NCBI GenBank assembly: GCA_041666305.1
Contig: JBAYHD010000004.1
Span: 3,946 to 67,945 of the forward strand
Length of the DNA: 64,000 bases
Source: Minisyncoccota bacterium
Lineage (GTDB): Bacteria > Patescibacteriota > Minisyncoccia > Phycocordibacterales > Phycocordibacteraceae
Direction of reading: 5' to 3'
This document shows positions 1-64,000 of this stretch, one piece after another (positions within the stretch are counted from its first letter, which is position 1; each line of letters begins with the position of its first letter). Both the position numbers and the translations under genes were made by a program. The notes beneath the pieces were generated by a model. That model worked only from the letters and a program-made list of their open reading frames with translations, did not search any database and was not told the origin of the DNA.

Positions 1-3000
1 ACTACCAAGACAGCTGTGTTGGTGGTCGTCGCGACCTGGAAGAGGTTCGTGGTGCTATCGGTGGAGTACACCGAGAGGCGGTAGGTGGGCGAAGTGTTGG
101 AGATGCCGACATTGCCGGTGCTGTTGATGATGTGGAATCGGTCGGTCGCGCCAGTCTTGAACGCGATGTCGCCCGAGCCATTCAAGTCAGAGTCGGCGGT
201 GATGACCGCGTCCGCTTGGGCGGTGAGGGTCGAAGCGGTGAGGCCGGCGGTCGCCATACAAGTCGCGTCGGTGAAGCAGAGCTCACTGCTGTTGGTGAGC
301 TGGATGCCGCCGGCGAAACTGCTCTTAACGCTCGTGCTGGTGGCGGTGTAGTGGTCGGCGACGACGCCCGTGCTGCCCACCACCGAGAGCGCAGCATACG
401 GCGAGGTGGTGCCGATGCCGAGGTTGCCGGCGCTCGAGAGGCGCATCTTCTCGCTGATGAGCCCTACGGCCGAATCGGTCTGGAAGCTTAGGTAGCCGCT
501 GTAGTCGCCGGCCGTGGCGTTCTCCATGAAGCCACCGATGAGGCCGAATCCGTATTTCGATATCGCCTTCCCCGTCTGCCCGCCGAAGAGGATGCTCGGG
601 CCAACGCCCGTGTCGCCGGCGGTGGTAGTCTCAAGCGTGAGGAGCGCGGGAGCGGCGGCATTTATCGCATAGGTGTTGTCGCCCTTGATGTGGAGGGCGG
701 ATTCTGGGATTGCGTTGCCCATTCCCACATTCCCGCTCGCTAGCACGGTCATGAGGGTTGAGGTGGATGTGCCGTCGGTGGTGGAGGCGATCGTGAAGAG
801 CGGGGTGTTCGCTGCCGTGCTCGCGGAATTACTGATAGAGAGCATCGAGTACGGAGACGTGGTGCCGATGCCGACGTTGCCTGAAGTATTCAGAATAGTG
901 AAGAAGTCGTTAGCGCCAAAACTAGTGCTGTTAGAAATCTGATAACCCGAATTATTCACTGCGCCACTCACCCAACCGCTGGATGCTCCAAGTGCTTTTT
1001 GATACAGACTTAGGTTATTGCTATCAACCTGCACCTTAAACTGAACCGCATTTGCTCCTGTACGCTCGGCGATGAGGGGCGATGCATTAACCGTCACAAC
1101 TGAATGGAGGAGCGCTGTCGGATTCGCTGTCCCAATCCCAACATTCCCATTCGCCAAGACGGTCATCAGGGTCGTGGTCGCAGTGCCGCCGGTCGTGGAG
1201 GCGATGGTGAAGAGCGGGGTGTTCGCGGCGGTGATCGCGCTATTTGAAATGGAGAGGAGTGAATAGGGCGAGGTAGTCCCGATACCGACGTTGCCTGCGC
1301 CAGTAATGCGCATCTTCTCTGCGATTGTTCCCACATTGCTCGCGAGGAAGGCAATGTCCGACGAGATGGCACCGCCACCGTGACTAGTGAACACACCCGA
1401 GATTTTTGAACCAAGTGCTGTGGTTCCTGCATTGTCTCGCGTCCAGAAGCCGAGGTCGGAGAAGTTGTTGGCCGTATTACTCGTATTCGTTATTGCTATT
1501 GCAGCGTTTGAATTCGTCGTAAGCGTCGTGTTGGTGTGAGATGTTGAAACATCAAGCAGTCGTGAGGGACTCGTCGTCCCGATGCCGACGTTGCCGGCGG
1601 CGTCGATGCGTACTCGCTCGGCGCCGCCGGTGGAAAATGCGAGCGTGCTCGCGAGCGGCGACCACATGCCGGTGATGAGGTCGGAGGAGAAGGTGAAGAC
1701 CGGCGCGCCCGCGAAGCCGCGGGTGGAAGCGGCGAATGCGGGCGCGGTGGAAGTGCCGGTGGAAGTGATGGCGCCGGTGATGGCACTAGTGAACGATGTG
1801 GAGCCCGAGACCGTGAGGTTGCCGCCGACAGTGAGGTTCGCGCCATTCAAAAGCGACAAGTCGCCGTTGCTGTTGATGGTGAGCGCAGTCGTTGTCGCAA
1901 AGCCTGCAGTGCTAGTGGAGATGGCAAAGAGGTTTTGCGTGCCGCCGGCGAGCCCGGCGAGCGAGAGGTTGGCGAAGGGCGAGCTGGTTGCAATGCCGAT
2001 GTTACCTGCGCTGTCTATCGTGAGACGCTCCGTGCTTGAAGTGAAGAAACGCAGGTAGTCGTCGGTGCCGGCGGTGATCTTGGTCGTGAGCGCCGGGTTG
2101 ATGACGCCGCCGATACCCTGCCACACGCCAGTGTCGTTGTAGCCCTCAAACTGGTGCGCGTCGGTGTTGAAGCGCACCTGCCCGATGAGCGCCATCGCCG
2201 GCCTTTGTGCATCGGTGCCGACGGGGATGCGCAGGGCATCGGTGCCGTATATCTCAAAAATGCTTGCCGGCGTGCTGGTGCCGATGCCGATGCGGCCGGT
2301 GTTGCTTGAAATATACAGAAGCGGCGTGGTGGTGCCGACCGTGAAGAAGCCGTCGCCCCACGGCGTGGTGGTGCCGATGGCGAGGCGACCGGCGAAGGTG
2401 CTGGTGGCGGTGGTGCTGGTGGCGATGAAGTACGGCGACTCTACGTGATTGAATGCCGCGAGCGGACCAGCAAACGTGCTGGTGGCGGTGGTGGAAGTTG
2501 CGCTGAAGTAGGAAGCGGAAATTGCTTCGCCGGAAGACAATCCGGAGATAGAAAGGAATCCGGCAGTAAGCGTTCCGCCGATGGTGGCATTGCCGGTCGT
2601 AGTGAAGTTGCCCGTAATGACGGCGTTGCCGGTCTCATTGAAGGCGCCATTGACGGTCGTGTCACCGGCAGTGAGACTGCCGAAGGTGCCGGCGTCTGCG
2701 GAAATCGACGGAATGTTCTGGAATGACAAACCGCGACTATCGCTGAAGCGCGTGATGATGGTTCTCGAAGTGTTCGCAGCGATCGCCGAGAACACATCGA
2801 GACGGAGCGCGGCGAGCGATTGATCCAAATAATCCGGTGAGACGCCCTGAATGATGGTCGTGAAGGAATTCGCGACCCGAGTCGTTGTTGCGTTGGTGGC
2901 GATATTTTGCGGTGCGAAATTTGGATACACGGTCGGCGGCGTAAACAAGAAGGCGAGTGCTCTGCCAGCATCGTTTATGAAATCGTGAATGGTCTCGTAG

Positions 3001-4526
3001 GTGGCGAGTGCGATTTTCTCGCCGGTAGTGAGCGCCGGCAATACCGCGGCGATGGCTGCGGCGACCGGCGGCGAATGAGTTATCGATGTGACCATCGGCG
3101 TCCGTGCGAACGTCTCAAACGCGAGTGCAGTTGTGCCGAGTGCACCGAGATACGCGTCGTTCACCGCGATGCGCGCATTCCTGATGAACGGACTCGCATT
3201 GTTCGCAACTTCGCGCGTGCTCTTCGCGCTTTCGTATGCAAGATTGCCGGCGCCCATCACCGATGCGAGGTACGCGCTTGAAATGCTGTCCGTCGCCGCT
3301 ACAAAATGAGTGGCGCCCGCATATTCCACATCGAAGACCGCTTGAGCGATGGCGGGAGCGATGTGCGCAGGAGCTTCAGTCGCACCGAGGAACACTGCGG
3401 TAGCGAGGGCAGGCACGCGCTCGGCGGCGAGTGCGAGCGCGTTGCCCGTGTTGCCCAGGAGCGCGACTGTGGCGCGAGCGGAGGCGGGTGCCGCGGAGGC
3501 GAGGCCGTAGGAAACCGCCACATCAGCGCCGATGAACGCGTGCGTTGCGTCAATAACCGCCGTGCCGAGCGCGAGATTTGTGTTCGCTATGATTTCCGGC
3601 GTCGCTTTGAGCGTGTCGCGTGTGGTCGCAGCAAGCGCAAGAACTTTTTCACCTGCTGATCCGATGAGCGAGTGGTACGCAGCAAATGCGGCACCGATAC
3701 CGGCGTACGCATTTTCGCCGAGCGCGACATACGCATTCACGAGCGCGCTCGCCGTGCGCGACGGCGAGGTGAGCGTCGCATACGTATCAAACGCAAATGT
3801 CCGCACGTCGTCGGCAGTAACGACCGAACCGTTGATCGCCGACAACTTGGCGGTCCGGTCGCCAAGTCCTGATGCGATGCGAACATTTTTATTTTCATCG
3901 AGCGCCATGCGGAGCGAAGAAAGATCCGGTTCCGCAAGAACGGTTGATGCAATGTTCGCTGTTGTGAATTCGTTTGACGTCGCAACGCGCGGAGAAATTT
4001 TCGCCGCTTCATTTTTCGCCGTATCGATGTGCGCGACGATGCGCGAAGGAATGTCGCCAAACGTCTCAGTGAATCCGAATGCAACCGTGCGTGTCATCTC
4101 TGCCGCACTCGCCGCGAATTGCGGGATCGCTGACGCGTGCGCCGCGAACGCACCTGATGCAACTACGAGAAGCGCTACCGAAAGCGCGAGCGCATGCGAG
4201 CGGATTGAATTTGTTACGAGGCTGAACGGTTTTGGCACATAAAGCGGCGCTGTCAACGTCTTCGTTGCACGATGGATCATCGAGCGGTGCGCACGATACT
4301 CCTCCGCGCGTGCGCTCGCGAGCGCACGCGCGCGAACGATCTTGTGATCGCCCTGCTTATCGAGGAAACGCTCGAGCGAATCTTTTTCGATAAGCCAGTT
4401 GTGTCCGATTCTTTTTCCGGTAATTTTTCCGGAGCGAATGAGGCGAGAAAGATAATCCGAAGTGTACCCAAAAAATTCACCTGCCTCTCTTGTCGTAATC
4501 AAATTTTCTTTAGGTGGAAGGTTCAT
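1..4526 (-). CDS. Giant cell-surface protein, partial (>1500 aa; C-terminus beyond left edge): N-terminal HTH_17 excisionase-type DNA-binding domain, one TM helix, then a long Gly/Thr/Ser/Ala-rich repetitive extracellular region
   Basis: ATG at 4526-4524. Hand translation of the minus strand is open for at least 900 nt: MNLPPKENLITTREAGEFFGYTSDYLSRLIRSGKITGKRIGHNWLIEKDSLERFLDKQ (HTH_17-like), then the hydrophobic stretch ALALSVALLVVASGAFAAHA. All minus-strand ORFs the track lists in 1-4526 share one alternative frame and none is in this frame, which fits one uninterrupted ORF without an in-window stop. The motif GNVGIGTTSP recurs, seen as ccgat(g/a)ccgacgttgcc on the plus strand near 405, 860, 1280, 1585, 1990 and 2285. 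Confidence 0.6.
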   Translation of the reverse strand, partial: MNLPPKENLITTREAGEFFGYTSDYLSRLIRSGKITGKRIGHNWLIEKDSLERFLDKQGDHKIVRARALASARAEEYRAHRSMIHRATKTLTAPLYVPKPFSLVTNSIRSHALALSVALLVVASGAFAAHASAIPQFAASAAEMTRTVAFGFTETFGDIPSRIVAHIDTAKNEAAKISPRVATSNEFTTANIASTVLAEPDLSSLRMALDENKNVRIASGLGDRTAKLSAINGSVVTADDVRTFAFDTYATLTSPSRTASALVNAYVALGENAYAGIGAAFAAYHSLIGSAGEKVLALAATTRDTLKATPEIIANTNLALGTAVIDATHAFIGADVAVSYGLASAAPASARATVALLGNTGNALALAAERVPALATAVFLGATEAPAHIAPAIAQAVFDVEYAGATHFVAATDSISSAYLASVMGAGNLAYESAKSTREVANNASPFIRNARIAVNDAYLGALGTTALAFETFARTPMVTSITHSPPVAAAIAAVLPALTTGEKIALATYETIHDFINDAGRALAFLFTPPTVYPNFAPQNIATNATTTRVANSFTTIIQGVSPDYLDQSLAALRLDVFSAIAANTSRTIITRFSDSRGLSFQNIPSISADAGTFGSLTAGDTTVNGAFNETGNAVITGNFTTTGNATIGGTLTAGFLSISGLSSGEAISASYFSATSTTATSTFAGPLAAFNHVESPYFIATSTTATSTFAGRLAIGTTTPWGDGFFTVGTTTPLLYISSNTGRIGIGTSTPASIFEIYGTDALRIPVGTDAQRPAMALIGQVRFNTDAHQFEGYNDTGVWQGIGGVINPALTTKITAGTDDYLRFFTSSTERLTIDSAGNIGIATSSPFANLSLAGLAGGTQNLFAISTSTAGFATTTALTINSNGDLSLLNGANLTVGGNLTVSGSTSFTSAITGAITSTGTSTAPAFAASTRGFAGAPVFTFSSDLITGMWSPLASTLAFSTGGAERVRIDAAGNVGIGTTSPSRLLDVSTSHTNTTLTTNSNAAIAITNTSNTANNFSDLGFWTRDNAGTTALGSKISGVFTSHGGGAISSDIAFLASNVGTIAEKMRITGAGNVGIGTTSPYSLLSISNSAITAANTPLFTIASTTGGTATTTLMTVLANGNVGIGTANPTALLHSVVTVNASPLIAERTGANAVQFKVQVDSNNLSLYQKALGASSGWVSGAVNNSGYQISNSTSFGANDFFTILNTSGNVGIGTTSPYSMLSISNSASTAANTPLFTIASTTDGTSTSTLMTVLASGNVGMGNAIPESALHIKGDNTYAINAAAPALLTLETTTAGDTGVGPSILFGGQTGKAISKYGFGLIGGFMENATAGDYSGYLSFQTDSAVGLISEKMRLSSAGNLGIGTTSPYAALSVVGSTGVVADHYTATSTSVKSSFAGGIQLTNSSELCFTDATCMATAGLTASTLTAQADAVITADSDLNGSGDIAFKTGATDRFHIINSTGNVGISNTSPTYRLSVYSTDSTTNLFQVATTTNTAVLV
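380..2320 (-). repeat. Intragenic tandem protein repeats (~300-450 nt period) inside the giant surface protein gene
   Basis: Plus-strand segments 700-815 and 1120-1235 are ~80% identical. Shadow ORFs 673..942 and 1072..1266 encode near-identical peptides (VPIPTFP...VEAIVKSGVFAAV). The GNVGIGTT-encoding motif repeats at least 6 times. Confidence 0.55.
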
Positions 4527-5157
4527 GTCGGATATCCGAATTAACTAAATAATAACTTATCATTTCGGCATTTCCTACAAAAAATGTGGGGATAATTATT
4601 TGCAAAAAAGTTACTGTCGCATCGCACTATATTCGCGCATCAAAAATGCATAAAAAATCCGAACATTTTAAGTCCGGAAAGCAGAAAAATTCGCCATAAA
4701 CTCATTCTGAATCAAAAAATTCTCTTTGTTCGCGTCCCAATGCTACTTTTTTCAGAAAAAATAGGCACACAGAGCCATTTTTGCGATCATATACATTATG
4801 TTAGGCAGATATGTGCGGATAGCCGAACAACATAGTGTTTAATTAACTATTCCGGTGCTCCAAACAGCACCTTATACTATCTATATAAAGGTATCCGCAC
4901 ATGTTCGCCTGCGTGTAGGCATTCAATATGCATTATTCACAGGTAGAACGTACACCGCACAGATACCAATGTTCAACACCTGGTGTTGAACATTGGTCAG
5001 TACGATCAACTAAATACCACTTTACGGTGTGTCTATACTCTACGAGCCGTTTACGAGCCCACAAAGCATCATTAAACCTTATAAAATTTATACATCACGA
5101 ACTTAACTTATTAATATGTCGTCTCGTGTATCCGAGACGAGAAACGCTGTATATAAA

Positions 5158-5958
5158 CTATTTATTGTAGAGTGCTACACCTGCAATTAATTGGGCTTGG
5201 CTATTCGAGAGTATGTAGGAGTCCAAATATCCGCTCCCGAGCACTGCAATTGTTGCAATTGCCATCGCAAATACTACTCCGAACGCCTGTAGTGCTCTTA
5301 CTGCCCTTCTGACGCCGCCAACTTCCACCTCCTCGTTTTCCGGCTGGACCACAGTATCTTCTTCAAGCGTCTGCTCAGGCTCATATACCGTGTGTATTGG
5401 TATGCTTACTTCGGGTTCTATCTCTATTGTCGTCTCTACAGCCTCATTTCTGGGCTTTTCCGGCGCGACAGAAGCGATCGTCGGTGTTGCTGTCGGAATA
5501 TTATCGAAACGATCGAACCATGCAGCCCAGGTGTCCTGCAGGCGTTGCGCTACTTCAATTTCTTTTTGCTTATCATCGGTGAGTTCAGGAGATCCATTAC
5601 CACGCAAACGATTCACTGAGGGCAATACTTCCGCATCGGAGGCTTCATAGCGAGGAGATTCCCAGGTAGATTGAAATTGGGGTGCTGTGGAGGTCTTCGG
5701 TTTTGTCTCTTCTATCGGTTCATTCCTCGGATTACCGAAGCGATGGTCATGAAGAGCCGATTCAAGCACATACCAGCTGCGCCCCACGAGCCGTGCAGGC
5801 ACTCTTCCTTCACGACAAAGCTGACCGACGTAATCCTTCGCATATCCGGTCACTTTCGCAGCTTGTTTTGACGATACGTATTTCTTCTCGCCTATGAGTA
5901 TCTCATCCATGTCCACAGTATAGCCATATCTCGGCTGGACTGGAAGGGCTGTGCACAA
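5158..5958 (-). CDS. HTH_17 (excisionase-family helix-turn-helix) protein with C-terminal TM anchor; likely true start at internal Met (MDEILIGEKKY, ~5910)
   Basis: ILIGEKKYVSSKQAAKVTGYAKDYVGQLCREGRVPARLVGRSWYV resembles the HTH of the giant protein. Acidic linker, then C-terminal hydrophobic helix VVFAMAIATIAVLGSGYL. Confidence 0.5.
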   Translation of the reverse strand: MCTALPVQPRYGYTVDMDEILIGEKKYVSSKQAAKVTGYAKDYVGQLCREGRVPARLVGRSWYVLESALHDHRFGNPRNEPIEETKPKTSTAPQFQSTWESPRYEASDAEVLPSVNRLRGNGSPELTDDKQKEIEVAQRLQDTWAAWFDRFDNIPTATPTIASVAPEKPRNEAVETTIEIEPEVSIPIHTVYEPEQTLEEDTVVQPENEEVEVGGVRRAVRALQAFGVVFAMAIATIAVLGSGYLDSYILSNSQAQLIAGVALYNK

Positions 5959-5962
5959 CTAC

Positions 5963-7378
5963 CTAACTAAGCTTGGAAATTATGAGCTTTTGCAGTTCCT
6001 GCGGATTCCCGGCGCCCTTACTTTCCTTCATTGCCTTACCCACGAGGTACTGCAGTGCCGCCTGTTTCCCATTCTTGTATTCCCCCACTGCCTTTGTCTC
6101 ATGAGCGAGTACTGCGTCGATTGCGACCGCGAGCACCTCAATATCATGTACCTGCATGAGGTTGTGCTCCTTTGCAATTACCTCCGGGTCGCCTCCTTCC
6201 TTCGTCATGATAAGCAATACATCTTTGGCGCCGCGCGATGAAAGTTCTTTTGAGGCAAACATCCGTATAAGTTTTGCAAATGATGTTGGCATAGCGCTGC
6301 CGCATTCTCCCGCAAGATCAGATATAAAATAATTCGCAGCAAGCGCAACAGATTCATGTTCCCCACCAAGCTCTTGTATGACCGCATCAAAAAATATTCC
6401 GCGCGCACCGGAGGCAATAATAAATTCGATGTCTTCCGCTTTAATGCCGAACTGCGCGTATCGTTCGCGACGGTCCCACGGCAATTCCGGCAGTGAAGCA
6501 CGCAGCGTCTCTGGAGCGAATTCCGGTATTTGGGAGAGAAAGAGTTTCGGAAGATCCGGCTCCGGAAAATAGCGATAGTCGGCGCTCCCCTCCTTGAAGC
6601 GCTGGTGGAAGGTCTCCTGCTTGCCCTCGTCCCATCCGCGCGTCTCCTGAACTACTTTCCCGCCGCTCTCAATGAGCGCCGTCTGGCGTTCTATTTCGTA
6701 CGCGATCGCTCGCTCGACGGAGCGGAATGAATTGATATTTTTCACTTCCACTTTAGTTCCCAAACTGCCTCCTGCTCCTGCCTCCTGCTTGCTCACACTG
6801 ACATTCGCCTCGATGCGCATCTCTCCCTTCTCAAGGTTCGCCTCACCGGCACCGAGCGTGCGAAGAAGAAGCTGGAGCTCGCGTGCAAATTTCCCCGCAG
6901 TCTCTGCGTCGTGTATTACCGGCTCGGTGACAAGTTCCATAAGCGGAATGCCCGCGCGATTAAAATCAACAAGACTTTTTCCTTCGGCATGAATGGAGCG
7001 TGCCGTGTCTTCCTCCAAATGCACGCGCGTGATGGCGACGCCCGCGAGCGAACCTCCGGTGATGAGCGGGTGCTCGTACTGACTGATTTGATACCCCTTC
7101 GGGATGTCCGGATAAAAATAACTCTTGCGATCGAATTCGGTGAAGTCGGCAATCGTCCCGCCGACCGCAGTTCCGATGCGCAGAACGTGTCGGACCGCTT
7201 CATGATTGATGACCGGCAACGTCCCCGGGTGCGCGAGACAAACGGGGCACACGTTCACGTTCGGCCGCATCTCATCGGGGTCGTTCGCCGAATTGCAGAA
7301 CATCTTGGTTCGCGTCTTGAGTTCCGCGTGAATTTCCAAACCTATGGTCGGGCGATACATACGGGAACGATACCCCAA
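5963..7378 (-). CDS. gatB: Asp/Glu-tRNA(Asn/Gln) amidotransferase subunit B
   Basis: PTIGLEIHAELKTRTKMFC, CPVCLAHPGTLPV and a GatB/YqeY-like C-terminal tail. Length 471 aa. Confidence 0.93.
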   Translation of the reverse strand: MGYRSRMYRPTIGLEIHAELKTRTKMFCNSANDPDEMRPNVNVCPVCLAHPGTLPVINHEAVRHVLRIGTAVGGTIADFTEFDRKSYFYPDIPKGYQISQYEHPLITGGSLAGVAITRVHLEEDTARSIHAEGKSLVDFNRAGIPLMELVTEPVIHDAETAGKFARELQLLLRTLGAGEANLEKGEMRIEANVSVSKQEAGAGGSLGTKVEVKNINSFRSVERAIAYEIERQTALIESGGKVVQETRGWDEGKQETFHQRFKEGSADYRYFPEPDLPKLFLSQIPEFAPETLRASLPELPWDRRERYAQFGIKAEDIEFIIASGARGIFFDAVIQELGGEHESVALAANYFISDLAGECGSAMPTSFAKLIRMFASKELSSRGAKDVLLIMTKEGGDPEVIAKEHNLMQVHDIEVLAVAIDAVLAHETKAVGEYKNGKQAALQYLVGKAMKESKGAGNPQELQKLIISKLS

Positions 7379-7400
7379 ACCGCGGAAAGAGCCAAACCCC

Positions 7401-8375
7401 TTAGGCTTTTTTGAGTATTTTTATCAGTGTATCGGAAAACGCTTTGAGGGATTTTGGCTCCTGTACCGACACCGAGAGTACTTCCCTGCCGGTCTCGCTA
7501 GAGAGCAATTGCATCTTTATATCGCGCTCCGCAGGCGAAATAAGGTCCGTTTTAGAAAGAACTATGATCTCGTGCTTCTTTGTAAGCTCCTGCCCGAATG
7601 ACTCCACTTCTTTATGCACTTCTCCATATGCCGCAAGTAGGTCATCTTGGTCAGCCGAGACGAGATGCAGTAAGATTCCTGTCCTTTCCACGTGCTTAAG
7701 AAATTTAATTCCAAGACCTTTGCCAGACGAGGCTCCTTCGATGAGGCCTGGGATGTCTGCGAGTATATAACCATAGAACTCCCCGAGGCTCGGTGAGAGA
7801 GTCGTGAACGGATATGAACCGACTTTAGACTTCGCCCGAGTGAGCGCATTGAGAAGCGATGACTTACCGGCGTTCGGCAGGCCCACGAGCCCGGCATCGG
7901 CGATGATCTTGAGGGTGAGCTCGATATCCCCACCCTTGCCCGACTTACCCAGCGTTTGCTGAAAAGGATTCTGATTGGTGGAGCTTTTGAAGCGCGCATT
8001 GCCAAGACCTCCTTTGCCGCCATGAAATAATTCTATCTCTTCCCCTTCTTTCGTAATTTCATACTCATCTCCTGTTTGCAGTACGCGCGCAATAGTGCCG
8101 ACCGGTACGTTGATGATTGCATGCTCACCGTTCTTTCCGTGCTTCAATTCTCCCTTTCCCGCTTCGCCGTTCTCTGCATGAAATTTTTTTTCATAGCGAT
8201 AGAGCGAAAGCGCCGCGAGATCGCGCACGCCGCAGAGTATGACGTTGCCGCCACGCCCGCCGTCGCCGCCTGAAGGACCGCCGCGCGCCGTCTCTTTGGT
8301 GCGTAGCCAGCGAATGACGCCATCGCCGCCCTTACCCGACTCCGCATGAATAGTTGCTTGGTCTACAAATGCCAT
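7401..8375 (-). CDS. obg: GTPase Obg (short form, no C-terminal extension)
   Basis: N-terminal Obg fold FVDQATIHAESGKGGDGVIRWLRTKETARGGPSGGDGGRGGNV, then GTPase motifs GLPNAGKSSLLNAL and DIPGLIEGAS. Confidence 0.9.
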   Translation of the reverse strand: MAFVDQATIHAESGKGGDGVIRWLRTKETARGGPSGGDGGRGGNVILCGVRDLAALSLYRYEKKFHAENGEAGKGELKHGKNGEHAIINVPVGTIARVLQTGDEYEITKEGEEIELFHGGKGGLGNARFKSSTNQNPFQQTLGKSGKGGDIELTLKIIADAGLVGLPNAGKSSLLNALTRAKSKVGSYPFTTLSPSLGEFYGYILADIPGLIEGASSGKGLGIKFLKHVERTGILLHLVSADQDDLLAAYGEVHKEVESFGQELTKKHEIIVLSKTDLISPAERDIKMQLLSSETGREVLSVSVQEPKSLKAFSDTLIKILKKA

Positions 8376-8397
8376 ATATCAGTACACAGTAGCAAAC

Positions 8398-8859
8398 ATG
8401 TGCATAAAATGCTCCTCCCTCCATATATGGAGGTATTATCGAAGTATGAAAAAGAAAATTAGCGAACTCAGCGAGCAGGAGCGCATTCGGACTCTTGATA
8501 CGCTCTATACGGCCGCATCGTCCGTACGCGGTCGTTCTGCAGTCAAATTATTCCTGCGTGACCTGCTCACCGAAAGCGAGCGGATCATGCTGGGACGCCG
8601 GATCATGATCGCCCGCCTTCTCCTCCAGAATGAAACTCCGGAAACAATACGGAAACGGACTGGTGTCGGGTACGGAACTGTCGGGCGTGTGCAACACTGG
8701 CTCCGTGATCGGTTTCCTGGATACGAGACAGCCATTGCGGCGATGGAGGAAGAGTTCGGAAAGCGCGACTTCAAAAGAAAATATGCGAAAAGCATGTTGT
8801 TCCGCTTCAAAAAACGATATCCGCTCCATTTCCTCCTCTTCCCCGAACCAAAGGTCTAA
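8398..8859 (+). CDS. TrpR-like YerC/YecD-family DNA-binding protein (likely start 8446, MKKKISELSEQ)
   Basis: LLTESERIMLGRRIMIARLLLQNETPETIRKRTGVGYGTVGRVQHWLR matches the TrpR_YerC/YecD helix-turn-helix pattern. Small, about 137 aa. Confidence 0.6.
   Translation: MCIKCSSLHIWRYYRSMKKKISELSEQERIRTLDTLYTAASSVRGRSAVKLFLRDLLTESERIMLGRRIMIARLLLQNETPETIRKRTGVGYGTVGRVQHWLRDRFPGYETAIAAMEEEFGKRDFKRKYAKSMLFRFKKRYPLHFLLFPEPKV
8417..8432. promoter_or_regulatory. 16-nt perfect palindrome CCTCCATATATGGAGG in the divergent obg/trpR-like promoter region; candidate operator
   Basis: Perfect palindrome 14 nt upstream of the likely start (8446) of the TrpR/YerC-like gene. The identical 16-mer recurs at 8875-8890. 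Confidence 0.35.
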
Positions 8860-8864
8860 CTGAA

Positions 8865-8900
8865 ATCCAAAAACCTCCATATATGGAGGTTTTTGGATTG
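8865..8900. terminator. 36-nt perfect palindrome AATCCAAAAACCTCCATATATGGAGGTTTTTGGATT between convergent genes; bidirectional terminator-like hairpin (A-tract / stem / T-tract)
   Basis: Perfect inverted repeat with AAAAA on the 5' side and TTTTT on the 3' side. It sits between the 3' ends of the trpR-like gene (+) and secA (-). Confidence 0.6.
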
Positions 8901-8965
8901 GCCTTTCTTGATCGGGTCCTTTTTGATTTGTTTGTTGTTTGTTTGCGTTTGCTGACGCTCACTGA

Positions 8966-11656
8966 TTATTCTTCGACGACTGACCAGCCTTCGGCGAGGA
9001 ACGATTCTGCTTTTTTGAATTTGAGTTCTTTTGTTTCGTCGCCTTTCTTTATAGTGACGAGGTCATTGCGGCCGTGGTGAGCCGCATTTTTAATCGGAAC
9101 GGAAACGGCGCCCTCCTCCTTCCCCGCCGCAACGAGCATCGCGCGCGTCTTTGCTTCTTCCGCGCGGATGCGCGCATCGTCCGCATTTTGGAGACGCGGA
9201 AGCGCTTCTGCAACCGCGGCGCGAATGTTCTCTTCCAATTGGCGGAAGCGCTGAAGTCCTTCGCGGCGATATTCGATAAGCGGGTCCCGCTGGCCGTAGG
9301 CGCGGAGCGATACCGAGCGGCGCAAATAGTCCATCGTTTCCAGATGCTCCAGCCAGAACGTATCAATCACTTGCAGAAGGAGCCGGCGCAAGTGCGGGAC
9401 GAACGCATCGCCGAACTCTGTTTTCTTCGCGTCAAACGCGACAGCGGCCGCTTCCCCATCGCCCAGAAGAGCGCGTATGAGTGCTTCGACCTCCTCGTCG
9501 GTGCCAGAAAGTGCGGCGCGGCGGCGCGCATAGATGGCAAGGCGCTGCGTGTTCATCACGTCGTCGTAGGCGAGCACTTGCTTGCGCGAGTCGAAATTGA
9601 ACCCTTCAATACGGCCTTGCGCGGTTTCGAGCGAGCGTGTGATCATGCCGCTCTCGATGGGCTCGTCTTCCGGTATGCCGAACTTCCCCATCACTTTCTT
9701 CAACGTTTCCGATGCGAACACGCGCATGAGCTTGTCTTCCAGAGAAACGAAGAATCTCGTCTCGCCGGGGTCGCCCTGACGACCGGAGCGGCCGCGGAGC
9801 TGATTGTCGATGCGGCGCGCGTCGTGGCGCTCGGTGCCCACCACCATGAGCCCGCCTTTTTCCAAAACCGATGCGCGCTGCTGCGGAGTGGCGAGCGCGC
9901 CGCCGAGCTTGATGTCCACGCCGCGACCTGCGAGGTTCGTTGCGACGGTCACCCTTCCCTCTTTCCCCGCTTCCGCGATTATCTCGCCTTCGCGCTCGTG
10001 GTTCTTCGCGTTCAACACTTCGTGCGGAACGCCCGCATCACTTAAAAAGGTGCTCACCGTTTCGTTGTCTTCAATGGACACCGTGCCCACCAATACCGGC
10101 TGTCCTTTTTCATGCCGTTCTTTCACCGCGCGCGCAACCGCACGGTATTTTCCTGCGGCGGTCTGGAAAATAAGGTCGTCGAAGTCTTTACGCGCCGAGG
10201 GCTTGTTGGTCGGCACGACGACGACTTCCAGACCATACACCGTATAAAATTCTTCTTCGGAAGAAAGCGCAGTGCCGGTCATGCCGGAAAGTCCGCCGTA
10301 CATTCTGAACAGATTTTGGAACGTCACGGTCGCATAGGTGCGCGTTTCTTCTTGAATTTTTACTCCCTCCTTCGCCTCTATCGCTTGGTGGAGCCCTTCC
10401 GACCAGCGGCGCCCAGGCTGGAGCCGTCCAGTGAATTCATCCACGATGACGATTTCATTGTCGCGAACCACGTACTCCTTATCTTGCTGGAAGAGCGCCT
10501 TCGCCCGTACTGCCGTCTCCAAATGATGCGCGTACTTCACGCCGCCTTCGGTGTAGAGATTCTCGAGCCCGAGTGCCGCCTCGGCTTTATGCATTCCTTC
10601 CTCGGTAATTTGAATCGCCTTCTGCTTCTCGTCGATCGTGTAGTCCTCTCCTTCCTTCAAATCGCGCACGATGCCGGCGAAGCGCTCGTAGAGATTTTGC
10701 GAATCGCCCGCAGGTCCGCTGATGATGAGCGGCGTGCGCGCTTCATCGATTAAAATAGAGTCCACTTCATCGATGATGGCGAAGTGATACCCGCGCTGTA
10801 CGATCTGCGAAGCATCATAGGCGGTGTTGTCGCGCAGATAATCGAACCCGAGCTCATTGTTGGTCACATAGGTGACATCGCACGCATAGGCACTCCGTTT
10901 TTCCACGGGCCGCAAGTAGTCGTAAAAGACTTTGAACGAACCGGCGACGTCGCGCTCGACATCTTCTTTCTTTTCCACGTGCGATTGGTCGTATTGATAG
11001 GTGCCAGCGGACGTCACGACGCCGACGGTGAGGCCGAGATAGTGATACACCTGTCCCATCCACGCCGCATCGCGACGTGCGAGATAATCGTTCACGGTCA
11101 CCACTTGTACCCCTTTACCAGCGAGCGCGTGAAAGGTTGCCGGAAGCGTGGCAACGAGCGTCTTGCCTTCACCGGTACGCATCTCGGAAATCTTGCCGCG
11201 CAGAAGCGCAAGTCCGCCGATGAGCTGAACATCGAAATGCGGCTGATGGAGCGTCCGACGCGACGCCTCGCGCACGAGTGCAAATACTTCGGGCAGGTCA
11301 GTTTCCGGTGTGGCGCCGGCTGCTGTGGCGCGCGTGCGGATCTCCCCAATCCGCGTGCGGAGCGCTTCGTCAGAATGACCTTTGAGCTCTTCCGAGGCTT
11401 TGTTTACCGCCGCCACAATCGGTGCCGCGGCCTTGAGGAAGGCCGCGGATTGGTTCGAAGAAAAGAAACGAGAGAGGCCGAGCATTGACAGGCAGTATAC
11501 CCCGTAGTAGATTTCGGCGAAAGACCTTGCGTCCGCGTCTGCGCATTGCCGAAATTCACTACAGGGTATAGCAAAATTTGAAATCCGAAGCACGCGAAAA
11601 GAAAAATCCCGCCGAAGCGGGATCTTTCTTTTCCTGACTGCCGTCAGGCGGTACAA
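8966..11656 (-). CDS. secA: Preprotein translocase ATPase SecA (true start probably the internal Met MLGLSRFF near 11484)
   Basis: KTLVATLPATFHALAGKGVQVVTVNDYLARRDA, FAIIDEVDSILIDEARTPLIISGP and the DEAD-motor/PPXD/HSD organisation. 896 aa in the track ORF. Confidence 0.95.
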   Translation of the reverse strand: MYRLTAVRKRKIPLRRDFSFRVLRISNFAIPCSEFRQCADADARSFAEIYYGVYCLSMLGLSRFFSSNQSAAFLKAAAPIVAAVNKASEELKGHSDEALRTRIGEIRTRATAAGATPETDLPEVFALVREASRRTLHQPHFDVQLIGGLALLRGKISEMRTGEGKTLVATLPATFHALAGKGVQVVTVNDYLARRDAAWMGQVYHYLGLTVGVVTSAGTYQYDQSHVEKKEDVERDVAGSFKVFYDYLRPVEKRSAYACDVTYVTNNELGFDYLRDNTAYDASQIVQRGYHFAIIDEVDSILIDEARTPLIISGPAGDSQNLYERFAGIVRDLKEGEDYTIDEKQKAIQITEEGMHKAEAALGLENLYTEGGVKYAHHLETAVRAKALFQQDKEYVVRDNEIVIVDEFTGRLQPGRRWSEGLHQAIEAKEGVKIQEETRTYATVTFQNLFRMYGGLSGMTGTALSSEEEFYTVYGLEVVVVPTNKPSARKDFDDLIFQTAAGKYRAVARAVKERHEKGQPVLVGTVSIEDNETVSTFLSDAGVPHEVLNAKNHEREGEIIAEAGKEGRVTVATNLAGRGVDIKLGGALATPQQRASVLEKGGLMVVGTERHDARRIDNQLRGRSGRQGDPGETRFFVSLEDKLMRVFASETLKKVMGKFGIPEDEPIESGMITRSLETAQGRIEGFNFDSRKQVLAYDDVMNTQRLAIYARRRAALSGTDEEVEALIRALLGDGEAAAVAFDAKKTEFGDAFVPHLRRLLLQVIDTFWLEHLETMDYLRRSVSLRAYGQRDPLIEYRREGLQRFRQLEENIRAAVAEALPRLQNADDARIRAEEAKTRAMLVAAGKEEGAVSVPIKNAAHHGRNDLVTIKKGDETKELKFKKAESFLAEGWSVVEE

Positions 11657-11869
11657 AACTAGCCGCGGCGCTTTGCTGCCTTGCGCTTCTTTGTTGCCTT
11701 CTTTGCGGCCTTTCGCTTTTTTGCCATGGTGGTTGCGATTATGGATTGAGACTTATAAGTCGACCCGTCCGCGCGCGAGAAATTTCTTTTGCGCAAACGT
11801 TTCTGAATGTAATTATCGCGCGTAAAAAAGATTTGTGTAAGAAAAAAATACGAAGTGTGGATAACTTTC

Positions 11870-11904
11870 GCAAAATAATTTTCGCGAAAATTATTTTGCT
11901 TTTT
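11870..11904. terminator. 30-nt perfect palindrome GCAAAATAATTTTCGCGAAAATTATTTTGC followed by TTTTT, overlapping the murB stop codon
   Basis: Perfect inverted repeat. It overlaps the last three murB codons and separates murB from the secA upstream region. Confidence 0.4.
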
Positions 11905-12985
11905 CTACGGCACCGATATATTCCACTTCGCGTTCAAGACGGATGCCAAACAGGTCCTCGACCGCCTTTTGCATATCAGAAGCAAGCCGTGCGATATCTT
12001 CCGCACGCGCGTTGCCGACATTGATGATGGAAAGCGTATGCCGCGGCGAAATGCCCGCTCCGCCATGCACATATCCTTTATGGAATTCGGTGTATTCGAG
12101 GAGAAATCCGGGAGCTATTTTGTATGAACCGTCCGGCTGTTCCCATGCCCACGGACGTAAGTGTTCCGCCTTTTCCGCATCAAGGGCGCGAGCACTCGTC
12201 TCGATCTGAGCATATCGTGCAGGAGAAACGAACGGCATATGGAAAAAAGAACCCGCGCTCTTGTAGCAATGGCGACCTTCCATGATGAGCGAACCTTTCT
12301 CTTCGCGCATGGTGAGTACCGCAGCGCGAACATCGGTTTGCGTAGGCGTGTGACCGAGCTTTTCGGCAAGCGTGGCCATATCAAAACGATTATCCCGATA
12401 TGAAAGCTGCGCCGAGGGATCACGCGAGAGCGCGAACGTGGCGCCGACGACGATGTATCGTCCGCTCGCGTGGCCAAACATGCTGTCGTGGTATGAAAAA
12501 TCGCACTGTTCTTTTTCAATAACTTTCAATCCATGATTTTGATCGTGCGTGTCCACCACTTCCGCGTGCACAAATGTATCACTCGCCTGCGCGCCGTACG
12601 CACCGAGATTTGCGACCACCGCTCCGCCGACCGTGCCCGGCACGCCGGAAAGACATTCCAGACCGCTGAGGCCGTGCTGGATTGTCCACACCACGAAGTC
12701 ATCCCACACGACGCCGGAACCGACCGTCACCCACGTTCGATCATCGTGTTCGGCAAGGGTGATGCCTGGTATGCGCATGGAGAGTACCAATCCGTCAAAG
12801 CCGTCGTCGGCAATGACAATGTTTGAGCCGCCGCCGAGCACGAACACCGGGAGTGCGTGCGTGCGTGCAAAATCGAGTGCTTCTTTCACTTCGTCTACCG
12901 ATTGCGGAGCGACAAAAAATCGCGCCTTCCCTCCCACGCCGAGAGTGGTGAGTGGCGCGAGTGGGACGTGTTCCTGGGGAGTCAT
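11891..12985 (-). CDS. murB: UDP-N-acetylenolpyruvoylglucosamine reductase
   Basis: LTTLGVGGKARFFVAPQSVDEVKEALDFARTHALPVFVLGGGSNIVIADDGFDGLVL (FAD-binding PCMH domain) plus a MurB C-terminal domain. Confidence 0.88.
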   Translation of the reverse strand: MTPQEHVPLAPLTTLGVGGKARFFVAPQSVDEVKEALDFARTHALPVFVLGGGSNIVIADDGFDGLVLSMRIPGITLAEHDDRTWVTVGSGVVWDDFVVWTIQHGLSGLECLSGVPGTVGGAVVANLGAYGAQASDTFVHAEVVDTHDQNHGLKVIEKEQCDFSYHDSMFGHASGRYIVVGATFALSRDPSAQLSYRDNRFDMATLAEKLGHTPTQTDVRAAVLTMREEKGSLIMEGRHCYKSAGSFFHMPFVSPARYAQIETSARALDAEKAEHLRPWAWEQPDGSYKIAPGFLLEYTEFHKGYVHGGAGISPRHTLSIINVGNARAEDIARLASDMQKAVEDLFGIRLEREVEYIGAVEKAK

Positions 12986-15168
12986 TGCCCTTGAATCTGT
13001 TTTATCGCGGAGGCACCGGCAGACGCCGCATCAGGGAAGAGTTTTACCGCTGTGTTGATTGCGGCAATGGCATTTGCTCTATCGCCTGATGCATAGTAAG
13101 CGGCCGCGAGAGAAAACCATGATTGGACGGTGGCGCCGGATGCTGCAGTGCGCATCTTCCACAGACGTATGAGACGCGGCCAATTCTTCGCGCGATAATA
13201 CGCGGCCGCGAGGATGTTGCTGTCTACGTCCGTTGTACCGAGGGCCGCTTCCAATATTTTGTCTGCCGTAGCGAAATCACCGATAGCAATATTGCCGGCG
13301 GCTGCATATATGGCGAGGTCAGTGAACTGCGGGCCGAGCTCATATGCCGTACTAAAATCCGTTTGCGCCGCTTTCACATTGCCCATGTCCCACTCGGTCG
13401 CCCCCATTTCAATCCATATTGCCTCTTTCCTCGGCGAAAGAAGCGATGCCGCTTGAATCTCTTTGAGCGCACTGGCGCCGTCGCCCGCCGCACGATACAC
13501 ATACGACAGTTGCAGATGTTCGCGCGCATCAAGAGGATAGGAGGCAATCTGTTTTTGCATTTCAGCCACCGCAAGCGAGACTGCCTGTTGTTTTTCCGTA
13601 TCGGTTGCCTGGGAGCTCTGCGCGATCGCTGCTGCAAAAGAGACCAACTGCTCGCGCACCTCCTGCGCCGCAAAAGCCGGATGCGCGGCAAGGTCTTGGA
13701 ACGTGGCGATGTTTCCCGAAATGCCGGACGAGGAAGACGAGAGCGCTGTAATGAGTTTGGTCGCCGTTTGTATCCCGGGCACATTGACGAACCAAATGAG
13801 CACGCCCGCAACCGCCGCCGCGATCGGAAGCGCGTACGTCATGCCGTCGGCAGGAGTAAGTTCGGGGGCCGCTTCAAGTTTGGCGAGGGGCCGCGCCACT
13901 TGCGAATCGATGAGTGCGAGAAGTGCGAAGAAATAAACGTAAGAATAGAGATTATCGAAAACGAACAGATTGTGAACGGCATACCCGACGAACGCGGCGG
14001 TGAGCGCTATGCGTTCGGGTCGCGAAAGCTCCGAACGCCTCCAGAGCAACATGATGGCCGTACCAAAGAGCGCCAGGTACAAGAGAAATGCCGGGAAGCC
14101 TCCTGCAGTAAGCCAGTCGAGGAATGCGTTGTGCGCTCGGTCGAACCACGGTTCCTGAGCATAGAGCGCCGGGTCGTAGTATTTGTTGAAAATATAGTTG
14201 AATCCTTCCTGCCCCCAGCCGGTGAGCGGGCGTTCAAGCACTCCTTGAAACGCCATGTTCCAGATGATGAAGCGTGTCTGACCGTCGGAAAGCGAAATGG
14301 TGGCGACGCGCTGCAAAATGTGATTTTGCTGGACGAATGCAGAATTGCGCGCGAGATAAAAACCGCCCACTAGAACGAGAATGAGCACGAATCCGCCCGC
14401 CGCCAACCGGCGAGCGTGCTTCCCCGCGGTAAGCGCGGTGAGAAACGCCGCAAGCGCGAGGGCGAGCACAAGTCCTATGATAGTACCGCGTGTCTCGGTG
14501 AAAAAAATGAGCACCGTTTCCAACACCGCGAGTGCGATGAGTGACCACTTGAGCCAAGAGAGTTTTTCGGTAAGTGCAAGCCAGAGCGCGGTGAATATGC
14601 TGAAAAGGAAATAGATAGCTAGATAGGCGGAATTGCCGAGTGTTGCGTCAATGCGTGTAGAGCCCTGGTGTATCGCGAGTGTGCCGTTAAGCTGGAGAAG
14701 CGCGTACCCAGAGATGATGAGTGAGACAACGAGCGACCAGAGGAACCACGCGCGCCACTTTTTTCCCGCTTGCAGTACGGCGCCGGCGGCAAAGAAAAAT
14801 CCGAGCAGATGAATGAGCATCACCCAGCCCTCCATGCGCTCAAAGTTGCTCCAAAATGCTTTTGCGGAATTGATTGCGAACGCGTCCGCGATAAACATCC
14901 ACACAACAAAAGCGACGGCTGCCACGCCTATTGCCGAGACGCGCGGACGGTATTCTTTGTCGAGGAGTGCAAGCACTACCCACGCTGCGACCGTTATCTC
15001 AACAAGGATGCGAAAGTAGAATGCTTTGCCGGTGATGAACGGGAAGAAATACCCGTCCGCGACAACGAGCGGCATAAGCGGAATGAGAAACAGCGCTCCG
15101 AGCGCCACCCAGCGTGCGATCTGCTTTACGGTACTGTCTCCCTGCATGATTGGACAATCATACCACAT
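12982..15168 (-). CDS. O-antigen ligase/Wzy_C-like polytopic membrane protein with C-terminal TPR-repeat domain
   Basis: About 10 TM helices in the N-terminal half (LGNSAYLAIYFLFSIFTALWLAL, FTETRGTIIGLVLALALAAF). The C-terminal 300 aa is an Ala-rich helical repeat (TPR-like). Confidence 0.7.
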   Translation of the reverse strand: MWYDCPIMQGDSTVKQIARWVALGALFLIPLMPLVVADGYFFPFITGKAFYFRILVEITVAAWVVLALLDKEYRPRVSAIGVAAVAFVVWMFIADAFAINSAKAFWSNFERMEGWVMLIHLLGFFFAAGAVLQAGKKWRAWFLWSLVVSLIISGYALLQLNGTLAIHQGSTRIDATLGNSAYLAIYFLFSIFTALWLALTEKLSWLKWSLIALAVLETVLIFFTETRGTIIGLVLALALAAFLTALTAGKHARRLAAGGFVLILVLVGGFYLARNSAFVQQNHILQRVATISLSDGQTRFIIWNMAFQGVLERPLTGWGQEGFNYIFNKYYDPALYAQEPWFDRAHNAFLDWLTAGGFPAFLLYLALFGTAIMLLWRRSELSRPERIALTAAFVGYAVHNLFVFDNLYSYVYFFALLALIDSQVARPLAKLEAAPELTPADGMTYALPIAAAVAGVLIWFVNVPGIQTATKLITALSSSSSGISGNIATFQDLAAHPAFAAQEVREQLVSFAAAIAQSSQATDTEKQQAVSLAVAEMQKQIASYPLDAREHLQLSYVYRAAGDGASALKEIQAASLLSPRKEAIWIEMGATEWDMGNVKAAQTDFSTAYELGPQFTDLAIYAAAGNIAIGDFATADKILEAALGTTDVDSNILAAAYYRAKNWPRLIRLWKMRTAASGATVQSWFSLAAAYYASGDRANAIAAINTAVKLFPDAASAGASAIKQIQGQ

Positions 15169-15196
15169 GCCCTAAAGCTCTTCCTTTTGACACCTC

Positions 15197-15223
15197 CCAT
15201 GTAGGACCTCCGAGGTCCTACAT
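15197..15223. repeat. REP-like palindromic hairpin, copy 1 (CATGTAGGACCTCCGAGGTCCTACATG)
   Basis: 13-bp perfect stem; 17 nt upstream of the RAYT start codon. Confidence 0.8.
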
Positions 15224-15239
15224 GGGTTATACTTGCTGA

Positions 15240-15914
15240 ATGGAGTTGTATCACGTGCTTAATCGAGGAGTTGATGGACGCAAACTATTTCTCGACTCGC
15301 AAGATTATGTGCGCTTTATACATAATTTGTTCGAATTCAATGATTCTGCTCCGTCAGTAGGATCTGCTCGCCGAGACATATGCGACACGAATGTAGGACC
15401 TCGGAGGTCCTACATTCGGAAACGACTGGTTGAGATCCATGGTTGGGTTCTCATGAAGGACCACTACCATTTAATCATCTCAGAACTTATTGAGGGCGGG
15501 TTGCTAAAATTCATGATGAAAGTAAATGTCGGCTACGCAAAATATTATAATGAACGATATACACGACACGGTCATCTCTTCCAAGGGAAGACGAAGAAAA
15601 TTCGCATCGAGCGTGCAGCGCATTTCTTATACATACTCCATTATGTGCACCTCAATCCTCTCGATTATTTGAGGGGAGCAGCCACATGGCGCGAGCGTGA
15701 TAAAAATACCATCAAAAACACACGCGAGGCATTGAAATATTTGGATGAATACCGTTGGAGCAGTTATCTCGATTATTGCAGCAAAAAGAATTTCCCTTCC
15801 ATCCTCACCAAGAGAATATTCGGAAATGTGTTTGGTAATTATCAGGAAGTGATCAAAGACTATTTGAAGAATGTTGAGGAATCGCCGATTGGTGACTCCA
15901 CCATTCTTGAATAG
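15240..15914 (+). mobile_element. IS200/IS605-family Y1 (HUH) transposase of the REP-associated tyrosine transposase (RAYT) type
   Basis: N-terminal YHVLNRGVDGRKLF; HUH motif HGWVLMKDHYHLII; Tyr-rich helix AKYYNERY. Flanked by REP palindromes, with a third copy in-frame inside the ORF. Confidence 0.75.
15391..15415. repeat. REP-like palindrome copy 2 (ATGTAGGACCTCGGAGGTCCTACAT), inside the RAYT coding sequence
   Basis: Exact 25-mer; it encodes NVGPRRSYI within the ORF. Confidence 0.8.
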
Positions 15915-15927
15915 CAGTGTGATATTG

Positions 15928-15952
15928 ATGTAGGACCTCGGAGGTCCTACAT
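15928..15952. repeat. REP-like palindrome copy 3, 14 nt downstream of the RAYT stop
   Basis: Exact 25-mer, identical to copy 2. Confidence 0.8.
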
Positions 15953-16026
15953 ATAGATACATACAAAACGCCCCGCGAAAAGCGGGGCATTTTGCGTTCA
16001 TATTTTTATTTCTCTAAGGCCTGGTT

Positions 16027-16857
16027 TTAAAACCGCCAGATGAAGAGTCCCCACATCTTCTGTTCTCTCTGTGCGAGGTCTTGAAGACGCGCCTGAGCAT
16101 CTTCCAATGCTTCTATTTGCGCCTTGAGGACCACCTGAATGTCTGCCGACACACTGGCTTCAACGAGAAGCTTGTTGAGGTCGGTGATGCGCTGTTGGTT
16201 TTGTGCGACTGCTTGCGAGATAACATTCGCCGCCGCACTATCGCCACCGAAGAAGAGTCGCGCAAGGAAACTGCGCGACTGTATCTTCGCTTCAGCCTTT
16301 GTCGTCGTTGCGACCGAATCATTCATCTCTTTCGCAATTTCCGATACTTTCGGACCGATGTCGCCGATGAGATCTTTGGAAGCGAGAAGCGCGTGCACTG
16401 CAAGGCGTACCTCGTTCGCATTTTTTACGATACCCCTATTCTGTTCTGTCGTGCTCGCCTCTTCATCCTCGAGTTCGAGTTTGCGATTCTCAATCTTCTG
16501 ATTCAGATCATCGAGCGAGAACGCGGTATCTTTATCGTCTTCGAGTTCGAACTCAAATTCGTCTTGATCATTTTGGTCATCGTTTATCGATTCATTATCA
16601 TCCCCGCTCTTCGAGCTGGTCGCTTGATTGTCGTTCCTGCGGTTCGAACTGGTCGCCTCATCGTCATCGTCATTGACTCGCGCGCTTCCGGTCACCGATG
16701 TGTCCACATCATCAGAGACGCGGACTTGCGTAACGGCGGTTATTTGTGTATCCGCACTTCCCTCGCCATCGTTGTTTTCGGCGGCCGCAATAGCCGGGAG
16801 TCCACTCATGGCGATCGCAAGTGCGAATGCCCCGCTCGTAAAGAGATATTTTTTCAT
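16027..16857 (-). CDS. Secreted acidic low-complexity protein with C-terminal coiled coil
   Basis: Signal peptide MKKYLFTSGAFALAIAMSGLPAIAAA; Asp/Glu/Ser/Asn-rich region; C-terminal heptad-like QAVAQNQQRITDLNKLLVEA...LEDAQARLQDLAQ. Confidence 0.5.
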   Translation of the reverse strand: MKKYLFTSGAFALAIAMSGLPAIAAAENNDGEGSADTQITAVTQVRVSDDVDTSVTGSARVNDDDDEATSSNRRNDNQATSSKSGDDNESINDDQNDQDEFEFELEDDKDTAFSLDDLNQKIENRKLELEDEEASTTEQNRGIVKNANEVRLAVHALLASKDLIGDIGPKVSEIAKEMNDSVATTTKAEAKIQSRSFLARLFFGGDSAAANVISQAVAQNQQRITDLNKLLVEASVSADIQVVLKAQIEALEDAQARLQDLAQREQKMWGLFIWRF

Positions 16858-16926
16858 GCGGATTGATTATTGGTTAATTGCTACCTCCCGCAAGTATACC
16901 CCACGTCGAGCACAGAACACTTCGCG

Positions 16927-18687
16927 CTATGTTCTCTGCATTTTATAGAAATAGGAATCGTGGTTTTTGAGCAATTCCTCGGGCGTTCCGCGCTCCACGA
17001 TATGCCCGTGGCTAAGGACGAGAATGCTATCGGCTTCAGCGACCGTGGAGGGGCGGTGCGCGATGATAAGCACCGTCACTTTGCCGTGCAGTGCGCGAAT
17101 GGACTCGTGGATAAGCTTTTCCGACTCATGATCGAGCGCACTCGTCGCTTCATCAAGGATAAGGAGCGCGGGTCGGCTCACGAGCGCACGGGCAAGCGCA
17201 ATGCGCTGGCGCTGACCGCCTGAAAGCATGACGCCGCGGTCGCCCGTTATCGTTTGGAATCCTTCGGGCAATCCCATGATGAAATCGTAAATGTTCGCCT
17301 GCTTCGCAGCAGTCTCTATATCCCTTTCGGTCACCGTGTGATCATAAAACCGGATATTGTCCTCGATAGTGCTGTTGAGCAAGAACACGTCTTGCGACAC
17401 ATAGCCAATGTTCTTGCGCCAGACATCGAGAGCGATATGGGTGCTTGGCACGTCATCCAAAAAAAGCACTCCTTCGTTCGGCTTGAAGAGCCGGAGAAGA
17501 AGATCGGCGACCGACGTCTTTCCCGCGCCCGACGGCCCGACGAGCCCGACGGTTTCTCCCGCTCGTATGGAGAAATCAACGTTGTCAAGAATCGGTTTAC
17601 CCTCGTTGTACGAAAACGACACTCCTTTGAATGCAAGCTCCTTTTTGAAGACAAAGGGAGCGATACCCTCGGATGATTCCTTGTGCAGGTTAAGATTGTG
17701 CTTGAAGGCGGCGATATTCCGCGCGTAGGGCAAGAGTTCGTTCACTCCTTGAAGTGCGGCCTGGCCGGATTCAAGATAGGTGAATATTTTTTGTATCAAA
17801 TACAGCGACGCCGCAAATGAAATGATACTGAACTCCGGCGTGCGATACGTCAACAGGAAAAGCACGACCACGAGTACGATGCTCGCCGGCTGGAAAAAAC
17901 TGGAACTAACGGTGCGTACGAGTGCTTGTCGTATCGAAAGAGAACGCAATAAACGGATATGCGCGGTGCCGTCCGCAATAGCAGCACGCTCCACGCCCGC
18001 GGCTTTAACGGATTTCATGCCGATGATGTGCTCGCTCAAAAATTGCGCGAACTGTTTTTCCACCCCTGCCGCCTGGGTTCCGATGCGCCGAGCGCGACGG
18101 AGAAACGGCCGCAAAAAGAACACCAGGATAATTCCGCCGCCTAGCGCATAGAACGTCATGGTCGGTGAGATGTTGACGGCCACGAGAAGATACATGAGGA
18201 ATCCACTGAACGATTGGACGATCTGAGCGATCGAACCGAGAAGTCCGCCGGTTTGCTGAATATCTCGCACCAAGGTGTTATGCATCGTCCCTATTTTCTG
18301 TTTCAAAGTAAATGCCCATGACGAAAGGAGCGTCCGGCGGAGTACGTCCTCGCTTTCTTTGCCGAGAAAGTCCGCGCTTATCCAACCGCGAATGTATCCG
18401 AACACGATGACGGAGATCGCACGCAGAATGAATAGACAGAGAATGAAGCCGAGCAGATAGCGAAATTTGAACGGTAGGGAGAAAAAGCTGAAAAGCTCCT
18501 GAATGGTTTTCGTGATGAAATCCGTTGCCGCGCCGCCTCCGCCGTTGAAGAACGACATCAATGGGATGACCGCATTGATACCAATGCCTTCCAAAAGCGC
18601 GCTCAGGAAGCCAAAGACGGCGAGCGCCACGACATGCCAGCGATATCTACCGAACGCCCGCCAGAGCGTTATGAAAGCGTCTTTCAT
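16927..18687 (-). CDS. ABC transporter, fused permease/ATP-binding exporter (MsbA-like)
   Basis: Six N-terminal TM helices; Walker A GPSGAGKTS; signature LSGGQRQRIALARAL; Walker B LLILDEATSALD. Confidence 0.88.
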   Translation of the reverse strand: MKDAFITLWRAFGRYRWHVVALAVFGFLSALLEGIGINAVIPLMSFFNGGGGAATDFITKTIQELFSFFSLPFKFRYLLGFILCLFILRAISVIVFGYIRGWISADFLGKESEDVLRRTLLSSWAFTLKQKIGTMHNTLVRDIQQTGGLLGSIAQIVQSFSGFLMYLLVAVNISPTMTFYALGGGIILVFFLRPFLRRARRIGTQAAGVEKQFAQFLSEHIIGMKSVKAAGVERAAIADGTAHIRLLRSLSIRQALVRTVSSSFFQPASIVLVVVLFLLTYRTPEFSIISFAASLYLIQKIFTYLESGQAALQGVNELLPYARNIAAFKHNLNLHKESSEGIAPFVFKKELAFKGVSFSYNEGKPILDNVDFSIRAGETVGLVGPSGAGKTSVADLLLRLFKPNEGVLFLDDVPSTHIALDVWRKNIGYVSQDVFLLNSTIEDNIRFYDHTVTERDIETAAKQANIYDFIMGLPEGFQTITGDRGVMLSGGQRQRIALARALVSRPALLILDEATSALDHESEKLIHESIRALHGKVTVLIIAHRPSTVAEADSILVLSHGHIVERGTPEELLKNHDSYFYKMQRT

Positions 18688-19391
18688 ATGTTGGAGGGAT
18701 ATACGAGAGGGTATAATTTCTTTGCAAGCTCCAGGTCTTCATAGGTATCGATATCAGCCCCCCTTTCAAAGGGGAGAACATATTTCGTAAGGTCTTTTCC
18801 ATAAAACTTATTTTCTACAAGAAAATTCGCGATTTTTATCCACCGTATGGCTCCGCTGGGGCAATATATATCCTTCGGCAACAGCTTGGAATCAACTACA
18901 TATTTTTTGCCAAAAAAGAAATCCAGTTTCCCCTCTTGTTCCTGAAGTGCCCAAAAAGGATACAGCCACTCATACCTCAATACGCTCATTAAGCAGTTGG
19001 CTCCCGATTCAATGACCCGTGCATGCGACGCAGTGACATCCTCGCTCGTTCGCAGCGGACAATTAGGCATCAGGAGACAAAGATTTTCGAATGTCGTCTG
19101 CCCCACTTCTCGCAATACGTGCTGGGTAACCTCCTCCAAGGAAGCGGTGTCCCCCGAAAATTCTGCGGGACGGCGCACCGTCTTAACCCCATACGAAGAA
19201 GCTACGTGGAGTATTTCCTCAGAATCTGAGCTTACATATATGTGTGCGCCGAAAAGACCCGAATGTTGTGCCGCCTCAATGGTATACGCCAGCATGGGCT
19301 TGCCGTGGAAATCAACGATGTTTTTTTTAGGGATCCGTTTAGAACCTCCTCGAGCCGGGATGAGGCATATATTTTTTGTGGTGTCCGGCAT
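18684..19391 (-). CDS. CMP-nonulosonic acid synthetase (acylneuraminate cytidylyltransferase family, PseF/NeuA-like)
   Basis: N-terminal IPARGGSKRIPKKN, the hallmark of the CMP-NeuAc/CMP-Pse synthetase family. Confidence 0.8.
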   Translation of the reverse strand: MPDTTKNICLIPARGGSKRIPKKNIVDFHGKPMLAYTIEAAQHSGLFGAHIYVSSDSEEILHVASSYGVKTVRRPAEFSGDTASLEEVTQHVLREVGQTTFENLCLLMPNCPLRTSEDVTASHARVIESGANCLMSVLRYEWLYPFWALQEQEGKLDFFFGKKYVVDSKLLPKDIYCPSGAIRWIKIANFLVENKFYGKDLTKYVLPFERGADIDTYEDLELAKKLYPLVYPSNI

Positions 19392-19394
19392 AGA

Positions 19395-20348
19395 TCAGTG
19401 TGCAACGTACTTCGTGCTGTAAGCCTTTCGTGCCCCCGGATATTTCCGTAATGCTGGCTTCCCGGGCCATCCGGAATCCAGCGACAGGATGATGAACATC
19501 TGTTTTGTTTCGAGCGTATGATCCATCTCCCCGGCGGTCAACAAACCTTCATGCAGTTTTTCTCCGGGCCGGAGACCTATGAAACTGAGTTTGACTTTCT
19601 TCCCATTCGCATATTTCTTCACTGTTTCCTCCGCAAAGGCAACGATCGAATGTTCTTTCATTTTTAGCACGAAAATCTCTCCTCCCTTCATAAGGCGCGC
19701 GGCATCAAAGGTAAGACGGACCGCCTCGGGAATTTCCATGAAGAAGCGAAATGCTCGGCGATCAGTGATGGTCACCGGATCCCCCACTTCTATCTGCTTG
19801 CGCCAGAGATGGACCACTGAGCCTCGGGAATGCAGAACATTCCCAAAGCGCACGCAAGAAAACCTCGTACGCCCCATGCCGATGGTACCGTTCGCAGCTA
19901 TGATGAGGCGCTCCATCATGAGTTTGCTTGCACCTAATACAGACTCGGGACTAACTGCTTTATCGGTTGAGATGGCAATAACTTTTTCGAGATTGTGTCT
20001 GAGACTCACATCTATGACATTTTGCGTGCCAACCACATTCGTCTTCACGGCTTCAAAGGGATTATATTCACAGACCGGCACATGCTTCAGTGCCGCGGCA
20101 TGAAAACATATGTCAACATCCTTGAAAGCAAAATCGAGACGATCTTTGTCACGTACGTCGCCGATAAGATAGCGGAGACGCATATCCTCGCCAAGCTCTT
20201 GCCGCAGCTCATATTGTTTGTGTTCATCCCGACTGTAAATGCGTATTTGAGCGACATTGGTCATACGCAATTGCCGAACTATTTCGGAGCCGATGGAGCC
20301 CGTGCCGCCGGTGACCAATATTATTTTCCCGTCAAATATTCCTTTCAT
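19395..20348 (-). CDS. pseB: UDP-GlcNAc inverting 4,6-dehydratase (PseB/FlaA1/CapD family)
   Basis: Collinear with PseB: ILVTGGTGSIGSEIV, YSRDEHKQYEL, IGDVRDKDRL, HAAALKHVPVCEYNP, TNVVGTQNVI, ISTDKAV.P.SV.GASK, FGNVLHSRGSVV. Confidence 0.88.
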   Translation of the reverse strand: MKGIFDGKIILVTGGTGSIGSEIVRQLRMTNVAQIRIYSRDEHKQYELRQELGEDMRLRYLIGDVRDKDRLDFAFKDVDICFHAAALKHVPVCEYNPFEAVKTNVVGTQNVIDVSLRHNLEKVIAISTDKAVSPESVLGASKLMMERLIIAANGTIGMGRTRFSCVRFGNVLHSRGSVVHLWRKQIEVGDPVTITDRRAFRFFMEIPEAVRLTFDAARLMKGGEIFVLKMKEHSIVAFAEETVKKYANGKKVKLSFIGLRPGEKLHEGLLTAGEMDHTLETKQMFIILSLDSGWPGKPALRKYPGARKAYSTKYVAH

Positions 20349-21535
20349 ATTGTAGGGGCCTTATTGTTGTCGGTAAATTTCCTGAACACGGCGATGACGC
20401 GGTCCATATCTTTTTTCGGTATATGCGAATACAACGGCAAGGATAGCACACGCTCTGCCACATCATCGGTCACCGGAAGCAGTGTTCTTTTTTTTGCGAA
20501 CTGCCGATAGGCGGTCTGTCGATGGAGCGGCGGGTAGAAATACTTCCGTGTGGCAATATGGTGCTCTGCAAAAAAATCAAAGAGTTGGTCACGCGTATAA
20601 CCAAGCGTATCCGAATCAATGTAGACAGAGAGTATGTAATAGGTGGTCGTACTGCCGCGCGGGATTACCTGGAACCGTAGTCCGGGTTCAATTTCTGTAA
20701 GTTTGGATATCATATAGGCAGCCTTTGCGCGCCGATTTCCAAGATTTGTAGGAAGTTTCGCGAATGACCGAAGCCCGATGGCCGCATGAAGCTCCGACAT
20801 GCGCGCACTGAGCCCCACGAAGAGAGTATTGTTCGTTCCATCATCACCGTAGTTGCGCCCCAAGCGGACGAATTGCGCCAGTTCGTCGTTATTCGTAGCA
20901 ACGATGCCGCCTTCCCCGGCCGTCAATAATTTTATGGGACTGCAACTGAACACCTCTGCATCGCCAAAACTGCCCGCATGCCGTTTTCCATAGGTCGAGC
21001 CAAATGCATGCGCCGCATCAAAAATAAGTTTCAACGTATACTTCTTCGCTAAAGCTTCCAATTTCTTTACATCACATACGGCACCAAACACATGTGTGGC
21101 AAGTATCGCCGATGTTTTCGGCGTAATGAGCTTCTGTACGGATTTCGGATCGATTGTGTAGGTCCGAGGATTGATGTCGGCAAATACCGGCGTAAGACCG
21201 TTCCAGATGAGCGCATGGCCGGACGCCGAAAAAGTAAAACTCGGTATGATAACTTCCCCACGAAGCCCAAGACCTTTGAGCGCGAGCATGAGGCCAGAGG
21301 TACACGAGGAAACCGCAACACAGTGTTTTACGCCGAGATATCGGGCGGTCTTTTTTTCAAACTCGCGTACATGCACATGTGTCGTAAGCATACCGCTCGT
21401 CATAGTCTTTCTGAAAAGTGGGACGTAGGCAGAAAATGCCTCAAGCGTAGGCCGGGTCACGGGGATATACTTCGCAGACCGCGAAGGGGTCTTCGGGGGT
21501 GATTTTTTCATCTTTTCACTCATAGTATTAAACAA
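20345..21535 (-). CDS. pseC: DegT/DnrJ/EryC1/StrS-family PLP-dependent sugar aminotransferase (PseC-like by context)
   Basis: GEVIIPSFTFSASGHALIWNGLTPVFADI, ILATHVFGAVCDV, IFDAAHAFGSTY, FSCSPIKLLTAGEGG. A 4-nt overlap with pseB. Confidence 0.85.
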   Translation of the reverse strand: MFNTMSEKMKKSPPKTPSRSAKYIPVTRPTLEAFSAYVPLFRKTMTSGMLTTHVHVREFEKKTARYLGVKHCVAVSSCTSGLMLALKGLGLRGEVIIPSFTFSASGHALIWNGLTPVFADINPRTYTIDPKSVQKLITPKTSAILATHVFGAVCDVKKLEALAKKYTLKLIFDAAHAFGSTYGKRHAGSFGDAEVFSCSPIKLLTAGEGGIVATNNDELAQFVRLGRNYGDDGTNNTLFVGLSARMSELHAAIGLRSFAKLPTNLGNRRAKAAYMISKLTEIEPGLRFQVIPRGSTTTYYILSVYIDSDTLGYTRDQLFDFFAEHHIATRKYFYPPLHRQTAYRQFAKKRTLLPVTDDVAERVLSLPLYSHIPKKDMDRVIAVFRKFTDNNKAPTI

Positions 21536-21603
21536 AACCTAGACCGTCAAAGTTACCAAAAATAAAATTTTGCCGAGACAAACCGCGGCCCAATCCTAAC
21601 CGC

Positions 21604-22290
21604 CTAGTGCGATTTTGGCACGAAAAATCTACCCAAATCGTCGACTATTGTATCTTTGATCGTTGCTCCGCCGTAACATGTTTCTGCAGCGACAGAGCAC
21701 ACGGTCACTTTTGACTGCAATCCTTCGAAGACCTTGAATGCATCACGCAAAACACGAGGCGCGTGATTGGCAGAACTGACGGCATAGAACATGACCGAAT
21801 TCGTGTTGTATGTATCAGCGATAATGTTCCGTGCCGCGACGAGCCCATCTTGTGTAAACTGGCTCTTGGTGTCACATATCGATCTACTTTCAAGCCATTG
21901 TTTATAGACCGTTTCGTCCGCCCACATAGCATCATTGAATCGGTGCGGAAAATCTCGCTTGAGAGCGGAGAATGACTTCAAAGCCATATCAAGAAAGAAT
22001 TCAGATTCATACAACCCGTCTTTGATTCGGCTCGAGCCACTTGACCAAATGATACGGTCTGCGGCGATGTGCTGTGCGAGCCAAATGGTCATCGGCAACC
22101 GGCCTAATGCTCCCGTCTCTTTGTCGCCCCAGCACACAAGTGGTAGATCCTGGTGTGTTCCTTCAGACCCGATGTACTGAATGGTGTTTCGAGGAATATT
22201 CGGGTCTTCTGCGAGAGAGTACCCCAGGAAAAAAACAACATTTTTAGTGTCTCGATGATGAGCGCTATTGATAAGATTCCGGTCAGCCAT
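21604..22290 (-). CDS. Hypothetical protein (228 aa), no confident family assignment
   Basis: ORF with codon usage like its neighbours. It occupies the position where a PseG-type hydrolase would be expected but shows no GT-B motifs. Confidence 0.4.
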   Translation of the reverse strand: MADRNLINSAHHRDTKNVVFFLGYSLAEDPNIPRNTIQYIGSEGTHQDLPLVCWGDKETGALGRLPMTIWLAQHIAADRIIWSSGSSRIKDGLYESEFFLDMALKSFSALKRDFPHRFNDAMWADETVYKQWLESRSICDTKSQFTQDGLVAARNIIADTYNTNSVMFYAVSSANHAPRVLRDAFKVFEGLQSKVTVCSVAAETCYGGATIKDTIVDDLGRFFVPKSH

Positions 22291-22385
22291 AATGGATGGA
22301 TGAGATTATACACTACTGATTCAGGTATCCGTTCTGATAGGATCCCTTTAGAACCCTTACGGAAATTTGACAGGCAAAGAAATAG

Positions 22386-22856
22386 GTGATTAAATACAGG
22401 CAGACAGGAATTGCAATCAATGAAGACCTTTACAAGGAGAACACCATGACCAGCCGTTTTAAAAATCGACCGCCGTTGCCAAAGCTTGTGCACGGTCAGC
22501 CGACAGAGTGGCACTGGGTCGTGTACCACCCGAAAAATCTGGTTCTCAGCGATGAAACCGATATCGGGTGCTTCACTTCCATCCATGCTCAACATGGCGT
22601 CGTGATTGAGGACGAAGTGCAGATCGGTTCGCACTGCTCCATCTACTCAATGTCCAGCATCAGTGTGAGCGGAGAACCCGTTGTCGGCAAGGTAACCATC
22701 AAAAAAGGCGCCAGCGTCGGGTCTCACTCAACCGTGATGCCCGGTGTCACCATCGGCGAGGGAGCTGTCGTCGGTGCGCACAGTCTCGTCCTTACGGACA
22801 TTCCGGCGCATTGCATCGCGTACGGCGTGCCTGCAAAGGTGGTCAAGCAACTCTAG
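22386..22856 (+). CDS. Left-handed beta-helix (hexapeptide-repeat) sugar N-acetyltransferase (PglD/NeuD-like); likely start 22446 with AGGAG 8 nt upstream
   Basis: Hexapeptide repeats VQIGSHCSIYS, VGKVTIKKGASVGSHSTVMPGVTIGEGAVVGAHSLV. Confidence 0.8.
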   Translation: MIKYRQTGIAINEDLYKENTMTSRFKNRPPLPKLVHGQPTEWHWVVYHPKNLVLSDETDIGCFTSIHAQHGVVIEDEVQIGSHCSIYSMSSISVSGEPVVGKVTIKKGASVGSHSTVMPGVTIGEGAVVGAHSLVLTDIPAHCIAYGVPAKVVKQL

Positions 22857-22881
22857 ATCTCACGTCTAGGCGCGAGACCAA

Positions 22882-22909
22882 CCCCCGGTATGCCGGGGGT
22901 TTCCTTTTT
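22882..22909 (+). terminator. Rho-independent terminator (CCCCCGGTATGCCGGGGG stem, then TTTCCTTTTT)
   Basis: 7-bp GC stem plus T-run, immediately after the stop of the acetyltransferase gene. Confidence 0.7.
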
Positions 22910-22920
22910 ACGTGGGCAGT

Positions 22921-23976
22921 TCAAAAATCCTTTCCTTCTATGATCTGGTCCTTTCCTATGTTTCGGCGCGCCGTCTTTCCGATAATATACTCCATTGCTT
23001 CCGGAGGCAGACCGGTTCCAGGGCGCTTAACATCCAAATCTTTTTCTGTAATGATCTCTCCTTGCTTGATATCTTTGGCCGCTACGACGCTTCTGCGAAA
23101 CGCGTCCTTTCGCTCCTGACTCTCCTGACTCACGATCCGTGTACTGCCGAGCGCTTTATGAATTCTTTTACTCTCGGTGCACATGATCCTCAAATCAGCC
23201 TCGTCAGCGGAGACCTTGTGGTCCCACCCGACCATCGTCTTATCGAGAGTAAAATGTTTTTCAATAACGCATGCCCCGAGTGCCACCGAAGCCAAAGGTA
23301 TGGAATAACCGATGGTATGGTCCGAGAAACCGACCGGATACGGATAGAGCTTCTGATAGGTCGGTATATTGTTCAAATTAACTTGGCGGTCCTCGGGCGG
23401 ATAGATGGAGATACAGTGGAGAATGACTATCTGGGTGTTCCCTTCCGCTTCAATGACCGAAATCGCCTTATCGATCTCGCTCAGAGTACTGAGACCCGTG
23501 GACATGACAATGGGCTTGCCCTTTCTTGCAATATATTTCAAAAACGGATAATTATTCGCGTCCATTGACGCCACTTTGATGAAAGGAGCGTGGAGCTTGT
23601 CGACCAAGAAATCAACTTCCTTTTTTGAGAACGGCGTCGATATCATATCGATGCCTACCTCATCCGCTATTTTCTTCATCTCTAAGAGCTCGGACTCGGA
23701 GATGGAAAACTTTTCTACGATCTTCTCCAGGGTGTAATCCTTCCTGTTGCGATAATCGTCCTTTAGGAAAAAATTGTCGTCATACACTTTCTTTGAAAAG
23801 ATGGAATCTTTTGACCAACTTTGAAATTTCACACAATCGGCGCCGGCCGCCCCCGCGGCGCGGATCATATTTTCCGCCAGCTTCATATCTCCATTGTGAT
23901 TTGAACCGAGCTCGGCAATGATATATGGCTCGCAAAAATTGAACACCTCTCTTGTATCGGTAAGGTTAACTTTCAT
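22921..23976 (-). CDS. Nonulosonic acid synthase (NeuB/PseI/LegI family) with C-terminal SAF domain
   Basis: IIAELGSNHNGDMKLAENMIRAAGAAGADCVKFQ, VGFSDHTIG, VIEKHFTLDK. C-terminal SAF: AKDIKQGEIITEKDLDVKRPGTGL. Confidence 0.9.
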   Translation of the reverse strand: MKVNLTDTREVFNFCEPYIIAELGSNHNGDMKLAENMIRAAGAAGADCVKFQSWSKDSIFSKKVYDDNFFLKDDYRNRKDYTLEKIVEKFSISESELLEMKKIADEVGIDMISTPFSKKEVDFLVDKLHAPFIKVASMDANNYPFLKYIARKGKPIVMSTGLSTLSEIDKAISVIEAEGNTQIVILHCISIYPPEDRQVNLNNIPTYQKLYPYPVGFSDHTIGYSIPLASVALGACVIEKHFTLDKTMVGWDHKVSADEADLRIMCTESKRIHKALGSTRIVSQESQERKDAFRRSVVAAKDIKQGEIITEKDLDVKRPGTGLPPEAMEYIIGKTARRNIGKDQIIEGKDF

Positions 23977-24063
23977 AGGTTAGTATCGTAGCGCGAGTGT
24001 CGTCATTAGTATAACTGCGTATTGGACAAAAAAGAAACACCTCCAAAACTGGCACCAGAAAAT

Positions 24064-25059
24064 CTATCTCTTGTGCGAGTCTGCTACTTTTTTTGCGACG
24101 ACCCACATACTGGAAGAGAGATTGTTCGAAGAAAGAAATTCTTGGAATGGTTTCCCTAACCTCTCCCATTCCCCGATCAAAACTCGTTTTAAGAATGGGT
24201 CGGCAAGTTCGAATGTACCATCGAGAACCTCTCGACGAACAAGTTCTGCGTCTAATTTGCCCGGTGTGGTAATCTCAACAATCTCAAATCCACATCGTTC
24301 AAATAATATTTGAATAGAATGCGGATTGAAATAGTTGATATGTTCGTGATCAACATTTGAACTTACTGTTCCAAGAAGTTCGATATCAAATCCTTTTCCG
24401 TTCGGGCACGTAAGTATCATAAGCCCGCCCGGCCGTAAGAATCTATTGCAATTTTTCAGGAAGTCATACGGGGAAAACAAATGCTCAATGACCTCAAAAT
24501 TCGCCACCACATCAAATAGCTCGTCCATCTGCACCTTTTCGATGGCACTCTCTATCGTTTCGATGCCTTTGTCCCGACAAACTTGTGCGAGAGCGGGAAC
24601 GGGTTCTACGGCCACTATTCTTTTAAAGACATTCCGGGACATAAGCTCCTCGCAAAAAGTTCCGTAGGCCGCACCGACTTCAAGAAGAGAAGCTTGTCCG
24701 CGAGTGCAAACGGAAAGTAATTTGTCTACCCTGGGCTTAAACATCATCTCTCTCCGAGCGGCATCAGAACTCGGGAATATATTTTCAGCCCAGTACGTAT
24801 ACAGCTTAGATATTCGATAAAATTCGTTCAACAGCGCTTCCGAGGGCCGAGGATTTACATACATCGTCGTACACACGTTGCAATCGACATACGTAATCCC
24901 CAACTTACTGTATTTGTATGTGCAATCATCTGCACCACACGCAGGGCACGGCACCGTGACAAATTGATCCTTTCTTTCTACCAAATATGCCGCATCCTGC
25001 AGACTAGCTTTTTTGGCATCTTTTTCGAATATTGCAGGACGTATGTCGTTTACCTTCAT
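24064..25059 (-). CDS. Class I SAM-dependent methyltransferase with N-terminal Cys4 zinc ribbon
   Basis: CPACG...C.VC zinc ribbon; LLEVGAAYGTFCEEL (motif I); VVANFEVIEHLFSP; PGGLMILTCPN. Confidence 0.75.
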   Translation of the reverse strand: MKVNDIRPAIFEKDAKKASLQDAAYLVERKDQFVTVPCPACGADDCTYKYSKLGITYVDCNVCTTMYVNPRPSEALLNEFYRISKLYTYWAENIFPSSDAARREMMFKPRVDKLLSVCTRGQASLLEVGAAYGTFCEELMSRNVFKRIVAVEPVPALAQVCRDKGIETIESAIEKVQMDELFDVVANFEVIEHLFSPYDFLKNCNRFLRPGGLMILTCPNGKGFDIELLGTVSSNVDHEHINYFNPHSIQILFERCGFEIVEITTPGKLDAELVRREVLDGTFELADPFLKRVLIGEWERLGKPFQEFLSSNNLSSSMWVVAKKVADSHKR

Positions 25060-25997
25060 AATGCCTCATTGACTGCTTCTTCAATAATGTAGTGCGGACG
25101 CGCTTTCGCCTCATCAAAGATAACCCCTATGTACTCGCCAAGGATACCTAAAAAGATGAGCTGGGTACCGCTGAATATTGAAAGGAGGACGGTGACGGTC
25201 GCCCATCCGGCAGGAAAGACGTTGCCGATGAAATATTGAACGGTCGTGAGAAGCGCAAAAAAGAACCCGAACAACGCGAAGGCGAACCCCACAAAGGTCG
25301 CGAGGCGGAGCGGTTTCTTGCTGAAAGAAACCGCCCCCAGTACCGCGAACCCGACGAGCTTACTGAACGAGTAGTGACTTTCCCCGGCAAAACGCCGTTT
25401 TGCGGTGAAAAAAACGGGAACCTGACGAAAACCGACCCAACTCACCAGTCCACGAAGGAACAGTGTCCGCTCACGAAGATCGTTTTTCAGAACATCGACA
25501 ACGCGCCGAGACATCAAGCGGAAATCCGCGACATTCTCGTTCATCGGCAGATCAGATATGAATTGGAAGAACCGATAGAACATGCGGCCGGCGAACCGGC
25601 GAACCACAGACCCCCCTTCAGTGCCCGTGCGCACGGTGTAGACAATATCGTTCCCTTTTTCGTATTCGGCGAGGAGTTCGGGGATAACTTCAGGTGGATG
25701 TTGGAGGTCAGAATCCATTGTGATGACGATATCCCCTATCGCGTGGTCGAGCCCCGCAAGGAGCGCCATCTGATGTCCGAAATTCCTGGAGAACTTTATG
25801 ATACGAACGTCCGGATCGCGTTTCGCGAGCGTTTTCAACAGGTCGAATGTTCCGTCGCTCCCTCCATCAACGACGAAAAGGACATCCGTTGCATAGCGGC
25901 CCGACAGCTTCATAAGCTCTGCTTTCAGAGCTTCATAGAAGGTTGTGATGCCCTCCACTTCGTTATACGCGGGGCAGACGACGGTGAGCCGTTTCAT
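25056..25997 (-). CDS. GT2 polyprenyl-phosphate glycosyltransferase (DPM1/ArnC/GtrB-like) with C-terminal TM helices
   Basis: LTVVCPAYNEVEGI, VLFVVDGGSDGT, ITMDSDLQHPPE; two C-terminal TM helices. Confidence 0.85.
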   Translation of the reverse strand: MKRLTVVCPAYNEVEGITTFYEALKAELMKLSGRYATDVLFVVDGGSDGTFDLLKTLAKRDPDVRIIKFSRNFGHQMALLAGLDHAIGDIVITMDSDLQHPPEVIPELLAEYEKGNDIVYTVRTGTEGGSVVRRFAGRMFYRFFQFISDLPMNENVADFRLMSRRVVDVLKNDLRERTLFLRGLVSWVGFRQVPVFFTAKRRFAGESHYSFSKLVGFAVLGAVSFSKKPLRLATFVGFAFALFGFFFALLTTVQYFIGNVFPAGWATVTVLLSIFSGTQLIFLGILGEYIGVIFDEAKARPHYIIEEAVNEAL

Positions 25998-26019
25998 GGG
26001 AATGTGAGGAAATGATACC

Positions 26020-26982
26020 TCATAACTCTAAATATTTCCGCACCGCTTTCTCAAGAGGAATCTTTGCATGCCATGCCAGGAGACGTTCCGCCTTTTCGGA
26101 AACGCCGACTGACTGACGTTTTTTGCGGGACAGATTTTTCAGAATATACGGCAGATGAAGCGCCTTACTAAAAAGCTCCACGACGTCACGGATCGGTGTT
26201 CCATGACCTGAACATATATTGACAAGCTCGTACTCGCCGTCTGCCTTCGCGGTGAGCGCCGCGAGAATTGCCTCAAGTACATCTTCCATCGCCACGAAAT
26301 CGCGTACGTCCTTTGCGCTGCTCACTTCTATCACTCTCGGGGGTCTTTTTTTGAACTGGTCCGTAAGTGCTGTGAAAATATTTGGCCGATCAGAAACAAA
26401 TCCTTCTATAGGCCGACGCGTCACAAATCCCATCACATTGAAGATGCGAAGGTTGAATGTCTTTACTTTGTGTGTCCGTGCGAACGCTTCGACAAGAATG
26501 CTCTGTGCAAGTTTGCTCTGTCCGTACGCACCTTCGGGATGACCTTTTGAATTTTCGCGGAACGGGCGCGAGGAAAAGCCATACTCGGAAGCCGAACCGA
26601 TATTCACGAAACGAGTGAGCTTCTTCATACGGGACAACGTAGCGAGGAGCGTGGCGGTCCCGGTGACATTTGCCGCGTGATAGGCAGCCTTGGAGGGAGC
26701 CTTATTTCTTACGAGTGAGTGGGGGGTGATACCTCCGAAGTGGACAACGGCCGTAATGTCGCGCGCAATCGATTTCGGATGCGCTCGATCATATGGTACA
26801 TACGGAATGCCTCGTTTCTTAAGGACCTCAACGAACGCACTTCCCAGTACGCCGTGGCTCCCGGTCACCAAGACCTTCATGGCTCTTTCAGCCTTTTTTG
26901 CCATCATACGGGGCATTCTACAGGATGCGCGTTCAGAAACAATGAAGCGTATCCGCTCGCTTTTATTTCTTTCTGACCGCAA
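26020..26982 (-). CDS. NAD-dependent sugar epimerase/dehydratase (extended SDR); likely start 26880 (MKVLVTGSHG)
   Basis: VLVTGSHGVLGSAFV Rossmann motif; YGQSK catalytic YxxxK. Confidence 0.8.
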   Translation of the reverse strand: MRSERNKSERIRFIVSERASCRMPRMMAKKAERAMKVLVTGSHGVLGSAFVEVLKKRGIPYVPYDRAHPKSIARDITAVVHFGGITPHSLVRNKAPSKAAYHAANVTGTATLLATLSRMKKLTRFVNIGSASEYGFSSRPFRENSKGHPEGAYGQSKLAQSILVEAFARTHKVKTFNLRIFNVMGFVTRRPIEGFVSDRPNIFTALTDQFKKRPPRVIEVSSAKDVRDFVAMEDVLEAILAALTAKADGEYELVNICSGHGTPIRDVVELFSKALHLPYILKNLSRKKRQSVGVSEKAERLLAWHAKIPLEKAVRKYLEL

Positions 26983-27667
26983 CTGCGATCAGACTTAAAC
27001 CAAACGGCAACGATACGACACGGGTCATAAACGCTTCTAGACGTATGAGTTGCAAAAGAACGACATTGATAAAACTTCCCGGCGAAAGGCCGCTTTCTCC
27101 TGCAACACCGCACAATCGAGCAAGCGCCGCCACGGGGAAAAGCACTGCATTCCAGTATCCAATGACGCGAACCTCAAAACCGCTCTCCACAAGCTTCCGT
27201 CTCAGCTCGCGGGCGCGATACCGACGAAAATGCCGGTTGCGTTCGTCGTGTGCACTCCAGAGCCACTGGTAGGAGGGTACGGTGAGTACGAGCACCCCGT
27301 CCTCAGTAAGGGAATTACGCAAACGAGTGAGCATATCCCCGTCGTTCTCGATATGCTCCAGCACGTCAAAAAGTCCAATCATATCGTGTTTCTCCGTGAG
27401 CGCCTGCGTAACATCGGTGTATATATGCCGATACCCGCGATGTGCGAGCTCCTGCATCGCTTCACGGTCCGGTTCAAATGCATCGATGTCATCTGCATAC
27501 TTCTTGAGGAGCACACACATACCACCGTAGCCGGCGCCGAGGTCGAGCGCCGTATTCCGCTTCGGAGTATGGGCACGGCTGAGCGCAGAGCGCACGATAC
27601 TGATGCGCCCGCGATACCACCACGAATCCTCGGTGTCATGCATAAGCTTTAAAAGTGCGTGGTCCAT
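26963..27667 (-). CDS. Class I SAM-dependent methyltransferase (Methyltransf_11/23-like)
   Basis: ALDLGAGYGGMCVLL, IGLFDVLEHIEND, DGVLVLTVP. Confidence 0.78.
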   Translation of the reverse strand: MDHALLKLMHDTEDSWWYRGRISIVRSALSRAHTPKRNTALDLGAGYGGMCVLLKKYADDIDAFEPDREAMQELAHRGYRHIYTDVTQALTEKHDMIGLFDVLEHIENDGDMLTRLRNSLTEDGVLVLTVPSYQWLWSAHDERNRHFRRYRARELRRKLVESGFEVRVIGYWNAVLFPVAALARLCGVAGESGLSPGSFINVVLLQLIRLEAFMTRVVSLPFGLSLIAVAVRKK

Positions 27668-27670
27668 AGG

Positions 27671-28930
27671 TTATGGCGTAAATATAAAACGCCGCATGAT
27701 ACTAAAGCTCGATAGTGCGATCAGGAGGGCCACAAAAAATTCAGACGCAATGTACCAAAGACCGAGTTCGGTAAGAAGATACACTCCGCAAGCGTTGAGA
27801 CCGATATTCATGATATTCAAGAAGAGGAACCGTATGAATTGCGCACGCGCTGCGGCAGAGATGCTATTTTGGAATGTCCAAAACTTCTGGAACGCGAAGC
27901 TCACCGCAATGGATATCGCGTATGCAATCGTTGCCGAGTAGAGATACCAGAGCGAGAACCATTCGGTGAGCACATACAGCAAAGAGAGCGTTGTGAGAAA
28001 AGCAAGAATACCCGTGATGAGAAATCGCACCATACGCCACGGGTCAAGTAATTCGTTCCCGGCAGAAGCATGCATCGCTTTATCGAGGATTACTCGAAAC
28101 TGCTCGCTCATAAGCAGAGCCTTTTCTGCTGTGCGAGCCGATGAAAGATACCATGCGCTATTGGCATGATTCCTATTGAACTCGGAGCGTTCTGCGACTC
28201 CTGGATGGAAAACAAGTTCGACGGTCCCCGCTCGATACTTTTGCAACGTCGAAAAGCCGGCGGCGATGTTGTCAACGGTCATGTGTCCGGAAAATAAAAA
28301 ACCAAGTAGGTAGTCATTTGTCCGGATGCCCCTTGCCGCCGCATACGCGCGATTACGATGCCCCAGAAAAAGAAAGGCATATCGGGTCAGGGCATGCATA
28401 CCAATATATGTTCGCACATTCCCGCGTGCGTAATAGAACGGCTCCGTCGTGATACGGATGTACCGTATGCCGGGAAGCGCCGAGACGATGTCGAAGACGA
28501 ACGGGATCATGTGCACATGCTGATGTCCGTTCGCAGCATCCACCGCAACCTCAGCCCGTATCCGTTGCCATTGCGCAGAAAGCTCGCGACTAACCTGTTC
28601 CCGCAATTCTGTCCGCCGCGAGCTTGAACTGAACAGGTAGGTGAGCAGAAGCGAGGTGCTGGAATTCTTGAACATACCGTGCGCATCGACGAGATGGGGG
28701 ATTTCTTTCGGATCCAAAAGCGCTTTCCCTTCGGTAAGATTCAGGTGCACCGCCAACGTAAGTCCGTCATGGCGTTTTTGATATTCTTGGAGCGCGTAGT
28801 CTGTTGCTTCACCGTTCGCAAGAATGGAGGTAGAGGTTATTGCGCCCCTATCAAATGTTTCGAGTATCGAGTCGGTCACGCGTTCCGTCAGACCGAGATC
28901 ATCGGCACTAACGATAAAAGAGTGGTTCAT
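27671..28930 (-). CDS. Fusion protein: YdjC/ChbG/HpnK-like carbohydrate deacetylase domain plus C-terminal GtrA-family membrane domain
   Basis: N-terminal FIVSADDLGL...HLNLTEG...HQHVHM (YdjC-like metal/substrate motifs). The C-terminal 120 aa has 4 TM helices with the GtrA-like FAFQKFWTF. Confidence 0.65.
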   Translation of the reverse strand: MNHSFIVSADDLGLTERVTDSILETFDRGAITSTSILANGEATDYALQEYQKRHDGLTLAVHLNLTEGKALLDPKEIPHLVDAHGMFKNSSTSLLLTYLFSSSSRRTELREQVSRELSAQWQRIRAEVAVDAANGHQHVHMIPFVFDIVSALPGIRYIRITTEPFYYARGNVRTYIGMHALTRYAFLFLGHRNRAYAAARGIRTNDYLLGFLFSGHMTVDNIAAGFSTLQKYRAGTVELVFHPGVAERSEFNRNHANSAWYLSSARTAEKALLMSEQFRVILDKAMHASAGNELLDPWRMVRFLITGILAFLTTLSLLYVLTEWFSLWYLYSATIAYAISIAVSFAFQKFWTFQNSISAAARAQFIRFLFLNIMNIGLNACGVYLLTELGLWYIASEFFVALLIALSSFSIMRRFIFTP

Positions 28931-28933
28931 GGG

Positions 28934-30427
28934 TCATTGTTTCTCCAGTATCGTATACCGACTGAAATTTTGCACTGGCTTGTACTTCGACATATCAACA
29001 TCGGGCACGGTCCCTGTATTTAGAAGAATGTAATCGACGGTTCCGTTGGCGATGGCTTGGAGAGCGTCCGTACCCAGTATACCGATGGTCGGATGAGGTT
29101 TGATGTATTGATAGTAATTGAGCGACGGCAAAAGAATCACTGCCTCCGGCGCATTATAAACGAATATACTCGCGTTCGGCGGTAAGGAGTTAAGCGCCGC
29201 CGTCAGGTCGCGCGTCATGTGGCTACTATAGTACGCCGCGACGAATGAAGCGTTCGCCGTTTGATAGCATTGCGCAACGATAAGGAGTGAGAGCACAAGC
29301 CATGGCAAGACCCTTGCGATACGCGGTATGCCGATGCGCTCGCGTACCCACTCCTCCATACGCCACAATGCATGCGATACGAACAACAACCCGACCATAA
29401 TGGCTGGGAATAAATACCGATACCATCCCGGCATGCGCAGGAATGCGAGCATCACGAGCCCTGAAAAGATAAAGCCGACCGTCTCAGCTGAAGAAACAGA
29501 TTCTCCTGCACGACGTCGCACAAACATTGCACATCCCCAGAGCGCAAAGACCGCGAGTGCATAAAAAGGCGTTACATCGGTAACAAACAGCAATAGATTC
29601 GCCAACACGTTTGTCGTGAGGTCAGTCACTTCGTACGGATTGGTGTAAAACGTGAGAACGTTCGCGAGCGTGTCGTGCGTGCCGAATTGGAGTAGGAACC
29701 ACGGCACCATGGTCGCGATAAAGACCAGGGTGGCAAGGACTACCCCTCCCCAGCGTATCGGAACGCTTTTACGATAGAGGAACCAGACGATGGCAAGCGC
29801 AGGCAACAGAAGAATAAAAATGGGCTTTGTGGCGATGCATAATCCGGCCGCTAAGGCACTTACTCCATACGCCGAGAGACTGCGGTACCCGCTACGCTCC
29901 AGGTACACTAACGCAATGAGCGCCACGACGAAGAAAAAAAGTCCCGGTACTTCCCCCAACACGCTTTTACCGTTGCCGTACAGCATCGGAAAGCTCGCAA
30001 TGAGAAATGCGCTCCACAGCGCGAAACGCGTCCCAAACAACAGCGTGATGAGATACACCGTCGCCAAAAAGAATGAGACGATGAACATAACCATCACCGC
30101 ACGTCCCGATAACACCCCGACTCCAAACAACTGGTAAGAGAGCGCGACAGGAACTATGAGCGGATACCCTCCGGTTATGGTACTTGCAGAGGTGAATTCA
30201 CCAGGAGCCACTTGTAATACTTGTTGCCCGGATAACATGAAATTTTGCGCGGTCTGAGTGTAATATCCTTCGTCGTACCAGATATGCGGCGCTTCCGACA
30301 GACGGTAGGTCGCAAAAAACAAAAGAAGAGCCCCCGCAAGCGCGAAAAGCATCCATGTACCCATCGTCCGATGTGTCACTGTTGTGAATTTCATATCGCC
30401 AGTATACACATCGTTATACATCGACAT
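28934..30427 (-). CDS. GT-C-fold membrane glycosyltransferase (ArnT/PMT_2-like, polyprenyl-phosphate-sugar dependent)
   Basis: About 11 TM helices; N-terminal loop WYDEGYYTQTAQN; short C-terminal soluble domain. Confidence 0.65.
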   Translation of the reverse strand: MSMYNDVYTGDMKFTTVTHRTMGTWMLFALAGALLLFFATYRLSEAPHIWYDEGYYTQTAQNFMLSGQQVLQVAPGEFTSASTITGGYPLIVPVALSYQLFGVGVLSGRAVMVMFIVSFFLATVYLITLLFGTRFALWSAFLIASFPMLYGNGKSVLGEVPGLFFFVVALIALVYLERSGYRSLSAYGVSALAAGLCIATKPIFILLLPALAIVWFLYRKSVPIRWGGVVLATLVFIATMVPWFLLQFGTHDTLANVLTFYTNPYEVTDLTTNVLANLLLFVTDVTPFYALAVFALWGCAMFVRRRAGESVSSAETVGFIFSGLVMLAFLRMPGWYRYLFPAIMVGLLFVSHALWRMEEWVRERIGIPRIARVLPWLVLSLLIVAQCYQTANASFVAAYYSSHMTRDLTAALNSLPPNASIFVYNAPEAVILLPSLNYYQYIKPHPTIGILGTDALQAIANGTVDYILLNTGTVPDVDMSKYKPVQNFSRYTILEKQ

Positions 30428-31667
30428 ATCCTCGCCCGATCAAGGTGTATGCGTCTTTTGGGGGATCTTTTATTTTGGATGGCGTGACCTCGAAACGGCA
30501 GTCTTCTTTTTTAGCGAGTCGCACGGCATCAACGCCCTCATCGTCTCGATGCTTGGCACAATCATCTTTGAGCACCCATGTCCCATCGTCATTCCCCAGC
30601 CATGCATGCGTATCGCGATGCTGGTTTATCAAATAATAAAAACCTGCTTCGGTCATGCCGAGCCAATCCAAAAAAAGCGGAAGTGTTTTCGGAGCAACGG
30701 CATTGTAGCGAGCGACTAAATCAATTCCTTCTTCTCGAGTGAGTCGTTTCAAGCGTATCTCTCGACACGCATGATCGGTCACCTTCCCATATCCATACTT
30801 CAAGAACTTTATATAGTCATGGATATCCGAATAATGGAAACAATCAACATCATTGTAGGTGTCGAATGTCCGCGTTTGCGAAGCGCTCTCATATTCGTAT
30901 AGCCGGATCATCTCTTCGTGCTGAGCTTTCGAATCCCAGCGAATATAATTCCCCAGATAGATGCCGCGCACGCCGACTTTCTCTATTTCCTTGTCGTGCG
31001 GATACGCATACGGCGCGAGATCATCGGCCGTCACATTCATGGTCTCATCGACAAGATCCTCCGCCTCATATCCCATAAGGTCATGGTCCTTCCTGTATTT
31101 GCGCGTCATTTCAACTTCGTCCGTATGCGAGAACATACCAACTTGATCGAGCCCCTGGTGCGCGCCCCAAATTATGAGAGGTATCTTGAACCGAACCGCT
31201 ACCTGCACCGGAAACACCGTCTGCCCGGCGATGCAGTGCCAATACATGCTTCCCATTTTTCGTAGTGTCGCTCGTGTGACATTCTTCACCTTTTCCGGAC
31301 TTACGGTCATCGTCATGAGGTCGCACCCAAAGAGCGTGCGCAAATAGGCGAGATTCCGTATGCCCCGCTCAGTGTTGTACTGCTTGTTATAGGTGACAAG
31401 AAGCGGTCGCAACCCGAGTTTCTTCATCACGGTGTGGACGATAAAGTACGAATCACGCGCGCCGGAGACGGGAACCACGCAGTCATAATTATTCCCGGAA
31501 CGATTCTTGTACGAGGCCGTTATCTTTTTCAGATGTTCGAATCGCGCATTCCAGTCAAGCGAATCTTTTTCTTCATGCACTCTGCATCCACTGCACACGC
31601 CGTTCGCGTCGAACGTGAGGTCAAGCGGATGATTCGCCGGATAGAGGCATCGCGTGCAGTATTTCAT
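30414..31667 (-). CDS. N-acetyl sugar amidotransferase (WbpG/PseA-like, PP-loop ATPase family), paralogue 1
   Basis: N-terminal Cys cluster CTRCLYPANHP...GVCSGC; PP-loop DCVVPVSGARDS; 35-45% identical to the ORF at 33163..34278. Confidence 0.78.
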   Translation of the reverse strand: MKYCTRCLYPANHPLDLTFDANGVCSGCRVHEEKDSLDWNARFEHLKKITASYKNRSGNNYDCVVPVSGARDSYFIVHTVMKKLGLRPLLVTYNKQYNTERGIRNLAYLRTLFGCDLMTMTVSPEKVKNVTRATLRKMGSMYWHCIAGQTVFPVQVAVRFKIPLIIWGAHQGLDQVGMFSHTDEVEMTRKYRKDHDLMGYEAEDLVDETMNVTADDLAPYAYPHDKEIEKVGVRGIYLGNYIRWDSKAQHEEMIRLYEYESASQTRTFDTYNDVDCFHYSDIHDYIKFLKYGYGKVTDHACREIRLKRLTREEGIDLVARYNAVAPKTLPLFLDWLGMTEAGFYYLINQHRDTHAWLGNDDGTWVLKDDCAKHRDDEGVDAVRLAKKEDCRFEVTPSKIKDPPKDAYTLIGRGYVDV

Positions 31668-32614
31668 ATGACTTCTTTAGGGTGGTACTCAAAGCGTAAT
31701 TTCTCAAGAACCGCATCATCTTGCTTCGCGAGACGACCGGCATCATCGAATGTCGTATGTGCATAGGTGGCATACGTATCGAGCCGTATCGGGAAGTCCG
31801 ATTTCAAAAATGCCTTGGCAATCGTTACGCTGTGTTCCGTAAAATGGAAAGAATTACCCACAGCAACTGCATCCGCATGCCCATTCTGGAACGCATCTGC
31901 AATATGCTGCGGATGACCGCAACCGCCCGCCGCAACCACGGGAATATCCACGGCTTCCGAAACACGCCGGATAAGTTCCGTGTCGAACCCTTTCTTTGAC
32001 CCGTCGCGGTCAATGGAGCGTATAAAAATCTCGCCTGCCCCCTGCGCTGCACAGGATCTCGCAACTTCGACCGGGTCTTTCCCTGTTCCGGTTCGACCGG
32101 AGTCTGTGAACGCTTCATAGCGTCCTTCACCGACTTCTTTTGCGTCTATGGAAACAACGACGCACTGATTTCCGAAAATACGAGCGGCCTCATGTATGAG
32201 CTCCGGATGTTCGATAGCCGCGCGATTGATAACGACCTTGTCCGCACCCATCCGGATAAGCTGGCGTATCGTCTCGACCGAATTGATGCCGCCGCCAACG
32301 GTGAGTGGCACCATACTCTTGTCCGCGAGTCGTGCGAGGAGACCAAGGTCCAACGTTCGATTCTCACGACTTGCTTCGATATCAACCACCACTATCTCAT
32401 CAGCGCCCCATTGATTGAGGAACTCAACCGCTATTTCAGGCGAGCCGATGGGCAGATATTTTTTAAAGCCCACACTCTGGACGACGATGCCGTCTTTCAC
32501 AATGAGGCTGGCGATGATGCGTTTGGAGAGCATATTAATTTTTGGTGTGTTCCATAAAAGCGCGCAGGAGGCGCAGGCCGCTCGTCTGGCTTTTCTCGGG
32601 ATGGAACTGAACAC
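31664..32614 (-). CDS. HisF-like imidazole-glycerol-phosphate-synthase cyclase homologue (WbuZ-type, glycan acetamidino formation); likely start 32533
   Basis: IIASLIVKDGIVVQSVGF, DEIVVVDI, VPLTVGGGI, VAAGGCGHPQH. These are HisF (beta/alpha)8 motifs. Confidence 0.82.
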   Translation of the reverse strand: MFSSIPRKARRAACASCALLWNTPKINMLSKRIIASLIVKDGIVVQSVGFKKYLPIGSPEIAVEFLNQWGADEIVVVDIEASRENRTLDLGLLARLADKSMVPLTVGGGINSVETIRQLIRMGADKVVINRAAIEHPELIHEAARIFGNQCVVVSIDAKEVGEGRYEAFTDSGRTGTGKDPVEVARSCAAQGAGEIFIRSIDRDGSKKGFDTELIRRVSEAVDIPVVAAGGCGHPQHIADAFQNGHADAVAVGNSFHFTEHSVTIAKAFLKSDFPIRLDTYATYAHTTFDDAGRLAKQDDAVLEKLRFEYHPKEVI

Positions 32615-33350
32615 CGTAGATGTTGTCCTTTTGCACAGCGGCCGTTATCTCTTCGCCGTACGAACATGCCGCGGCGATATATTCTTTTTCCGTTTGGAAA
32701 TAAAAACTGTGGTCAAAATAGAAGCGTGCGCCCTTCGGCACGGACGCAAAGAGTGGTTCCGACCGGTACACCATAAGTTCATTCCAGCCCACATGCGGAA
32801 CGCGCACTGAGGCGGCAGGAATGCGCACCACATGCCCCGGAATGAATCCGAGTCCTTGATGCAATCCTCCCTCAATCGAATCTTCGGCGAGCACCTGCAT
32901 ACCGAGACAGATGCCCAGAAGCGGCTTTTTCTTTTCAACGACTTCTCTCCGCAAAACTTCAATAATGTCGCGCTTCTTAAGGTTCAGCATAGCTTCCTCA
33001 AAGGCGCCAACTCCCGGCAATATATATGCCCTCGCTTTTTGTATGTCCTCTTTTTTATGCGAAACGGCGTAGGAATAGCCGAGCCGCTCAAGCGCATTCG
33101 TGACCGAACGATGGTTTCCTACGCCATAATCAATGACGAGTACGTCAGGTTTTCGAGTAGTGTCAGACATACGCGTGTTTGAGCTGCCATTCTCCCGAGG
33201 CATTCTTCTCGAACAGTTCTTGATTTCGATAAGATTCAGCGACCTTCCAAAATTCTTTTTCTGAGATCTCCAGGTACTTGCAGAACCGGTGGATATATTC
33301 TGCGGAACATTTGCCATCATACTTTGCAACGAGCTCAAAGCCCTTCTCAC
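32535..33350 (-). CDS. HisH-like class I glutamine amidotransferase (WbuY-type); likely start 33170 (MSDTTRKPDVLVIDYG)
   Basis: VLVIDYGVGNHRSV; catalytic GICLGMQVL; HVGWN; FHPEKS. Confidence 0.82.
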   Translation of the reverse strand: MRRALSSLQSMMANVPQNISTGSASTWRSQKKNFGRSLNLIEIKNCSRRMPRENGSSNTRMSDTTRKPDVLVIDYGVGNHRSVTNALERLGYSYAVSHKKEDIQKARAYILPGVGAFEEAMLNLKKRDIIEVLRREVVEKKKPLLGICLGMQVLAEDSIEGGLHQGLGFIPGHVVRIPAASVRVPHVGWNELMVYRSEPLFASVPKGARFYFDHSFYFQTEKEYIAAACSYGEEITAAVQKDNIYGVQFHPEKSQTSGLRLLRAFMEHTKN

Positions 33351-34278
33351 GCGTCATCCGGCCATACCGAATGAGTTCGCATACTTCGTCAGTCACTTTA
33401 CCGAACCCGTATTTAAAGTATTTGATCATTTGATTGACGAACACGAAATCCTCGTCAAGCGCTTCGAACGGATGGAGCGCTCCGCGTTCAAGTGGCGTAT
33501 CGGTGCGCACCTCGAGCCCGTGCGATATGGAAAAAGCGGCGTTATCTACTTTGGTAAAATTGGGCCAAAAATACCCGAGGTACACTACTTGCACATTTGC
33601 CCACTCCGTTTCTTCACCCGAGGGATATGTATAGGGAATAAGATGTTGTGTCGTGACATCGTCGTTCAAATACAGAGCACTCCCTCCTCCTATGGTATTG
33701 GCGTTCCGTATATTATTACCGTTCCAATCAAGCGATCCGACGGTCAAATCTCCCATCTGCGTCGCGGCATTTTCCCCCAGAAATACGAGTGGGATCTTAT
33801 ATGCAATAGATAGCCTTGGCAGTGTTGCGTACAGTGCGGTCTCGGTGGACTTGGCCAAGTTGCCATATTCAAGAAAACCTTTTCGCATGAGTTTTTTCCA
33901 TGTTTGCGGGTCAGGCATAACATTAATGACATCGAACCCGAGCGAGATAAGATTAGAAATATTGTACGCTCCAAGGTCCGTGATTTGTTCAGGAGGATAA
34001 TTACATGAAACGAGAAGCGGTTTGAGCCCGAGAGAATCACGTGCATACATCGCTTGGCGCGTACTGTCCTTACCACCAGAAATGCCGATGATGCAATCGT
34101 AATCTGAATGATTGTTCTTTCTTGTCCGCTCAATTATATTCTCGAGCTCCTGATGACGGACACTCCAATCAACATCCTTAAGTTGTTCCCTATAGTGACA
34201 CGCCGGGCACACACCTTCGGCGTCAAATCGTATCCCTGGTCGCGTATCTGGTTGAACACATTTTTTACAATACTTCAT
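33163..34278 (-). CDS. N-acetyl sugar amidotransferase (WbpG/PseA-like), paralogue 2
   Basis: CKKCVQPDTRPGIRFDAEGVCPAC; PP-loop DCIIGISGGKDS. Confidence 0.78.
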   Translation of the reverse strand: MKYCKKCVQPDTRPGIRFDAEGVCPACHYREQLKDVDWSVRHQELENIIERTRKNNHSDYDCIIGISGGKDSTRQAMYARDSLGLKPLLVSCNYPPEQITDLGAYNISNLISLGFDVINVMPDPQTWKKLMRKGFLEYGNLAKSTETALYATLPRLSIAYKIPLVFLGENAATQMGDLTVGSLDWNGNNIRNANTIGGGSALYLNDDVTTQHLIPYTYPSGEETEWANVQVVYLGYFWPNFTKVDNAAFSISHGLEVRTDTPLERGALHPFEALDEDFVFVNQMIKYFKYGFGKVTDEVCELIRYGRMTREKGFELVAKYDGKCSAEYIHRFCKYLEISEKEFWKVAESYRNQELFEKNASGEWQLKHAYV

Positions 34279-34321
34279 AGGTCTTACACTTAATTACAAC
34301 CTGGGGCGCGACAAAACCGTT

Positions 34322-36202
34322 TCAAGATTTTACGTTACTGACGCGCCGAATGAGCTCTGCGACACGCTCGAACGATCTTCCATCAAGCACAAAATTCTCT
34401 TGTACAAAAGCATCGGCGCGCGCTACGAGCACCGCACGATTATTCGGGGCAGCAAGATGCTTCAGATGCGCATGTAATTCCTCCTTCGTGCGTGCCATCA
34501 AAACCGCGCCGGACTCCCAAAACTCCTTAAAGTCATTATCCAAGACTTTAGGTACATACATAATAACTGATTTGTGCATAAGCAATGCCTCCAGTATTAC
34601 GGTAGATGTACCTGAAAGAACAATGTCCGAAAGAGCCAGAAGTACTTGCAGATCTTCGTGGACGAGTAGACGACTTTCTTTACCAAACAACCGATGTATC
34701 TCCTGCTCATAAAAAGATCTACGAAAGCTCGGCCTGGGTCTGAAGAGTATTTGTAACGAGAGATCTCGTTGTGCCTCTGCAACATCTTCGAAAATTCGCT
34801 GCACCTCGTAACTCGTATGGTTTCCGTATTCGAGCAACGAATAGGAGACCTCTGGCATCCCCCACATGACCGTGCAACGTCCCTTTTTTAATCCCAGGCG
34901 CTGCTGCAGATCAATAATTTTCTCCTTTGGCAGGGCTGATGCATAGCGGTCGAAGCGTGGCGAACCTACGGACACTAACCGTTGCGACGCAATCCCCCAC
35001 GACTCGTACATACCGTTGATAAGCGGCCCATACGAGGCGAGGTAACGACTATTGAGCCGGCAGTGCACGAGCGTCTTTTCATTGTTAACAAGCGCATGCT
35101 CAAGCTCAATGGAGGGTATGTCCATATTCTCCGCAACGCGGGCGACAAGATTGCTGTACCCTTTAATCGAAGTACGGAGGAGTACGCAGTTGACCTTGTA
35201 GCGAGCAAAGAGACGCTTGGTGTTCTCTATAGTTGCTATGGTATCCTCGGCATATTCTTTGACTATACAGTCGAGTGCCTGCCGCACTACCGGCCACAGC
35301 GATATATTGTTGTAGACAAAACCCTTGCTTATTTCTGGTACCTCGCCGAGAGCATCCCATCGTTCCGCCATGGTCCTTGCGCGAGTTCGCGCGAGTTCGC
35401 GGACATGCGTGTCCACAAAATCAAGACGGTGACAAAAACGCGCGCGCGCGCGCCATGCGAGGACAGGTAGCATGGTGCGCATCTCTTGCCGTCGCGACAT
35501 AATAAGCTCGACATCCGGCATTGTGCTGATAAAAGGCTCTACCCGATACCATGGATCGGTGGCAAAAAGAACGATGGGGCGTGGGCGGTGCCATGCATCA
35601 ACGAGGGCATTCCACACCACACTTATTGCTCGTGCGAACCACTGCTCTAAAGCTATGCGCAAAACGCTTAAGAACACTGCGCTCTGTTGTACGAGCGGCG
35701 TACGGATAACCTCGACGGTCACATTGTGCTTCTTCGCCAAGAGTCGCACCACATCTTCAACGACACGCGCTCTAAACACGGCGACTGGATCGGCGGTTGG
35801 CAACATGCCAGATTTTTCGAAGACGCACGCGTTAATCGCATTGGGATATGCCGTGAACACCTGATCGAGCATGGCCGCCCAATAAAACACTGTCTGTATG
35901 TAGTAAAGGATTGCGGGCTCATATTGCTCGCCAAGTTTAATTCCGTCGTATTCAAAAAAGGCCGTCTCGGACGCGGTGTACCAGCCTGAAGCAAGAGCGC
36001 GTGTGCGCTCTAGCAGTGCACGGTCGCCATCGGGCGAGACGGCAATAGTAACAAGCGAGATAAACGGTATGTCGTGTTTCTGCAAATCCAATTCAATCTC
36101 ATAGTCAAGGGCAACAACTATTGGAGCATCTCGCCCATCTAAAAGTTCCCGCACATAGGGAACCTGTTCCGGTTTGGATATAAAAAAAAGAGTCGTATTC
36201 AT
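34322..36202 (-). CDS. Large hypothetical protein (626 aa) with GT-B-like C-terminal half (TagF/KpsS/PseG-like?); candidate glycan transferase or hydrolase
   Basis: C-terminal VLSGTSTVILEALLMHKSVIMYVP resembles the GT-B nucleotide-binding C-terminal Rossmann. No definitive motif. Confidence 0.35.
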   Translation of the reverse strand: MNTTLFFISKPEQVPYVRELLDGRDAPIVVALDYEIELDLQKHDIPFISLVTIAVSPDGDRALLERTRALASGWYTASETAFFEYDGIKLGEQYEPAILYYIQTVFYWAAMLDQVFTAYPNAINACVFEKSGMLPTADPVAVFRARVVEDVVRLLAKKHNVTVEVIRTPLVQQSAVFLSVLRIALEQWFARAISVVWNALVDAWHRPRPIVLFATDPWYRVEPFISTMPDVELIMSRRQEMRTMLPVLAWRARARFCHRLDFVDTHVRELARTRARTMAERWDALGEVPEISKGFVYNNISLWPVVRQALDCIVKEYAEDTIATIENTKRLFARYKVNCVLLRTSIKGYSNLVARVAENMDIPSIELEHALVNNEKTLVHCRLNSRYLASYGPLINGMYESWGIASQRLVSVGSPRFDRYASALPKEKIIDLQQRLGLKKGRCTVMWGMPEVSYSLLEYGNHTSYEVQRIFEDVAEAQRDLSLQILFRPRPSFRRSFYEQEIHRLFGKESRLLVHEDLQVLLALSDIVLSGTSTVILEALLMHKSVIMYVPKVLDNDFKEFWESGAVLMARTKEELHAHLKHLAAPNNRAVLVARADAFVQENFVLDGRSFERVAELIRRVSNVKS

Positions 36203-36229
36203 GCTATGTATCGGTATCCAGCAGCAGTA

Positions 36230-36922
36230 TTATTTTTTTCTGAGAAGAAACCACATTTGCCTTGTTTTCTTATCACGCTCGACCGTTTTCAGTTCCTCTC
36301 GGTCTAGATTTACGAGAGTGAATACTTGCTCTATTTTTTCTATATCGAAAAATGGATACACCGCCTGTGACATATCCTGAAAATTTCTATAGGTTGACAC
36401 ATATCTGTTTTGCAAAAATTCAGAATATCCATCAAAAGTGAAAGTATCAAGATACGAAGTCGGGACCTTCATGATCAAGACCCCTTCGGGATTCAGGAGT
36501 TTGTGGCACTCATCCAGATAGGTGGTGAACTTGTCGTCAGTAAGGTACTGGACCAGGCCGATTGATACTATGGTGTCATATTTTTTGTCGCCATATTCGC
36601 TCCACATCTCATCCGTCCCGCATGCTTTGGCGTGTATATTTTCAATGTGTTCCTCCGCGATTTTCTTATTCAAAATCTTTATATTGTTTGATGCAAAATC
36701 AAAACAATCAAATTGTATCTTTGGATGCAGTTTCGATAGTTCTATGCAGTGCCTTCCGGTGCCACACCCGGTGTCTAACAGAGCACCCTCGCGCATATGG
36801 ACATGTACCCACGCCACTTCGATGAGATCGCCTTTTAAAGACAGCGCCTCGCCATACCGCCATGGATCATGGTCGGTAAGTTTGTCAGCCCTCTCATTAA
36901 ATATTTGTTTTAAGTCAGTCAT
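36230..36922 (-). CDS. Class I SAM-dependent methyltransferase
   Basis: LLDTGCGTGRHCIEL, TIVSIGLVQYLTDD, PEGVLIMKVP. Confidence 0.75.
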   Translation of the reverse strand: MTDLKQIFNERADKLTDHDPWRYGEALSLKGDLIEVAWVHVHMREGALLDTGCGTGRHCIELSKLHPKIQFDCFDFASNNIKILNKKIAEEHIENIHAKACGTDEMWSEYGDKKYDTIVSIGLVQYLTDDKFTTYLDECHKLLNPEGVLIMKVPTSYLDTFTFDGYSEFLQNRYVSTYRNFQDMSQAVYPFFDIEKIEQVFTLVNLDREELKTVERDKKTRQMWFLLRKK

Positions 36923-36924
36923 GG

Positions 36925-38190
36925 TTATCCCAAGAAGGTGAACTGGTCCTGCTGATGAGGCAAATATTGCAAGGTGACCCCTTCTTTGTCTTCCTTCACT
37001 TTGGTATTTGCAAAAAACAGATGCTTGAAATCGGTCCGCTCCCCACTGCGCAACCCCGGCACCGGCAAGACCCGCACACCCAGAGGCTTTTTCAGAACGA
37101 TGGAGGTCGACAGCACATCCATAATCAGTCCGACTACTGCCGTATCCTTTACTGCGCCGGAGAGGGGGACCATATCAACCCCACAACCGCAGGTCGTAGA
37201 CAGGAGCTTCAGAAAATTCAAGTCAAATGCCCCTTCTTCATATCGCTTGCTCAAATAGGTATCCTCTAAAACTGAATACATGATCCCGTTAAATCCGGTT
37301 GTTTTTATTTTTGACTCTTTCACTATGAATTTCAAGATATTCGTCAGATAGGTATTTATGAAGTGTGTGCCATTGGACCCAAATTCAAAAACAGATTCTC
37401 CACGAGAGCGGCCGATCTGTCCTATTTCTTCAATAAGAGAAACAATGCTCTGATCCTCTAGCGGGTATGGATACGGAGCCAGCGATATATCCATACCCCC
37501 GTATGCGACTCCGGAATCTTTTTCGAACACGAGGCATGCATCCTGTATCTTTTGTAATTCGGATACAAGAGAGCTGATCAGGAGCTCCCGGAGAGAGTCC
37601 AGGTCCAAGCGATTATTATTTTTAACCAGCTCGGTAAGATACCCTACCATTTCCACCCCGACGATAAACTCGGCATCGCGTTCCGCACACGCAAACGGAA
37701 AGAAGGGGGATTTGATTTTGCCTGAGGACACCCCGACCCTAAAATTATCTATGGGATTCTGCGTATTTTTGATAATAAAATCGGCAACCTTTGTTATCGC
37801 TTTTATATGCAATTTCCCCTCGTTGACGGGAACAAAATTTATAAATATGTTGTCCTTGAGCTTGCTCGCGTATGCAGCCAGAGCCAAGGAATCCGCATAT
37901 GCGTGGCCTGAGACATCAAAGGGAAGGCCGATGCCCCAAAAATTATATTTTTCCGCCAATCCGACATAGTTCGAAATTAACTGCTCTGTTTTTTTGCTGT
38001 CGCCGGGGCCGATCAAGTCAGCGAGTATTCGGTACGTTCGCAGTGAATAACCACTTTTTTCGAAGCTGGCCAGGTTAGTGGTAAATTTTTTCAGCAGGTT
38101 CTCGTCATTGGTCGAAAGAAAACTTTGTAAGGTGATGGTCCTGATTTTTATATTCATGGGTAGAGAAGAGAATCGAGTGAAATATTGCAA
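36925..38190 (-). CDS. Hypothetical protein (about 410 aa; likely start 38157 overlapping the upstream stop as ATGA) in a low-GC islet
   Basis: Long ORF, AT-rich codon usage unlike the flanks, no recognisable catalytic motif. Should be compared with DUF711/UPF0210 models. Confidence 0.4.
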   Translation of the reverse strand: MQYFTRFSSLPMNIKIRTITLQSFLSTNDENLLKKFTTNLASFEKSGYSLRTYRILADLIGPGDSKKTEQLISNYVGLAEKYNFWGIGLPFDVSGHAYADSLALAAYASKLKDNIFINFVPVNEGKLHIKAITKVADFIIKNTQNPIDNFRVGVSSGKIKSPFFPFACAERDAEFIVGVEMVGYLTELVKNNNRLDLDSLRELLISSLVSELQKIQDACLVFEKDSGVAYGGMDISLAPYPYPLEDQSIVSLIEEIGQIGRSRGESVFEFGSNGTHFINTYLTNILKFIVKESKIKTTGFNGIMYSVLEDTYLSKRYEEGAFDLNFLKLLSTTCGCGVDMVPLSGAVKDTAVVGLIMDVLSTSIVLKKPLGVRVLPVPGLRSGERTDFKHLFFANTKVKEDKEGVTLQYLPHQQDQFTFLG

Positions 38191-39260
38191 TCTGTTATTT
38201 CTACAGGAAACTTGTGTTTTACCGTCTTATAAGGATAGATATCATCTTGATCAACTCTGTTTCTGATTGATTCGACACTTACTTCGTAGTTTTTTCTTAA
38301 CGAGAAGAATTCTACATCAGAATAATCAAAAACGATCACGGGAACCTTCTTTAGTCCTAATTCTTTTGAGACTTCCATTCTATGCTGCCCGTCCATAACC
38401 AGTCCGTTCGGGTCTACGCAAATCGGCCTCGTCCATATCTTTTCATCAAGGATCTTCTTTTTTAGCCACGCAACTCTTTTTTTAGAAAAAGATTCTATAT
38501 GTTTCAACTTAGAAGTATCGAAGTAAATCGTTGCGCCGATGTTTTTTAACATAGATTCATATTCCGACTGTGTGTTGAACGTATACCTCTTTCCTGATAC
38601 TATTTTGCATGTTAAGTGGAATTTTTCCTTATCGAATAGAGGCTCAAAATAATAAAAGTCCAATCCTCCTTTAGCCAAAGAAGACGCCTCCGCGACAAAT
38701 GTCGATACATCATCGCTGGAAATCCAAAGCGCGCCAGTCATATCAAAATACTGATCATCAATGGGCCCATTTCTCTTTCCAATGATAAAATCTTCGAAAA
38801 GATTATTTTTCACTCTAACGATCCCATTAGATTTATTCTGGTCAGCTTGGCCACCCAGAAACATAACGGAGTCCTTGCTTAAAGAGGCCCCAATCTCACG
38901 GAAAGCAAGGTCATCGTATACGCAATCACCCTCCAAGATCAAAACTCCGTCTTTTGCACCCTTGGCTCCAAGAACGGCAGACCAGATGTTCTTATCACTT
39001 GCAAATTTGTCGTTGACTACATATGAGATCCCGTAGCCTGCCGTATGGTTCTCTATTTGCTCTCGGTTATATCCCACAACGACTTTAATTTTTGCATCTG
39101 GAATGTATCGATTGACTTGACCTATCGCTCTTGAAATAACCGATTGGTTATCAACCGCAGAAAGACATTTGGGTTCTTTGGAATTGAACCTGGTACCCAT
39201 GCCTGCGGCGAGTATCACTACGGTCTTCATATTAGAATCTTGCGAACAAGGCAACGACAC
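38154..39260 (-). CDS. Fusion: LicC-like sugar-phosphate nucleotidyltransferase (N-terminal) plus ParB/Srx-like domain (C-terminal); likely start 39230 (MKTVVILAAG)
   Basis: N-terminal VVILAAGMGTRF...PKCL (NTP_transferase/LicC signature). C-terminal PICVDPNGLVMDGQHRMEVSKELGLKKVPVIVFDY matches the ParB N-terminal/Srx DGxHR core. Confidence 0.65.
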   Translation of the reverse strand: MSLPCSQDSNMKTVVILAAGMGTRFNSKEPKCLSAVDNQSVISRAIGQVNRYIPDAKIKVVVGYNREQIENHTAGYGISYVVNDKFASDKNIWSAVLGAKGAKDGVLILEGDCVYDDLAFREIGASLSKDSVMFLGGQADQNKSNGIVRVKNNLFEDFIIGKRNGPIDDQYFDMTGALWISSDDVSTFVAEASSLAKGGLDFYYFEPLFDKEKFHLTCKIVSGKRYTFNTQSEYESMLKNIGATIYFDTSKLKHIESFSKKRVAWLKKKILDEKIWTRPICVDPNGLVMDGQHRMEVSKELGLKKVPVIVFDYSDVEFFSLRKNYEVSVESIRNRVDQDDIYPYKTVKHKFPVEITDCNISLDSLLYP

Positions 39261-39984
39261 GAAGAAGCATCAGGGCAAATGGCCCGGTGCGGGACTTTGA
39301 TGTAACATACTTGTGATGGTTTTCATCGCGGATGGGTGTTCTCCAGTCGCCGTAGTACCACTCCATATATCGCTCCGGTGCGGCAAATGTCCTATACTGC
39401 TCACCGCGCAATGTAACACTGCTTTCGCCGTGCATAAAGTTATCGGGATAATATGACCACTTTCGGTACCGCTTGTCGCCCATCTTAAAAAATCCTACTA
39501 CCTCAAATATTGACCCGTGCTTTTCTGTCCGTATTCTGAAATCTATCTTGCTTTGTTTATACGCTTTTATCTGATAGCCGGCTTTGACAAAAGCTTCTAT
39601 AAGTTGGGCCTGTTTTGGATACACATCCTCTACTCGCACATCAATATCAACATCACCGTCCCACGCGATAAAATCACCGTCCCTCACAATACCAAGGAGG
39701 GTACCCCCCGCTAAATAATACGGAATGGACAATGTATCAAGAAACGCGCAGACCTCTTTTAAATCTTTGGCACGCAGGGCTAACTCCTCTTCAGTCCTCG
39801 TGCGCATAGACTCTCGTATTTCCCGCTCGGAACGCTCAAAAACTATGCGCGATGGCACAAAAAAAACGACCACTTTCTGTATGATTTTATTGAGAAAATA
39901 ACGCATCGTATGGAGGTTATTATAAGCTGTAACTGCTTTTCTCGCTCCTAGGTTGCTCTGGCCGATGCCTGTGTAGTGGCACAC
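39232..39984 (-). CDS. LicD-family phospho-alcohol (phosphocholine/ribitol-phosphate-type) transferase; likely start ~39906
   Basis: YYLAGGTLLGIVRDGDFIAWDGDVDIDV matches the LicD/fukutin nucleotidyltransferase-fold motif. Confidence 0.72.
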   Translation of the reverse strand: MCHYTGIGQSNLGARKAVTAYNNLHTMRYFLNKIIQKVVVFFVPSRIVFERSEREIRESMRTRTEEELALRAKDLKEVCAFLDTLSIPYYLAGGTLLGIVRDGDFIAWDGDVDIDVRVEDVYPKQAQLIEAFVKAGYQIKAYKQSKIDFRIRTEKHGSIFEVVGFFKMGDKRYRKWSYYPDNFMHGESSVTLRGEQYRTFAAPERYMEWYYGDWRTPIRDENHHKYVTSKSRTGPFALMLLRVVALFARF

Positions 39985-40976
39985 ATATCTTTCGCTTTGG
40001 TGGCAACGGCCTTCATGTCGACGGCATTGAGGCAGGGACCGTAGCCGGAATAATCATGGCCGTGGGGACACGCCTCCGGCTGACAAAAGACCTGTATCGG
40101 CGCATCACCATACTGGTCGGTACCGACCCACTGGAGCCCCTGGCAAGCGACAAGCACCACCAAGGGAGTGTGCAGGAGCGAGGCGATATGGGACGTTCCG
40201 GTGCCGAGTGAGACCATACATGCACTGTCGTCGATGAGCGCCGAGACCTCCTGAACCGATGTTTTAACTATTTTTGAGTTCTGCGGTAACCGCATGTGCT
40301 CTATCTGTTCGCGCTCTTTCTCTGTTCCGATAAACACAAGCGGCATCACGGGCATTGCACGCGCAAGTGCGTCAACGAGCTCCTGCCGCTTCTCCGGAGA
40401 AAGTCCGCGCGCATCGGCGCCGGAAAATAGTCCAACAACAACATACTCATTCTTCTGCAGATCGAGGCGCGCAAGTAAGCCCGGTTGCGGAAGATATTTG
40501 AAGGTCATTTGTTCCATCGCAATCGGAATGCCAGCAGCACGGAGAGCATCGCATTCGAGCAAGCGCGGCACGCTTGAGCGGTCCGGTTTGAGGTAAAGCA
40601 GTTTGTCATACAAGAATGTGTTCACCGAAGAGCGATCGATATACCCGATAAGTGCGCCACGGCGCGCGAGCAACCGCGCCATCAATTTGGTGGAAAGATT
40701 GAGCAGTCCGCCAGTGTAGAGCGTACAGACAAAATCGCTTTGCCAGAAACGCCTTACGAGCATCAGCAGCGCGCGCGGACTTTTGCGATTAGCTTCGATG
40801 ACCTCTATCCACGGATACGCGGCAAGCAAGTCACGTATCATGGCCCCCCGGCTCGCAACGACGAGCCCGCAGCGCGCGTCCGGAAATTCTGCACGGATAT
40901 TTTCTAGAAGATACTTCCCCATCAGCGAGTCCCCGATGGAAGAAGCGCGGAAAGTCAGTGCTTTTCGGAGGTGCAT
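39948..40976 (-). CDS. GT9 family glycosyltransferase (ADP-heptose heptosyltransferase-like)
   Basis: N-terminal RKALTFRASSIGDSLM; C-terminal VSLGTGTSHIASLLHTPLVVL. Confidence 0.72.
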   Translation of the reverse strand: MHLRKALTFRASSIGDSLMGKYLLENIRAEFPDARCGLVVASRGAMIRDLLAAYPWIEVIEANRKSPRALLMLVRRFWQSDFVCTLYTGGLLNLSTKLMARLLARRGALIGYIDRSSVNTFLYDKLLYLKPDRSSVPRLLECDALRAAGIPIAMEQMTFKYLPQPGLLARLDLQKNEYVVVGLFSGADARGLSPEKRQELVDALARAMPVMPLVFIGTEKEREQIEHMRLPQNSKIVKTSVQEVSALIDDSACMVSLGTGTSHIASLLHTPLVVLVACQGLQWVGTDQYGDAPIQVFCQPEACPHGHDYSGYGPCLNAVDMKAVATKAKDMCATTQASARAT

Positions 40977-40996
40977 GTGTCGAATGTATCGAGAAA

Positions 40997-41593
40997 CTAT
41001 GCTATCGCCTCAAGCTCCCAGGTGAGGCACTTGACGGGGACATACACCGAGAGGTATTGATCGTAAAACTGCGAGTGCTTATGCATGAAAGACTTGAATG
41101 CTCGGCGCAAGGGATTGTGTGGGTGATGAGGCCATCCATACCAAAAACCGATTTTTTTAAACCGTATGGGTGTGTAACCATACTCGGCCGGACGAGCACC
41201 CTCGATAAAAAAATCGAGTGTTTTCGAGGTAAAAAAATGCTTATGCGTTGGGTCGCCATACGCATCCGTGGAGCGGAAATAGGGCACCTGAATGACCGCG
41301 CGGCCACCCGGCTTCAATACTCTGTGTATTTCCTCCATAGTACGCACCACGTCATTCGCATGCTCTAAAAGATGATTCGCAAACACTAAGTCAAAGCGTG
41401 CATTCTGTATTGGCCAGGGGAATATCGAGAGGTCATGCACAATATCAACTGACGGAAACTTGAGTATATCTATCCCCACCGCGCCGGGAAGCTTGCGATC
41501 GCCACAGCCGAGTTCGAGCGCTGTATACTCGCCGAGAATATTGTCAGGCGTAAATCCTTGCGGCGTATATATGCGGGGTGCCCACTGATCCAT
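40997..41593 (-). CDS. Class I SAM-dependent methyltransferase
   Basis: ALELGCGDRKL, LVFANHLLEHAND, LKPGGRAVIQVP. Confidence 0.75.
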   Translation of the reverse strand: MDQWAPRIYTPQGFTPDNILGEYTALELGCGDRKLPGAVGIDILKFPSVDIVHDLSIFPWPIQNARFDLVFANHLLEHANDVVRTMEEIHRVLKPGGRAVIQVPYFRSTDAYGDPTHKHFFTSKTLDFFIEGARPAEYGYTPIRFKKIGFWYGWPHHPHNPLRRAFKSFMHKHSQFYDQYLSVYVPVKCLTWELEAIA

Positions 41594-41683
41594 AGCAGTT
41601 AGCGTATCAGCGGAATCTTACAAACACAAGAACCGTTGCTCCTATACACAGAGAGGTCGTATTACGATCTTTTGAAGAATCTT

Positions 41684-42862
41684 TCATTGCGGAAAACTTC
41701 GGATGAAGGCGAGTACCTTGCGAGCGCGCGCATCCCAACTAAGATTTTCTGCTGCCGCACGAGCACGGCTCACTCGTGCTGCGGCTTCTTGCGGTGAGGC
41801 AAATACTTCGTGAATAGCGCTTGCAATGGCCTTCGCATTGTCCGGCTCGACAAAATAGCCCATTCCGTCTTTAAGTACATCGCGAATGCCGGGCACGTCG
41901 GAAGCGACAATCGGCCGACCTGACGCCATGTACTCGATAAGTTTTGTGGGTGAGGATTCAAGGCTACTGGCCGTATCCTTAGCAGTGTTGGGAAGAGAAA
42001 GAATGTCTGCCGCTCGCAACCAAAGCGGTATGTCTTGATTGCGCTTGCGTCCCGCAATGACGATAGAGTCCGGCCTTCCTGCTTCTTGCCATTTATGGCG
42101 GAAATGTGCAATGTCGGTATCGGTTCCTCCAATGAAGTAGATCACTTCACCCGGCTCAAGGAAGCGGTGCGCATCGAAAAGAACATCCACTCCTTTGACT
42201 GGAAATAGATGTCCGGCATAAAAGATTAGTTTCCCTTCACGCGGCAGTCCGAGTGCCGCACGAGCATCCTCCTTACTCGTGTCTAAGGCGTAGCGCTTGA
42301 TGTTGACAGCGCTTGGCGTATGAATTAAACGATTCGACTCTACTCCATACGTCGTTCGGATATTTTCAAGTATAGGAGTTGTGTTTGCCATGAGACCGCG
42401 CACGCGCTTGAAACCCCAACGATTCACGATGTCGATACTGCTACGGTAATACATATGCACCTCGCAAAATGCCCGTCTAGAGAACAGGAGCGTGGCCCAT
42501 GCATCGCGCAAATCAAAAAAATAAAGAACCGCGTTGCGTCGCGCAGAGGACATCGCTACGTAACATGCGGCGACTATCGAAAAGCTCGCGAGCATGAGAA
42601 GGAACCCTGCCGTACCCGGCAATACGTGCATGAGGTCAATGACCGGGAGTTTCTTTATCGTAAAAGTTCGATCTATACCATGATATTCGAAAGGATCAAC
42701 ATTCTGTAATGCGGGATCGCGACGACGAGGACAAAGAAGCTCGACCTCTACACCCTCGCGTGCCACGGCTTCGAGCATGCACATTATGTATGGCGCAAAC
42801 GTTTTTTCAGACGGAAACCGCCAGTGGGAGATACAGATGAGTTTCATAGAGGCAGTTTCCAT
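41684..42862 (-). CDS. GT4 family (GT-B) glycosyltransferase
   Basis: C-terminal KLIFYAGHLFPVKGVDVL...ADILSLPNTAKDTASSLESSPTKLIEYMASGRPIVASDVPG (GT4 EX7E region). Confidence 0.8.
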   Translation of the reverse strand: METASMKLICISHWRFPSEKTFAPYIMCMLEAVAREGVEVELLCPRRRDPALQNVDPFEYHGIDRTFTIKKLPVIDLMHVLPGTAGFLLMLASFSIVAACYVAMSSARRNAVLYFFDLRDAWATLLFSRRAFCEVHMYYRSSIDIVNRWGFKRVRGLMANTTPILENIRTTYGVESNRLIHTPSAVNIKRYALDTSKEDARAALGLPREGKLIFYAGHLFPVKGVDVLFDAHRFLEPGEVIYFIGGTDTDIAHFRHKWQEAGRPDSIVIAGRKRNQDIPLWLRAADILSLPNTAKDTASSLESSPTKLIEYMASGRPIVASDVPGIRDVLKDGMGYFVEPDNAKAIASAIHEVFASPQEAAARVSRARAAAENLSWDARARKVLAFIRSFPQ

Positions 42863-44640
42863 AATTCAAAACGAGTATCGCGGTAAACACGCACGGCACC
42901 GAGCTTTTCAGGGGAATAATTGAGATCCACTACCGTATCTTTGAGGATATACGAGACATGATACTTCTCAAGATATGCCTTGATATTGGGTTTGATGTCG
43001 GTGGTGAACTTTTGTTCAAGATCGTTAAAGAATTTCTCACCGAGCAGTTCTTCCGACGTGGGTGGTGTGCCGCAATCCTTATTTCTGTCCCAGAAGAATA
43101 GTATCCGGCATATCTTGACCCCGCGCTCGATAGTTTTTGCGTTATGGAACACATCCTGTCGTCCGAGATAAGCCACCATTTTGTCTTTAAGATCGACGGC
43201 CGTCGGATCGTTGAAATATTGCGAGACAAGATATCGTTCGCGAATCTCGCTATTAGGTACTAATCGCCACATACCGTACGGAGCATAGAGCGTGAAGTGC
43301 CGGGTATACACCGACAAACTGGACGTGAGGTGGCTACGTGGATTACTCCACACGACGACCGGATTTTTCTCCTGACTTTGAAGCCAAGCGAACGGCTCTG
43401 CATACAACTGTTCGGTCTGCCAGAATTCACGATGTACTTCTACGTTGGTAAACTGAGAGAAATAATAATAGGTGTAGTACAGACTCCCCATCGAACATAT
43501 TAGTATCACCGCAACCGAGACTGCCCGTATCCCTGTTGAAAGTTCGGCGCGTCGTTTCCATACGTATGATCCGATTACTACCGTAGCAAATGCGAGCCAT
43601 AGCAGAATAAACCCACGGAGGTGTTCACCGGTTTCAAGCAGCTTCCCGGTGATGAGATTACTTCCCTGCATGATCCAGAGACCGAATCCGCTTATGCCCA
43701 GAAACATACTAAGAAAAAAGAACTCCGTATCTTTCCGTATTGTCGGTACGCGAAAGTAGAGTATCGCCAAGAATGCAAGCATAATGCCCACCCATCCGCC
43801 AGAATAAACGATTTCGGCCATAGGAAGGTGGGTGTTCACAAGCCCGAAGCGACTGATACTTTCCCAAAAATAGGGCGAGGTGCGAGAGAGCCAAAGAGTA
43901 TAGAGTGGAACAGGAAGACCGATCACGCCGCCTATCACCGAGGAAGCCGCTGTTGCCTTGAGTAGCGACCAGTTCTTGCGAACAAGCGCGTATAGAAAGA
44001 GCAGGCCGAGGGTAATGACGGCCGTTTGCCACAGATAGGCAAAAAGATAGAACATTGAACCTGTTACGAGAGCAAGCACCACAATATTCTTGCGAGACTG
44101 TTCCCGCATGAGACGAATAATGGCAATATAAAATAAAAAATAAAACGGCAATACGGGTTGCAAATTAGCAGGCCTCCACACTCGTGCGTATGCCTGCAGA
44201 TAGAGGAGCACCGTGCCGAGGACCGCTATCCACGGCCTCACTCGCAATTCCCTGAATAACCAGTAGAGGACAGCCGCGAATGCCAGACTCCAGAGTATAA
44301 AATTAAAGAACAGTGCAGTATTGAGCGACATTCCGGCAAAGAATGGGATCGCATCTATCCATGCCCCGCCGAAGATGACCAGAGGAGGATCATTGCGATG
44401 TTCATAGAAATAAGGGTTGCCGTCATTAAAATTTCCTCTTGCAATATCCTGTATGTGCGAGGTATAGACAGCTTCATCTAAGAACGAGGGCAGGATTCCT
44501 TGCCACGCATTTCCTACTACTAAATAGGTGTCCAGAATAGGAACGGTCGTGAGCACCAACACGATTCCCACGAGCACTGCGACAGGACGATGGGCTCGCA
44601 GGAATTCCTTTATTCGAGTCATGGTATAATACAATATCAT
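42844..44640 (-). CDS. Polytopic membrane protein (about 13 TM helices) with C-terminal soluble domain; probable glycan polymerase/GT-C-like
   Basis: Hydrophobicity pattern only; no catalytic motif identified. Confidence 0.5.
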   Translation of the reverse strand: MILYYTMTRIKEFLRAHRPVAVLVGIVLVLTTVPILDTYLVVGNAWQGILPSFLDEAVYTSHIQDIARGNFNDGNPYFYEHRNDPPLVIFGGAWIDAIPFFAGMSLNTALFFNFILWSLAFAAVLYWLFRELRVRPWIAVLGTVLLYLQAYARVWRPANLQPVLPFYFLFYIAIIRLMREQSRKNIVVLALVTGSMFYLFAYLWQTAVITLGLLFLYALVRKNWSLLKATAASSVIGGVIGLPVPLYTLWLSRTSPYFWESISRFGLVNTHLPMAEIVYSGGWVGIMLAFLAILYFRVPTIRKDTEFFFLSMFLGISGFGLWIMQGSNLITGKLLETGEHLRGFILLWLAFATVVIGSYVWKRRAELSTGIRAVSVAVILICSMGSLYYTYYYFSQFTNVEVHREFWQTEQLYAEPFAWLQSQEKNPVVVWSNPRSHLTSSLSVYTRHFTLYAPYGMWRLVPNSEIRERYLVSQYFNDPTAVDLKDKMVAYLGRQDVFHNAKTIERGVKICRILFFWDRNKDCGTPPTSEELLGEKFFNDLEQKFTTDIKPNIKAYLEKYHVSYILKDTVVDLNYSPEKLGAVRVYRDTRFELWKLPL

Positions 44641-44809
44641 GCATGCGATTCAAAAAAAAGCGAAAAAAAACGCTTTCTTTGACCGTCATGCCGAGAGTGA
44701 TGTGTATGACGCTTTTACGCCGGAATCGAATGCCCTTCTCATCAACGCGTTTAAACCGATACTCTCTTTTGTCCTCACGAGCGAAGAAAAGCTATCGGTG
44801 GTGTAAACG

Positions 44810-45253
44810 ATGGAACAACTATGTCGTGTTGCACATGTGCTCTGGCAGAAACGAGTATACCGCGCTGCACTTATGGGTGCTGTCGGAGCCGCGGCACAGA
44901 GCATCGTATTTGTCATAGTGGGGCTGTGGCTTGCCTTCGTGCGCCCTTCTACGGCGGTACTTATCAGTACCGAGATCGGCCTCATCACGAATTTTTATTT
45001 AAACAACCGTTTCTCCTTCACTGGCAACCCGCATTCATCACTTCCACTGCGTTTTGTGCGTTATCACATCACGGTACTCGGCTCCTTTTTCTGTCAGTGG
45101 CTTTTTGTTTTTGTCGTCGAGCAGATGACGACAAACATATATGCTCTGTTAGCGGCATACGCAGCAGGCGTTCTAGTCGGGTTTGCCATCAGTTATACCG
45201 GCTATCGTCTCTGGGTGTGGAAGAATCACGAAGCATCTTCGCGACCGACATAA
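44810..45253 (+). CDS. GtrA-family small membrane protein (polyprenyl-phosphate-sugar flippase component)
   Basis: 4 TM helices; FYLNNRFSF / YRLWVWKN are typical of GtrA. Confidence 0.72.
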   Translation: MEQLCRVAHVLWQKRVYRAALMGAVGAAAQSIVFVIVGLWLAFVRPSTAVLISTEIGLITNFYLNNRFSFTGNPHSSLPLRFVRYHITVLGSFFCQWLFVFVVEQMTTNIYALLAAYAAGVLVGFAISYTGYRLWVWKNHEASSRPT

Positions 45254-46013
45254 AGCGAATCCGCAGACCGGCACGGACATAGCCAACCAGATCGATCTTT
45301 TTTGCGCGACCTACGGAGGAGGTGCGCGATGTGAACATATCCCACGGCGCATCTACCTCGCCAATGGAATACCCGAGTCGGAGCGCCTTCAAAATGGCCT
45401 CAAAGAAAAAAGGGTGGCGATCCTCCTCGAAACGGATTGCATTAACGACCGATGGCTTGTATACGCGAAACCCGAACGTCAGGTCGTGCAGGTGCGTGAG
45501 ATAGAGCACACGGAAGAACTGTTGGAAGATATAGGCGAGCAACAACTTAATCGGATGATAGCCGTTAAAGGTGATGCCGTGGCTCCACCGATTCGAGGCG
45601 ACGATATCGTACCCCTGCTGGAACTTCTCCAACATCAAGGGAAGCGCTGCTGCCGGTGTCTCGCCGTCAGCCGCCATGACGACAATCGCATCACCCTGCG
45701 CGCGCGTAAACGCTTCACGCACGGCGATACCGAGACCGGGGCGCGATTGATCAAAAGACTCGATGTACCCCGGATGGCTCGCTGCGAGCGTATCAATAAC
45801 CGCACGAGTCTCGGATGTCGTGAGTCGCGCTGAGGTCGCTAGCAGCATATGCACATCATACTGTGTAAGACACGCAAACACCTCCTCAACGATTGATTGT
45901 AAGAGCGGTCCCTCATCGAGGGTTGGTAGTATAATAGTTATGCGCATGTGATATAGTTTCCCGCGTATCACTATAAACCGCAAGCAATGACTAAAGATTC
46001 GACCGGTCCCCAA
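45189..46013 (-). CDS. GT2 family glycosyltransferase (GtrB/DPM1-like); likely start 45947 (MRITIILPT)
   Basis: ITIILPTLDE, AADGETPAAA (DXD-like), FGFRVYKPSV. Confidence 0.78.
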   Translation of the reverse strand: MGTGRIFSHCLRFIVIRGKLYHMRITIILPTLDEGPLLQSIVEEVFACLTQYDVHMLLATSARLTTSETRAVIDTLAASHPGYIESFDQSRPGLGIAVREAFTRAQGDAIVVMAADGETPAAALPLMLEKFQQGYDIVASNRWSHGITFNGYHPIKLLLAYIFQQFFRVLYLTHLHDLTFGFRVYKPSVVNAIRFEEDRHPFFFEAILKALRLGYSIGEVDAPWDMFTSRTSSVGRAKKIDLVGYVRAGLRIRFMSVAKMLRDSSTPRDDSRYN

Positions 46014-47231
46014 ATGCGCTGCCAGATATGCGGCAATCCGAAGCTCTCTTTGGTGCTTTCATTAGGGCACCAGCCGGTGTTGCAGGAATACCTCACCGAA
46101 GAAAAGCTCCAAGAGCCAGAAGTCACGTATCCGCTTAATCTTGTCTTTTGCAACATATGCGGCCTTTCCCAGCTCGATTACATCATCGACCCGAAATTGG
46201 TATTTATGCCGCACTATCCCTACCGTACCGGGCTTACTCTCATGTTGGTGCGCAATTTCGACTCGTTGGCGGAGACGATGCACGAAGCGGGTCACTACAA
46301 GAAAAATGATTTGGTAGTAGATATCGGCAGCAACGACGGCACGCTCCTGCAGCAATTTAAAAAGAGGGGTGCAAAAGTCGTCGGTATCGAGCCAACCAAT
46401 GTCGCAAAAATCGCAAACAAAAGCGGCATCCCTACGCTTCAGCATTACTTCAATGCAGGGACCGTAAAAGACATACGAAAAAAATATGGAACTCCGCGGG
46501 TCATAGCGGCAACGAACGTGTTCGCGCATATTAACGATACCGCGGGATTGGTAAAAAATATCAAAGCGCTCATGGACGCAGAGACCGTGTTCGTATCCGA
46601 GTCGCAGTACCTGCGCGATATGGTAGAAAAATTCGCATTCGACACTATTTATAATGAACACCTGCGCTACTACGGTCTCAAACCGATGATCCACTTGTTT
46701 GCTCTGCACAATATGTCGGTCATAGATGCCGAACGCATAGAGGCCGCCGGCGGTTCCATTCGCGTGTATGTAAAAAAGGGTACCCATCCTATGAGCGCGC
46801 GCGCAAAGAAATTACTGGCCGAGGAAAAGAAGATGGGGTTGCACGATCTCAAGACCCTACACTCTTTTGCAAAACGAGTGCATGATGCCAAACACAATTT
46901 CGTCGCGCTTCTCACAAAACTGAAGAAGACGGGCGCGCGCATTGCCGGCATTACGAGCGCCGGACGCTCGAACGCTCTTCTTGGATTTACTAAAATAAAC
47001 AACACTCTGCTGGATTACAACGCCGAGAAAAAAGGCTCCCCGAAGATAGGCATGTACACCCCGGGCACCCATATTCCGGTCGTTGACGAAGAACAACTTA
47101 TACAAGACCAGCCGGAATATGCCGTCGTTCTCTCATGGCATATCGGCGAGGAGTTGATGAAAAAAACCCGCGCCGCCGGCTATAAAGGGAAATTCGTCCT
47201 TCCGCTCCCCGTGGCACGTGTTGTTCGATGA
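45987..47231 (+). CDS. NDP-hexose C-methyltransferase-type SAM methyltransferase (N-terminal zinc ribbon, Methyltransf_13/14 core, C-terminal C-methyltransf domain)
   Basis: CQICGNPKLSLVLSLGHQPV...LVFCNICGLSQL (Zn ribbon); VVDIGSNDGTLL (motif I); C-terminal 100 aa domain. The architecture is that of TylC3/EvaC-like sugar C-methyltransferases. Confidence 0.78.
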   Translation: MTKDSTGPQMRCQICGNPKLSLVLSLGHQPVLQEYLTEEKLQEPEVTYPLNLVFCNICGLSQLDYIIDPKLVFMPHYPYRTGLTLMLVRNFDSLAETMHEAGHYKKNDLVVDIGSNDGTLLQQFKKRGAKVVGIEPTNVAKIANKSGIPTLQHYFNAGTVKDIRKKYGTPRVIAATNVFAHINDTAGLVKNIKALMDAETVFVSESQYLRDMVEKFAFDTIYNEHLRYYGLKPMIHLFALHNMSVIDAERIEAAGGSIRVYVKKGTHPMSARAKKLLAEEKKMGLHDLKTLHSFAKRVHDAKHNFVALLTKLKKTGARIAGITSAGRSNALLGFTKINNTLLDYNAEKKGSPKIGMYTPGTHIPVVDEEQLIQDQPEYAVVLSWHIGEELMKKTRAAGYKGKFVLPLPVARVVR

Positions 47232-48145
47232 CAAAAAAGAAACTGCGCTTCGCGGTGATGGGGCTTGGGCTACAGGGGAATCGCCTCATACAGGCAATCG
47301 CGGGTTCTCACAGTGCCGTGTTGTCTGCGACTGCAAGCGAACGTGAAAAAGAGTCTTTTGTCCAAGCACTCAAAGATAAAAATATCGATGCCGTTGTCAT
47401 CGCCACGCCGAATAATCAGCATGCGAAGCAGGTCGTTGCCGCCGCTCGAGCCGGTAAACACGTGCTCTGCGAGAAGCCGCTTGTGCTCTCCATGCGCGAG
47501 GCGCGAGCAATCAAGCAGGTCGTGAAGAAAAATCGCGTGCATTGTTTCGTCAATTATCACTTGCGCATGCATCCCGAAGTGCAAAAAGCGAAAGGCCTCA
47601 TTGCGAAAAAGAAATTGGGCGACCTAACGTATATTGAGATGCAATGGTCCATCGGCGGGCTCGCACAAAAAAACTTGCCCACCCTTCCCAGCCATATGCG
47701 CTGGCGCGAGAACCCCGTGCAAGCAGGCGGCGGGGCGCTCATGGCGCGTGGGGTTCATCTCTTTGACCTTCTGCGATTTCTCACCGGTCAGGAGGCTCGC
47801 GAGGTGAGCGCGTGGAGCGATGCGACACGTACAACCGTAGACCGCACGGCTATTGGCATTTTTCTGCTTACTACGGGCATCCCTGCGGTTATCACGACGA
47901 GCAAGTCCATCCCTGACGCCGACAATCGTATCGTTCTCTGCGGCACTAAAGGAAAGCTCGTATTATGCGACCTGTTTACCGCCGACCCGCACACAATGTA
48001 CACTTCTGTATTTGACTCTTTTGCCGGTGCTCTTCGTGGTAAAAAAACTCCGCTCGCAACACTTGAGGACGGTATCGCCGTTCTGGCTATGACGAGTGCA
48101 TTCCTCGCTTCGGCAAAACACAAACGAGCAGAACGTATAATGTAA
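47228..48145 (+). CDS. Gfo/Idh/MocA-family NAD(P)-dependent oxidoreductase
   Basis: LRFAVMGLGLQGNRLIQA, VVIATPNNQHAKQVVAAARAGKHVLCEKP. Its start overlaps the previous stop as ATGA. Confidence 0.82.
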   Translation: MTKKKLRFAVMGLGLQGNRLIQAIAGSHSAVLSATASEREKESFVQALKDKNIDAVVIATPNNQHAKQVVAAARAGKHVLCEKPLVLSMREARAIKQVVKKNRVHCFVNYHLRMHPEVQKAKGLIAKKKLGDLTYIEMQWSIGGLAQKNLPTLPSHMRWRENPVQAGGGALMARGVHLFDLLRFLTGQEAREVSAWSDATRTTVDRTAIGIFLLTTGIPAVITTSKSIPDADNRIVLCGTKGKLVLCDLFTADPHTMYTSVFDSFAGALRGKKTPLATLEDGIAVLAMTSAFLASAKHKRAERIM

Positions 48146-48154
48146 TAAACTATT

Positions 48155-48697
48155 ATGGATAAAGAACCCGCGCTCTATATTGAAAAAGGATTCACTGGCA
48201 TGGAAAAAGTATTCCTTCCTGATGATGAATATGCGCGAGCGATAGAAGCGTTTATCGTGACCTGTGTTGATACCATCATAATCGACCGCTATGCAAAAAA
48301 AGTATATCTGCCTAAACGGCGATCGAAACCCGCACAGGATCTGTGGTGGGTCATAGGTGGCCGTCGCAAAACTGGCATAACGGCGCGTGAAGCGATGCGA
48401 GAAATATTCAAGCGTGAGACCTCATTGGAGATCCCGCTTGAACGATTCGTATTCGTCGCCATCGCCGAATATCTTTGGAGCAATCGACAGCAATCGCCGC
48501 AGAAGAAAGGCGTTCATATGCAGGGCTACACGTTTGCCGTAGACCTGACACCGGAAGAACGCTCCATAGTCGCAAAAAATCTGGACCCGAAAGAATACTC
48601 TGCCGAGCTCGAGCTGCGTGCCTTCACGCTTGAAGAGCTTCAGGACGGATCGCACCATCCCGCCGTCGTCGCCATCGCCGCACGCGCTCTACAATAA
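48155..48697 (+). CDS. Hypothetical protein with degenerate Nudix-like box
   Basis: WWVIGGRRKTGITAREAMREIFKRETSLEI loosely fits GX5EX7REUXEEXGU but lacks the EE pair. Confidence 0.35.
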   Translation: MDKEPALYIEKGFTGMEKVFLPDDEYARAIEAFIVTCVDTIIIDRYAKKVYLPKRRSKPAQDLWWVIGGRRKTGITAREAMREIFKRETSLEIPLERFVFVAIAEYLWSNRQQSPQKKGVHMQGYTFAVDLTPEERSIVAKNLDPKEYSAELELRAFTLEELQDGSHHPAVVAIAARALQ

Positions 48698-48800
48698 CAG
48701 TATTTTACGAGAAAATACGGCACATTTGACTTTTATAATTCCTTATGTTATTCTATAAGGGTGTTCTCGCATTAAAGCCATTCCGCTGCTAACTAACCAA

Positions 48801-49004
48801 ATGGAGGTTTTTATGTTTCAGATTAAGTCGTTCCTTTCCTTGCTCTTTGCTTTTATGTTCATTTTCTCGGTTATCGGACTGGCAATCGGTTTGGTGTGGG
48901 CGGCCGGATACATCGGGGGAACGCGGATAGCCTTCTGGACTATGATGTTCCTACTCATCGCGGGAAATGCATGGGAAATATCACTCTTAAAGAAATCCGG
49001 CTGA
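48801..49004 (+). CDS. Small 2-TM membrane protein (likely start 48813, MFQIK, with GGAGG 7 nt upstream)
   Basis: One of the few clear SD-like sites in the window; two hydrophobic helices. Confidence 0.35.
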   Translation: MEVFMFQIKSFLSLLFAFMFIFSVIGLAIGLVWAAGYIGGTRIAFWTMMFLLIAGNAWEISLLKKSG

Positions 49005-49038
49005 AGCAGATCTAATCGGTACGGTAAGGGACGCGCTG

Positions 49039-50112
49039 TTATCGGCGTGCCCTTTTTCTTTTTCCGTTATCCTGCGTTGGCAACGCGACGCCACGGAGAG
49101 CGCAATCGTGCTCGAGCATGATACGCACCAACTCCTTGAATTTTACTTTTGGCTTCCAACCGAGCTTGCGGCGTGCCTTACTGCTGTCGCCGAGAAGATA
49201 ATCCACTTCCGTCGGACGCTTGTGGCGCTCATCTATGACGACATATTTCTTCCAATTATCTATTCCGGCCAAATGGAAGACTTCTTCGACTAATTCCCGA
49301 ACGCTGTGCGACTCCCCCGTCGCAATGACATAATCGTCCGGCTTGTCTTGCTGGAGCATCAGCCACATCGCTTCAACGTAATCAGGGGCATATCCCCAAT
49401 CGCGCTTCGCATCCAGGTTGCCGAGATAAAGCTTGTCGCGTTTGCCGGCTAAAATATCCGCCACGCCCAAAGTAATTTTCCGCGTGACGAAATTAGTCCC
49501 GCGGCGAGGCGACTCGTGATTGAACAAAATACCGTTTGACGCATGGATGCCGTACGCCTCACGATAGTTAACGGTGGCCCAATACGCGTATACTTTGGCA
49601 ATTCCGTATGGACTCCTCGGATAAAATGGCGTTTTCTCGTTTTGGGGGAATTCGCGGGCTTTTCCGAACATCTCCGACGACGAGGCCTGATAAAATCTAG
49701 TTTTGATGCGCGTGTCTCGTATTGCTTCAAGGAGTCTCATCGTTGCAAGGCCGGCTGCTTCGCCCGTATATACGGGCATATCAAAACTGATACCCACATG
49801 ACTTTGCGCGCCCAGATGGTAGATCTCATCCGGCACGATACGCTCTATCAGCCGATGCAAAGAACTTGAATCGTTCAGGTCGCCATAATGCAGATGGAGT
49901 CCGGTCGATTTGCCAAGGTCTTTGCCGTCATATTCGATAGGCTTATTGGTGGCACGTCGCGCCCGTTCGTACACGTGTTCCAAACGCTCGCGATTCACAA
50001 CGCTCGAGCGGCGCACCAAACCGTGCACTTCATATCCCTTGGCCAGCAAGAGGTCGGCTAAGTATGAGCCATCTTGCCCGGTAACTCCGGTGATGAGGGC
50101 TTTCTTCTTCAT
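49039..50112 (-). CDS. gmd: GDP-mannose 4,6-dehydratase
   Basis: [53 protein letters not shown]. Confidence 0.9.
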
Positions 50113-50138
50113 ATAATAAAGGGATAATACTGCTTGCG

Positions 50139-50570
50139 ATGATATATGGCAACGCTCGTGATCGTGAGGTAGAATGTTCGGTATCTATGAACGGACATAT
50201 TCGCCTCGCTATATCAAAAGCAAAAACTCATAAAAAAGGCTGGGGCGAGGAAGTATGGATAATCAATAATGATACGTATTGCGGCAAGTTACTTAAGTTC
50301 AATAAAGGAGCATCGTTCAGCGACCATTACCATATCATTAAAGACGAGGCGTGGTATGTGCTCTCAGGCAAACTCGAATTGCGGTATTACAATCTCGCCA
50401 ACGCCGATCGCGTGGTCAAAGTATTAAAAGAGGGCGATGTGGTCCATATCCCGCCCAACACACCGCACCAATTGGTCGCGCGCGAGACATCGGTCATCAT
50501 AGAAGTTTCCACACCGCATGACGAAGCGGACTCTTACCGTATCGGCAAAGGCGACAGCCAGAAAAAATAA
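50139..50570 (+). CDS. Cupin-fold protein (sugar isomerase/epimerase-like)
   Basis: HYH...E...G.....[10 protein letters not shown], a cupin metal-site pattern. Confidence 0.55.
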
Positions 50571-50576
50571 ATCGTA

Positions 50577-51008
50577 CTAGCTAAGGAGCAGTGCGGCGAC
50601 TATCGCCGCGATGAAGCCGATCCCTTGTTTTAGATTCACACCGTGATTTATCACCGCATAGAAAATTGCCGGAATGGAGATCTGCACGATGAGCAGAAGG
50701 ACGTAGAGCGTACTCAAATGTGTCGCCGATGTTCTTCCTACTACATCACTAAGGAAAAGAAGTGAAAGTGCCGCCAACAATCCTGCACCGAGAGCAATTC
50801 CCCATTGCACCGTGTTCGATTGCGCGTTTATTTGTATTCCGCCAGTTGCGACGAGCAGGCCGATGGCGGCAACGAGAGAAACAAAACTATAGACCACGGC
50901 GATAGGCGCCCCGATGAGTCCGCTCCGTTGCATCACGAGCGGCCATGCTCCGGCCGCGATGCCCGCAACAATGACTTCTACATACACATTTCTTAACATA
51001 TCCAACAT
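50577..51008 (-). CDS. Small 4-TM membrane protein (SMR/EamA-half-like; possible ArnE/F-type lipid-linked sugar flippase subunit)
   Basis: 143 aa, four hydrophobic helices. Confidence 0.45.
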   Translation of the reverse strand: MLDMLRNVYVEVIVAGIAAGAWPLVMQRSGLIGAPIAVVYSFVSLVAAIGLLVATGGIQINAQSNTVQWGIALGAGLLAALSLLFLSDVVGRTSATHLSTLYVLLLIVQISIPAIFYAVINHGVNLKQGIGFIAAIVAALLLS

Positions 51009-51033
51009 CAGGTTAAGTATAGAGCTTGTTCCT

Positions 51034-51077
51034 AAAAAAAGTTAGTGCCGCACTTCCTCTGTGAGGAAATGCGGCAC
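51034..51077 (-). terminator. Rho-independent terminator of the EEP-family gene (14-bp stem GTGCCGCACTTCCTC/GAGGAAATGCGGCAC followed by U7 on the minus strand)
   Basis: Near-perfect hairpin 51045-51077, with an A7 run at 51034-51040 on the plus strand (a U-tract on the minus-strand transcript). Confidence 0.65.
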
Positions 51078-51087
51078 CGAAGAACTG

Positions 51088-51924
51088 CTACAGCCCGTAC
51101 TCGATCTCGACCGTTGCCGACAGAGCGCAATGGTCGCTGACATCGGAGCGTAGGCGAACATCCGAAAGAACGAACGAACGGTCATGCCGATTTTGCGCGA
51201 AGAACCAGTCCGTCACGACCTTCCCGCCCTTTTTTACGAACGGATGATCGGGGTCGAGCGTGTTATCGATATTCGCAGGCATTTTGTCGGAAAAACCTAC
51301 TGCGATGTGGCGGCCGGCAGTGACCATTTGGTACATCTCACCGCCACGACCAAAGTTCATATCGGCGGCCAAAAACAACCCATCGCGCGCGTTCCCTTCG
51401 CGCGTGAGAAACTCGAGTAGTTTGCGAGTGCTTTCGCGTTGCCGATCGCTCGTAGCACCACCGCGTACCCAGTAGCCGTGCGTTGTCGCGATGTTGTATT
51501 TGCGGTTATCTTTGATGACGGTGACGCAAATCGCACGGCGATCTTCGGTCGTGTCGATCAAGTCGTCGGTCTCTTTCGTCGGGGGGAATCTTTCGTTCTT
51601 GTCGTTGACTCCCTGCAAGTCTTTCAACTTGCCGTTGCCCCACGTAGTGTGACGCGTGATGTAAATCATCGGATAGCGCGAAAGGATCGCGATACCCACG
51701 ACCGCCCGATGCCCGTTGATCAAGTGGTTGGTCATGGCCGCAAATGCGACATGCCGCCATTGTCTGCGAAGCCACGGCAGGTCGCGCTCCGGGATGTCTT
51801 GTAGACACAAGACATCCGGTGCTGGCTCCGCGCCGGTGACGAGACCGTTCAGATACCCCCAGGTGCGCTGTTGAAGCAGACGCCCCGCGTTGAGGGTCAT
51901 AATGGTGAGACTCTTGTTGGGCAT
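51088..51924 (-). CDS. Endonuclease/exonuclease/phosphatase (EEP) family protein
   Basis: MTLNAGRLL, VLCLQDI, C-terminal SDHCAL. Confidence 0.72.
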   Translation of the reverse strand: MPNKSLTIMTLNAGRLLQQRTWGYLNGLVTGAEPAPDVLCLQDIPERDLPWLRRQWRHVAFAAMTNHLINGHRAVVGIAILSRYPMIYITRHTTWGNGKLKDLQGVNDKNERFPPTKETDDLIDTTEDRRAICVTVIKDNRKYNIATTHGYWVRGGATSDRQRESTRKLLEFLTREGNARDGLFLAADMNFGRGGEMYQMVTAGRHIAVGFSDKMPANIDNTLDPDHPFVKKGGKVVTDWFFAQNRHDRSFVLSDVRLRSDVSDHCALSATVEIEYGL

Positions 51925-52071
51925 TTCTGCCTCCTTTCATGTCAATTGAACCGCGGTGTGCAGGAAATCCTGCTCTAAATACTCCGATACTAGAATAGCA
52001 CAAAACTACCCTATCTGTCAATGGTCCTCGGCAACGGCGCGAGAATACCCCCCTCCCTTAACCACTGTCCC

Positions 52072-52103
52072 AATATTTGTCCTATAGGATATAATTTGAG
52101 ACA
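52072..52103 (+). promoter_or_regulatory. Promoter/operator of the paaX-like gene: TATAAT at 52091-52096 only 6 nt before the ATG (probably a leaderless mRNA), embedded in a palindromic TTGTCCTATAGGA element
   Basis: A related 38-nt perfect palindrome lies at 52706-52743. Confidence 0.4.
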
Positions 52104-52690
52104 TGAAGAAAATGCGCACGGAAACACGAGGAAAATATCTGCCGATGCGCAATCTGATTCTCCGAACGCTGGTGATGACCGGTGGGATAAGTGTCGCGCT
52201 TGTCGCACCGAAAACTTTGACTCTGCTTAAGAAGCTTGATCGCGGTATGGCGAATCGCAAGAACCTGTATCGAAATATTACCAAGGCGATAACTCGACTC
52301 GAACACGCAGGGCTTGTGCGGGTGTCGGGACAATACGCCAGCCGTAGAGTGGCATTGACCGACAAAGGGCGCACTATGATCGAAACGATCCGTGCAAGCG
52401 AGTATCATATCCCCGAACCGGTATTCTGGGACGGTAAGTGGCGAGTAGTGATGTTCGATATCCGCGAGAAGCGCCGTAGAGCTCGCTCACAGCTCCGTTC
52501 TCTGCTCATGGGTGCCGGATTCTTGCGGCTTCAGGATAGCGTGTGGATCCATCCCTACCCGTGCGACGAATTCATCGGGCTTGTTCGCGCACACCTGAAG
52601 AGCGGGACGGGTGAGATGCTTTCTTTCACTGCTGATGCACTTGAATCGGACAAAAGGTTGCGAGAACACTTCCGTCTCCCCGTCTCATAA
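52103..52690 (+). CDS. PaaX-family transcriptional regulator (wHTH plus PaaX C-terminal-like domain)
   Basis: wHTH ITKAITRLEHAGLVRVS; then WDGKWRVVMFDIREKRRRARSQLRSLLMGAGFLRLQDSVWIHP, typical of the PaaX family. Confidence 0.6.
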   Translation: MKKMRTETRGKYLPMRNLILRTLVMTGGISVALVAPKTLTLLKKLDRGMANRKNLYRNITKAITRLEHAGLVRVSGQYASRRVALTDKGRTMIETIRASEYHIPEPVFWDGKWRVVMFDIREKRRRARSQLRSLLMGAGFLRLQDSVWIHPYPCDEFIGLVRAHLKSGTGEMLSFTADALESDKRLREHFRLPVS

Positions 52691-52705
52691 TTCTACAAAA
52701 CTGAC

Positions 52706-52743
52706 TGTCTCAAATATTGTCCTATAGGACAATATTTGAGACA
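52706..52743. promoter_or_regulatory. 38-nt perfect palindrome TGTCTCAAATATTGTCCTATAGGACAATATTTGAGACA between convergent genes; second copy of the paaX-like operator element, possibly also a terminator
   Basis: 17-bp arms around a TATA centre; resembles 52072-52103. Confidence 0.45.
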
Positions 52744-52803
52744 TTGGGTGTTTGATTCTGCTGTACCGTGCCCCACACCATGGTTGCTTGATTCCTATAT
52801 CAC

Positions 52804-53601
52804 TTATTTTCGCTTTGCACGCTTTTTGACCGTCTTCTTTTTGCTTTTCTTTTTGCTCGCAGTTTTTCCTATCACTGTTACGCCCTTGTGCTGCACCACT
52901 TCGGAGGCGCATTCGTTCGCGAAAGCGATGGCTTCCTCTACGTTCCCTGTTTCCAAATATTTCACGAGGAGCGCGGCGAAGAAGCTGTCCCCCGCTCCAG
53001 TGACATCTTTCACTTCTACTTTCTTACTGACTGGATAATTCTTCCCTTTGAAAAAAGCACCCTGGTCGCCCTTCGTATAGATTATTTTTTTCTCAAGACC
53101 TTTCGGAAGCGACGCTTTTGAACGCTCGTATTCATAATTGTTTATCTTTATGTACTTCGCCTTCATCGCCCAATCGCCCAGGACTTTTTTCGTATCCATA
53201 AAAACCAAGTCGTGATTCTCGCAGATGTGTCGAATATCGTCCTCGGTCAGAAATCCTTTGTTGTAATCGGAGATAGCGACGAGGTCGTACTCGTGAAGCG
53301 GCACCTTGTGCACGTTGATGCGTTCGATGTTTGGTTCGGCGTCGATACGGATGAATGTGTGGTTCGTATTGCGATGCACATAGCGCGTCTTCGTCACCTT
53401 CTCCCATCCCTCATTCGTGTAGAGATCGGCTTGCGGGTAGATGTTGTGCACGTTGCGGTGCATATTGGCCGCCATGCCGGGATTTTCGGTCTCCTCGATG
53501 ACGCGCAGTACGGGCACCGGCAGGTCCGGCGCGAGGCGCTCCGCATGGCAATATACGAATTTATCGAGGCACGCCTCGCCGACGATGAGGATTTTTTTCA
53601 T
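52804..53601 (-). CDS. PfkB-family sugar kinase (RfaE/HldE domain-I-like heptose-7-phosphate kinase) with Lys-rich C-terminal tail
   Basis: ILIVGEACLDKFVY; DVTGAGDSFFAALL (PfkB anion-hole/ATP motif); tail KTASKKKSKKKTVKKRAKRK. Confidence 0.75.
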   Translation of the reverse strand: MKKILIVGEACLDKFVYCHAERLAPDLPVPVLRVIEETENPGMAANMHRNVHNIYPQADLYTNEGWEKVTKTRYVHRNTNHTFIRIDAEPNIERINVHKVPLHEYDLVAISDYNKGFLTEDDIRHICENHDLVFMDTKKVLGDWAMKAKYIKINNYEYERSKASLPKGLEKKIIYTKGDQGAFFKGKNYPVSKKVEVKDVTGAGDSFFAALLVKYLETGNVEEAIAFANECASEVVQHKGVTVIGKTASKKKSKKKTVKKRAKRK

Positions 53602-53648
53602 AGTGTGGCTACGCTATACATAACGAGAAAAACGCGAGAAAAGTTGCT

Positions 53649-54368
53649 TCACAATTCCCTCTCCACAAAGATGGAATTGACCCTGGTGTCCGCGTACAAA
53701 GAGTACCCCTGCGCTATGAGGTAGTCGTTAATGTTCGGACTTTTCTGAAGATCGCCATTCGCATCGTATCGCAAAGTTTCAACGCAAATGATCTTCGGAC
53801 GGAATCTTTTGAAATCCAGCGAACGCAGGATGTCCAGATCGTAGCTTTCCGTATCCACCGAAAGAATATCAACGCCGTGAGGAAAATAGGTCTCCATGAT
53901 CGAATTGATGGTGACGAGCGGTATGTGCAGTACTTTTTCTATCTTTTGTTTCGTTTTTAATTCTTTGTTGGCAACGGTCTCATCCGCTTCTTCTTTGCTG
54001 AACGTGTTGAGGAATGGCGACGTCATCACATAATAGTCAGCGCTCGTGTTCGCAACCGGGCTGATGCCCACATTCAGGCCTATATCTTTGCTCCGTTTCT
54101 TTTGTATGAGCCGGAACATATCCGGGTTCGGCTCAATGCAGACGCCATGCCCCCCTGCGAGATAGAAAAAGTAGGTGTTGTTCGAATAGGTGGGATCATA
54201 GGCGCCGATATCAAGATAGGAAGGCTTGCCTATGCCGAGTTCTTTGCACGCATAGTCAATAATGAGGTCCTCGCCGACTTGCGCATAACTGCGCCTATAT
54301 CTCCTATTTTGGAGATATTTAAAATAATCAATATAATTCTGTATCTTCAGATATTTCTCAATGTGCAT
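53649..54368 (-). CDS. FkbM-family SAM-dependent methyltransferase
   Basis: GEDLIIDYACKELGIGKPSYLDIGAYDPTYSNNT (FkbM motif I region). Confidence 0.68.
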   Translation of the reverse strand: MHIEKYLKIQNYIDYFKYLQNRRYRRSYAQVGEDLIIDYACKELGIGKPSYLDIGAYDPTYSNNTYFFYLAGGHGVCIEPNPDMFRLIQKKRSKDIGLNVGISPVANTSADYYVMTSPFLNTFSKEEADETVANKELKTKQKIEKVLHIPLVTINSIMETYFPHGVDILSVDTESYDLDILRSLDFKRFRPKIICVETLRYDANGDLQKSPNINDYLIAQGYSLYADTRVNSIFVEREL

Positions 54369-54379
54369 GGCGGTTGAGA

Positions 54380-55549
54380 CTATTCCAACGTAATCGTCGG
54401 CGGGAGATGCAGCTCTTCAAACGAGAGCTTCAAGTTAAGTTTCGGCTTCCCGAACATCGTGAGGATCGCATTCGCAATATCGACCTTGGTCGGGTACCAA
54501 AACTCGCTCAAAGCAGGCGAGGTCGGGCACGGGACGGCGGGACACGAAATCGCGACGGGAGCACTTTTTAATTTCAGCGCGGTATTCTTGGCGATGCTCG
54601 CGATGATCTCCGATCCCACAGAAAATGCTCCATTGGTCGTATCAACCGTGATAAGACGGCCAGTCTTTTTTACCGAGGCGTGAATAGTCTTGTAATCCAG
54701 GGGATTGATGCTCACGAGATCGATGAGCTCCACGCGTTTCGCGTCCTTACCCAAAAGTTCGAGCGCGCGGCGCGCAGTAAAGAGAGCGTCGCCATAACCC
54801 ACAACCGTGATGTCGCTTCCTTTCTTTACTAGGTGCGCTTTATCGAGCGGTACTTCATACAGTTTTGCGGGAACTTCTTCTTTGATGCCGTAGAGCCAGC
54901 GCGACTCAAGCATGACAACCGGATTCTTATCACGTGCGGCGGCAACGAGGAGTCCTTTTGCCATTTTCGGAGACGACGGTACGACGACCTTGAGCCCCGG
55001 CACGCTGCCAAAAAGTGAATAGAGCGCTTGAGAGTGCTGAGGACCGTTGCCCCATTGGCGACCGACCACGATACGAAAAATGATAGGAACCGGACCGCCG
55101 CCGCCGAACATATAGTTCCATTTCGCGGCTTGAGTGAAGATCTGGTCGGCGGCAAGCAGACTGAACTCCACACGATCGTGATGGACGATAGGGTGCAGTC
55201 CGCTGATGGCTGAACCGACGGCGAGCCCGGTCAGTGCGGCTTCAGAGGTAGGCGTCTCGAGAATGCGGGCGGGATATTTTTCCTTCAATCCATTCGTCGT
55301 ACCGGCAGCACCCTGCGGTACGCCGAGTCCGATGACATAGACGGACGGATCCTTCTCCATCACCTGGTCGGTTGCTTCGCGTATCGCATCCGCACATTTG
55401 ATGATCCGGTCAGACATAAAAAATATCGGTATACATCTCCTTCTTCGCGGGATACGGAGATGCCTTCGCGAATTCGATCGCCTCCCGTACTTCAGCATGT
55501 ATCTCGTCCTCAATTTTCTGCAATTTCTTCTCCGCCACTCCATCAGCAA
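54380..55549 (-). CDS. Pyruvate/2-oxoacid dehydrogenase E1 beta-subunit-like protein (transketolase Pyr plus C-terminal domains); likely start 55417 (MSDRIIKC)
   Basis: VYVIGLGV, TPTSEAALTGLAVGSA, KVVVPSSPKMAKGLL, ITVVGYGDAL. Confidence 0.82.
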   Translation of the reverse strand: MLMEWRRRNCRKLRTRYMLKYGRRSNSRRHLRIPRRRRCIPIFFMSDRIIKCADAIREATDQVMEKDPSVYVIGLGVPQGAAGTTNGLKEKYPARILETPTSEAALTGLAVGSAISGLHPIVHHDRVEFSLLAADQIFTQAAKWNYMFGGGGPVPIIFRIVVGRQWGNGPQHSQALYSLFGSVPGLKVVVPSSPKMAKGLLVAAARDKNPVVMLESRWLYGIKEEVPAKLYEVPLDKAHLVKKGSDITVVGYGDALFTARRALELLGKDAKRVELIDLVSINPLDYKTIHASVKKTGRLITVDTTNGAFSVGSEIIASIAKNTALKLKSAPVAISCPAVPCPTSPALSEFWYPTKVDIANAILTMFGKPKLNLKLSFEELHLPPTITLE

Positions 55550-56368
55550 GAAGATATTTCTTCATCAGCTTCACGCTGTCGCGCTTCAGCCGTTCGTTGA
55601 GCGTGTCTTTTCTGCGTAAACCATGTTTGTCGTCCATAAGCGGCGTGCTGTGCGCCATGTGGCGATAGGTCATGCATTCAAGCACTGCCGGTCCCTTTCC
55701 CGCCCGCACGCCCTTAAGAAGGGTCGCAACTTTCTTAGAAACATCACGGAAGTCGTTACCATCCGCGCGCAGATACGAGAGGCCGAATCCCTTTGCTATT
55801 GTCTTGATGTCATACTTCTCACCCCGGCGGTCCGCGATATTCGAATTGACCGACCATGAATTATTTTCGATGACGAGCAGTACGGGAAGTTTGTAGAGTG
55901 CGGCGAGATTATACGTCTCGTAGACAACCCCCTCTTCCGAAGCGCCGTCTCCCATGAATCCAACGGCAACGCCTTTTTTATTATTATATTTTTTTCGAAC
56001 GCTACTCCGGCTGCGAGCGGAACGGCACTTCCAAGGAGTGGTGTTGAACCGACGAAATTCACCGATGTATCTATCATGTGCATGGAGCCGCCTTTGCCGC
56101 GCGCAACGCCATTCCCTCTGCCGAGAAGCTCGCAGGCCATACGGCGCAAGTCCCCTCCCTTGGCGAGATAATGTCCGTGCGAACGGTGGGTAGAGAGTAC
56201 TTTGTCTTCGGCGCCGAGCTGACTACACACGCCGACCGCAACTGCTTCCTGACCGACATAGAAATGGACCATGCTGAATATTTTTTGGTCCAAATACAAC
56301 TTAACCAATTCCTCTTCCGCAATACGCACGAGGAGCATTCGTTTGTAAGCGTCAAATAATTTCTTCAT
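55410..56368 (-). pseudogene. Pyruvate/2-oxoacid dehydrogenase E1 alpha-subunit-like (TPP-binding) gene split by a 1-nt frameshift in an A-tract (track ORFs 55796..56368 and 55410..55955)
   Basis: ORF1 carries YVGQEAVAVGV...GGSMHM...GSAVPLAAGVAFEKNIIIKK. ORF2 continues (G)VAVGFMGDGASEEGVVYE...ENNSWS in another frame. The frames switch in gaaaaaaatataataataaaaaaggcg (plus strand 55958-55990). One extra A in the second A6 run restores a collinear ~320-aa E1alpha. Confidence 0.7.
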
Positions 56369-56371
56369 ACA

Positions 56372-57403
56372 TTACATCACGATAACTATTCTGCTTGCTT
56401 GCCCTTTGCGCAAGAGATCGATCGCCTCATTCACTTCGTCGAGCTTTACCCGATGCGTGATGAGATCTTGCACGGCAAGCGCGCCACTTGTATGTAGCTT
56501 GAGATACTCCGGTATCTCTTCATGCGGCTTGAATTGCCCTCCTTGGGTTGCCTTGATAGATTTACCTTCCCCACCGAAGAGATGCAGCGCATCCTTGATC
56601 TCGATTGTCTCGCCGGGCTTTGGTTGTCCGAGCAGAATGAAGCGGCCCTTGCCGGAGAGGAGCGGGAGTGTTGCTTCAATGGCTTTCTTTGCTCCGGAAG
56701 TGTCTATGATGACATCTACATCGTGCAGGCCGTGGGACGCGAGTGTCTCGGCGATATCTTCGGTGGCAGAATTTATGTAGATGTCGGCGCCAAATCCTTT
56801 CATCTGGTCGCGCTTATGGTCATAGATATCGACCGAGATGATAGGAGCGGCGCCGGCGAGCTTTGCCGCCTTGACGAGATTGGCGCCCAGGCCGCCGGCG
56901 CCCACGATCATCACACGTTCGCCTTTCATCACACGCGCTTCGGCATTAATGGCGCCGAGCGCGGTGGAGAGCGAACAGCCGAGCAGTGCACAGAGTTCGT
57001 CCGGGGTGTCGTGGGGGACCGGGGTCAATCGGTTCTCAGAAACGATCGAGTATTCGCTGAACGTCGTGACTTTTCCGCTTTGTATCTTTTTACCTTTGTA
57101 GATATAGGTCGGGAAATCAGATTCGATGCCGAGGCCTTTACGCCAATGCATAACGACTTTATCGCCCGGTTTGACGTGTGTGACGCCCTCGCCCACTTCC
57201 ATCACCGTGCCGGCGCCCTCATGACCCATCAGATGCGGGACGAATTTCGCGTTCCCTTTGTGACCGGCGATCTCCTGGAGTTGGGAACCGCAAATGCCGC
57301 TCATAAGGACCTTCACCAGTACTTGGCCGCGGACAAGAGGGGTAAGCCCCACCTCGGCGACGACAAGCGGGGTATTAATGGTCTCAAGTACGGCGGCCTT
57401 CAT
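56372..57403 (-). CDS. Zn-dependent medium-chain alcohol/polyol dehydrogenase
   Basis: GICGSQLQEIAGHKG...GHEGAGTV (catalytic Zn site); GAGGLGANLVKAAKLAGA (NAD Rossmann). Confidence 0.88.
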   Translation of the reverse strand: MKAAVLETINTPLVVAEVGLTPLVRGQVLVKVLMSGICGSQLQEIAGHKGNAKFVPHLMGHEGAGTVMEVGEGVTHVKPGDKVVMHWRKGLGIESDFPTYIYKGKKIQSGKVTTFSEYSIVSENRLTPVPHDTPDELCALLGCSLSTALGAINAEARVMKGERVMIVGAGGLGANLVKAAKLAGAAPIISVDIYDHKRDQMKGFGADIYINSATEDIAETLASHGLHDVDVIIDTSGAKKAIEATLPLLSGKGRFILLGQPKPGETIEIKDALHLFGGEGKSIKATQGGQFKPHEEIPEYLKLHTSGALAVQDLITHRVKLDEVNEAIDLLRKGQASRIVIVM

Positions 57404-57452
57404 ATGTGCTGAATATATTCTATAACCAAGAAAAGTCCACTAAAAGTTTCTC

Positions 57453-58328
57453 TTAGGGGTATACGAGACTGCCGTGCGTGAAAGTGGCGTAGGTGTTCTC
57501 AAAATACTTTTTCTTGTCCCGATAATACGGCCAGTCAACTGGCTCATCCGTGGCGACAATATGCGGAACATCGCCGAACCACGCCGCGAGATTGCTGAAC
57601 GTGGAATTGTCGCCGATGACGGCACTGCATTTTGAAAGAAGGAACAAATTCGTTTTTTCGTCTTCCGGAGACATCACGGTCGTAAAACCTTCAAATGCGC
57701 CATCCGGTATCGGACAATCGGACACAACGACGAGCGCGACATCTCTCGCATGCAGCATCTTTTCTCGCAGAAATTCTTCAAGGATAGTTTTCATGCGAGC
57801 CAAGGAAATAAGGAATTCGCCATTCTCAAATCCTTTGAATGGCCGTTGCCGTATATGCATACCGATACGAATACGGTCGCTCGGCACTGTCGCGAGAATG
57901 TCCTGTATTTTATTCTGTATGCGCGCGCCGGGCGCAAATGCTTTGATGAGCGCGTCACGGTATTTTTTTAATCCGGCCGGATTTCGAAATAGCCAACCGA
58001 AAAAATATAGCGTGTTGCATGCTTCAAATTTCTTCGACAACGACGCGGTCGGCGGAAGGAATTTTGGCATTCCGGTGGTCCACACGCCGCAGGTATGCCG
58101 CGTCGCAACATCGACAAAACGTGCGTAGAGCATATGCACATATCGCCAGAAATGAAGATGCTCCAAACGGGTGGTATTGATGACGCGCGCGCCCATGGAC
58201 ATGCCGAATGCCGTTATGCTCAGATCGTTCCAGAGGCGATTCGCCAATTCTTTGGCGCGATGTTCGACAATAATGATGTTCCTCATACGAGAATGGTCCA
58301 CGGTTTCTTCAGCACCGGCATATTCCAC
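57453..58328 (-). CDS. GT11-like glycosyltransferase (alpha-1,2-fucosyltransferase-like), tentative
   Basis: IGMHIRQRPFKGF resembles the HxRRGDY region. C-terminal SKCSAVIGDNSTFSNLAAWFG resembles the GT11 SNSTFSWWAA motif. Confidence 0.45.
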   Translation of the reverse strand: MEYAGAEETVDHSRMRNIIIVEHRAKELANRLWNDLSITAFGMSMGARVINTTRLEHLHFWRYVHMLYARFVDVATRHTCGVWTTGMPKFLPPTASLSKKFEACNTLYFFGWLFRNPAGLKKYRDALIKAFAPGARIQNKIQDILATVPSDRIRIGMHIRQRPFKGFENGEFLISLARMKTILEEFLREKMLHARDVALVVVSDCPIPDGAFEGFTTVMSPEDEKTNLFLLSKCSAVIGDNSTFSNLAAWFGDVPHIVATDEPVDWPYYRDKKKYFENTYATFTHGSLVYP

Positions 58329-58987
58329 GGGGGATTCTGCCGTGCGTACCGATGCACGAAAAGCTTCTGACGGGGATTTTCATATTGAAGATTGTCAACG
58401 AGGAACATGAATACCGAATCCACAACGTGTATTTCCTCCGCGCGCTCCAAGAGCGTGCAGTAGTCAAGAATATTATTCGTGAGCGTTTTGCCGGGACGCA
58501 CGACCGGCAGTGTGCTGGCTATCCTGTGCTGGTCTATAGACGAGCCGTAAATGGCGTCATCATGGATGAATATATACGGCTCGTTCCCCACCACTCGCGC
58601 GAGAAAATCGAGCTCTCTCGGCATATCGCGTTCAACATAAAAGCTGTCCCATTTTTTCTGGTGCGGGACACCGGCGAGTGCGTAGAATTGCCGTTCGGCG
58701 ATGATGCCGGTCTCTGGATCGTTCTGAAGCATTTTTATTTCATCATACCGACGGTCGCCAAATCGAAAAGCATTCAGCCAAAGAAAATATTGTTTCCGTC
58801 GGTGATCGCGCACTACCTCGAACCGGAGATTCTTCAGGTCGCGGAACATGAACGATACCGACTCCACATACCGTGGGATGCAGAAGATGCCGACGCGGTC
58901 GTATCGCTTGCAATACTCGCGCACCAGTCCATTGCAGATAAGATTGTCGCCGAGCTTATTGTGGAAATCGAGGAGGATGCTAGACAT
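58283..58987 (-). CDS. Hypothetical protein (234 aa), probable glycan-modifying enzyme by context
   Basis: ORF only; no motif recognised. Confidence 0.35.
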   Translation of the reverse strand: MSSILLDFHNKLGDNLICNGLVREYCKRYDRVGIFCIPRYVESVSFMFRDLKNLRFEVVRDHRRKQYFLWLNAFRFGDRRYDEIKMLQNDPETGIIAERQFYALAGVPHQKKWDSFYVERDMPRELDFLARVVGNEPYIFIHDDAIYGSSIDQHRIASTLPVVRPGKTLTNNILDYCTLLERAEEIHVVDSVFMFLVDNLQYENPRQKLFVHRYARQNPPWNMPVLKKPWTILV

Positions 58988-60026
58988 ATTTTTTAGGAAG
59001 TTCTTCGGTGAAGAAGCGGCGGAAGAATGTATCCTGCTTCAGGTACTTTTCGAATGTCTCCCGCGCTAGTTGCTGGCGGCGTCGCCACTCTTCGTCAGTG
59101 AGCGAATCATAGAAATCGCGGATGAAACGCGGGGTCTCTGCGATCTTCTCCATAGGCACGCGAACGATTATTCGCGCATAATCGATCTCATCCTCAACCG
59201 GAAGCACGATGTCCGTATCGGCAACGACGGGGATCCGTCCGAGAGAAAGAGTTTCTAAAAATCGATTGGAATAATTCCCGTCGCCTTTTGGCGCAAGCAC
59301 GAAATCGGCATCCACGATGCTCTGCAAGAACTCGGAGCGTGCCTGCACCGGATCAAGCTCAATGCTTTTTGCGTGTCCAGAGAATGAGCGCCGGACGATG
59401 AAATTGGTTTTTACCTGCGGCGAGCGCTCACACGCGCTCATCATTGCTCGGCGCCAATACACGCCCAGTTTTCGAGCTCGCAGAGAGGGCTTCAATAACG
59501 TGCCGAAACTATAGAGCAGATTTTTTGTATAATATTTGATCCAACTGCGCAGAGAACGAAATCCGCCCATGCCGCAAAACGAAACGACCGGTTTTTCGTT
59601 CTTGCCTCTCACCGCCAGCAATTCCTGCGGAAAATCTTCTGTCGTCGTCGGCATACAAATGTCTCGCGGGCGGCGAGAACTCCGATACAACGATTGGCGG
59701 AATACCCAGATGCGCGAATCAAAGCGGACCGTATCGGAGAAATCCCCGCACGAAAAAATAAAAAGCGGTTTATGGAGCTGTTCGGCGAGGTCCGCATGAT
59801 ACCGCAGATATTCCCTCGCCCTTTCACCCTGCTCCCGGGGAAAATCATTGACCAGCACAATGGCGTCTGCTGATGCTATGTCTGTCGTCTCGGCCTCCTT
59901 GAAAAAAGAATACGTTATATTCCGGAACAATCCCCCACCAGTACGAGCGGGCGGATGGCGATACTGGAACACAGCGTGCACGCCAATTCCCTCAAGCGGT
60001 TCTGGATAATACAATCGTACCGACAT
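58980..60026 (-). CDS. Exostosin-like (GT47-like) glycosyltransferase
   Basis: FVLAPKGDGNYSNRFLETLSLGRIPVV matches the exostosin PxGDxxxSxRxxExxxxGCIPV region. Confidence 0.5.
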   Translation of the reverse strand: MSVRLYYPEPLEGIGVHAVFQYRHPPARTGGGLFRNITYSFFKEAETTDIASADAIVLVNDFPREQGERAREYLRYHADLAEQLHKPLFIFSCGDFSDTVRFDSRIWVFRQSLYRSSRRPRDICMPTTTEDFPQELLAVRGKNEKPVVSFCGMGGFRSLRSWIKYYTKNLLYSFGTLLKPSLRARKLGVYWRRAMMSACERSPQVKTNFIVRRSFSGHAKSIELDPVQARSEFLQSIVDADFVLAPKGDGNYSNRFLETLSLGRIPVVADTDIVLPVEDEIDYARIIVRVPMEKIAETPRFIRDFYDSLTDEEWRRRQQLARETFEKYLKQDTFFRRFFTEELPKKYV

Positions 60027-60028
60027 AC

Positions 60029-61195
60029 CTATGATCGCGACATCAGCATGCGCTGCATCTCACTGATGATACGTTCCTTCGTAATATCGTACAAACAACG
60101 ATAGACGACCCCGCCGAGCGTTCTGACGCCGCACTCGCCGGTCTTATCGCCGTGGCAGCCGCAGTGTTCGCTCGCGGAAAGCTGGACCGTATGTTCTGCA
60201 TATGCCGGCAGCCAGCATGGGTCGGAGAGATTGCAGAGGACGACCGATGGCACGCCGAGGTGCGAAGCGATATGCGTCACTCCCGAAGACACGCCGACGC
60301 ATATACCCGCTTGTTTGAGCAGGCAGAAAAGATCGTGGGCATGCGGGCTCACTTCCACTCGCGCCCCGGAAATATCTTTTACCATTTCGCGCGCCGCCGC
60401 TTCCTCTTGATGCGCGCAGGTCAAGACAAATTCATGCGCCGGAAATTTGCTCCGCGCATCGACGAGCAAGGGGCGGACTTTTTCTATCGGGAAACTCCGG
60501 CGATAGCTCCCCGCAAAGAAATGGAAAAGGATGTACGGACGTGCGGGTAGTGTCGGGCACACGGGTGCCGACAACGAAGGCACCGGCGCCGGTACGGCAC
60601 GTCCGCCCCAAAGCGGCACCACGCGAGCGATCATAGAAAAAAGACTATCCGTCTTCGGGTCATAGGAAAGCACGCGGACACGGGCGGGCACTTTTTGCGA
60701 GCGCGATTGGCAATGCACCTCCACACTACCAGGGAGCAGTGTGGAGATGCGCGCAAGTATCTTCCACCACGCCGACACGACATCTTGAAATGGCTCGAGG
60801 AACACAACGCCGTGCGGATGCAGAGCAAGTCCTAAAAGAGTGAACCACGAACGGATGTCGCCCCGCGGCATTTCGCGATACTGAACCTCCGGCACCATCT
60901 CCACGATCTGGCGTACGAAATCGCTTTTGCGCGTGGAGATCAGCGTCAGGCGACTCGGAGAGTCTGCGGCTGCGAGCGTGTGCGCTAACTGTATGCCAAG
61001 CAATGCATCGCCTATGGCTCCACCGAAGATGTACAAAAGGTCTTTAGGCATGTGTGAGTTTGAGCACGAAGAAATGGTGGTATGGGCTGCCGAATGGCAC
61101 GAAATCGCGGATGAGCATGCCGTATTTGGAAAGTTTCCGACGAATGAGGGTGACTGGGTATCCGTGTTTGCCGAGTTCCCAATAATGCTGACCAT
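60029..61195 (-). CDS. GT9 family glycosyltransferase (heptosyltransferase-like); likely start internal (MPKDLLYIFGGAIGD)
   Basis: LYIFGGAIGDALLG N-terminal GT9 motif; C-terminal ICVGVSSGVTHIASHLGVPSVVL. Confidence 0.72.
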   Translation of the reverse strand: MVSIIGNSANTDTQSPSFVGNFPNTACSSAISCHSAAHTTISSCSNSHMPKDLLYIFGGAIGDALLGIQLAHTLAAADSPSRLTLISTRKSDFVRQIVEMVPEVQYREMPRGDIRSWFTLLGLALHPHGVVFLEPFQDVVSAWWKILARISTLLPGSVEVHCQSRSQKVPARVRVLSYDPKTDSLFSMIARVVPLWGGRAVPAPVPSLSAPVCPTLPARPYILFHFFAGSYRRSFPIEKVRPLLVDARSKFPAHEFVLTCAHQEEAAAREMVKDISGARVEVSPHAHDLFCLLKQAGICVGVSSGVTHIASHLGVPSVVLCNLSDPCWLPAYAEHTVQLSASEHCGCHGDKTGECGVRTLGGVVYRCLYDITKERIISEMQRMLMSRS

Positions 61196-61673
61196 TAAAT
61201 ATATGTTTTTTCGGGAACGGGATCTTCAACGCGATGTGTATTTCCTGCAGAAATGGAACCTTGAGCGAGAAAGAAAGCATCGGCCCGAAATGCGGTACGC
61301 TGATGACGACGTGCGTGCGTGCAACGCGACAGAGCTCACCTAGCGCCTGATCAAATTGTTCGAACGGCAGATGCTCCAGCACTTCAAACGCACACGCAAC
61401 ATCGAATGATGCCTCGGCAAAAGGAAGTGCGAGAACGCTTCCGACGACGTCGGGGTGCAGTGCTTCATCAACATCCACGGACGTGTACGAAATCGTTGTG
61501 TTGTTTTTTAGAAAACTGCCGAATACTCGATCGCCGACGCCGACCTCAAGCACCGAAGACGGTTTCTGCGCCAGCACCTCTTTGAGCTGTGCGTAGTAGC
61601 TTACGAACCGCCCTTCAAAGGAGTACCGCTCGAAATCATAATGCGACTTTCCCACCTGCGTAACGGGTTTCAT
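61044..61673 (-). CDS. Class I SAM-dependent methyltransferase
   Basis: VLEVGVGDRVFG, VACAFEVLEHLP, HVVISVP. Confidence 0.75.
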   Translation of the reverse strand: MKPVTQVGKSHYDFERYSFEGRFVSYYAQLKEVLAQKPSSVLEVGVGDRVFGSFLKNNTTISYTSVDVDEALHPDVVGSVLALPFAEASFDVACAFEVLEHLPFEQFDQALGELCRVARTHVVISVPHFGPMLSFSLKVPFLQEIHIALKIPFPKKHIFNGQHYWELGKHGYPVTLIRRKLSKYGMLIRDFVPFGSPYHHFFVLKLTHA

Positions 61674-62596
61674 AGAGCTTGCATGTCGTTCAGTATCGCA
61701 GGAATCAGTTTTTGGAGCGAGTGCTGTTCCCGGACATACTGCGGGCCTTCATGCTCGAGCGGCTTGAGCGCCGGATCATTCGTTACGATAGGCAATCCGC
61801 AGGCAAGCGCCTCGAGTACGACCTTGTCCAAACTTCCAGTTTCGCTCGTATGTATGAAGTATGCGGCGGTTCGGTATTCGTCACGCAATTGCGCCTGCGT
61901 CAAAGCGCCCAGGAATTGCACCGATGCATGCAATTCGTGAGCAAGCGCCTCCAAGCGGGCGCGCTCAGGACCTTCACCTGCAATGCGCAGCGCCCTGCCT
62001 TCCTGTACCGCTCTTCGAATGGCAAGATCGTGTCGCTTGCTCGGCATGAGCCGTCCGACTGAAAGCGCCCAATCGCCGCGCGCAATACGTGCATCGGGAG
62101 AAAAGAAATCAACGTCGATGCCATGCTTCATCACATGCACTTTTTTACTTGCGAGCCGAAAGCTTTCTTTTGAAGCGGTGAAAATAATACCCGCCAGTTT
62201 TTCTGCGACCCGCAGTTTCAGATCAACGCTTTTGTGCGTATACCAGAGCGCAATTTTCTTTCCCCACATCCGCCAGAACACGCCGCCGAGAATAACGTAC
62301 TCCGGATTCATGTGCACGAAAACGGTATCGTACTCATGCCGGAGCCGCCACATGAGCACGTAAAAACGAGCTGCATACGCCACGCGCCGCCACGTACTGG
62401 TATGATATATCATACTAGCACGCTCTTTACCCAAGGAATGCACGCGCACATTCGCGGGGAGCTTGTGCTTTCCTTCTTTCAAACAAATGACCTCCAGGTG
62501 TTCAGCATGCTTCGCGAACTCCTCTATCCAGCGCACGAAAAATCCGAGGTCAGAATCCTCTTGATCAACTGATTGCGTAACGATAAGAAGTTTCAT
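61670..62596 (-). CDS. GT4 family (GT-B) glycosyltransferase
   Basis: C-terminal TAAYFIHTSETGSLDKVVLEALACGLPIV (GT4 EX7E). Confidence 0.75.
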   Translation of the reverse strand: MKLLIVTQSVDQEDSDLGFFVRWIEEFAKHAEHLEVICLKEGKHKLPANVRVHSLGKERASMIYHTSTWRRVAYAARFYVLMWRLRHEYDTVFVHMNPEYVILGGVFWRMWGKKIALWYTHKSVDLKLRVAEKLAGIIFTASKESFRLASKKVHVMKHGIDVDFFSPDARIARGDWALSVGRLMPSKRHDLAIRRAVQEGRALRIAGEGPERARLEALAHELHASVQFLGALTQAQLRDEYRTAAYFIHTSETGSLDKVVLEALACGLPIVTNDPALKPLEHEGPQYVREQHSLQKLIPAILNDMQAL

Positions 62597-63498
62597 TTTT
62601 TCCTCCTGTGATGAACAACAATATCCTTGCCGTGCACATGCTCGACGAGATCAAGATCTTTCCCGGATGTTACCAATAAATCGACATTCTTTTCGATGGC
62701 TGCACGAAGAAATTCGGTGCCCCACCGGTCTTTGGTCGATCGTTCATACAGATTGGCGAGTGCGGCCACATCTTTAATGAAGCATACACCTCCCGCTCCG
62801 CGACCGCGTATGGCACCTTTGTGACCGCTGTCATGCATCACGTGCAGGTGAGAGGATCCTATGCGCGGGTCGGCGGCAACCGCGGTGCGGACAATGTCAT
62901 AATCGGCACCTGTTGCCTGTGCCAGGTCATATATAATATTTCCGAAAAGTACTCGTAGATACAGAAAAAAATTTCCTGCATATTTGATGAGTTCCGCTTC
63001 TGTCGCGGAGCATATGGATTCGTATGGAGCTTTGGGCAGCATCTTCAAGATTGCACGCGCGCGAATACGATAGGCTTTCGTGTCTTTCGTGATGCCGACG
63101 ATATTGCGCAATGGGCGAGCTGCATCCTCTGCCGCCTGCCGCAACACTAAAAACTCAGGCGAGTGCATAATGTAGAGCTTCGGGAAGTGTTTCTGCAATC
63201 TGTTGGTCGTTCCAGGCAAGATGGTCGATTTCACCACGGCAGTTTTCCCAGCACCTACGAGCGACAATACTCTTTCCACAATACTCGCGTCAAACCCGTT
63301 CGGGGTCGTCGGCGTCGGCACCGCAATAAAAACAACGTCACATGCGCGGATTTTATCTTTGTTCGCTTTATATGGCTCCTCCAGCGAATAACGCACTACC
63401 GTATACCCGCGGCGCTCAAAATCATCCGCATAACTCTTGCCTATGAACCCCTGACCAATAAAACCGACCAGGGGTCTTGCACCAGCTACACGCCCCAT
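62593..63498 (-). CDS. NAD-dependent nucleotide-sugar dehydrogenase (UDP-glucose/GDP-mannose dehydrogenase family, short form)
   Basis: VGFIGQGFIGKSYA Rossmann; ELIKYAGNFFL; catalytic region GGVCFIKDV. Confidence 0.72.
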   Translation of the reverse strand: MGRVAGARPLVGFIGQGFIGKSYADDFERRGYTVVRYSLEEPYKANKDKIRACDVVFIAVPTPTTPNGFDASIVERVLSLVGAGKTAVVKSTILPGTTNRLQKHFPKLYIMHSPEFLVLRQAAEDAARPLRNIVGITKDTKAYRIRARAILKMLPKAPYESICSATEAELIKYAGNFFLYLRVLFGNIIYDLAQATGADYDIVRTAVAADPRIGSSHLHVMHDSGHKGAIRGRGAGGVCFIKDVAALANLYERSTKDRWGTEFLRAAIEKNVDLLVTSGKDLDLVEHVHGKDIVVHHRRKK

Positions 63499-63552
63499 AG
63501 AAACAACTGTGGTACGTGCCTGGTATCGCCTGTCATACGGAATACAACCGCT

Positions 63553-64000
63553 CTACAAAGAAGAACGTTGCTGTGCGGCAGACGCGAGGTCAGCAACGAT
63601 GCGTGTCGGGACATCTCCGACTGATGCGAGATGAGCGCGTGCCGCGGCTTCGGCGTGAATAGGGAGCTCAAGCCGTACGCGCGTATCTTCGATGAATCCG
63701 ACGATATTGAGTGAGAGAGCGGTTGGATCCGCCACCGGAGCGGCAAGCACGTCTTCGTATCCTTTGAATACTTCCCCGACGATACCGACGTCGGTCGTGA
63801 TGATGGGCACTTTGGCGAGCGCCGCTTCCACAAGCGTGCGGCTGTACCCTTCATAGGCGCTGGCCTGAATGTATGCCTGCGCACTCGCCATGAGCGCTCG
63901 CGCATCGGCGCGCTGCCCGAGGAAAACAACGCTGTCGGCAAGCCCGAGCTCATCAGCCATACGTTCGATCTTCCCGCGTTCACTGCCTTCACCCACAATG
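63553..64000 (-). CDS. GT4-family glycosyltransferase, C-terminal part (gene continues beyond the right edge)
   Basis: VVFLGQRADARALMASAQAYIQASAYEGYSRTLVEAALAKVPIITTDVG; no stop-to-start closure within the window. Confidence 0.6.
   Translation of the reverse strand, partial: IVGEGSERGKIERMADELGLADSVVFLGQRADARALMASAQAYIQASAYEGYSRTLVEAALAKVPIITTDVGIVGEVFKGYEDVLAAPVADPTALSLNIVGFIEDTRVRLELPIHAEAAARAHLASVGDVPTRIVADLASAAQQRSSL

What the first reader, a model, noticed from the sequence alone, without database searches (positions are those of the whole stretch)
1..4526. Giant HTH_17 + TM + tandem-repeat surface protein missing from the ORF track
A >1500-aa open frame starts at ATG 4526 on the minus strand and runs off the left edge, so the track omits it. 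It joins an excisionase-type helix-turn-helix to one TM helix and a long Gly/Thr/Ser/Ala-rich ectodomain. The ectodomain is built from units of about 100-150 aa that repeat the GNVGIGTTSP motif. A cytoplasmic DNA-binding fold fused to a huge extracellular repeat protein recurs in CPR genomes but has no established function. The repeat block may be recombinationally unstable, giving phase or length variation.
Basis: partly seen in the sequence, partly recalled or inferred. Interest (0 to 1): 0.55.

Follow-up and report, generated by a model that had tools for sequence, protein, structure and literature searches.

The report
Giant membrane-anchored fibre with cytoplasmic HTH
The window holds the first quarter of an 18.6-kb gene of an ultra-small (CPR/Patescibacteria) bacterium that encodes a phage-tail-fibre-like surface fibre, probably for gripping other cells, unusually anchored in the membrane by a DNA-binding domain that sits next to a strikingly conserved DNA palindrome at the gene's own start.

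Summary
The minus-strand frame from ATG 4526 is open for all 1508 codons. It has HTH_17 at aa 9-58 (29 bits, cut-off 27), one conserved N-in/C-out TM helix (aa 111-131), and nine GNVGIGTxxP motifs from aa 744 on.

An identical JGI contig shows the gene is called at 6209 codons, so the window holds about 24% of it.

The shaft is homologous to Bdellovibrio MAT fibres (PDB 8OND, E 7e-8 and 3e-13) and to phage tail fibres. That part is a known kind.

Three features are new:
- The N-terminal anchor, made of an Xis-type HTH, the TM helix and a ~430-aa Ala-rich helical module. This module defines a Patescibacteria-only family (289 50%-identity clusters; members up to 7214 aa).
- Fixed synteny: gatB, a small HTH_17/TM paralogue, a 400-720-nt spacer, then the giant gene.
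- A near-invariant 46-nt 5' element. It carries the palindrome TCGGNTATCCGA abutting the ATG and a DnaA-box-like TTATCC[A/C]CA at -68 to -80.

Recombinational instability is not supported: the longest exact repeat is 20 nt in the window and 32 nt over 9.4 kb.

Best reading: a signal-anchored trimeric host-attachment fibre whose HTH binds its own operator. The binding step is inferred, not shown. This is a new variant of a known kind.

The parts
1..4526 (-). First 1508 codons (codons occupy 3-4526) of a giant gene that continues past the left edge. An identical JGI contig calls it at 6209 residues.
   Evidence: No stop in 1508 codons. L032 is identical to the window over 5910 of 5910 nt and carries a 6209-residue gene call, of which 3123 codons were read and are open.
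4353..4502 (-). Cytoplasmic excisionase/MerR-type winged helix-turn-helix (aa 9-58).
   Evidence: Pfam HTH_17 scores 29 bits against a cut-off of 27. AF2 pLDDT is 88-92 with a strand-helix-helix-strand-strand-helix topology. Best Foldseek matches are Xis Pukovnik, TraN, RdfS, BldC and Tn916 Xis.
4251..4349 (-). Basic cytoplasmic helix linking the HTH to the membrane (aa 60-92).
   Evidence: AF2 predicts helix 62-91. R67, L69, R73, E76 and Y77 are nearly invariant.
4134..4196 (-). Single TM helix acting as a signal anchor (aa 111-131), ending in a conserved G-x-x-x-A / A-x-A.
   Evidence: Hydropathy 2.0. Conserved in 25 homologues with a positive-inside charge bias; A126 and A129 are at least 90% conserved.
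2847..4124 (-). Family-specific Ala-rich module predicted to be all-alpha (aa 135-560); the presumed proximal stalk.
   Evidence: 23% Ala. Collinear and about 40% identical among orthologues. AF2 predicts long helices but with pLDDT below 50. No PDB or Pfam match.
2427..2846 (-). Junction between stalk and shaft (aa 561-700), rich in S, T, A and G.
   Evidence: Composition. This segment lies within the conserved collinear N-terminal part in several orthologues.
3..2426 (-). Start of the tail-fibre/MAT-type shaft (aa 701-1508) with 9 GNVGIGTxxP motifs.
   Evidence: phrog_9942 tail fibre E 2e-35. PDB 8OND Bd2133 E 7e-8. At least 715 homologues, many carrying Peptidase_S74, Ig-like or PTL_trimer domains. 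137 phage records match.
4527..4572 (-). Near-invariant 46-nt 5' element directly upstream of the ATG (ATGCCGnAA...AAGTTATTATTTAGTTAATTCGGnTATCCGAC), with no Shine-Dalgarno sequence.
   Evidence: Identical block in 4 of 4 loci found by protein similarity. An exact 24-nt pattern (23 specified bases) occurs in 25 species genomes and always precedes this gene. Conservation profile. Three further independent loci.
4528..4539 (.). 12-nt palindrome TCGGATATCCGA at -13 to -2; candidate operator.
   Evidence: No stable RNA fold in this region (z 0.11).
4815..4827 (.). Second, upstream copy of the palindrome (TTCGGCTATCCGC, 1 mismatch) at -300.
   Evidence: A second copy with at most 1 mismatch lies at -290 to -650 in 7 of 28 loci, against about 0.2 expected by my own estimate.
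4587..4595 (-). DnaA-box-like 9-mer TTATCCCCA at -69.
   Evidence: TTATCC[AC]CA occurs in the same orientation at -68 to -80 in 26 of 27 loci, against a background of 0.028 per kb, and was not part of the search pattern. It is also present in L035-L037.
5158..5910 (-). Small paralogue (250 aa): HTH_17, an acidic linker and a C-terminal TM helix. It is always the gene just upstream.
   Evidence: HTH_17 scores 26.6 bits. Sequence. Its HTH is 26% identical to the giant's, E 9e-9. It is present between gatB and the giant gene in 26 of 28 loci, and the other two lack enough upstream sequence to tell. It has 1509 homologues.
5119..5141 (-). Conserved hairpin (CTCGTCTCG-loop-CGAGACGA) just after the small gene's stop; a likely terminator that separates the two transcription units.
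   Evidence: Conserved in all four aligned loci. Sequence.

Best explanation
The ORF is the 5' quarter of an 18.6-kb chromosomal gene of a Paceibacteria-type CPR bacterium. It encodes a very long cell-surface fibre.

Shown:
- An Xis/MerR-type winged HTH is followed by a basic helix and then a single TM helix with N-in/C-out charge bias.
- A family-specific Ala-rich helical module comes next, followed by a mosaic shaft homologous to the trimeric beta-helical fibres of Bdellovibrio (MAT proteins) and to phage tail fibres.
- Complete relatives end in a bacterial Ig-like domain, and one carries a Peptidase_S74 chaperone domain.

Inferred mechanism:
- The TM helix acts as a signal anchor, so the Sec machinery threads the ectodomain out.
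- Three chains assemble into a fibre roughly 0.3-0.4 um long. It projects from a cell of similar size and binds a host or partner cell surface, as MAT fibres do for Bdellovibrio prey and tail fibres do for phages.
- The variable, module-swapped distal part would set the binding specificity.
- The three HTH domains stay at the inner face of the membrane and bind the invariant palindrome TCGGNTATCCGA that abuts the gene's own start codon. An upstream copy is sometimes present as well.
- This would give feedback control of a very costly gene. The small HTH_17/TM paralogue encoded just upstream would be a partner or competitor for the same site.
For: Gene and size.

HTH. The most conserved residues (D24, Y25, R28, L29, R31, S32, G33, G41, W44) lie in the predicted second helix of the HTH (aa 23-32) and the hairpin after it. 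I take these to be the recognition helix and wing.

Topology.

Shaft homology:
- PHROG tail fibre, E 2e-35.
- Bd2133 structure 8OND, E 7e-8 and 3.2e-13, with the GN[VL]G[IL]GT..P motif aligned to the same motif in the crystal construct.
- MAT fibres are surface-displayed trimers, and for one of them (Bd2439) binding to prey glycans was shown (PMC10769870).
- At least 715 homologues, many with PF13884, PF16403 or PF26696 domains.

Mosaicism: the N-terminal 620-760 aa are collinear at about 40% identity, while shaft modules sit at different positions in different orthologues.

Tips of complete members: Ig-like domain plus a Thr/Pro-rich tail; S74 in the L008 orthologue.

Not a phage gene:
- Housekeeping neighbours.
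- Fixed synteny in 26 of 28 loci.
- The 5' element is absent from viral contigs.
- The N-terminal module is absent from phage genomes.

Operator:
- The 46-nt block is near-invariant although the proteins are only about 40-50% identical.
- Extra palindrome copies occur in 7 of 28 spacers.
- There is no RNA structure signal.
- The only two HTH proteins of this subfamily in the 64 kb flank the element.
Against: - Trimerisation, surface exposure and ligand binding are inferred from homologues only.
- The monomer AF2 model of aa 60-620 has low confidence (pLDDT below 50).
- The distal half of this particular protein (aa 3124-6209) could not be retrieved, so its tip is unknown.
- Nothing shows that either HTH binds the palindrome. 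The element could be a promoter or translation signal recognised by something else.
- The upstream box looks like a DnaA box, so DnaA is an alternative reader.
- Xis-type domains usually bind direct repeats or bend DNA rather than recognising palindromes.
- Foldseek E-values for the HTH are weak (0.03 or higher) because the domain is small.
- In several orthologues HTH_17 scores below Pfam's cut-off.
- No host is known for this lineage.
Confidence: 0.55

Rival explanations
1. Pre-protein reading. The hydrophobic segment is an internal, cleavable signal sequence. Signal peptidase I cuts after the conserved A-x-A (A129-H-A131|S). This releases the fibre, which would then be held on the wall by the Ala-rich module. 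A 131-aa HTH-TM stub stays in the membrane, with the same layout as the small neighbouring paralogue.
For: The segment has n-, h- and c-regions like a signal peptide. A-[HQRK]-A closes the hydrophobic core in about 21 of 25 homologues, and A129 is at least 90% conserved. The small paralogue has an HTH-linker-TM layout.
Against: The same residues form a G-x-x-x-A helix-packing motif, which would suit a trimeric TM bundle. A folded 110-aa domain ahead of a signal sequence is unusual. No cleavage predictor or proteomic data are available here.
Confidence: 0.15
2. The HTH is not a DNA reader. It is a protein-protein adaptor, as in RodZ, whose cytoplasmic HTH binds MreB. It would position or cluster the fibre through a cytoskeletal, divisome or secretion partner. 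The conserved 5' element would then simply be a strong promoter and non-Shine-Dalgarno translation signal, possibly DnaA-regulated.
For: The bitopic HTH-TM-ectodomain layout matches RodZ (my own knowledge of RodZ). A DnaA-box-like 9-mer is conserved at -68 to -80. The AT-rich block resembles a -10 region or translation enhancer, and no Shine-Dalgarno sequence is present.
Against: Pfam returned no RodZ or XRE-type family for this protein. The fold matches DNA-binding Xis, BldC and TraN proteins. In L037 the AT-rich block is replaced while the palindrome is retained. Extra palindrome copies occur far upstream in 7 of 28 loci, which a translation signal would not explain.
Confidence: 0.15
3. It is a phage-derived gene: a prophage, tailocin or gene-transfer-agent tail fibre resident in the chromosome, and not a cellular adhesin.
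For: PHROG tail-fibre hits. 137 phage records share shaft similarity. The HTH is of the excisionase type.
Against: No phage genes lie nearby. Orthologous position next to gatB in at least 26 genomes. The protein has a TM anchor at its N-terminus. The N-terminal module and the 5' element are absent from phage and viral collections.
Confidence: 0.04

Closest known systems
Bdellovibrio bacteriovorus MAT (mosaic adhesive trimer) fibres, e.g. Bd2133 (PDB 8OND), Bd2439, Bd3182 (Caulton et al. 2024, PMC10769870)
   Same: The shaft shows sequence homology with the GN[VL]G[IL]GT..P loop motif aligned. Both have mosaic, module-swapped distal parts. Relatives carry S74 or other adhesive tips. Both belong to a bacterium that lives on other cells.
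   Different: MAT proteins have a signal peptide followed by a conserved ~130-aa beta-rich base domain and are about 600-1150 aa long. This protein has a cytoplasmic HTH, a TM anchor and a ~430-aa alpha-helical module, and is 6209 aa long. The cell envelope it sits in is also different.
Phage tail fibres and tailspikes with the Peptidase_S74 intramolecular chaperone (T5 pb1, K1F endosialidase; PHROG 9942/18345)
   Same: The same shaft repeat family. S74 is present in the L008 orthologue with an S-x-x-x-x-K motif.
   Different: The gene is not in a virion gene cluster. The protein is anchored in the cell membrane rather than to a baseplate. In L008 the S74 domain is internal and is followed by at least 300 aa that include an Ig-like domain.
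ToxR/CadC/TcpP-type membrane-bound one-component regulators
   Same: N-terminal cytoplasmic DNA-binding domain, a single TM helix and an extracytoplasmic domain.
   Different: Those use an OmpR-type winged helix and a small sensor domain. This protein has an Xis/MerR-type HTH_17 and a multi-thousand-residue fibre. DNA binding is not shown here.
MYRF (eukaryotic membrane-bound transcription factor with a phage S74/ICA domain; PMC3742443)
   Same: It combines a DNA-binding domain, a TM helix and tail-fibre-derived parts in one trimerising polypeptide.
   Different: In MYRF the S74 domain lies between the DNA-binding domain and the TM helix on the cytoplasmic side, and cleaves to free the factor. 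Here the fibre (and S74 in relatives) is on the far side of the membrane, so S74 cleavage could not release the HTH.
RodZ
   Same: Cytoplasmic HTH, a single TM helix and an outside domain. It is the precedent for an HTH used for protein binding.
   Different: The HTH class is different, there is no sequence match, and the ectodomain is unrelated.

Membership tests
Pfam HTH_17 / excisionase-type winged helix | Score above the family's gathering threshold | tested here: met
   29.0 bits against 27, aa 9-58. TIGR01764 is just below its cut-off, 26.7 against 28.8.
Pfam HTH_17 / excisionase-type winged helix | Winged-helix fold of the Xis/MerR N-terminal domain type | tested here: met
   AF2 pLDDT is 88-92. 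Top Foldseek matches are Xis Pukovnik, TraN, RdfS, BldC and Tn916 Xis, with probability 0.9-1.0 and rmsd 1.6-5 A (below 3 A for BldC, TraN and RdfS) over about 50-55 residues. E-values are weak, 0.03 or higher.
Pfam HTH_17 / excisionase-type winged helix | Binds DNA | not testable with these tools
   Indirect evidence only: an invariant palindrome lies at the gene's own start.
MAT superfamily (Caulton et al. 2024) | Signal peptide followed by a conserved ~130-aa beta-rich N-terminal domain | tested here: not met
   The N-terminus is an HTH, then a TM helix at aa 111-131, then a module predicted to be all-alpha. The defining feature is taken from PMC10769870.
MAT superfamily (Caulton et al. 2024) | Beta-helical fibre segments with the conserved loop motif | tested here: met
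   phmmer against Bd2133 (8OND) gives E 7e-8 and 3.2e-13, with weaker hits to 8OML and 8OJN. The motif is aligned.
MAT superfamily (Caulton et al. 2024) | Homotrimer along its whole length | not testable with these tools
   Only monomer prediction is available.
MAT superfamily (Caulton et al. 2024) | C-terminal S74 domain or another adhesive tip | tested here: inconclusive
   The tip of this gene lies outside the sequence I could obtain. Relatives have S74 or an Ig-like domain.
Phage tail fibre (virion component) | Encoded within a phage structural gene module | tested here: not met
   Neighbours are gatB, obg, secA and murB. The synteny is conserved. No viral contig carries the 5' element.
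ToxR/CadC-type membrane-bound regulators | OmpR-type (Trans_reg_C) DNA-binding domain | tested here: not met
   Pfam finds only HTH_17 and a weak AbiEi_4 match.
ToxR/CadC-type membrane-bound regulators | Cytoplasmic DNA-binding domain, one TM helix and an outside domain | tested here: met
MYRF-type self-cleaving membrane transcription factor | S74/ICA domain between the DNA-binding domain and the TM helix, on the same side of the membrane | tested here: not met
   There is no S74 in aa 1-3123. In the L008 orthologue it lies at aa 2292-2349, far beyond the TM helix.
RodZ | XRE-type HTH plus a RodZ C-terminal domain | tested here: not met
   No such Pfam hits.

The most novel reading that the evidence does not exclude
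The protein is a contact sensor as well as an adhesin. Engagement or pulling of the roughly 0.3-um fibre by a host cell would be relayed across the single TM helix to the N-terminal HTH. The relay could work by proteolytic release, as in Notch, MYRF or RIP systems, or by changing the HTH's hold on the palindrome at its own start codon. That would switch gene expression when the epibiont docks.

A related possibility is co-translational autorepression in cis. The HTH is the first domain to leave the ribosome. It could bind the operator of the very gene copy being transcribed while the remaining ~6100 codons are still being translated. This would limit each cell to a few copies of a very costly protein.
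Probability: 0.12. Interest if true: 0.85.

Novelty: new variant of a known kind. Interest (0 to 1): 0.62.

Why it matters
How CPR/Patescibacteria outside the cultivated Saccharibacteria attach to and sense their hosts is largely unknown. This locus offers a concrete, widely conserved candidate.

- **Cost and conservation.** A single gene takes up roughly 2% of a genome of about 1 Mb (my estimate of CPR genome size). It sits at a fixed chromosomal position.
- **Link to known systems.** Its shaft is related to the prey-recognition fibres of Bdellovibrio and to the receptor-binding fibres of phages. This ties three 'live on another cell' lifestyles to one fibre toolkit.
- **Testable regulation.** The N-terminal HTH-TM anchor, its small paralogue and the near-invariant palindrome give a directly testable hypothesis for membrane-tethered gene regulation in organisms with very few regulators.
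- **Practical use.** The 24-nt pattern (23 specified bases) used in the DNA search is a specific probe for finding this locus in metagenomes. The variable distal modules could serve as markers of host range.

Tried and rejected
1. **Tandem or long DNA repeats as a source of instability.** Tandem Repeats Finder reports only 15-43-nt arrays. The best long repeat pair is 193 nt at 74% identity. The longest exact repeats are 20 nt and 32 nt. Rejected. The 25-32-nt motif-coding repeats are in frame and could at most allow rare length changes.

2. **A structured 5' RNA element.** The minimum free energy is no better than shuffled sequence (z 0.11). Rfam has nothing at gathering score and only a chance-level hit at E 0.23. 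Rejected.

3. **The spacer as oriC, prompted by the DnaA-like box.**
   - There is only one box per spacer.
   - Genes on both sides are on the same strand.
   - The only GC-skew change coincides with the giant gene's own composition.
   - Rejected.

4. **Prophage.** Rejected.

5. **'Nearly all homologues are partial, so the gene breaks assemblies'.** I first read this way. However, the search for homologous proteins returned no protein longer than about 1415 aa. The other library holds members of 2000-7214 aa. The 'partial' label therefore looks like a length bias. Withdrawn.

6. **Retrieving aa 3124-6209.** The metagenome scan returned only two distant loci, not the source contig. The look-up by the small protein is limited to a 10-kb flank.

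7. **Fold search of the 620-aa N-terminal model.** Not attempted because pLDDT is 46.5.

9. **Literature.** No paper links HTH_17 or MAT fibres to Patescibacteria. Nelson & Stegen 2015 mention only generic proteins over 1500 aa with 'features indicative of adhesins'.
Full report
**1. Observation**

- Translating window 4526->1 on the minus strand gives 1508 codons and no stop.
- The stop-to-stop frame reaches only six codons above ATG 4526 and has no alternative start. Orthologues begin at the same methionine.
- Pfam HTH_17 matches aa 9-58 at 29.0 bits, above the 27-bit gathering score (E 1.3e-6). NCBIfam 'excise' falls just under its cut-off (26.7 against 28.8). PHROG excisionase families match weakly.
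- The most hydrophobic 19-residue window is aa 113-131 (2.0).
- In 25 homologues that segment is conserved (mean 2.07). It has 5.0 K+R in the 30 residues before it and 1.5 after it, so the N-terminus is inside and the C-terminus outside.
- The G[NR][VLI]G[IM].. motif occurs nine times between aa 744 and 1471, at spacings of 49-137 aa.

- The repeats start only at about aa 740.
- Residues 135-560 are a distinct, non-repetitive, 23%-Ala module.
- The units are not regular 100-150-aa repeats.

**2. True size**

- The small neighbouring protein is 100% identical to database protein P0268, named 'Candidatus Paceibacterota bacterium'.
- Looking it up returned JGI contig 3300037810 Ga0376277_0002734. 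That contig is identical to the window over all 5910 compared bases. It carries a 6209-residue gene call for this ORF.
- I could read 3123 of those codons. All are open and contain 28 motif copies.
- The window therefore holds about 24% of an 18.6-kb gene. The remaining 3086 codons could not be retrieved.

**3. What the parts are**

*HTH.*
- An AF2 model of aa 1-102 is confident for aa 10-50 (pLDDT 88-92). Its topology is strand-helix-helix-strand-strand-helix.
- Its nearest solved folds are all DNA-binding members of the Xis/MerR winged-helix class: mycobacteriophage Pukovnik Xis, Enterococcus TraN, RdfS, BldC and Tn916 Xis. Probabilities are 0.9-1.0, but E-values are 0.03 or higher because the domain is small.

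*Alpha module (aa 135-560).*
- It has no Pfam or PDB relative.
- AF2 predicts long helices at low confidence (pLDDT below 50).
- It is nevertheless the part that defines the family. The first 620-760 residues are collinear and about 40% identical among orthologues.

*Shaft (from about aa 700).*
- It matches PHROG tail-fibre families (E 2e-35 and 4e-25).
- It also matches the solved Bdellovibrio MAT fibre Bd2133 (8OND). E is 7e-8 for the window part and 3.2e-13 for aa 1501-3123. Hits to 8OML and 8OJN are weaker.
- The alignments place GNVGIGTTSP opposite GNLGLGTAAP and GNVGIGATAP of the crystallised Bd2133 segment.
- Caulton et al. (PMC10769870) describe related capping loops on the edges of an intertwined trimeric beta-helix. 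They also describe surface display, one shown case of prey-glycan binding (Bd2439), and tip swapping.
- At least 715 database proteins match the shaft at E<=1e-10. Many carry Peptidase_S74, Bact_surface_Ig-like or PTL_trimer domains and are labelled 'tail fiber domain-containing', including some from Bdellovibrionaceae and Kaiserbacteria.
- 137 phage genomes, mostly cyanophages and pelagiphages, match at about 30% identity.
- Shaft modules are not collinear between orthologues. For example, window aa 744-1129 aligns with L008 aa 1488-1870. This is the mosaic pattern typical of such fibres.

**4. The family**

- A profile of the N-terminal region finds 289 representatives of 50%-identity clusters at E<1e-30. 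Many start at residue 1 with the HTH and are 2000-7214 aa long.
- Complete members end in a Bact_surface_Ig-like domain followed by a Thr/Pro-rich tail.
- The orthologue in L008 is open for more than 2652 aa. It has Peptidase_S74 at aa 2292-2349 with an SSERFK motif.
- All named members are Patescibacteria: Kaiserbacteria, Paceibacterota, Minisyncoccia and Parcubacteria.
- The N-terminal module is absent from phage genomes apart from a marginal HTH hit.

**5. The locus**

- In 26 of 28 loci the order is gatB, a ~250-aa protein, a 400-720-nt AT-rich spacer, then the giant gene. The two exceptions lack enough upstream sequence to tell.
- The small protein is itself HTH_17 plus an acidic linker plus a C-terminal TM helix. 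Its HTH is a paralogue of the giant's (26% identity, E 9e-9, with a shared GY..DY signature).
- These are the only two such HTHs in the 64 kb.
- Further upstream lie obg, a TrpR-like gene, secA, murB and a Wzy_C/TPR gene. This is an ordinary chromosomal context.

**6. The 5' element**

- The 46 nt before the ATG are almost invariant, although the proteins are only about 40-50% identical. This was first seen in four loci found by protein similarity.
- A 24-nt pattern from it (23 specified bases) then hit 25 species-level genomes, all Patescibacteria. In every case it sits one base before an ORF of this family.
- Conservation extends beyond the searched pattern to -46.
- The element ends in the palindrome TCGG-N-TATCCGA at -13 to -2.
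- A second copy with at most one mismatch lies 290-650 nt upstream in 7 of 28 spacers, including the window at 4815-4827. My own estimate of the chance expectation is about 0.2.
- An independent feature, not in the search pattern, is a DnaA-box-like TTATCC[A/C]CA. It occurs in the same orientation at -68 to -80 in 26 of 27 loci, against a background of 0.028 per kb. In the window it lies at 4587-4595.
- Three more loci fetched by protein look-up keep the box and the palindrome. In L037 the AT-rich block between them is replaced while the palindrome is intact. In L035 the palindrome is degenerate.
- The region has no Shine-Dalgarno sequence. It has no RNA-fold signal (z 0.11) and no Rfam match.
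- It does not look like oriC. There is one box only, genes on both sides share a strand, and no true skew switch is present.
- I read it as a promoter plus operator.
- The most conserved HTH residues (D24, Y25, R28, R31, S32, G33, G41, W44) fall in the predicted second helix (aa 23-32) and the hairpin after it. I take these to be the recognition helix and wing. That fits a conserved DNA target. This link is an inference.

**7. Mechanism**

Shown: the domain order, the topology signal, the shaft homology, the conserved synteny and the conserved 5' element.

Inferred:
- The TM helix acts as a signal anchor.
- Three chains form a fibre. Scaling from the ~550-A model of the 782-residue mature Bd3182 to roughly 5500 shaft residues gives about 0.3-0.4 um. 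This is a rough figure, comparable to the cell itself.
- The distal modules bind a partner cell surface.
- The HTHs remain at the membrane's inner face and, with or against the small paralogue, occupy the palindrome to limit expression of an 18.6-kb gene.

Rivals:
- Signal-peptidase cleavage at the conserved A-x-A after the hydrophobic core, leaving an HTH-TM stub that mimics the small paralogue.
- A RodZ-like protein-binding role for the HTH, with the element being a promoter or translation signal read by DnaA or a sigma factor.
- A phage origin, which context argues against.

**8. Instability claim**

- No tandem arrays of note were found.
- The best long repeat is 193 nt at 74% identity.
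- The longest exact direct repeats are 20 nt within the window and 32 nt within 9.4 kb. All of the latter encode the motif and are in frame.
- In the two most similar units, 27 of 53 identical residues use different codons.
- This argues against active recombination or phase variation. Diversity arises between lineages by module exchange.

**9. Comparison and novelty**

- The shaft works like a MAT or tail fibre and is homologous to both. The protein fails the MAT membership test on the defining N-terminal base domain. It fails the phage test on gene context.
- Its topology resembles ToxR/CadC regulators and RodZ, but its HTH is of a different class.
- It recalls MYRF in joining a DNA-binding domain, a TM helix and tail-fibre parts, but the order of parts across the membrane differs (PMC3742443).
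- Verdict: a real, conserved, very large gene and a new variant of a known kind. The anchor, the paralogue pair and the operator-like element are the unexplained and interesting part.

Noticed in passing
L013 (JAKAGD010000021.1), orthologue aa 1184-1552: The orthologous giant gene of another MAG is interrupted by an intein. It has Intein_splicing at E 2e-17 and boundaries GQ|CVTGDT ... VAHN|T. It carries a nested NYN nuclease domain (E 4e-17) where a homing endonuclease would normally sit.
   Followed up: partly
L008 (JBEKII010000003.1), orthologue aa 2292-2652: Peptidase_S74 (motif SSERFK) is internal, not C-terminal. At least 300 more residues follow, including a Bact_surface_Ig-like domain. 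Self-cleavage would shed a distal piece rather than only a chaperone.
   Followed up: partly
window 4587-4595 and 11856-11864 (both minus strand): These are the only two DnaA-box-like TTATCC[A/C]CA sites in the 64 kb. One is the conserved box upstream of the giant gene. The other lies in the spacer upstream of secA.
   Followed up: partly
window 4965-4997: A perfect 16+16-nt inverted repeat (ACCAATGTTCAACACC / GGTGTTGAACATTGGT) lies in the spacer. A 19-nt imperfect inverted repeat containing CGGATA half-sites lies at 4803-4821 / 4892-4910. Neither is conserved in the other loci aligned.
   Followed up: partly
L001 (ERZ27249449 k141_710474) and L002 (Ga0376277_0005643): Two other assemblies of the same sequence stop near this locus. 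One ends about 240 nt after the small HTH gene and the other ends inside gatB. The cause is unknown; strain variation or coverage are possibilities.
   Followed up: no
L013 and L027 (both MAG WY2.bin144); P0001 and P0022 (both locus-tag series Q8O70): Some bins hold two copies of the HTH-TM-fibre gene, both with the 5' element. This could reflect paralogues or mixed strains.
   Followed up: no
window 34322-44640 (minus strand), GC 0.43-0.45 at 36-40 kb: A low-GC cluster of envelope-glycopolymer genes: Glyphos_transf, LicD, a MobA-like nucleotidyltransferase, DUF711, methyltransferases and a GT1 glycosyltransferase. It may build the wall polymer that the fibre must cross.
   Followed up: partly
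window 15240-15914 (+): A weak IS200-like Y1 transposase hit (23.2 bits against a cut-off of 23). It is one of the few plus-strand genes in the left half of the window.
   Followed up: no
L006 (ERZ1286166 contig_4388) 12835-16305: In a long-read contig with frameshifted genes, the giant gene is followed by a 1156-aa protein with faint Kelch/beta-propeller hits. A PTL_trimer (PF26696) hit lies within the fragmented fibre gene.
   Followed up: no
tool behaviour: the search for homologous proteins returned no protein longer than about 1415 aa, while the representative library holds family members up to 7214 aa. 'Partial' labels among the hits therefore look like a length bias.
   Followed up: yes

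What the first reader, a model, noticed from the sequence alone, without database searches (positions are those of the whole stretch)
15197..15952. RAYT-type Y1 transposase bracketed by REP hairpins, with a third REP copy in-frame inside its own ORF
The gene has the IS200 HUH signature (HYHLII) and a Tyr-rich helix. It is flanked by copies of one 25-nt palindrome, ATGTAGGACCTCNGAGGTCCTACAT. Copy 1 carries the central base inverted, which is the inverted orientation typical of REP/RAYT units. A third exact copy lies inside the coding sequence at 15391-15415 without breaking the frame. It encodes NVGPRRSYI, in a stretch that is longer than in canonical IS200 TnpA between the first beta-strand and the HUH motif. 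REP/RAYT systems are described mainly in Proteobacteria. An in-frame REP insertion into the transposase itself may be a self-targeting event or a domesticated variant.
Basis: partly seen in the sequence, partly recalled or inferred. Interest (0 to 1): 0.65.

Follow-up and report, generated by a model that had tools for sequence, protein, structure and literature searches.

The report
Hairpin-flanked RAYT-like gene with internal hairpin
A small gene for a hairpin-cutting (HUH/tyrosine) DNA enzyme in an ultra-small CPR bacterium carries the same 25-base palindrome before, inside and after its coding sequence. This three-site layout is not a recent accident: it is conserved across a large, undescribed CPR branch of the REP/RAYT systems, and the three copies change sequence together.

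Summary
ATGTAGGACCTCnGAGGTCCTACAT occurs exactly three times in the window: 15199-15223, 15391-15415 (in frame, NVGPRRSYI) and 15928-15952. It brackets and interrupts a 224-aa ORF (15240-15914) with an HUH motif (H75/H77), a Y-x-x-x-N-P tyrosine motif (Y135) and a predicted fold closest to IS608 TnpA and E. coli RAYT.

The internal copy is not a recent self-insertion. Of about 80 homologous CPR loci (54-80% aa identity), 67/81, 57/83 and 65/76 carry a palindrome at the upstream, internal and downstream sites. All six relatives sampled at 39-45% identity carry all three.

Within a locus the three cores are nearly identical. Between loci they differ by about 8 of 25 bases with compensated arm changes, even where the neighbouring genes are the same. 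The internal copy is read in two different frames and encodes 37 different peptides, so the DNA palindrome is conserved and the peptide is not.

The same palindromes occur elsewhere at low copy, often in frame inside housekeeping genes (TrmD, DNA pol III subunits, transketolase).

Best reading: a REPtron-like RAYT/REP system. REPs in frame inside tnpA_REP genes and intragenic REPs have been published, so this is a new variant of a known kind. The function of the internal copy is unresolved.

The parts
15196..15226 (.). Upstream palindrome (core 15199-15223, centre C; 15-nt arms with site-specific CCC..GGG extension). It lies 14-44 nt before the ATG, over the place where a -35 box and spacer would lie.
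   Evidence: A palindrome is present at this site in 67 of 81 homologous loci.
15229..15234 (+). TATACT, a -10-like hexamer 5 nt before the ATG. It implies a leaderless or near-leaderless transcript (inferred).
   Evidence: TATA[CA]T is conserved at -12..-7 (T58 A58 T42 A49 C33/A25 T61 of 81 loci). The strict sigma-70 scan found no full promoter.
15240..15914 (+). ORF of 224 aa: RAYT-like HUH/Y1 protein (the source names it 'transposase', Candidatus Paceibacterota).
   Evidence: Y1_Tnp 23.2 bits, cutoff 23; REP_Tyr_transpos 32.5 bits, cutoff 80.
15388..15418 (.). Internal palindrome (core 15391-15415, centre G; 15-nt arms with CGA..TCG extension). The 27 nt 15390-15416 are read in frame as NVGPRRSYI (residues 51-59) in the disordered helix1-strand2 loop.
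   Evidence: A palindrome is present at this site in 57 of 83 loci and 6 of 6 distant relatives.
15462..15470 (+). HUH motif codons (H75-Y76-H77).
   Evidence: sequence. H75 and H77 are invariant in 94 homologs. H77 is invariant and H75 is kept in at least 90% of relatives at 31-58% identity.
15642..15659 (+). Y135-V-H-L-N-P: the Y---NP motif that marks class 2 (RAYT/TnpA_REP) proteins. Y135 is the presumed catalytic tyrosine.
   Evidence: Y135 invariant. Motif definition from PMC6006769, Table 1.
15928..15952 (.). Downstream palindrome (centre G, 12-nt arms), 14 nt after the stop codon.
   Evidence: A palindrome is present at this site in 65 of 76 loci.
15970..15988 (.). Separate GC-rich hairpin with T-runs on both strands. 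Probably the actual, bidirectional terminator shared with the convergent gene 16027..16857.

Best explanation
The locus is a REPtron-like unit. A single-copy, mostly vertically inherited gene for a RAYT-type HUH/tyrosine single-strand DNA nuclease-ligase sits together with three copies of its cognate hairpin-forming palindrome (a 'double-foot' REP, GTAGG...CCTAC). One copy lies over the promoter region, one is in frame inside the ORF, and one lies just past the stop.

Shown:
- The protein has the catalytic motifs and the fold.
- The three-site layout is ancestral to a wide CPR family.
- The three copies evolve in concert while the peptide encoded by the internal copy is free to change.
- The same palindromes occur elsewhere as single copies and as inverted doublets, often in frame in housekeeping genes.

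Inferred:
- The protein binds and cuts these hairpins on single-stranded DNA, as E. coli TnpA_REP and IS608 TnpA do.
- Its cut-and-rejoin activity, or template switching between nearby palindromes, copies one palindrome over another in either orientation. That would keep the copies identical and scramble loop orientation.
- The internal copy began as an in-frame 27-nt insertion into a disordered surface loop.
- The upstream copy, abutting a conserved -10 box, and perhaps the internal copy, let the protein throttle its own expression.
For: Protein:
- HUH and Y135-x-x-x-N-P are invariant in 94 homologs and kept in relatives at 31-58% identity.
- The Pfam Y1_Tnp score is at the gathering threshold.
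- The AlphaFold model (pLDDT 68) has as top Foldseek hits IS608 TnpA, E. coli RAYT bound to a REP hairpin (4er8) and ISDra2 TnpA, all at probability 1.0.

Architecture:
- Palindromes occur at the three fixed sites in 67/81, 57/83 and 65/76 loci, and at all three sites in 6/6 relatives at 39-45% identity with quite different cores.

Concerted change:
- The up-in core distance is 0 in 34/49 loci and at most 1 in 45/49, against a mean of 8.1 of 25 between loci.
- 12 of 14 stem pairs show double (compensated) changes, 136 such cells, and 0/500 shuffles reach this.
- 13 loci share the same arm mismatch at two or three sites, in the same or inverted orientation, which points to copying rather than independent selection.
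- Loci with the same neighbouring genes carry different cores.

DNA is conserved, not the peptide:
- The internal copy is read in two frames (27 and 30 loci) and gives 37 peptides in 57 loci.

Vertical inheritance:
- 24 and 22 loci share flanking genes.

Mobility and dispersal:
- The exact 25-mer occurs in 12 contigs of other CPR genomes.
- It lies in frame in DNA pol III delta', TrmD, pol III gamma/tau, ApbE and a ComF-like gene.
- TrmD orthologs at about 85% identity lack exactly the 9 codons.
- Inverted doublets sit at one transketolase site.
- 16/28 nearby solos match the resident gene's core at 2 or fewer differences.

Promoter geometry.
Against: - No biochemical activity is shown for any member of this family.
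- The NCBIfam RAYT equivalog score is far below its cutoff (32.5 against 80).
- Copy number is low. There is no further copy in this 64-kb window and only 1-4 exact copies per genome among the hits, so 'repetitive' is a weak word here.
- Some homologs keep an intact ORF while their palindromes have decayed (for example L021, L040, L056, L066, L069), so the protein may have a role that does not need them.
- Several clades lost the internal copy but kept the flanking ones (for example L018, L049, L053, L087), so the internal copy is dispensable.
- Palindromic covariation is also what a symmetric dimer binding double-stranded DNA would produce. It does not by itself prove a hairpin.
- The strict promoter scan found nothing.
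- Some solos do not match the core of the resident gene (L012, L032).
Confidence: 0.68

Rival explanations
1. The internal copy is a recent self-insertion of a REP into the transposase gene of this genome.
For: The three copies in the window are identical apart from the central base. This could look recent.
Against: The palindrome sits at the same codon position in 57/83 homologous loci at 54-80% identity, and in 6/6 relatives at 39-45% identity. The identity of the copies reflects concerted evolution, which is seen in every lineage.
Confidence: 0.02
2. It is an autonomous IS200/IS605-type insertion sequence. The outer palindromes are its left and right end hairpins, and the 757-bp block 15196-15952 transposes as a unit.
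For: DNA similarity between the window and loci with other neighbours runs exactly from 15196 to 15952. The block is found in at least three genomic contexts. The fold matches IS608 TnpA. Size and layout resemble IS200.
Against: The tyrosine motif is Y---NP (RAYT class), not the Y---Q of IS200. There is one copy per contig, in the middle of long contigs (84 kb, 97 kb, 585 kb, 693 kb). Synteny is conserved over 24 and 22 loci. No paralog was found in 550 kb of fetched loci. The ends are identical perfect palindromes rather than distinct imperfect LE/RE hairpins. There is no tnpB. The palindromes also occur alone in other genes.
Confidence: 0.08
3. The palindromes are duplex operator sites for a symmetric dimer (this protein's C-terminal domain or another regulator). 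The gene is a domesticated regulator, not a DNA-cutting enzyme.
For: Perfect dyad symmetry with a conserved outer ATG/CAT and an invariant inner G12/C24 and T16/A20. The upstream copy lies next to a conserved -10 box. Half-site covariation fits a dimer whose specificity drifts.
Against: HUH and the tyrosine are invariant over thousands of homologs, which argues for retained catalysis. Every stem position covaries, including site-specific outer extensions, as expected for base pairing rather than protein contacts. The same palindromes lie in frame inside unrelated housekeeping genes, which are unlikely operator positions. Solved relatives bind hairpins.
Confidence: 0.1
4. The hairpins act at the RNA level (mRNA stability, translation pausing, termination) and are conserved for that reason.
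For: The internal and downstream copies are transcribed. In an RNA fold of the first 241 nt the internal hairpin forms. The terminator scan flags the upstream copy.
Against: If the -10 box is real, the upstream copy lies before the transcript start. G-U intermediates are rare in the core stem and A-C, T-T or A-A mismatches occur instead. Orientation flips, which turn G-U into A-C in the RNA, are tolerated. No T-run follows the downstream copy, and a separate terminator follows it. There is no Rfam family.
Confidence: 0.05
5. The palindromes are independent selfish mini-elements moved by some other enzyme, and the Y1 gene is merely a favoured landing site.
For: Palindromes of other types occur with no Y1 gene nearby (window 4969-4993; L038, L040, L082). 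Some solos do not match the resident gene's core.
Against: Three fixed sites are occupied over a range of 40-100% protein identity. 16/28 nearby solos match the resident core. This enzyme family is the one known to recognise such hairpins (PMC3479197 listed).
Confidence: 0.05

Closest known systems
REPtrons: RAYT / TnpA_REP genes flanked by REPs (E. coli YafM, Pseudomonas, Stenotrophomonas; Nunvar 2010, Ton-Hoang 2012 PMC3333891, Messing 2012 PMC3479197, Bertels & Rainey 2011 PMC3116915)
   Same: HUH plus Y---NP protein. Single copy and mostly vertical inheritance. The gene is flanked by its own hairpin-forming palindrome, which in the window type contains GTAG. The palindromes also occur elsewhere, singly and as inverted doublets (REPIN-like). 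Each protein lineage has its own palindrome.
   Different: CPR (Paceibacteria and relatives) instead of Proteobacteria. Copy number is very low rather than tens to hundreds. The palindromes are short and perfect (25-31 nt) with a 1-3-nt loop and are symmetric ('double foot'). A third, in-frame copy sits at a fixed site. The NCBIfam RAYT equivalog cutoff is not reached.
TnpA_Y1 subclass 2.4 (= Bertels RAYT Group 4; Cyanobacteria, Bacteroidetes): 'double foot' REPs and REPs inserted in frame within tnpA_REP (Quentin et al. 2018, PMC6006769)
   Same: REPs with 5' GT[AG]G and 3' C[TC]AC. REP copies inside the tnpA_REP ORF that keep the reading frame and lie in a peripheral loop.
   Different: Motifs differ: subclass 2.4 has NH[IFV]H, WQ and YIxNNP, whereas this protein has DHYH, FQ and YVHLNP. 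In 2.4 the insertions lie between HuH and Y and vary in length and sequence. Here there is one fixed site N-terminal to HuH, conserved down to about 40% identity and kept identical to the flanking copies.
TnpA_Y1 subclass 2.1 (= Bertels RAYT Group 1; 'TIRYT' of Di Nocera 2013)
   Same: Motif-level match to Table 1 of PMC6006769: NH[YF]H-type HuH, FQ, Y[IV]HLNP, an 'SS' motif in the C-terminal tail (RWSSY here), and a median length of about 238 aa.
   Different: That subclass was reported to have no REPs (terminal inverted repeats at most) and often an HTH tail. Here clear REP-like palindromes flank and interrupt the gene, and no HTH domain was detected. Membership was not tested with the authors' profiles or a tree.
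IS200/IS605 insertion sequences (IS608, ISDra2 TnpA)
   Same: The same fold (top Foldseek hits). Hairpins near both ends of a unit of about 0.7 kb. IS200 also uses a 5' hairpin to control expression (from memory).
   Different: IS200 has Y---Q rather than Y---NP, is multi-copy, and has distinct LE and RE hairpins. It shows no synteny conservation and no internal in-frame hairpin.
Intragenic REPs and Rickettsia palindromic elements (Ogata 2000; Di Nocera 2013, PMC3733652)
   Same: Short palindromic repeats inserted in frame in functional genes, notably replication and repair genes, presumably in loops.
   Different: Those papers do not describe a copy fixed inside the cognate enzyme's own gene, nor turnover of the sequence at a fixed site. 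RPEs are longer (about 100-150 bp).

Membership tests
HUH / Y1 transposase superfamily (Pfam PF01797 Y1_Tnp) | HUH metal-binding motif on a beta strand | tested here: met
   H75-Y-H77 lies on strand 75-82 of the model. H75 and H77 are invariant in 94 homologs.
HUH / Y1 transposase superfamily (Pfam PF01797 Y1_Tnp) | Single catalytic tyrosine on a C-terminal helix | tested here: met
   Y135 lies in helix 126-137 and is invariant down to 31% identity. Catalysis itself is not testable here.
HUH / Y1 transposase superfamily (Pfam PF01797 Y1_Tnp) | Profile score at or above Pfam gathering threshold | tested here: met
   23.2 bits against a cutoff of 23, so marginal. Many homologs carry a precomputed PF01797 hit.
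HUH / Y1 transposase superfamily (Pfam PF01797 Y1_Tnp) | Fold like IS608 TnpA / RAYT | tested here: met
   Foldseek top 22 PDB hits are IS608, E. coli RAYT (4er8) and ISDra2 transposases, probability 1.0, TM (target) 0.47-0.64. The model has only moderate confidence (pLDDT 68).
RAYT / TnpA_REP (class 2 of Quentin et al. 2018) | Y---NP tyrosine motif | tested here: met
   Y135-V-H-L-N139-P140. N139 is invariant and P140 is kept in at least 90%. Definition.
RAYT / TnpA_REP (class 2 of Quentin et al. 2018) | Gene flanked by copies of a hairpin-forming REP | tested here: met
RAYT / TnpA_REP (class 2 of Quentin et al. 2018) | The same REP repeated elsewhere in the genome | tested here: inconclusive
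   There are none elsewhere in the 64-kb window and the rest of this genome is not available. In other CPR genomes there are 1-4 exact copies and nearby solos matching the resident core.
RAYT / TnpA_REP (class 2 of Quentin et al. 2018) | Low copy number and vertical inheritance of the gene | tested here: met
   One copy per contig and no paralog in 550 kb of loci. Shared neighbours in 24 and 22 loci.
RAYT / TnpA_REP (class 2 of Quentin et al. 2018) | NCBIfam NF047646 REP_Tyr_transpos equivalog cutoff | tested here: not met
   32.5 bits against a cutoff of 80. The protein is not an equivalog of the proteobacterial RAYT.
RAYT / TnpA_REP (class 2 of Quentin et al. 2018) | Binding and cleavage of the REP hairpin on single-stranded DNA | not testable with these tools
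   Needs biochemistry.
TnpA_Y1 subclass 2.4 (REPs in frame inside tnpA_REP) | Motifs NH[IFV]H, WQ, YIxNNP, with insertions between HuH and Y | tested here: not met
   This protein has DHYH, FQ and YVHLNP, and the insertion lies N-terminal to HuH.
TnpA_Y1 subclass 2.1 (RAYT Group 1) | Motifs NH[YF]H / FQ / Y[IV]HLNP / SS tail, about 238 aa | tested here: met
   Motif comparison only. No profile or tree test was possible.
TnpA_Y1 subclass 2.1 (RAYT Group 1) | No REPs near the gene (as published) | tested here: not met
   Three REP-like palindromes lie at the gene.
IS200/IS605 insertion sequence | Y---Q motif, several near-identical copies per genome, distinct LE/RE hairpins, often tnpB | tested here: not met
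   The motif is Y---NP. The gene is single-copy in long contigs. The end palindromes are identical. No tnpB is among the called neighbours.

The most novel reading that the evidence does not exclude
The internal hairpin is not a tolerated passenger but a selected cis-element of a self-contained three-hairpin module. The enzyme would read its own gene (promoter, coding region and 3' end) through its cognate hairpins to control or rewrite itself. The same enzyme would overwrite palindromes at fixed sites genome-wide, including inside essential genes such as transketolase and TrmD. That would amount to enzyme-driven, sequence-specific editing of short coding segments in minimal CPR genomes.
Probability: 0.3. 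Interest if true: 0.8.

Novelty: new variant of a known kind. Interest (0 to 1): 0.6.

Why it matters
REP/RAYT systems are among the most common repeat systems in bacteria, yet what RAYTs do, and how REPs stay uniform, is still unsettled. This CPR family offers three things.

- It supplies dozens of natural protein-hairpin pairs with very different hairpin sequences on one conserved scaffold. That is a ready data set for working out how these enzymes recognise hairpins.
- It shows fixed sites whose sequence is replaced in concert, including shared imperfections and flipped orientation. This makes the copying or 'rewriting' step directly testable.
- It shows that proteins resembling the supposedly REP-less subclass 2.1 can have REPs, and it extends such systems to ultra-small bacteria with tiny genomes, where in-frame palindromes sit inside essential genes.

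A practical point: these genes are annotated simply as 'transposase', and the palindrome-encoded peptides inflate apparent protein divergence in CPR housekeeping genes.

Tried and rejected
- **PDB sequence search:** it returned only a spurious repeat-protein hit (8h2i), so it was ignored. Fold search was used instead.
- **Rfam, whole window:** nothing at gathering thresholds.
- **Viral contigs:** no exact 25-mer.
- **Strict sigma-70 scan:** no promoter found. The conserved TATAMT emerged only from aligning 81 upstream regions.
- **Second Y1 gene:** none in the window or the fetched loci.
- **Window's neighbours at other loci:** only two short contigs (L025, L030) share the Wzy/TPR gene. The neighbours of the two large synteny groups are absent from the window.
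- **Target-site duplications around solo copies:** no consistent duplication. One 7-nt direct repeat at the TrmD site lies in a lysine-rich stretch and is not convincing.
- **Assembly or library artefact:** rejected. The same sequence is present in independent assemblies, and the architecture recurs in JGI, ENA, NCBI and Logan data.
- **Conservation for the peptide's sake:** rejected. The internal copy is read in two frames and gives 37 peptides.
Full report
**1. What is in the window**

The 25-nt palindrome ATGTAGGACCTCnGAGGTCCTACAT occurs exactly three times: 15199-15223 (centre C), 15391-15415 (centre G) and 15928-15952 (centre G). No further match appears even with three mismatches, and none is expected by chance.

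The three copies lie 14-44 nt upstream of, inside, and 14 nt downstream of the ORF 15240..15914 (+, 224 aa). Copies 1 and 2 extend to 15-nt arms through different outer bases, CCC..GGG and CGA..TCG. As single-stranded DNA all three fold into stable hairpins at -15.9, -15.4 and -10.4 kcal/mol.

The internal copy is read as AAT GTA GGA CCT CGG AGG TCC TAC ATT, which gives NVGPRRSYI (residues 51-59). Two independent assemblies carry the gene and all three palindromes. The source names the protein 'transposase' of a Candidatus Paceibacterota bacterium.

**2. The protein**

- Pfam Y1_Tnp is hit at threshold (23.2 against 23). The NCBIfam RAYT equivalog is hit far below its cutoff (32.5 against 80).
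- H75, H77 and Y135 (in HYVHLNP) are invariant in 94 homologs. They are kept in relatives down to 31% identity.
- The AlphaFold model (pLDDT 68) has the order strand-helix-[long loop]-strand-strand(HUH)-helix-strand-helix(Y). Residues 41-59, which include the palindrome-encoded peptide, are below pLDDT 50.
- The best PDB fold matches are IS608 TnpA, the E. coli RAYT bound to a REP hairpin (4er8) and ISDra2 TnpA.
- By the motif table of Quentin et al. 2018, Y---NP places it in class 2 (RAYT/TnpA_REP), not IS200 (Y---Q). DHYH, FQ, YVHLNP and RWSSY resemble their subclass 2.1, which was reported to lack REPs. This is a motif-level comparison only.

**3. The three-palindrome layout is ancestral**

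The protein search found 3166 homologs at E of 0.001 or less, and the listed homologs that carry a source name are all CPR. A representative search found 2320 clusters at E of 1e-10 or less.

I analysed about 80 loci from 80 metagenome contigs and two of the genome contigs that hold the 25-mer (54-80% identity). A palindrome (2 or fewer mismatches) was present at:
- the upstream site in 67 of 81 loci;
- the internal site in 57 of 83;
- the downstream site in 65 of 76.

About half of those at each site are perfect. Six relatives at 39-45% identity, fetched separately, all have the same three sites with entirely different cores, for example AATCTTACGAAGTTgAACTTCGTAAGATT. The internal copy is therefore an old, conserved feature of a very wide family and not a self-insertion in this genome.

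**4. The copies change together, and the DNA is what is conserved**

- Within a locus the cores are almost always the same: the up-in distance is 0 in 34 of 49 loci and at most 1 in 45 of 49. Internal cores of different loci differ at a mean of 8.1 of 25 positions.
- On an ungapped alignment of 50 distinct internal sites, 12 of 14 stem pairs show changes on both sides and 136 cells are compensated. No shuffle of 500 reaches this, and all slid registers are far lower.
- In 13 loci the same arm mismatch is shared by two or three sites, in the same or the inverted orientation. This indicates copying between sites rather than independent selection for pairing.
- Loop orientation (c/g, or acg/cgt) varies freely.
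- The internal palindrome is read in two different frames (27 and 30 loci) and encodes 37 different peptides in 57 loci.
- The palindromes extend at least 3 nt beyond the shared core in 31/67, 20/57 and 15/65 sites, where about 1 is expected. The extensions are site-specific bases. I cannot explain this. Outward growth of palindromes by template switching is one possibility.

**5. Inheritance**

The gene is single-copy in long contigs, with no paralog in 550 kb of fetched DNA. Twenty-four loci share one set of neighbours and 22 share another. Within each set many different cores occur, so the cores are replaced in place.

The window's context (Wzy/TPR gene upstream) is shared only with two short contigs, L025 and L030, which carry other cores. 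DNA similarity to loci in other contexts runs exactly from 15196 to 15952, so the block has been relocated occasionally.

**6. The palindromes elsewhere**

The exact 25-mer occurs in 12 contigs of other CPR genomes, with 1-4 exact copies per genome, and 9 of those contigs have no homolog within 8 kb.
- Five different genes, on six contigs, carry it in frame. It is always read as xVGP(P/R)RSY(I/M). The genes have Pfam hits: DNA pol III delta', TrmD, pol III gamma/tau, ApbE and a ComF-like phosphoribosyltransferase.
- TrmD orthologs at about 85% identity lack exactly those 9 codons.
- In the fetched loci, inverted doublets joined by C(A/T)G sit in frame at one orthologous site of the transketolase gene in five loci, each with a different core.
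- 16 of 28 nearby solos match the resident gene's core at 2 or fewer differences.

In this window there is no further copy. The only other element of the same build is ATGTTCAACACCtGGTGTTGAACAT at 4969-4993, of another type and intergenic.

**7. Likely working**

*Shown:* catalytic motifs and fold; the three fixed sites; concerted change; low-copy dispersal, including in-frame insertions.

*Inferred from the solved relatives:* the protein binds and cuts these hairpins on single-stranded DNA. Its cut-and-rejoin chemistry, or template switching between palindromes 190 and 540 bp apart, copies one palindrome over another in either orientation.

A conserved TATA[CA]T lies at -12..-7, directly after the upstream palindrome. 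This suggests a leaderless transcript and places that palindrome over the -35 and spacer region, a natural spot for self-repression.

Whether the internal copy is selected or merely tolerated in a disordered loop is open.
- For tolerance: some clades lost the internal copy while keeping the flanking ones, and fixed-site persistence with turnover is also seen in transketolase.
- For a role: its presence down to about 40% identity.

**8. What is known**

Three published strands are relevant.
- REPtrons are RAYT genes with flanking REPs.
- Intragenic in-frame REPs were described by Di Nocera 2013.
- 'Double foot' REPs, and REPs inserted in frame within tnpA_REP of subclass 2.4, were described by Quentin 2018.

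The text searches found no paper on REP/RAYT systems in CPR. The new points are:
- the phylum;
- a subclass-2.1-like protein that has REPs;
- one fixed internal site N-terminal to HuH, conserved across a very wide family;
- direct evidence for concerted replacement at fixed sites.

**9. Caveats**

- The loci come from metagenomes. Some are duplicates of one another (for example L021/L022, L050/L051, L079/L080).
- Taxon labels of metagenome-assembled genomes are approximate.
- Dyad covariation cannot by itself separate a hairpin from a symmetric duplex site.
- The shuffle control ignores phylogeny.
- No activity has been measured for any member.
- The genome-wide copy number in this organism is unknown.

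Noticed in passing
window 4965-4997 (core 4969-4993): A fourth perfect palindrome of the same build (ATG-N9-n-N9-CAT, 16-nt arms) but another type: ACCAATGTTCAACACCtGGTGTTGAACATTGGT. It lies in an AT-rich, ORF-poor stretch of about 600 nt (about 4540-5157) with no Y1 gene nearby. Similar 'AACACC/GGTGTT' palindromes occur in L038 (inside an Lnt-like ORF), L040 and L082.
   Followed up: partly
L001 1479-1503; L002 212-236 and L008 6942-6966; L003 4443-4467; L005 6495-6519; L011 7143-7167: The exact window 25-mer sits in frame, always read as xVGP(P/R)RSY(I/M), inside Pfam-confirmed housekeeping genes of other CPR genomes: DNA pol III delta', TrmD, pol III gamma/tau, ApbE and a ComF-like PRTase. 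TrmD orthologs at about 85% identity lack exactly these 9 codons.
   Followed up: yes
L012 3799-3841; L032 4364-4404; L038 9427-9469; L044 483-533; L047 8232-8284; L043 2022-2046: Inverted doublets of the palindrome (two cores joined by C[AT]G, REPIN-like) lie in frame at one orthologous site of the transketolase N-domain gene, between GMAxA(L/F)(R/K) and RVYCLMSDG. The core type differs in each genome. L043 has a single copy there.
   Followed up: partly
all three sites across loci (e.g. window 15196-15198/15224-15226 and 15388-15390/15416-15418): The palindromes extend at least 3 nt beyond the shared 25-nt core far more often than chance (31/67, 20/57, 15/65 against about 1 expected). The extra bases are specific to the site (CCC..GGG upstream, CGA..TCG internal), not to the core type. 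Unexplained.
   Followed up: partly
L046 387-439; L077 2404-2428; L061 6514-6542; L091 7109-7133: Further in-frame palindromes lie in an MTS-type methyltransferase (doublet), a PIF1-like helicase and two large Ig-like surface-protein ORFs. The L091 ORF also has an intein-splicing-domain hit.
   Followed up: partly
window 1-64000: No Rfam family reaches its gathering score anywhere in the 64 kb, so the stretch holds no detected tRNA, rRNA or riboswitch.
   Followed up: no
window 8864-8899; 11870-11899; 4305-4332: Other perfect palindromes are unrelated to the family. AATCCAAAAACCTCCATATGGAGGTTTTTGGATT looks like a bidirectional intrinsic terminator. GCAAAATAATTTTCGCGAAAATTATTTTGC and a GC-rich CGCGCGTGCGCTCGCGAGCGCACGCGCG were not examined.
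   Followed up: no
L044 49-1878 (- strand): One open frame of 610 codons has both Ribul_P_3_epim and Transketolase_N hits. It is either a fusion or two adjacent genes without an intervening stop in that frame.
   Followed up: no

Follow-up and report, generated by a model that had tools for sequence, protein, structure and literature searches.

The window, by which we mean the whole 64-kb stretch of DNA analyzed, holds between positions 18684 and 34278 part of a glycan island, over 50 kb long, in the genome of a Candidatus Paceibacterota (CPR) bacterium. The CPR origin proposed in the earlier note is borne out by two of the proteins discussed below, the 228-aa protein and the synthase, which match, at 100% identity, NCBI proteins from a MAG designated "Candidatus Paceibacterota bacterium"; this name leads to the phylum Minisyncoccota, which includes the class Patescibacteriia. 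All genes listed in that note are present, in position as well as strand, and the genes described here lie on the minus strand unless indicated. A dehydratase operon begins with the 228-aa open reading frame (21604–22290) and continues through a DegT/DesI-like PLP sugar 4-aminotransferase (20345–21535), a short soluble Polysacc_synt_2 UDP-HexNAc 4,6-dehydratase (19395–20348), and a CMP-nonulosonate synthetase, or cytidylyltransferase (18684–19391), to an ABC exporter (16927–18687), its last gene. Overlaps of 4 nt join the dehydratase to the aminotransferase (20345/20348) and the exporter to the cytidylyltransferase (18684/18687). A small left-handed beta-helix (LbH) sugar N-acetyltransferase of 136 aa (22446–22856, plus strand) is divergent from this operon and convergent with the gene for a NeuB-family nonulosonate synthase (22921–23976). 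Between the two convergent genes, a scan for terminator-like sites located a G+C-rich hairpin (22880–22901, no strand assigned) with a 9-bp stem containing 7 G-C pairs. It is probably a bidirectional terminator, a reading based on its position and not on counts, since such sites are no commoner in the region than in shuffled sequences. The cassette order, NeuB/LbH (opposite strand)/DUF218–aminotransferase–dehydratase–(cytidylyltransferase)–ABC exporter, is seen again in a Saccharibacteria MAG (locus L010) and in loci L104, L105, and L109/L110, and the arrangement is therefore not due to chance.

The synthase carries Pfam NeuB and SAF domains and scores 345.7 bits on the NeuB model (cut-off 399.65), ahead of 306.8 bits on PseI (cut-off 340.25); a canonical PseI reaches 516 bits on the latter. 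In a quick neighbor-joining tree of 91 synthases, built without support values or experimentally characterized references, it falls in a third clade outside the PseG-linked one, and the loci of this third clade have neither PseG nor NeuC nearby. Members of the clade on long contigs are accompanied by LegB (517.4 bits, cut-off 475) and LegC (549.6 bits, cut-off 420) equivalogs as well as a PtmE-like nucleotidyltransferase, and homologues at 65–70% identity reside in clusters of the form LegB-LegC-PglD-x-NeuB-CMP-transferase-PtmE. The synthase is 66% identical to a protein of Ca. Brocadia fulgida annotated at NCBI as N,N'-diacetyllegionaminic acid synthase. The clade is also frequently linked to WbuX/HisH/HisF genes (L001, L024, L030, and L034). 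The earlier note had set a pseudaminic-type synthase against NeuB sensu stricto; the protein does not group with PseI, but its neighbors in the tree are synthases of Leg-type clusters and not NeuB sensu stricto.

The cytidylyltransferase (Pfam CTP_transf_3) has PseF (TIGR03584) as its best NCBIfam match, at 167.8 bits against a cut-off of 205.7, and its PDB neighbors are NeuA/CMP-Neu5Ac synthetases. In the case of a true LegB/LegC cluster, the cytidylyltransferase likewise matches PseF best and below the cut-off (176.4 bits), so the PseF match does not discriminate.

The dehydratase (Pfam 339.9 bits, with the TDK motif present) had been identified as PseB, collinear with the Campylobacter enzyme, an identity that is not confirmed. 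PseB is its best NCBIfam match, but the score of 310.9 bits lies below the cut-off of 407.75 and Leu replaces the catalytic Tyr of PseB. The Tyr is kept by all PseG-linked dehydratases and by H. pylori FlaA1, and the window's enzyme has VLGASK where every PseG-linked homologue has LYGATK. In a neighbor-joining tree as quick as that of the synthases, with neither support values nor characterized references, it groups with dehydratases of NeuC-linked operons, outside the PseG-linked clade. The dehydratase, aminotransferase, and LbH acetyltransferase all give their top scores against the NeuB-NeuC-LbH-aminotransferase-dehydratase operons of L007, L049, L057, L059, and L074, the dehydratases of which share with the window's enzyme a Met or Leu at the PseB Tyr position. 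By raw similarity to PDB entries, the window's dehydratase is nearer to the inverting enzymes FlaA1 (247 bits), Pen (245), FnlA-like (226), and CapE (224) than to the retaining PglF (162). Inversion at C5, if the enzyme performs it, would exclude legionaminic acid proper as the product.

The aminotransferase (Pfam DegT, 342.5 bits) resembles DesI and perosamine synthases rather than PseC, as evidenced by PDB scores of 228.7 bits for DesI and 119.5 for H. pylori PseC; its NCBIfam scores (DesI 299, PseC 213.8, LegC 178.9) are each below cut-off. The acetyltransferase (Pfam Hexapep) likewise differs in fold from its pseudaminic counterpart, being an LbH protein whereas PseH is a GNAT. Its ATG at 22446 is preceded by an AAGGAG ribosome-binding site, with an alternative start at 22386; it scores 70.2 bits on the NeuD/PglB/VioB model TIGR03570, in the C-terminal part only, and its PDB neighbors are small sugar N-acetyltransferases. 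In a Nanoarchaeota locus (L002), an LbH domain and an aminotransferase form one fused protein, which ties the acetylation and amination steps together.

A canonical pathway of PseB, PseC, acetyltransferase, PseI, and PseF, with PseG located elsewhere or replaced, would lead to CMP-Pse5Ac7Am. The best NCBIfam matches of the dehydratase and the cytidylyltransferase agree with it, as do the best PDB matches of the dehydratase (H. pylori FlaA1/PseB) and of the synthase (C. jejuni PseI, 198 bits, with NmNeuB at 168). We nevertheless regard it as very improbable. Every Pse model scores below its cut-off, the synthase and the dehydratase both fall outside the PseG-linked clades, the aminotransferase is far from PseC, and neither a GNAT PseH nor PseG occurs within the 64 kb. 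Together with the Leu for Tyr replacement and the Leg-type synthase clade, these observations leave the pseudaminic-type label of the earlier note unsupported. The placement of the synthase in the clade of LegB/LegC clusters and the closeness of the three front-end enzymes to NeuC-linked operons favor the legionaminic family (legionaminic acid or an epimer) as the more probable stereochemistry. Since none of the core-pathway enzymes attains an equivalog cut-off, their substrates are all assigned by analogy.

The step that would free the sugar from its nucleotide has no recognizable enzyme in the window. Two PseG seeds, run by tblastn against all 64 kb with a limit of E < 10, gave noise only, consistent with the earlier observation on PseG (genuine PseG proteins score 256–294 bits on the PseG model), PseH is absent across the same 64 kb, and no gene for NeuC/LegG is recognizable there. 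Because no known NDP-sugar hydrolase of either kind is present, the pathway in the window is incomplete and not, as had been thought, complete-looking. The window covers 64 kb of an 83.9-kb contig, and NeuC or PseG could therefore lie elsewhere in the genome.

The 228-aa protein had been pointed out as occupying the PseG slot. Fold and transitive homology place it as a divergent member of the DUF218/YdcF superfamily; it is soluble, with no membrane anchor predicted directly from its sequence, and its gene is under purifying selection. At least four further related loci also have a DUF218-superfamily gene in this position, and this retention makes the protein a candidate, if a weak one, for the missing step. 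The slot is thus conserved and its occupant assigned to a superfamily, while nucleotide-sugar hydrolysis is a role that it may supply. No catalytic activity is known for any DUF218 protein.

It is also possible, though we consider it doubtful, that the DUF218 protein has no part in making the sugar and instead works with the ABC exporter and Wzy_C in the lipid-carrier and export machinery, or is a SAM-using tailoring enzyme, with the hydrolase encoded elsewhere in the genome. In L107, the gene that directly follows a DUF218 gene of the L010 type encodes a close homologue (925 bits) of the window's ABC exporter, and neither a dehydratase nor an aminotransferase intervenes; in L106, a gene of this type adjoins SecG/GroES. 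The window's protein gives no significant alignment with the L010-type proteins, and the genes of its own close relatives turn up away from sugar clusters, in settings that are unrelated or belong to mobile elements. For the DUF218 proteins ElyC and SanA, effects on the metabolism of peptidoglycan and of the lipid carrier (undecaprenyl-phosphate/lipid II) are described, and the PDB title of YdcF is that of an S-adenosyl-L-methionine-utilizing enzyme. However, ElyC and SanA have a membrane anchor, which the CPR proteins do not, and five loci retain the slot between acetyltransferase and aminotransferase despite divergence of its occupant beyond pairwise recognition. L107 itself has a second DUF218 gene immediately upstream of a NeuB.

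The absence of a recognizable hydrolase can also be accommodated by two unrelated pathways that are adjacent by chance, a reading that we find unlikely. The dehydratase, aminotransferase, and LbH enzyme would then make a UDP-2,4-diacetamido-2,4,6-trideoxyhexose, a bacillosamine-like direct glycosyl donor on which the amidotransferases may act, and the NeuB homologue and cytidylyltransferase would produce a different nonulosonate, starting from a precursor for which no NDP-sugar hydrolase is required. The synthase indeed ends a different operon from that of the dehydratase and aminotransferase, with an opposite-strand gene and the hairpin between, and L107 has NeuB and DUF218 without either of those enzymes. 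WbuX-type modules also amidate sugars other than nonulosonates, such as L-FucNAm in E. coli O145 and ManNAc3NAmA in P. aeruginosa O5 and Methanococcus. Translational coupling, however, ties the cytidylyltransferase to the dehydratase operon and not to the synthase, the five genes occur together in L010, L105, and L109, and they are contiguous, with fusions, in L002. In addition, the related synthases of the clade have full diamino-sugar clusters around them.

The amidino module consists of two WbuX-family N-acetyl-sugar amidotransferases (30414–31667 and 33163–34278), which score 344.5 and 318.9 bits on TIGR03573 (cut-off 203.2), as expected from their earlier assignment. Between them, in the same order as in L010, lie a HisF-like cyclase subunit of WbuZ/AglZ type (31664–32533; WbuZ TIGR03572 270.4 bits with a cut-off of 299.7, HisF 253.8, AglZ 234.6) and a HisH-like glutaminase subunit of WbuY type (32535–33170; TIGR01855 235.9 bits with a cut-off of 105.4, Pfam GATase), both with refined starts. 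The two amidotransferases are 29% identical. The first has a variant PP-loop, SGARDS, in common with its L010 orthologue; the second has the canonical SGGKDS, as does every other family member detected in which a PP-loop is recognizable.

The CPR bacterium, an organism with a tiny genome, has genes for a sialic-acid-like surface sugar that is CMP-activated and decorated with amidine groups, and these genes do not fit the pseudaminic acid pathway. On balance, we favor a mosaic route whose product is a CMP-activated 5,7-diacylamido-3,5,7,9-tetradeoxy-nonulosonic acid, in keeping with the earlier proposal of an activated 5,7-diamino sugar with an acetamidino module. UDP-GlcNAc would be dehydrated at C4/C6 by the Polysacc_synt_2 enzyme, after which the DesI-like aminotransferase would place an amino group at C4 and the LbH enzyme would N-acetylate it. 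Once the sugar is freed from its nucleotide, the NeuB-family synthase would condense it with PEP, and the cytidylyltransferase would activate the resulting nonulosonate. The WbuX/HisH/HisF enzymes would convert one or both acetamido groups to acetamidino groups.

Methylation may be a further step. A SAM methyltransferase with an N-terminal zinc ribbon (24064–25059, Pfam Methyltransf_23) scores 406 bits against one encoded downstream of the cytidylyltransferase in a Brocadia Leg-type cluster (L101) and 405 bits against a homologue in L021. As a conserved companion of the window's synthase clade, it is a candidate nonulosonate-tailoring methylase.

The interval had been treated, by implication, as one pathway, but 24064–30427, with its methyltransferases, GT2, SDR, YdjC-GtrA fusion, and GT-C protein, represents a different module. 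Absent from the syntenic locus L010, the genes at 25056–30427 encode an ArnC/PgfS-like GT2 (25056–25997; NCBIfam PgfS 269.3, ArnC 172.4 bits), an SDR epimerase (26020–26880), a methyltransferase (26963–27667), a YdjC deacetylase fused to a GtrA transmembrane domain (27671–28930; NCBIfam HpnK/YdjC, Pfam YdjC and GtrA_DPMS_TM), and a 497-aa GT-C/PMT_2-like membrane glycosyltransferase (28934–30427, weak Pfam PMT_2). We read them as a separate Pgf/Lgm-like polyprenyl-phosphate-sugar module for glycosylation outside the membrane, not as part of nonulosonate synthesis.

Candidate transferases do adjoin the biosynthesis genes, as had been anticipated. A 626-aa TagF-like GT-B protein (34322–36202, Pfam Glyphos_transf 27.2) has a C-terminal domain that resembles Tannerella BFO_1060 (NF046086 53.6 bits, cut-off 200; TIGR04396 23.8), a nonulosonate transferase family whose role has been demonstrated genetically in T. 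forsythia (PMC5420450). This protein may transfer the CMP-activated sugar. Export and ligation of the glycan could then involve the ABC exporter and a Wzy_C membrane protein. The exporter, of MsbA/PglK/HepA type, scores below cut-off on all three NCBIfam models (HepA-family 331.5, MsbA 299.5, PglK 235.8 bits); it adjoins the cassette in L010 and L105 as well and is a candidate flippase for a lipid-linked glycan. The Wzy_C protein (12982–15168, Pfam Wzy_C 68.8 bits), of O-antigen ligase/O-oligosaccharyltransferase type with C-terminal TPR repeats, is a candidate for the final transferase. Its gene lies outside the interval first described and is given as context; L010 has a homologue in the corresponding place, as does L107 (335.7 bits).

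The gene list that an earlier note drew up for 18684-34278 agrees with our ORF listing and HMM scans, and the window ORF layout resolves the region into two minus-strand operons with one plus-strand gene in between. Operon A comprises, in order of transcription, WbuX amidotransferase paralogue 2 (33163-34278), a HisH-like gene (32535-33170), a HisF-like gene (31664-32533), WbuX amidotransferase paralogue 1 (30414-31667), a GT-C protein (28934-30427), a YdjC-GtrA fusion (27671-28930), a methyltransferase (26963-27667), an SDR (26020-26880), an ArnC/PgfS-like GT2 (25056-25997), a zinc-ribbon methyltransferase (24064-25059), and the NeuB-family synthase (22921-23976). Operon B starts with a 228-aa ORF (21604-22290), followed by a DegT aminotransferase (20345-21535), a Polysacc_synt_2 4,6-dehydratase (19395-20348), a CTP_transf_3 cytidylyltransferase (18684-19391), and an ABC exporter (16927-18687), with 4-nt overlaps at 20345/20348 and 18684/18687. 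The plus-strand gene encodes a left-handed beta-helix (LbH) acetyltransferase and probably starts with the ATG at 22446, which is preceded by an AAGGAG site and gives a protein of 136 aa; it is convergent with the synthase gene across a G+C-rich hairpin (22880-22901) and divergent from the 228-aa ORF. A promoter scan returned site counts equal to or below those in shuffled sequence, and we therefore make no promoter claim. SecA, Obg, GatB, and MurB are encoded upstream in the window, the remainder of which consists mostly of glycan genes. Plus-strand ORFs are few in the stretch between the Wzy_C gene and the ABC-exporter operon, where one at 15240-15914 has a weak match to an IS200-like Y1 transposase (23.2 bits).

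Two of the window proteins, the 228-aa one and the synthase, have 100% identical counterparts at NCBI in a "Candidatus Paceibacterota bacterium" MAG, on a contig of up to 83.9 kb. The name resolves to the phylum Minisyncoccota, home of Patescibacteriia, and the closest syntenic locus among GTDB species representatives (L010) comes from a Saccharibacteria MAG. On these identities and this synteny, the CPR origin that the earlier note thought likely therefore stands. Identities between this locus and the window are 80% for the synthase, 70% for the dehydratase, 64% for the aminotransferase, 73% for the LbH acetyltransferase, 66% for the cytidylyltransferase, and 69-70% for the amidotransferases. 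Scans of the window for tRNAs and Rfam families found nothing and were of no use for taxonomy. The first 4000 nt of the window have a G+C content of ∼60%, compared with ∼50% elsewhere, for which no rRNA, tRNA, or Rfam match accounts.

The earlier note described the pathway as being of the pseudaminic acid (Pse) type. The synthase scores 306.8 bits on the PseI model TIGR03586, short of the cut-off of 340.25, and scores higher, at 345.7 bits, on the NeuB model; the true PseI of a Colwellia locus that also encodes PseG reaches 516.1 on PseI and 320 on NeuB. We gathered 95 loci with NeuB homologues from genomes and metagenomes and labelled each according to whether it encodes PseG (searched for with seeds validated at 256-294 bits), NeuC-type Epimerase_2, and other pathway enzymes. 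A neighbor-joining tree of 91 synthases, labelled by this gene context in place of experimentally characterised LegI, PseI, and NeuB references, contains one group linked to PseG, a large one linked to NeuC, and a third clade without either gene nearby. The window synthase lies deep inside the third clade (L001, L021-L043, and L101-L103), apart from the PseG-linked synthases. Members of this clade on long contigs, which include Ca. Brocadia fulgida (L101) and a Vicingaceae genome, are 65-70% identical to the window synthase, and the Brocadia enzyme bears the NCBI name N,N'-diacetyllegionaminic acid synthase. Their clusters encode LegB, LegC, a PglD-type acetyltransferase, a GT2-like protein, the synthase, a cytidylyltransferase, and a CBS/NTP_transferase (PtmE-like) protein, in that order. 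In the Brocadia locus, the sole one of these scanned with NCBIfam, LegB (517.4, cut-off 475) and LegC (549.6, cut-off 420) are both above the trusted cut-offs, and the synthase and cytidylyltransferase give the same sub-threshold NeuB/PseI and PseF pattern as those of the window. Since a LegB/LegC cluster produces this pattern, sub-threshold PseI and PseF matches are not an indication of Pse. The window synthase clusters with the synthases of LegB/LegC-bearing loci, a LegI-type assignment made by tree grouping and identity, with an HMM library that holds no dedicated LegI model. One NeuB homologue, in a "Sphingobacteriaceae" MAG (L003:10001-11051, on an 821-kb contig), has no single open frame over the matched stretch: frame 1 contains 21 stop codons, and two ORFs share the similarity to the window synthase. 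It would be a pseudogene with a frameshift or the product of an assembly error.

The cytidylyltransferase scores 167.8 bits on the PseF model TIGR03584 (cut-off 205.7). On this model its counterpart from a LegB/LegC cluster reaches 176.4, so that the model does not separate Pse from legionaminic acid (Leg) at this level; as the scores of this enzyme are similar against both kinds of cluster, we dropped it as a discriminator. The dehydratase reaches 310.9 bits on PseB (TIGR03589, cut-off 407.75) and, at 59.6 bits on TIGR04180 (cut-off 475), it is not LegB. Its scores against PDB entries are 247 bits for FlaA1/PseB, 245 for Pen, 226 for FnlA-like, 224 for CapE, and 162 for PglF. At the position of the FlaA1 catalytic Tyr (Y141) it has Leu, within a motif that reads VLGASK in the window and the syntenic Saccharibacteria locus and LYGATK in FlaA1 and all five PseG-linked homologues; NeuC-linked dehydratases have Met or Leu there. 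The window enzyme shares the non-Tyr residue with PglF/CapE-type enzymes, and it may be either retaining or inverting. In a neighbor-joining tree the dehydratase falls outside the PseG-linked clade and groups with those of operons encoding NeuB, NeuC, LbH acetyltransferase, aminotransferase, and dehydratase (L049, L057, L059, and L074) and with that of a Nanoarchaeota locus.

The aminotransferase falls below the cut-offs of both PseC (TIGR03588, 213.8 bits against 423.5) and LegC (TIGR04181, 178.9 against 420). Its best NCBIfam match is DesI (299 bits), its best relatives are in NeuC-linked operons, and among PDB entries it resembles DesI and perosamine synthase (228.7 and 189 bits) rather than H. 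pylori PseC (119.5). The acetyltransferase is a small LbH enzyme, not a GNAT like PseH; it matches TIGR03570 over the C-terminal part only (70.2 bits, cut-off 160.8) and has no PglD_N domain, which its homologues in Leg clusters carry. In a Nanoarchaeota locus (L002), an LbH acetyltransferase is fused to a DegT aminotransferase (7322-8854, minus strand, 510 aa), which ties the acetylation and amination steps together. A second fusion there joins a cytidylyltransferase to a short-chain dehydrogenase (11067-12599, plus strand, 510 aa). Both fusion genes adjoin a NeuB homologue, and the locus has neither PseG nor NeuC.

The lack of a PseG in the window, which the earlier note had pointed out, is borne out by HMM, phmmer, and tblastn searches. 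Two bona fide PseG seeds (TIGR03590, 256.5 and 294.1 bits) gave no phmmer or tblastn match in the window, nor did any of the window ORFs tested match PseG in NCBIfam. Likewise, a PseH seed (TIGR03585, 96.5 bits, above the cut-off of 93.1) found nothing in the 64 kb by tblastn, and an Epimerase_2 seed for NeuC/LegG, taken from a NeuC-linked operon (L007, 262 bits on Pfam), had no match in the window. With the known NDP-sugar hydrolases all missing from the 64 kb, the pathway is not the complete-looking one of that note.

On the basis of these data, the pathway is most likely a mosaic route to a CMP-activated 5,7-diacylamido-3,5,7,9-tetradeoxy-nonulosonate. Its back end, the synthase, evidently comes from the clade that LegB/LegC clusters use, and its front end (the Polysacc_synt_2 dehydratase, DesI-like aminotransferase, and small LbH enzyme) is of the kind found in archaeal and other NeuC-linked operons. 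With the Pse pathway (PseB, PseC, PseH, PseG, PseI, PseF, and the amidotransferase PseA) the window shares a short soluble Polysacc_synt_2 dehydratase with its best HMM and PDB matches to PseB/FlaA1, a WbpG/PseA-like amidotransferase, and CMP activation of the sugar. It differs in having Leu for the Tyr of PseB, LbH in place of GNAT, no PseC equivalog, no PseG, and a synthase outside the PseI clade. We consider a product of the Pse family improbable, and the type named in the earlier note is not supported: no Pse equivalog model reaches its cut-off, the synthase and dehydratase lie outside the PseG-linked clades, and PseH and PseG were not found in the 64 kb. Annotation by sub-threshold PseB, PseF, and PseI matches would mislabel such a pathway as pseudaminic acid biosynthesis.

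We lean instead towards a product of the Leg family. With the Leg pathway (LegB, LegC, LegH, LegG, LegI, LegF, and PtmE in C. jejuni, and the UDP-dependent variant in Legionella and Acinetobacter) the window shares the reaction logic of dehydratase, aminotransferase, LbH acetyltransferase, NeuB-family synthase, and CMP-transferase, as well as a synthase 65-70% identical to those of LegB/LegC-equivalog clusters. It differs in that the dehydratase is Polysacc_synt_2 rather than LegB type, the aminotransferase is not LegC, the acetyltransferase lacks PglD_N, and there is neither a NeuC/LegG hydrolysing 2-epimerase nor a PtmE-like nucleotidyltransferase. With a retaining dehydratase, the product would be legionaminic acid. 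The PDB neighbours of the enzyme invert C5, and inversion by the enzyme itself would allow an epimer, 8-epi-legionaminic acid for example, or a new sugar.

The 228-aa ORF occupies the slot in which the earlier note would have placed PseG. It has an 82% identical orthologue in the same slot of two related loci (L109/L110), with a dN/dS of 0.27, and its AlphaFold model has a pLDDT of 81.5 and a pTM of 0.82. The family profile has 285 representatives among 1.84 billion proteins; 37 of its 51 remote matches belong to Pfam DUF218, and no other family is matched by any of the 51. The protein itself scores 16.5 bits (E 0.008) against PF02698, below the gathering score of 27.6, so that its membership in DUF218 comes through these intermediates and the YdcF fold. 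Taken together, these data establish the 228-aa ORF as a real gene for a divergent soluble member of the DUF218 superfamily. It has the motif order of the YdcF-ElyC-SanA proteins and transitive sequence homology to them, and it stands apart from them in being soluble, in its place within a nonulosonate cassette, and in its score below the Pfam gathering threshold.

In the three loci with synthases 79-83% identical to that of the window (L010, L104, and L105), a bona fide DUF218 gene lies in the corresponding slot, with the aminotransferase gene on one side and the opposite-strand LbH gene on the other, and its product is not pairwise alignable with the 228-aa protein. A metagenomic relative of the window organism (L107, 455-2125 and 8001-15002), with a near-identical ABC exporter (925 bits against that of the window), carries two DUF218 genes, one of them directly upstream of a different NeuB homologue, beside methyltransferases, KduI-like proteins, and an aldo-keto reductase. 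This conservation makes the case for giving the unfilled nucleotide-sugar hydrolysis step to DUF218. We tentatively propose, as an idea more likely wrong than right, that in CPR bacteria a soluble DUF218/YdcF-fold protein replaces PseG/NeuC and cleaves the nucleotide off the 2,4-diacetamido-2,4,6-trideoxyhexose, whether or not it also epimerises C2. The counter-evidence is substantial. In the metagenomic relative, which has neither dehydratase nor aminotransferase, the second DUF218 gene, of the type in the syntenic Saccharibacteria locus, lies directly upstream of the ABC exporter/Wzy_C backbone. A further DUF218 gene of this type adjoins SecG/GroES (L106). The 228-aa sequence family is found in none of the 95 other NeuB loci searched and does occur in unrelated surroundings and in those of mobile elements. 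The contigs that carry two homologues with 54-55% identity to the 228-aa protein (L019:744-1406 and L020:1112-1774) also encode a DUF3987 protein and an integrase of the phage type, so that the sequence family also travels on integrative elements; with relatives of 50-55% identity in unrelated or integrase/DUF3987 contexts, we rejected the notion that it is dedicated to nonulosonate clusters. Our literature search found no defined reaction for any member of the DUF218 superfamily and no link between DUF218 and nonulosonic acids. The position of the ORF in the PseG slot thus holds, with the slot conserved and the superfamily recognised, and the protein in it is a candidate hydrolase. If it does act in this way, it would be a third, non-homologous solution to the hydrolysis step and the first defined reaction for the superfamily of ElyC and SanA; it would close a recurrent gap in predicted nonulosonate pathways and offer a biochemical way into a large family of unknown function with effects on the integrity of the cell envelope in E. 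coli and Salmonella.

Other candidates for the hydrolase were set aside. The window encodes no homologue of the ORFs directly upstream of NeuB in the Saccharibacteria locus (351 aa, with an N-terminus that is hydrophobic by eye) and in the Nanoarchaeota locus (362 aa, with a weak TIM-barrel match). The GT2-like protein of the Leg-type clade is, like PseG, PseH, and NeuC, not found anywhere in the 64 kb even at tblastn E<10, and the GT2 of the window itself is a full-length ArnC/PgfS-type enzyme.

In ∼25 loci of the Leg-type clade (L101:9188-10000, L102:9127-9999, and L103:9126-10004, and also L001, L003, and L021-L043), the gene for the GT2-like protein, of ∼270-290 aa, is the direct neighbour of the NeuB homologue and most often lies immediately upstream of it. 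It has no NCBIfam match, and Pfam Glycos_transf_2 is matched by one of the three long-contig copies (L102). The loci contain LegB/LegC-type genes and no NeuC/LegG or PseG, and the protein may be a non-homologous replacement of the hydrolysing 2-epimerase, in parallel to the DUF218 case.

The acetamidino module is as the earlier note described it: HisH and HisF homologues flanked by two WbpG-like amidotransferases. The genes adjoin and overlap. Both amidotransferases exceed the cut-off of TIGR03573 (344.5 and 318.9 bits against 203.2), HisH exceeds that of TIGR01855 (235.9 against 105.4), and HisF scores best on the WbuZ model, slightly below its cut-off (270.4 against 299.7). The order WbuX2-HisH-HisF-WbuX1 is kept in the syntenic Saccharibacteria locus, and WbuX/HisH/HisF sets are common beside synthases of the window's clade (L001, L024 with two sets, L030, and L034). 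The two WbuX paralogues are only 29% identical; they may between them modify both N-acyl groups, serve different sugars, or work as a heteromer. Paralogue 1 and its Saccharibacteria counterpart (L010:2622-3827), and hence both CPR lineages, have the PP-loop variant SGARDS, whereas paralogue 2 and every other detected family member with a recognisable PP-loop have SGGKDS. The same set of PP-loop amidotransferase, HisH-like glutaminase, and HisF-like cyclase makes up WbuX/WbuY/WbuZ of E. coli O145, the WbpG system of P. aeruginosa O5, and AglX/Y/Z of Methanococcus. The window differs from these in having two paralogous amidotransferases around a single HisH/HisF pair, one with a conserved variant loop, and in a target sugar that we infer. 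By analogy, the module would turn an acetamido substituent of the nonulosonate into an acetamidino one. Both 5-acetamidino and N-methyl-acetimidoyl derivatives of Leg are known. A homologue of the zinc-ribbon methyltransferase encoded beside the synthase occurs in the Brocadia cluster (406 bits), and the window enzyme may methylate the sugar or its amidine.

The earlier note treated 18684-34278 as one pathway, but 25056-30427 holds a separate module of the polyprenyl-phosphate-sugar type, which is an island neighbour and not a step in nonulosonate synthesis. It encodes the ArnC/PgfS-like GT2 (PgfS, 269 bits), an SDR epimerase, a methyltransferase, a YdjC deacetylase fused to a GtrA transmembrane domain, and a GT-C protein of 497 aa, and it is not present in the syntenic Saccharibacteria locus. 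We take this architecture to be that of the polyprenyl-phosphate-sugar systems that glycosylate outside the membrane, S. mutans Pgf (PgfS/PgfE/PgfM), Bordetella LgmABC, and ArnC-ArnD-ArnT, with which it shares a GT2, an epimerase, a YdjC deacetylase, a GtrA-type flippase domain, and a GT-C protein; the fusion of YdjC and GtrA and the extra methyltransferase set it apart from them. The gene content suggests polyprenyl phosphate as the carrier of a de-N-acetylated amino sugar, which would be attached outside the membrane.

Sialic-acid-like sugars are found on flagella, S-layers, and capsules, where they have roles in host contact, phage recognition, and immune evasion, and CPR bacteria live attached to host cells. 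To our knowledge, the surface glycans of CPR bacteria are almost unstudied. Our literature search found no work joining "nonulosonic" and "Patescibacteria"; "pseudaminic acid" and "Patescibacteria" occur together in one avian gut microbiome study, and a large synthase phylogeny paper mentions neither CPR nor PseG. Nonulosonic acids are widespread, and their presence in CPR bacteria is therefore not very surprising. What is new is the variant, a mosaic pathway prone to mis-annotation as Pse, with two distinct amidotransferases and a conserved DUF218 protein in place of the known hydrolases.

For transfer and export, the window offers several candidates. Members of the BFO_1060 family in Tannerella have been shown genetically to add a Pse or Leg derivative to the O-glycan (PMC5420450). 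A 626-aa protein encoded downstream of the amidino module matches the model of this family, NF046086, with 53.6 bits (cut-off 200), over model positions 197-363 and residues 457-621. We regard it as a candidate nonulosonate transferase from this match in its C-terminal GT-B domain; its gene adjoins sugar-tailoring genes, as do those of the T. forsythia transferases (Tanf_01245/TFUB4_00887/BFO_1060). Compared with these, the match is limited to the C-terminal ∼165 residues, and the window protein is ∼180 residues longer (626 versus 445 aa). The ABC exporter is MsbA/PglK/HepA-like, and the Wzy_C/TPR protein (12982-15168) belongs to a family that includes O-antigen ligases and PglL-type O-oligosaccharyltransferases. 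Both are conserved beside the cassette in the Saccharibacteria locus and both occur in the metagenomic relative (L107), and they are predicted to act in glycan transfer and export.

Further along, a methyltransferase, a DUF711 protein, a 368-aa NTP_transf_3 nucleotidyltransferase, and a LicD-family protein are encoded in a row (36230-39984) and may form a module for LicD-type decoration with a phospho-substituent. The island continues through 39948-63498, where several ORFs have no family match (e.g., 42844-44640, 598 aa) and the others include two GT9-like proteins, a GT4, a sugar C-methyltransferase (Methyltransf_13/14), a GFO/IDH/MocA oxidoreductase, a GDP-mannose 4,6-dehydratase, a transketolase-like protein, and a zinc alcohol dehydrogenase. 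In all, glycan-related sequence takes up more than 50 kb of the 64-kb window, a high proportion for a CPR genome: a Paceibacterota genome of ∼1 megabase devotes this much to glycan genes, including those for a predicted amidine-bearing nonulosonate.
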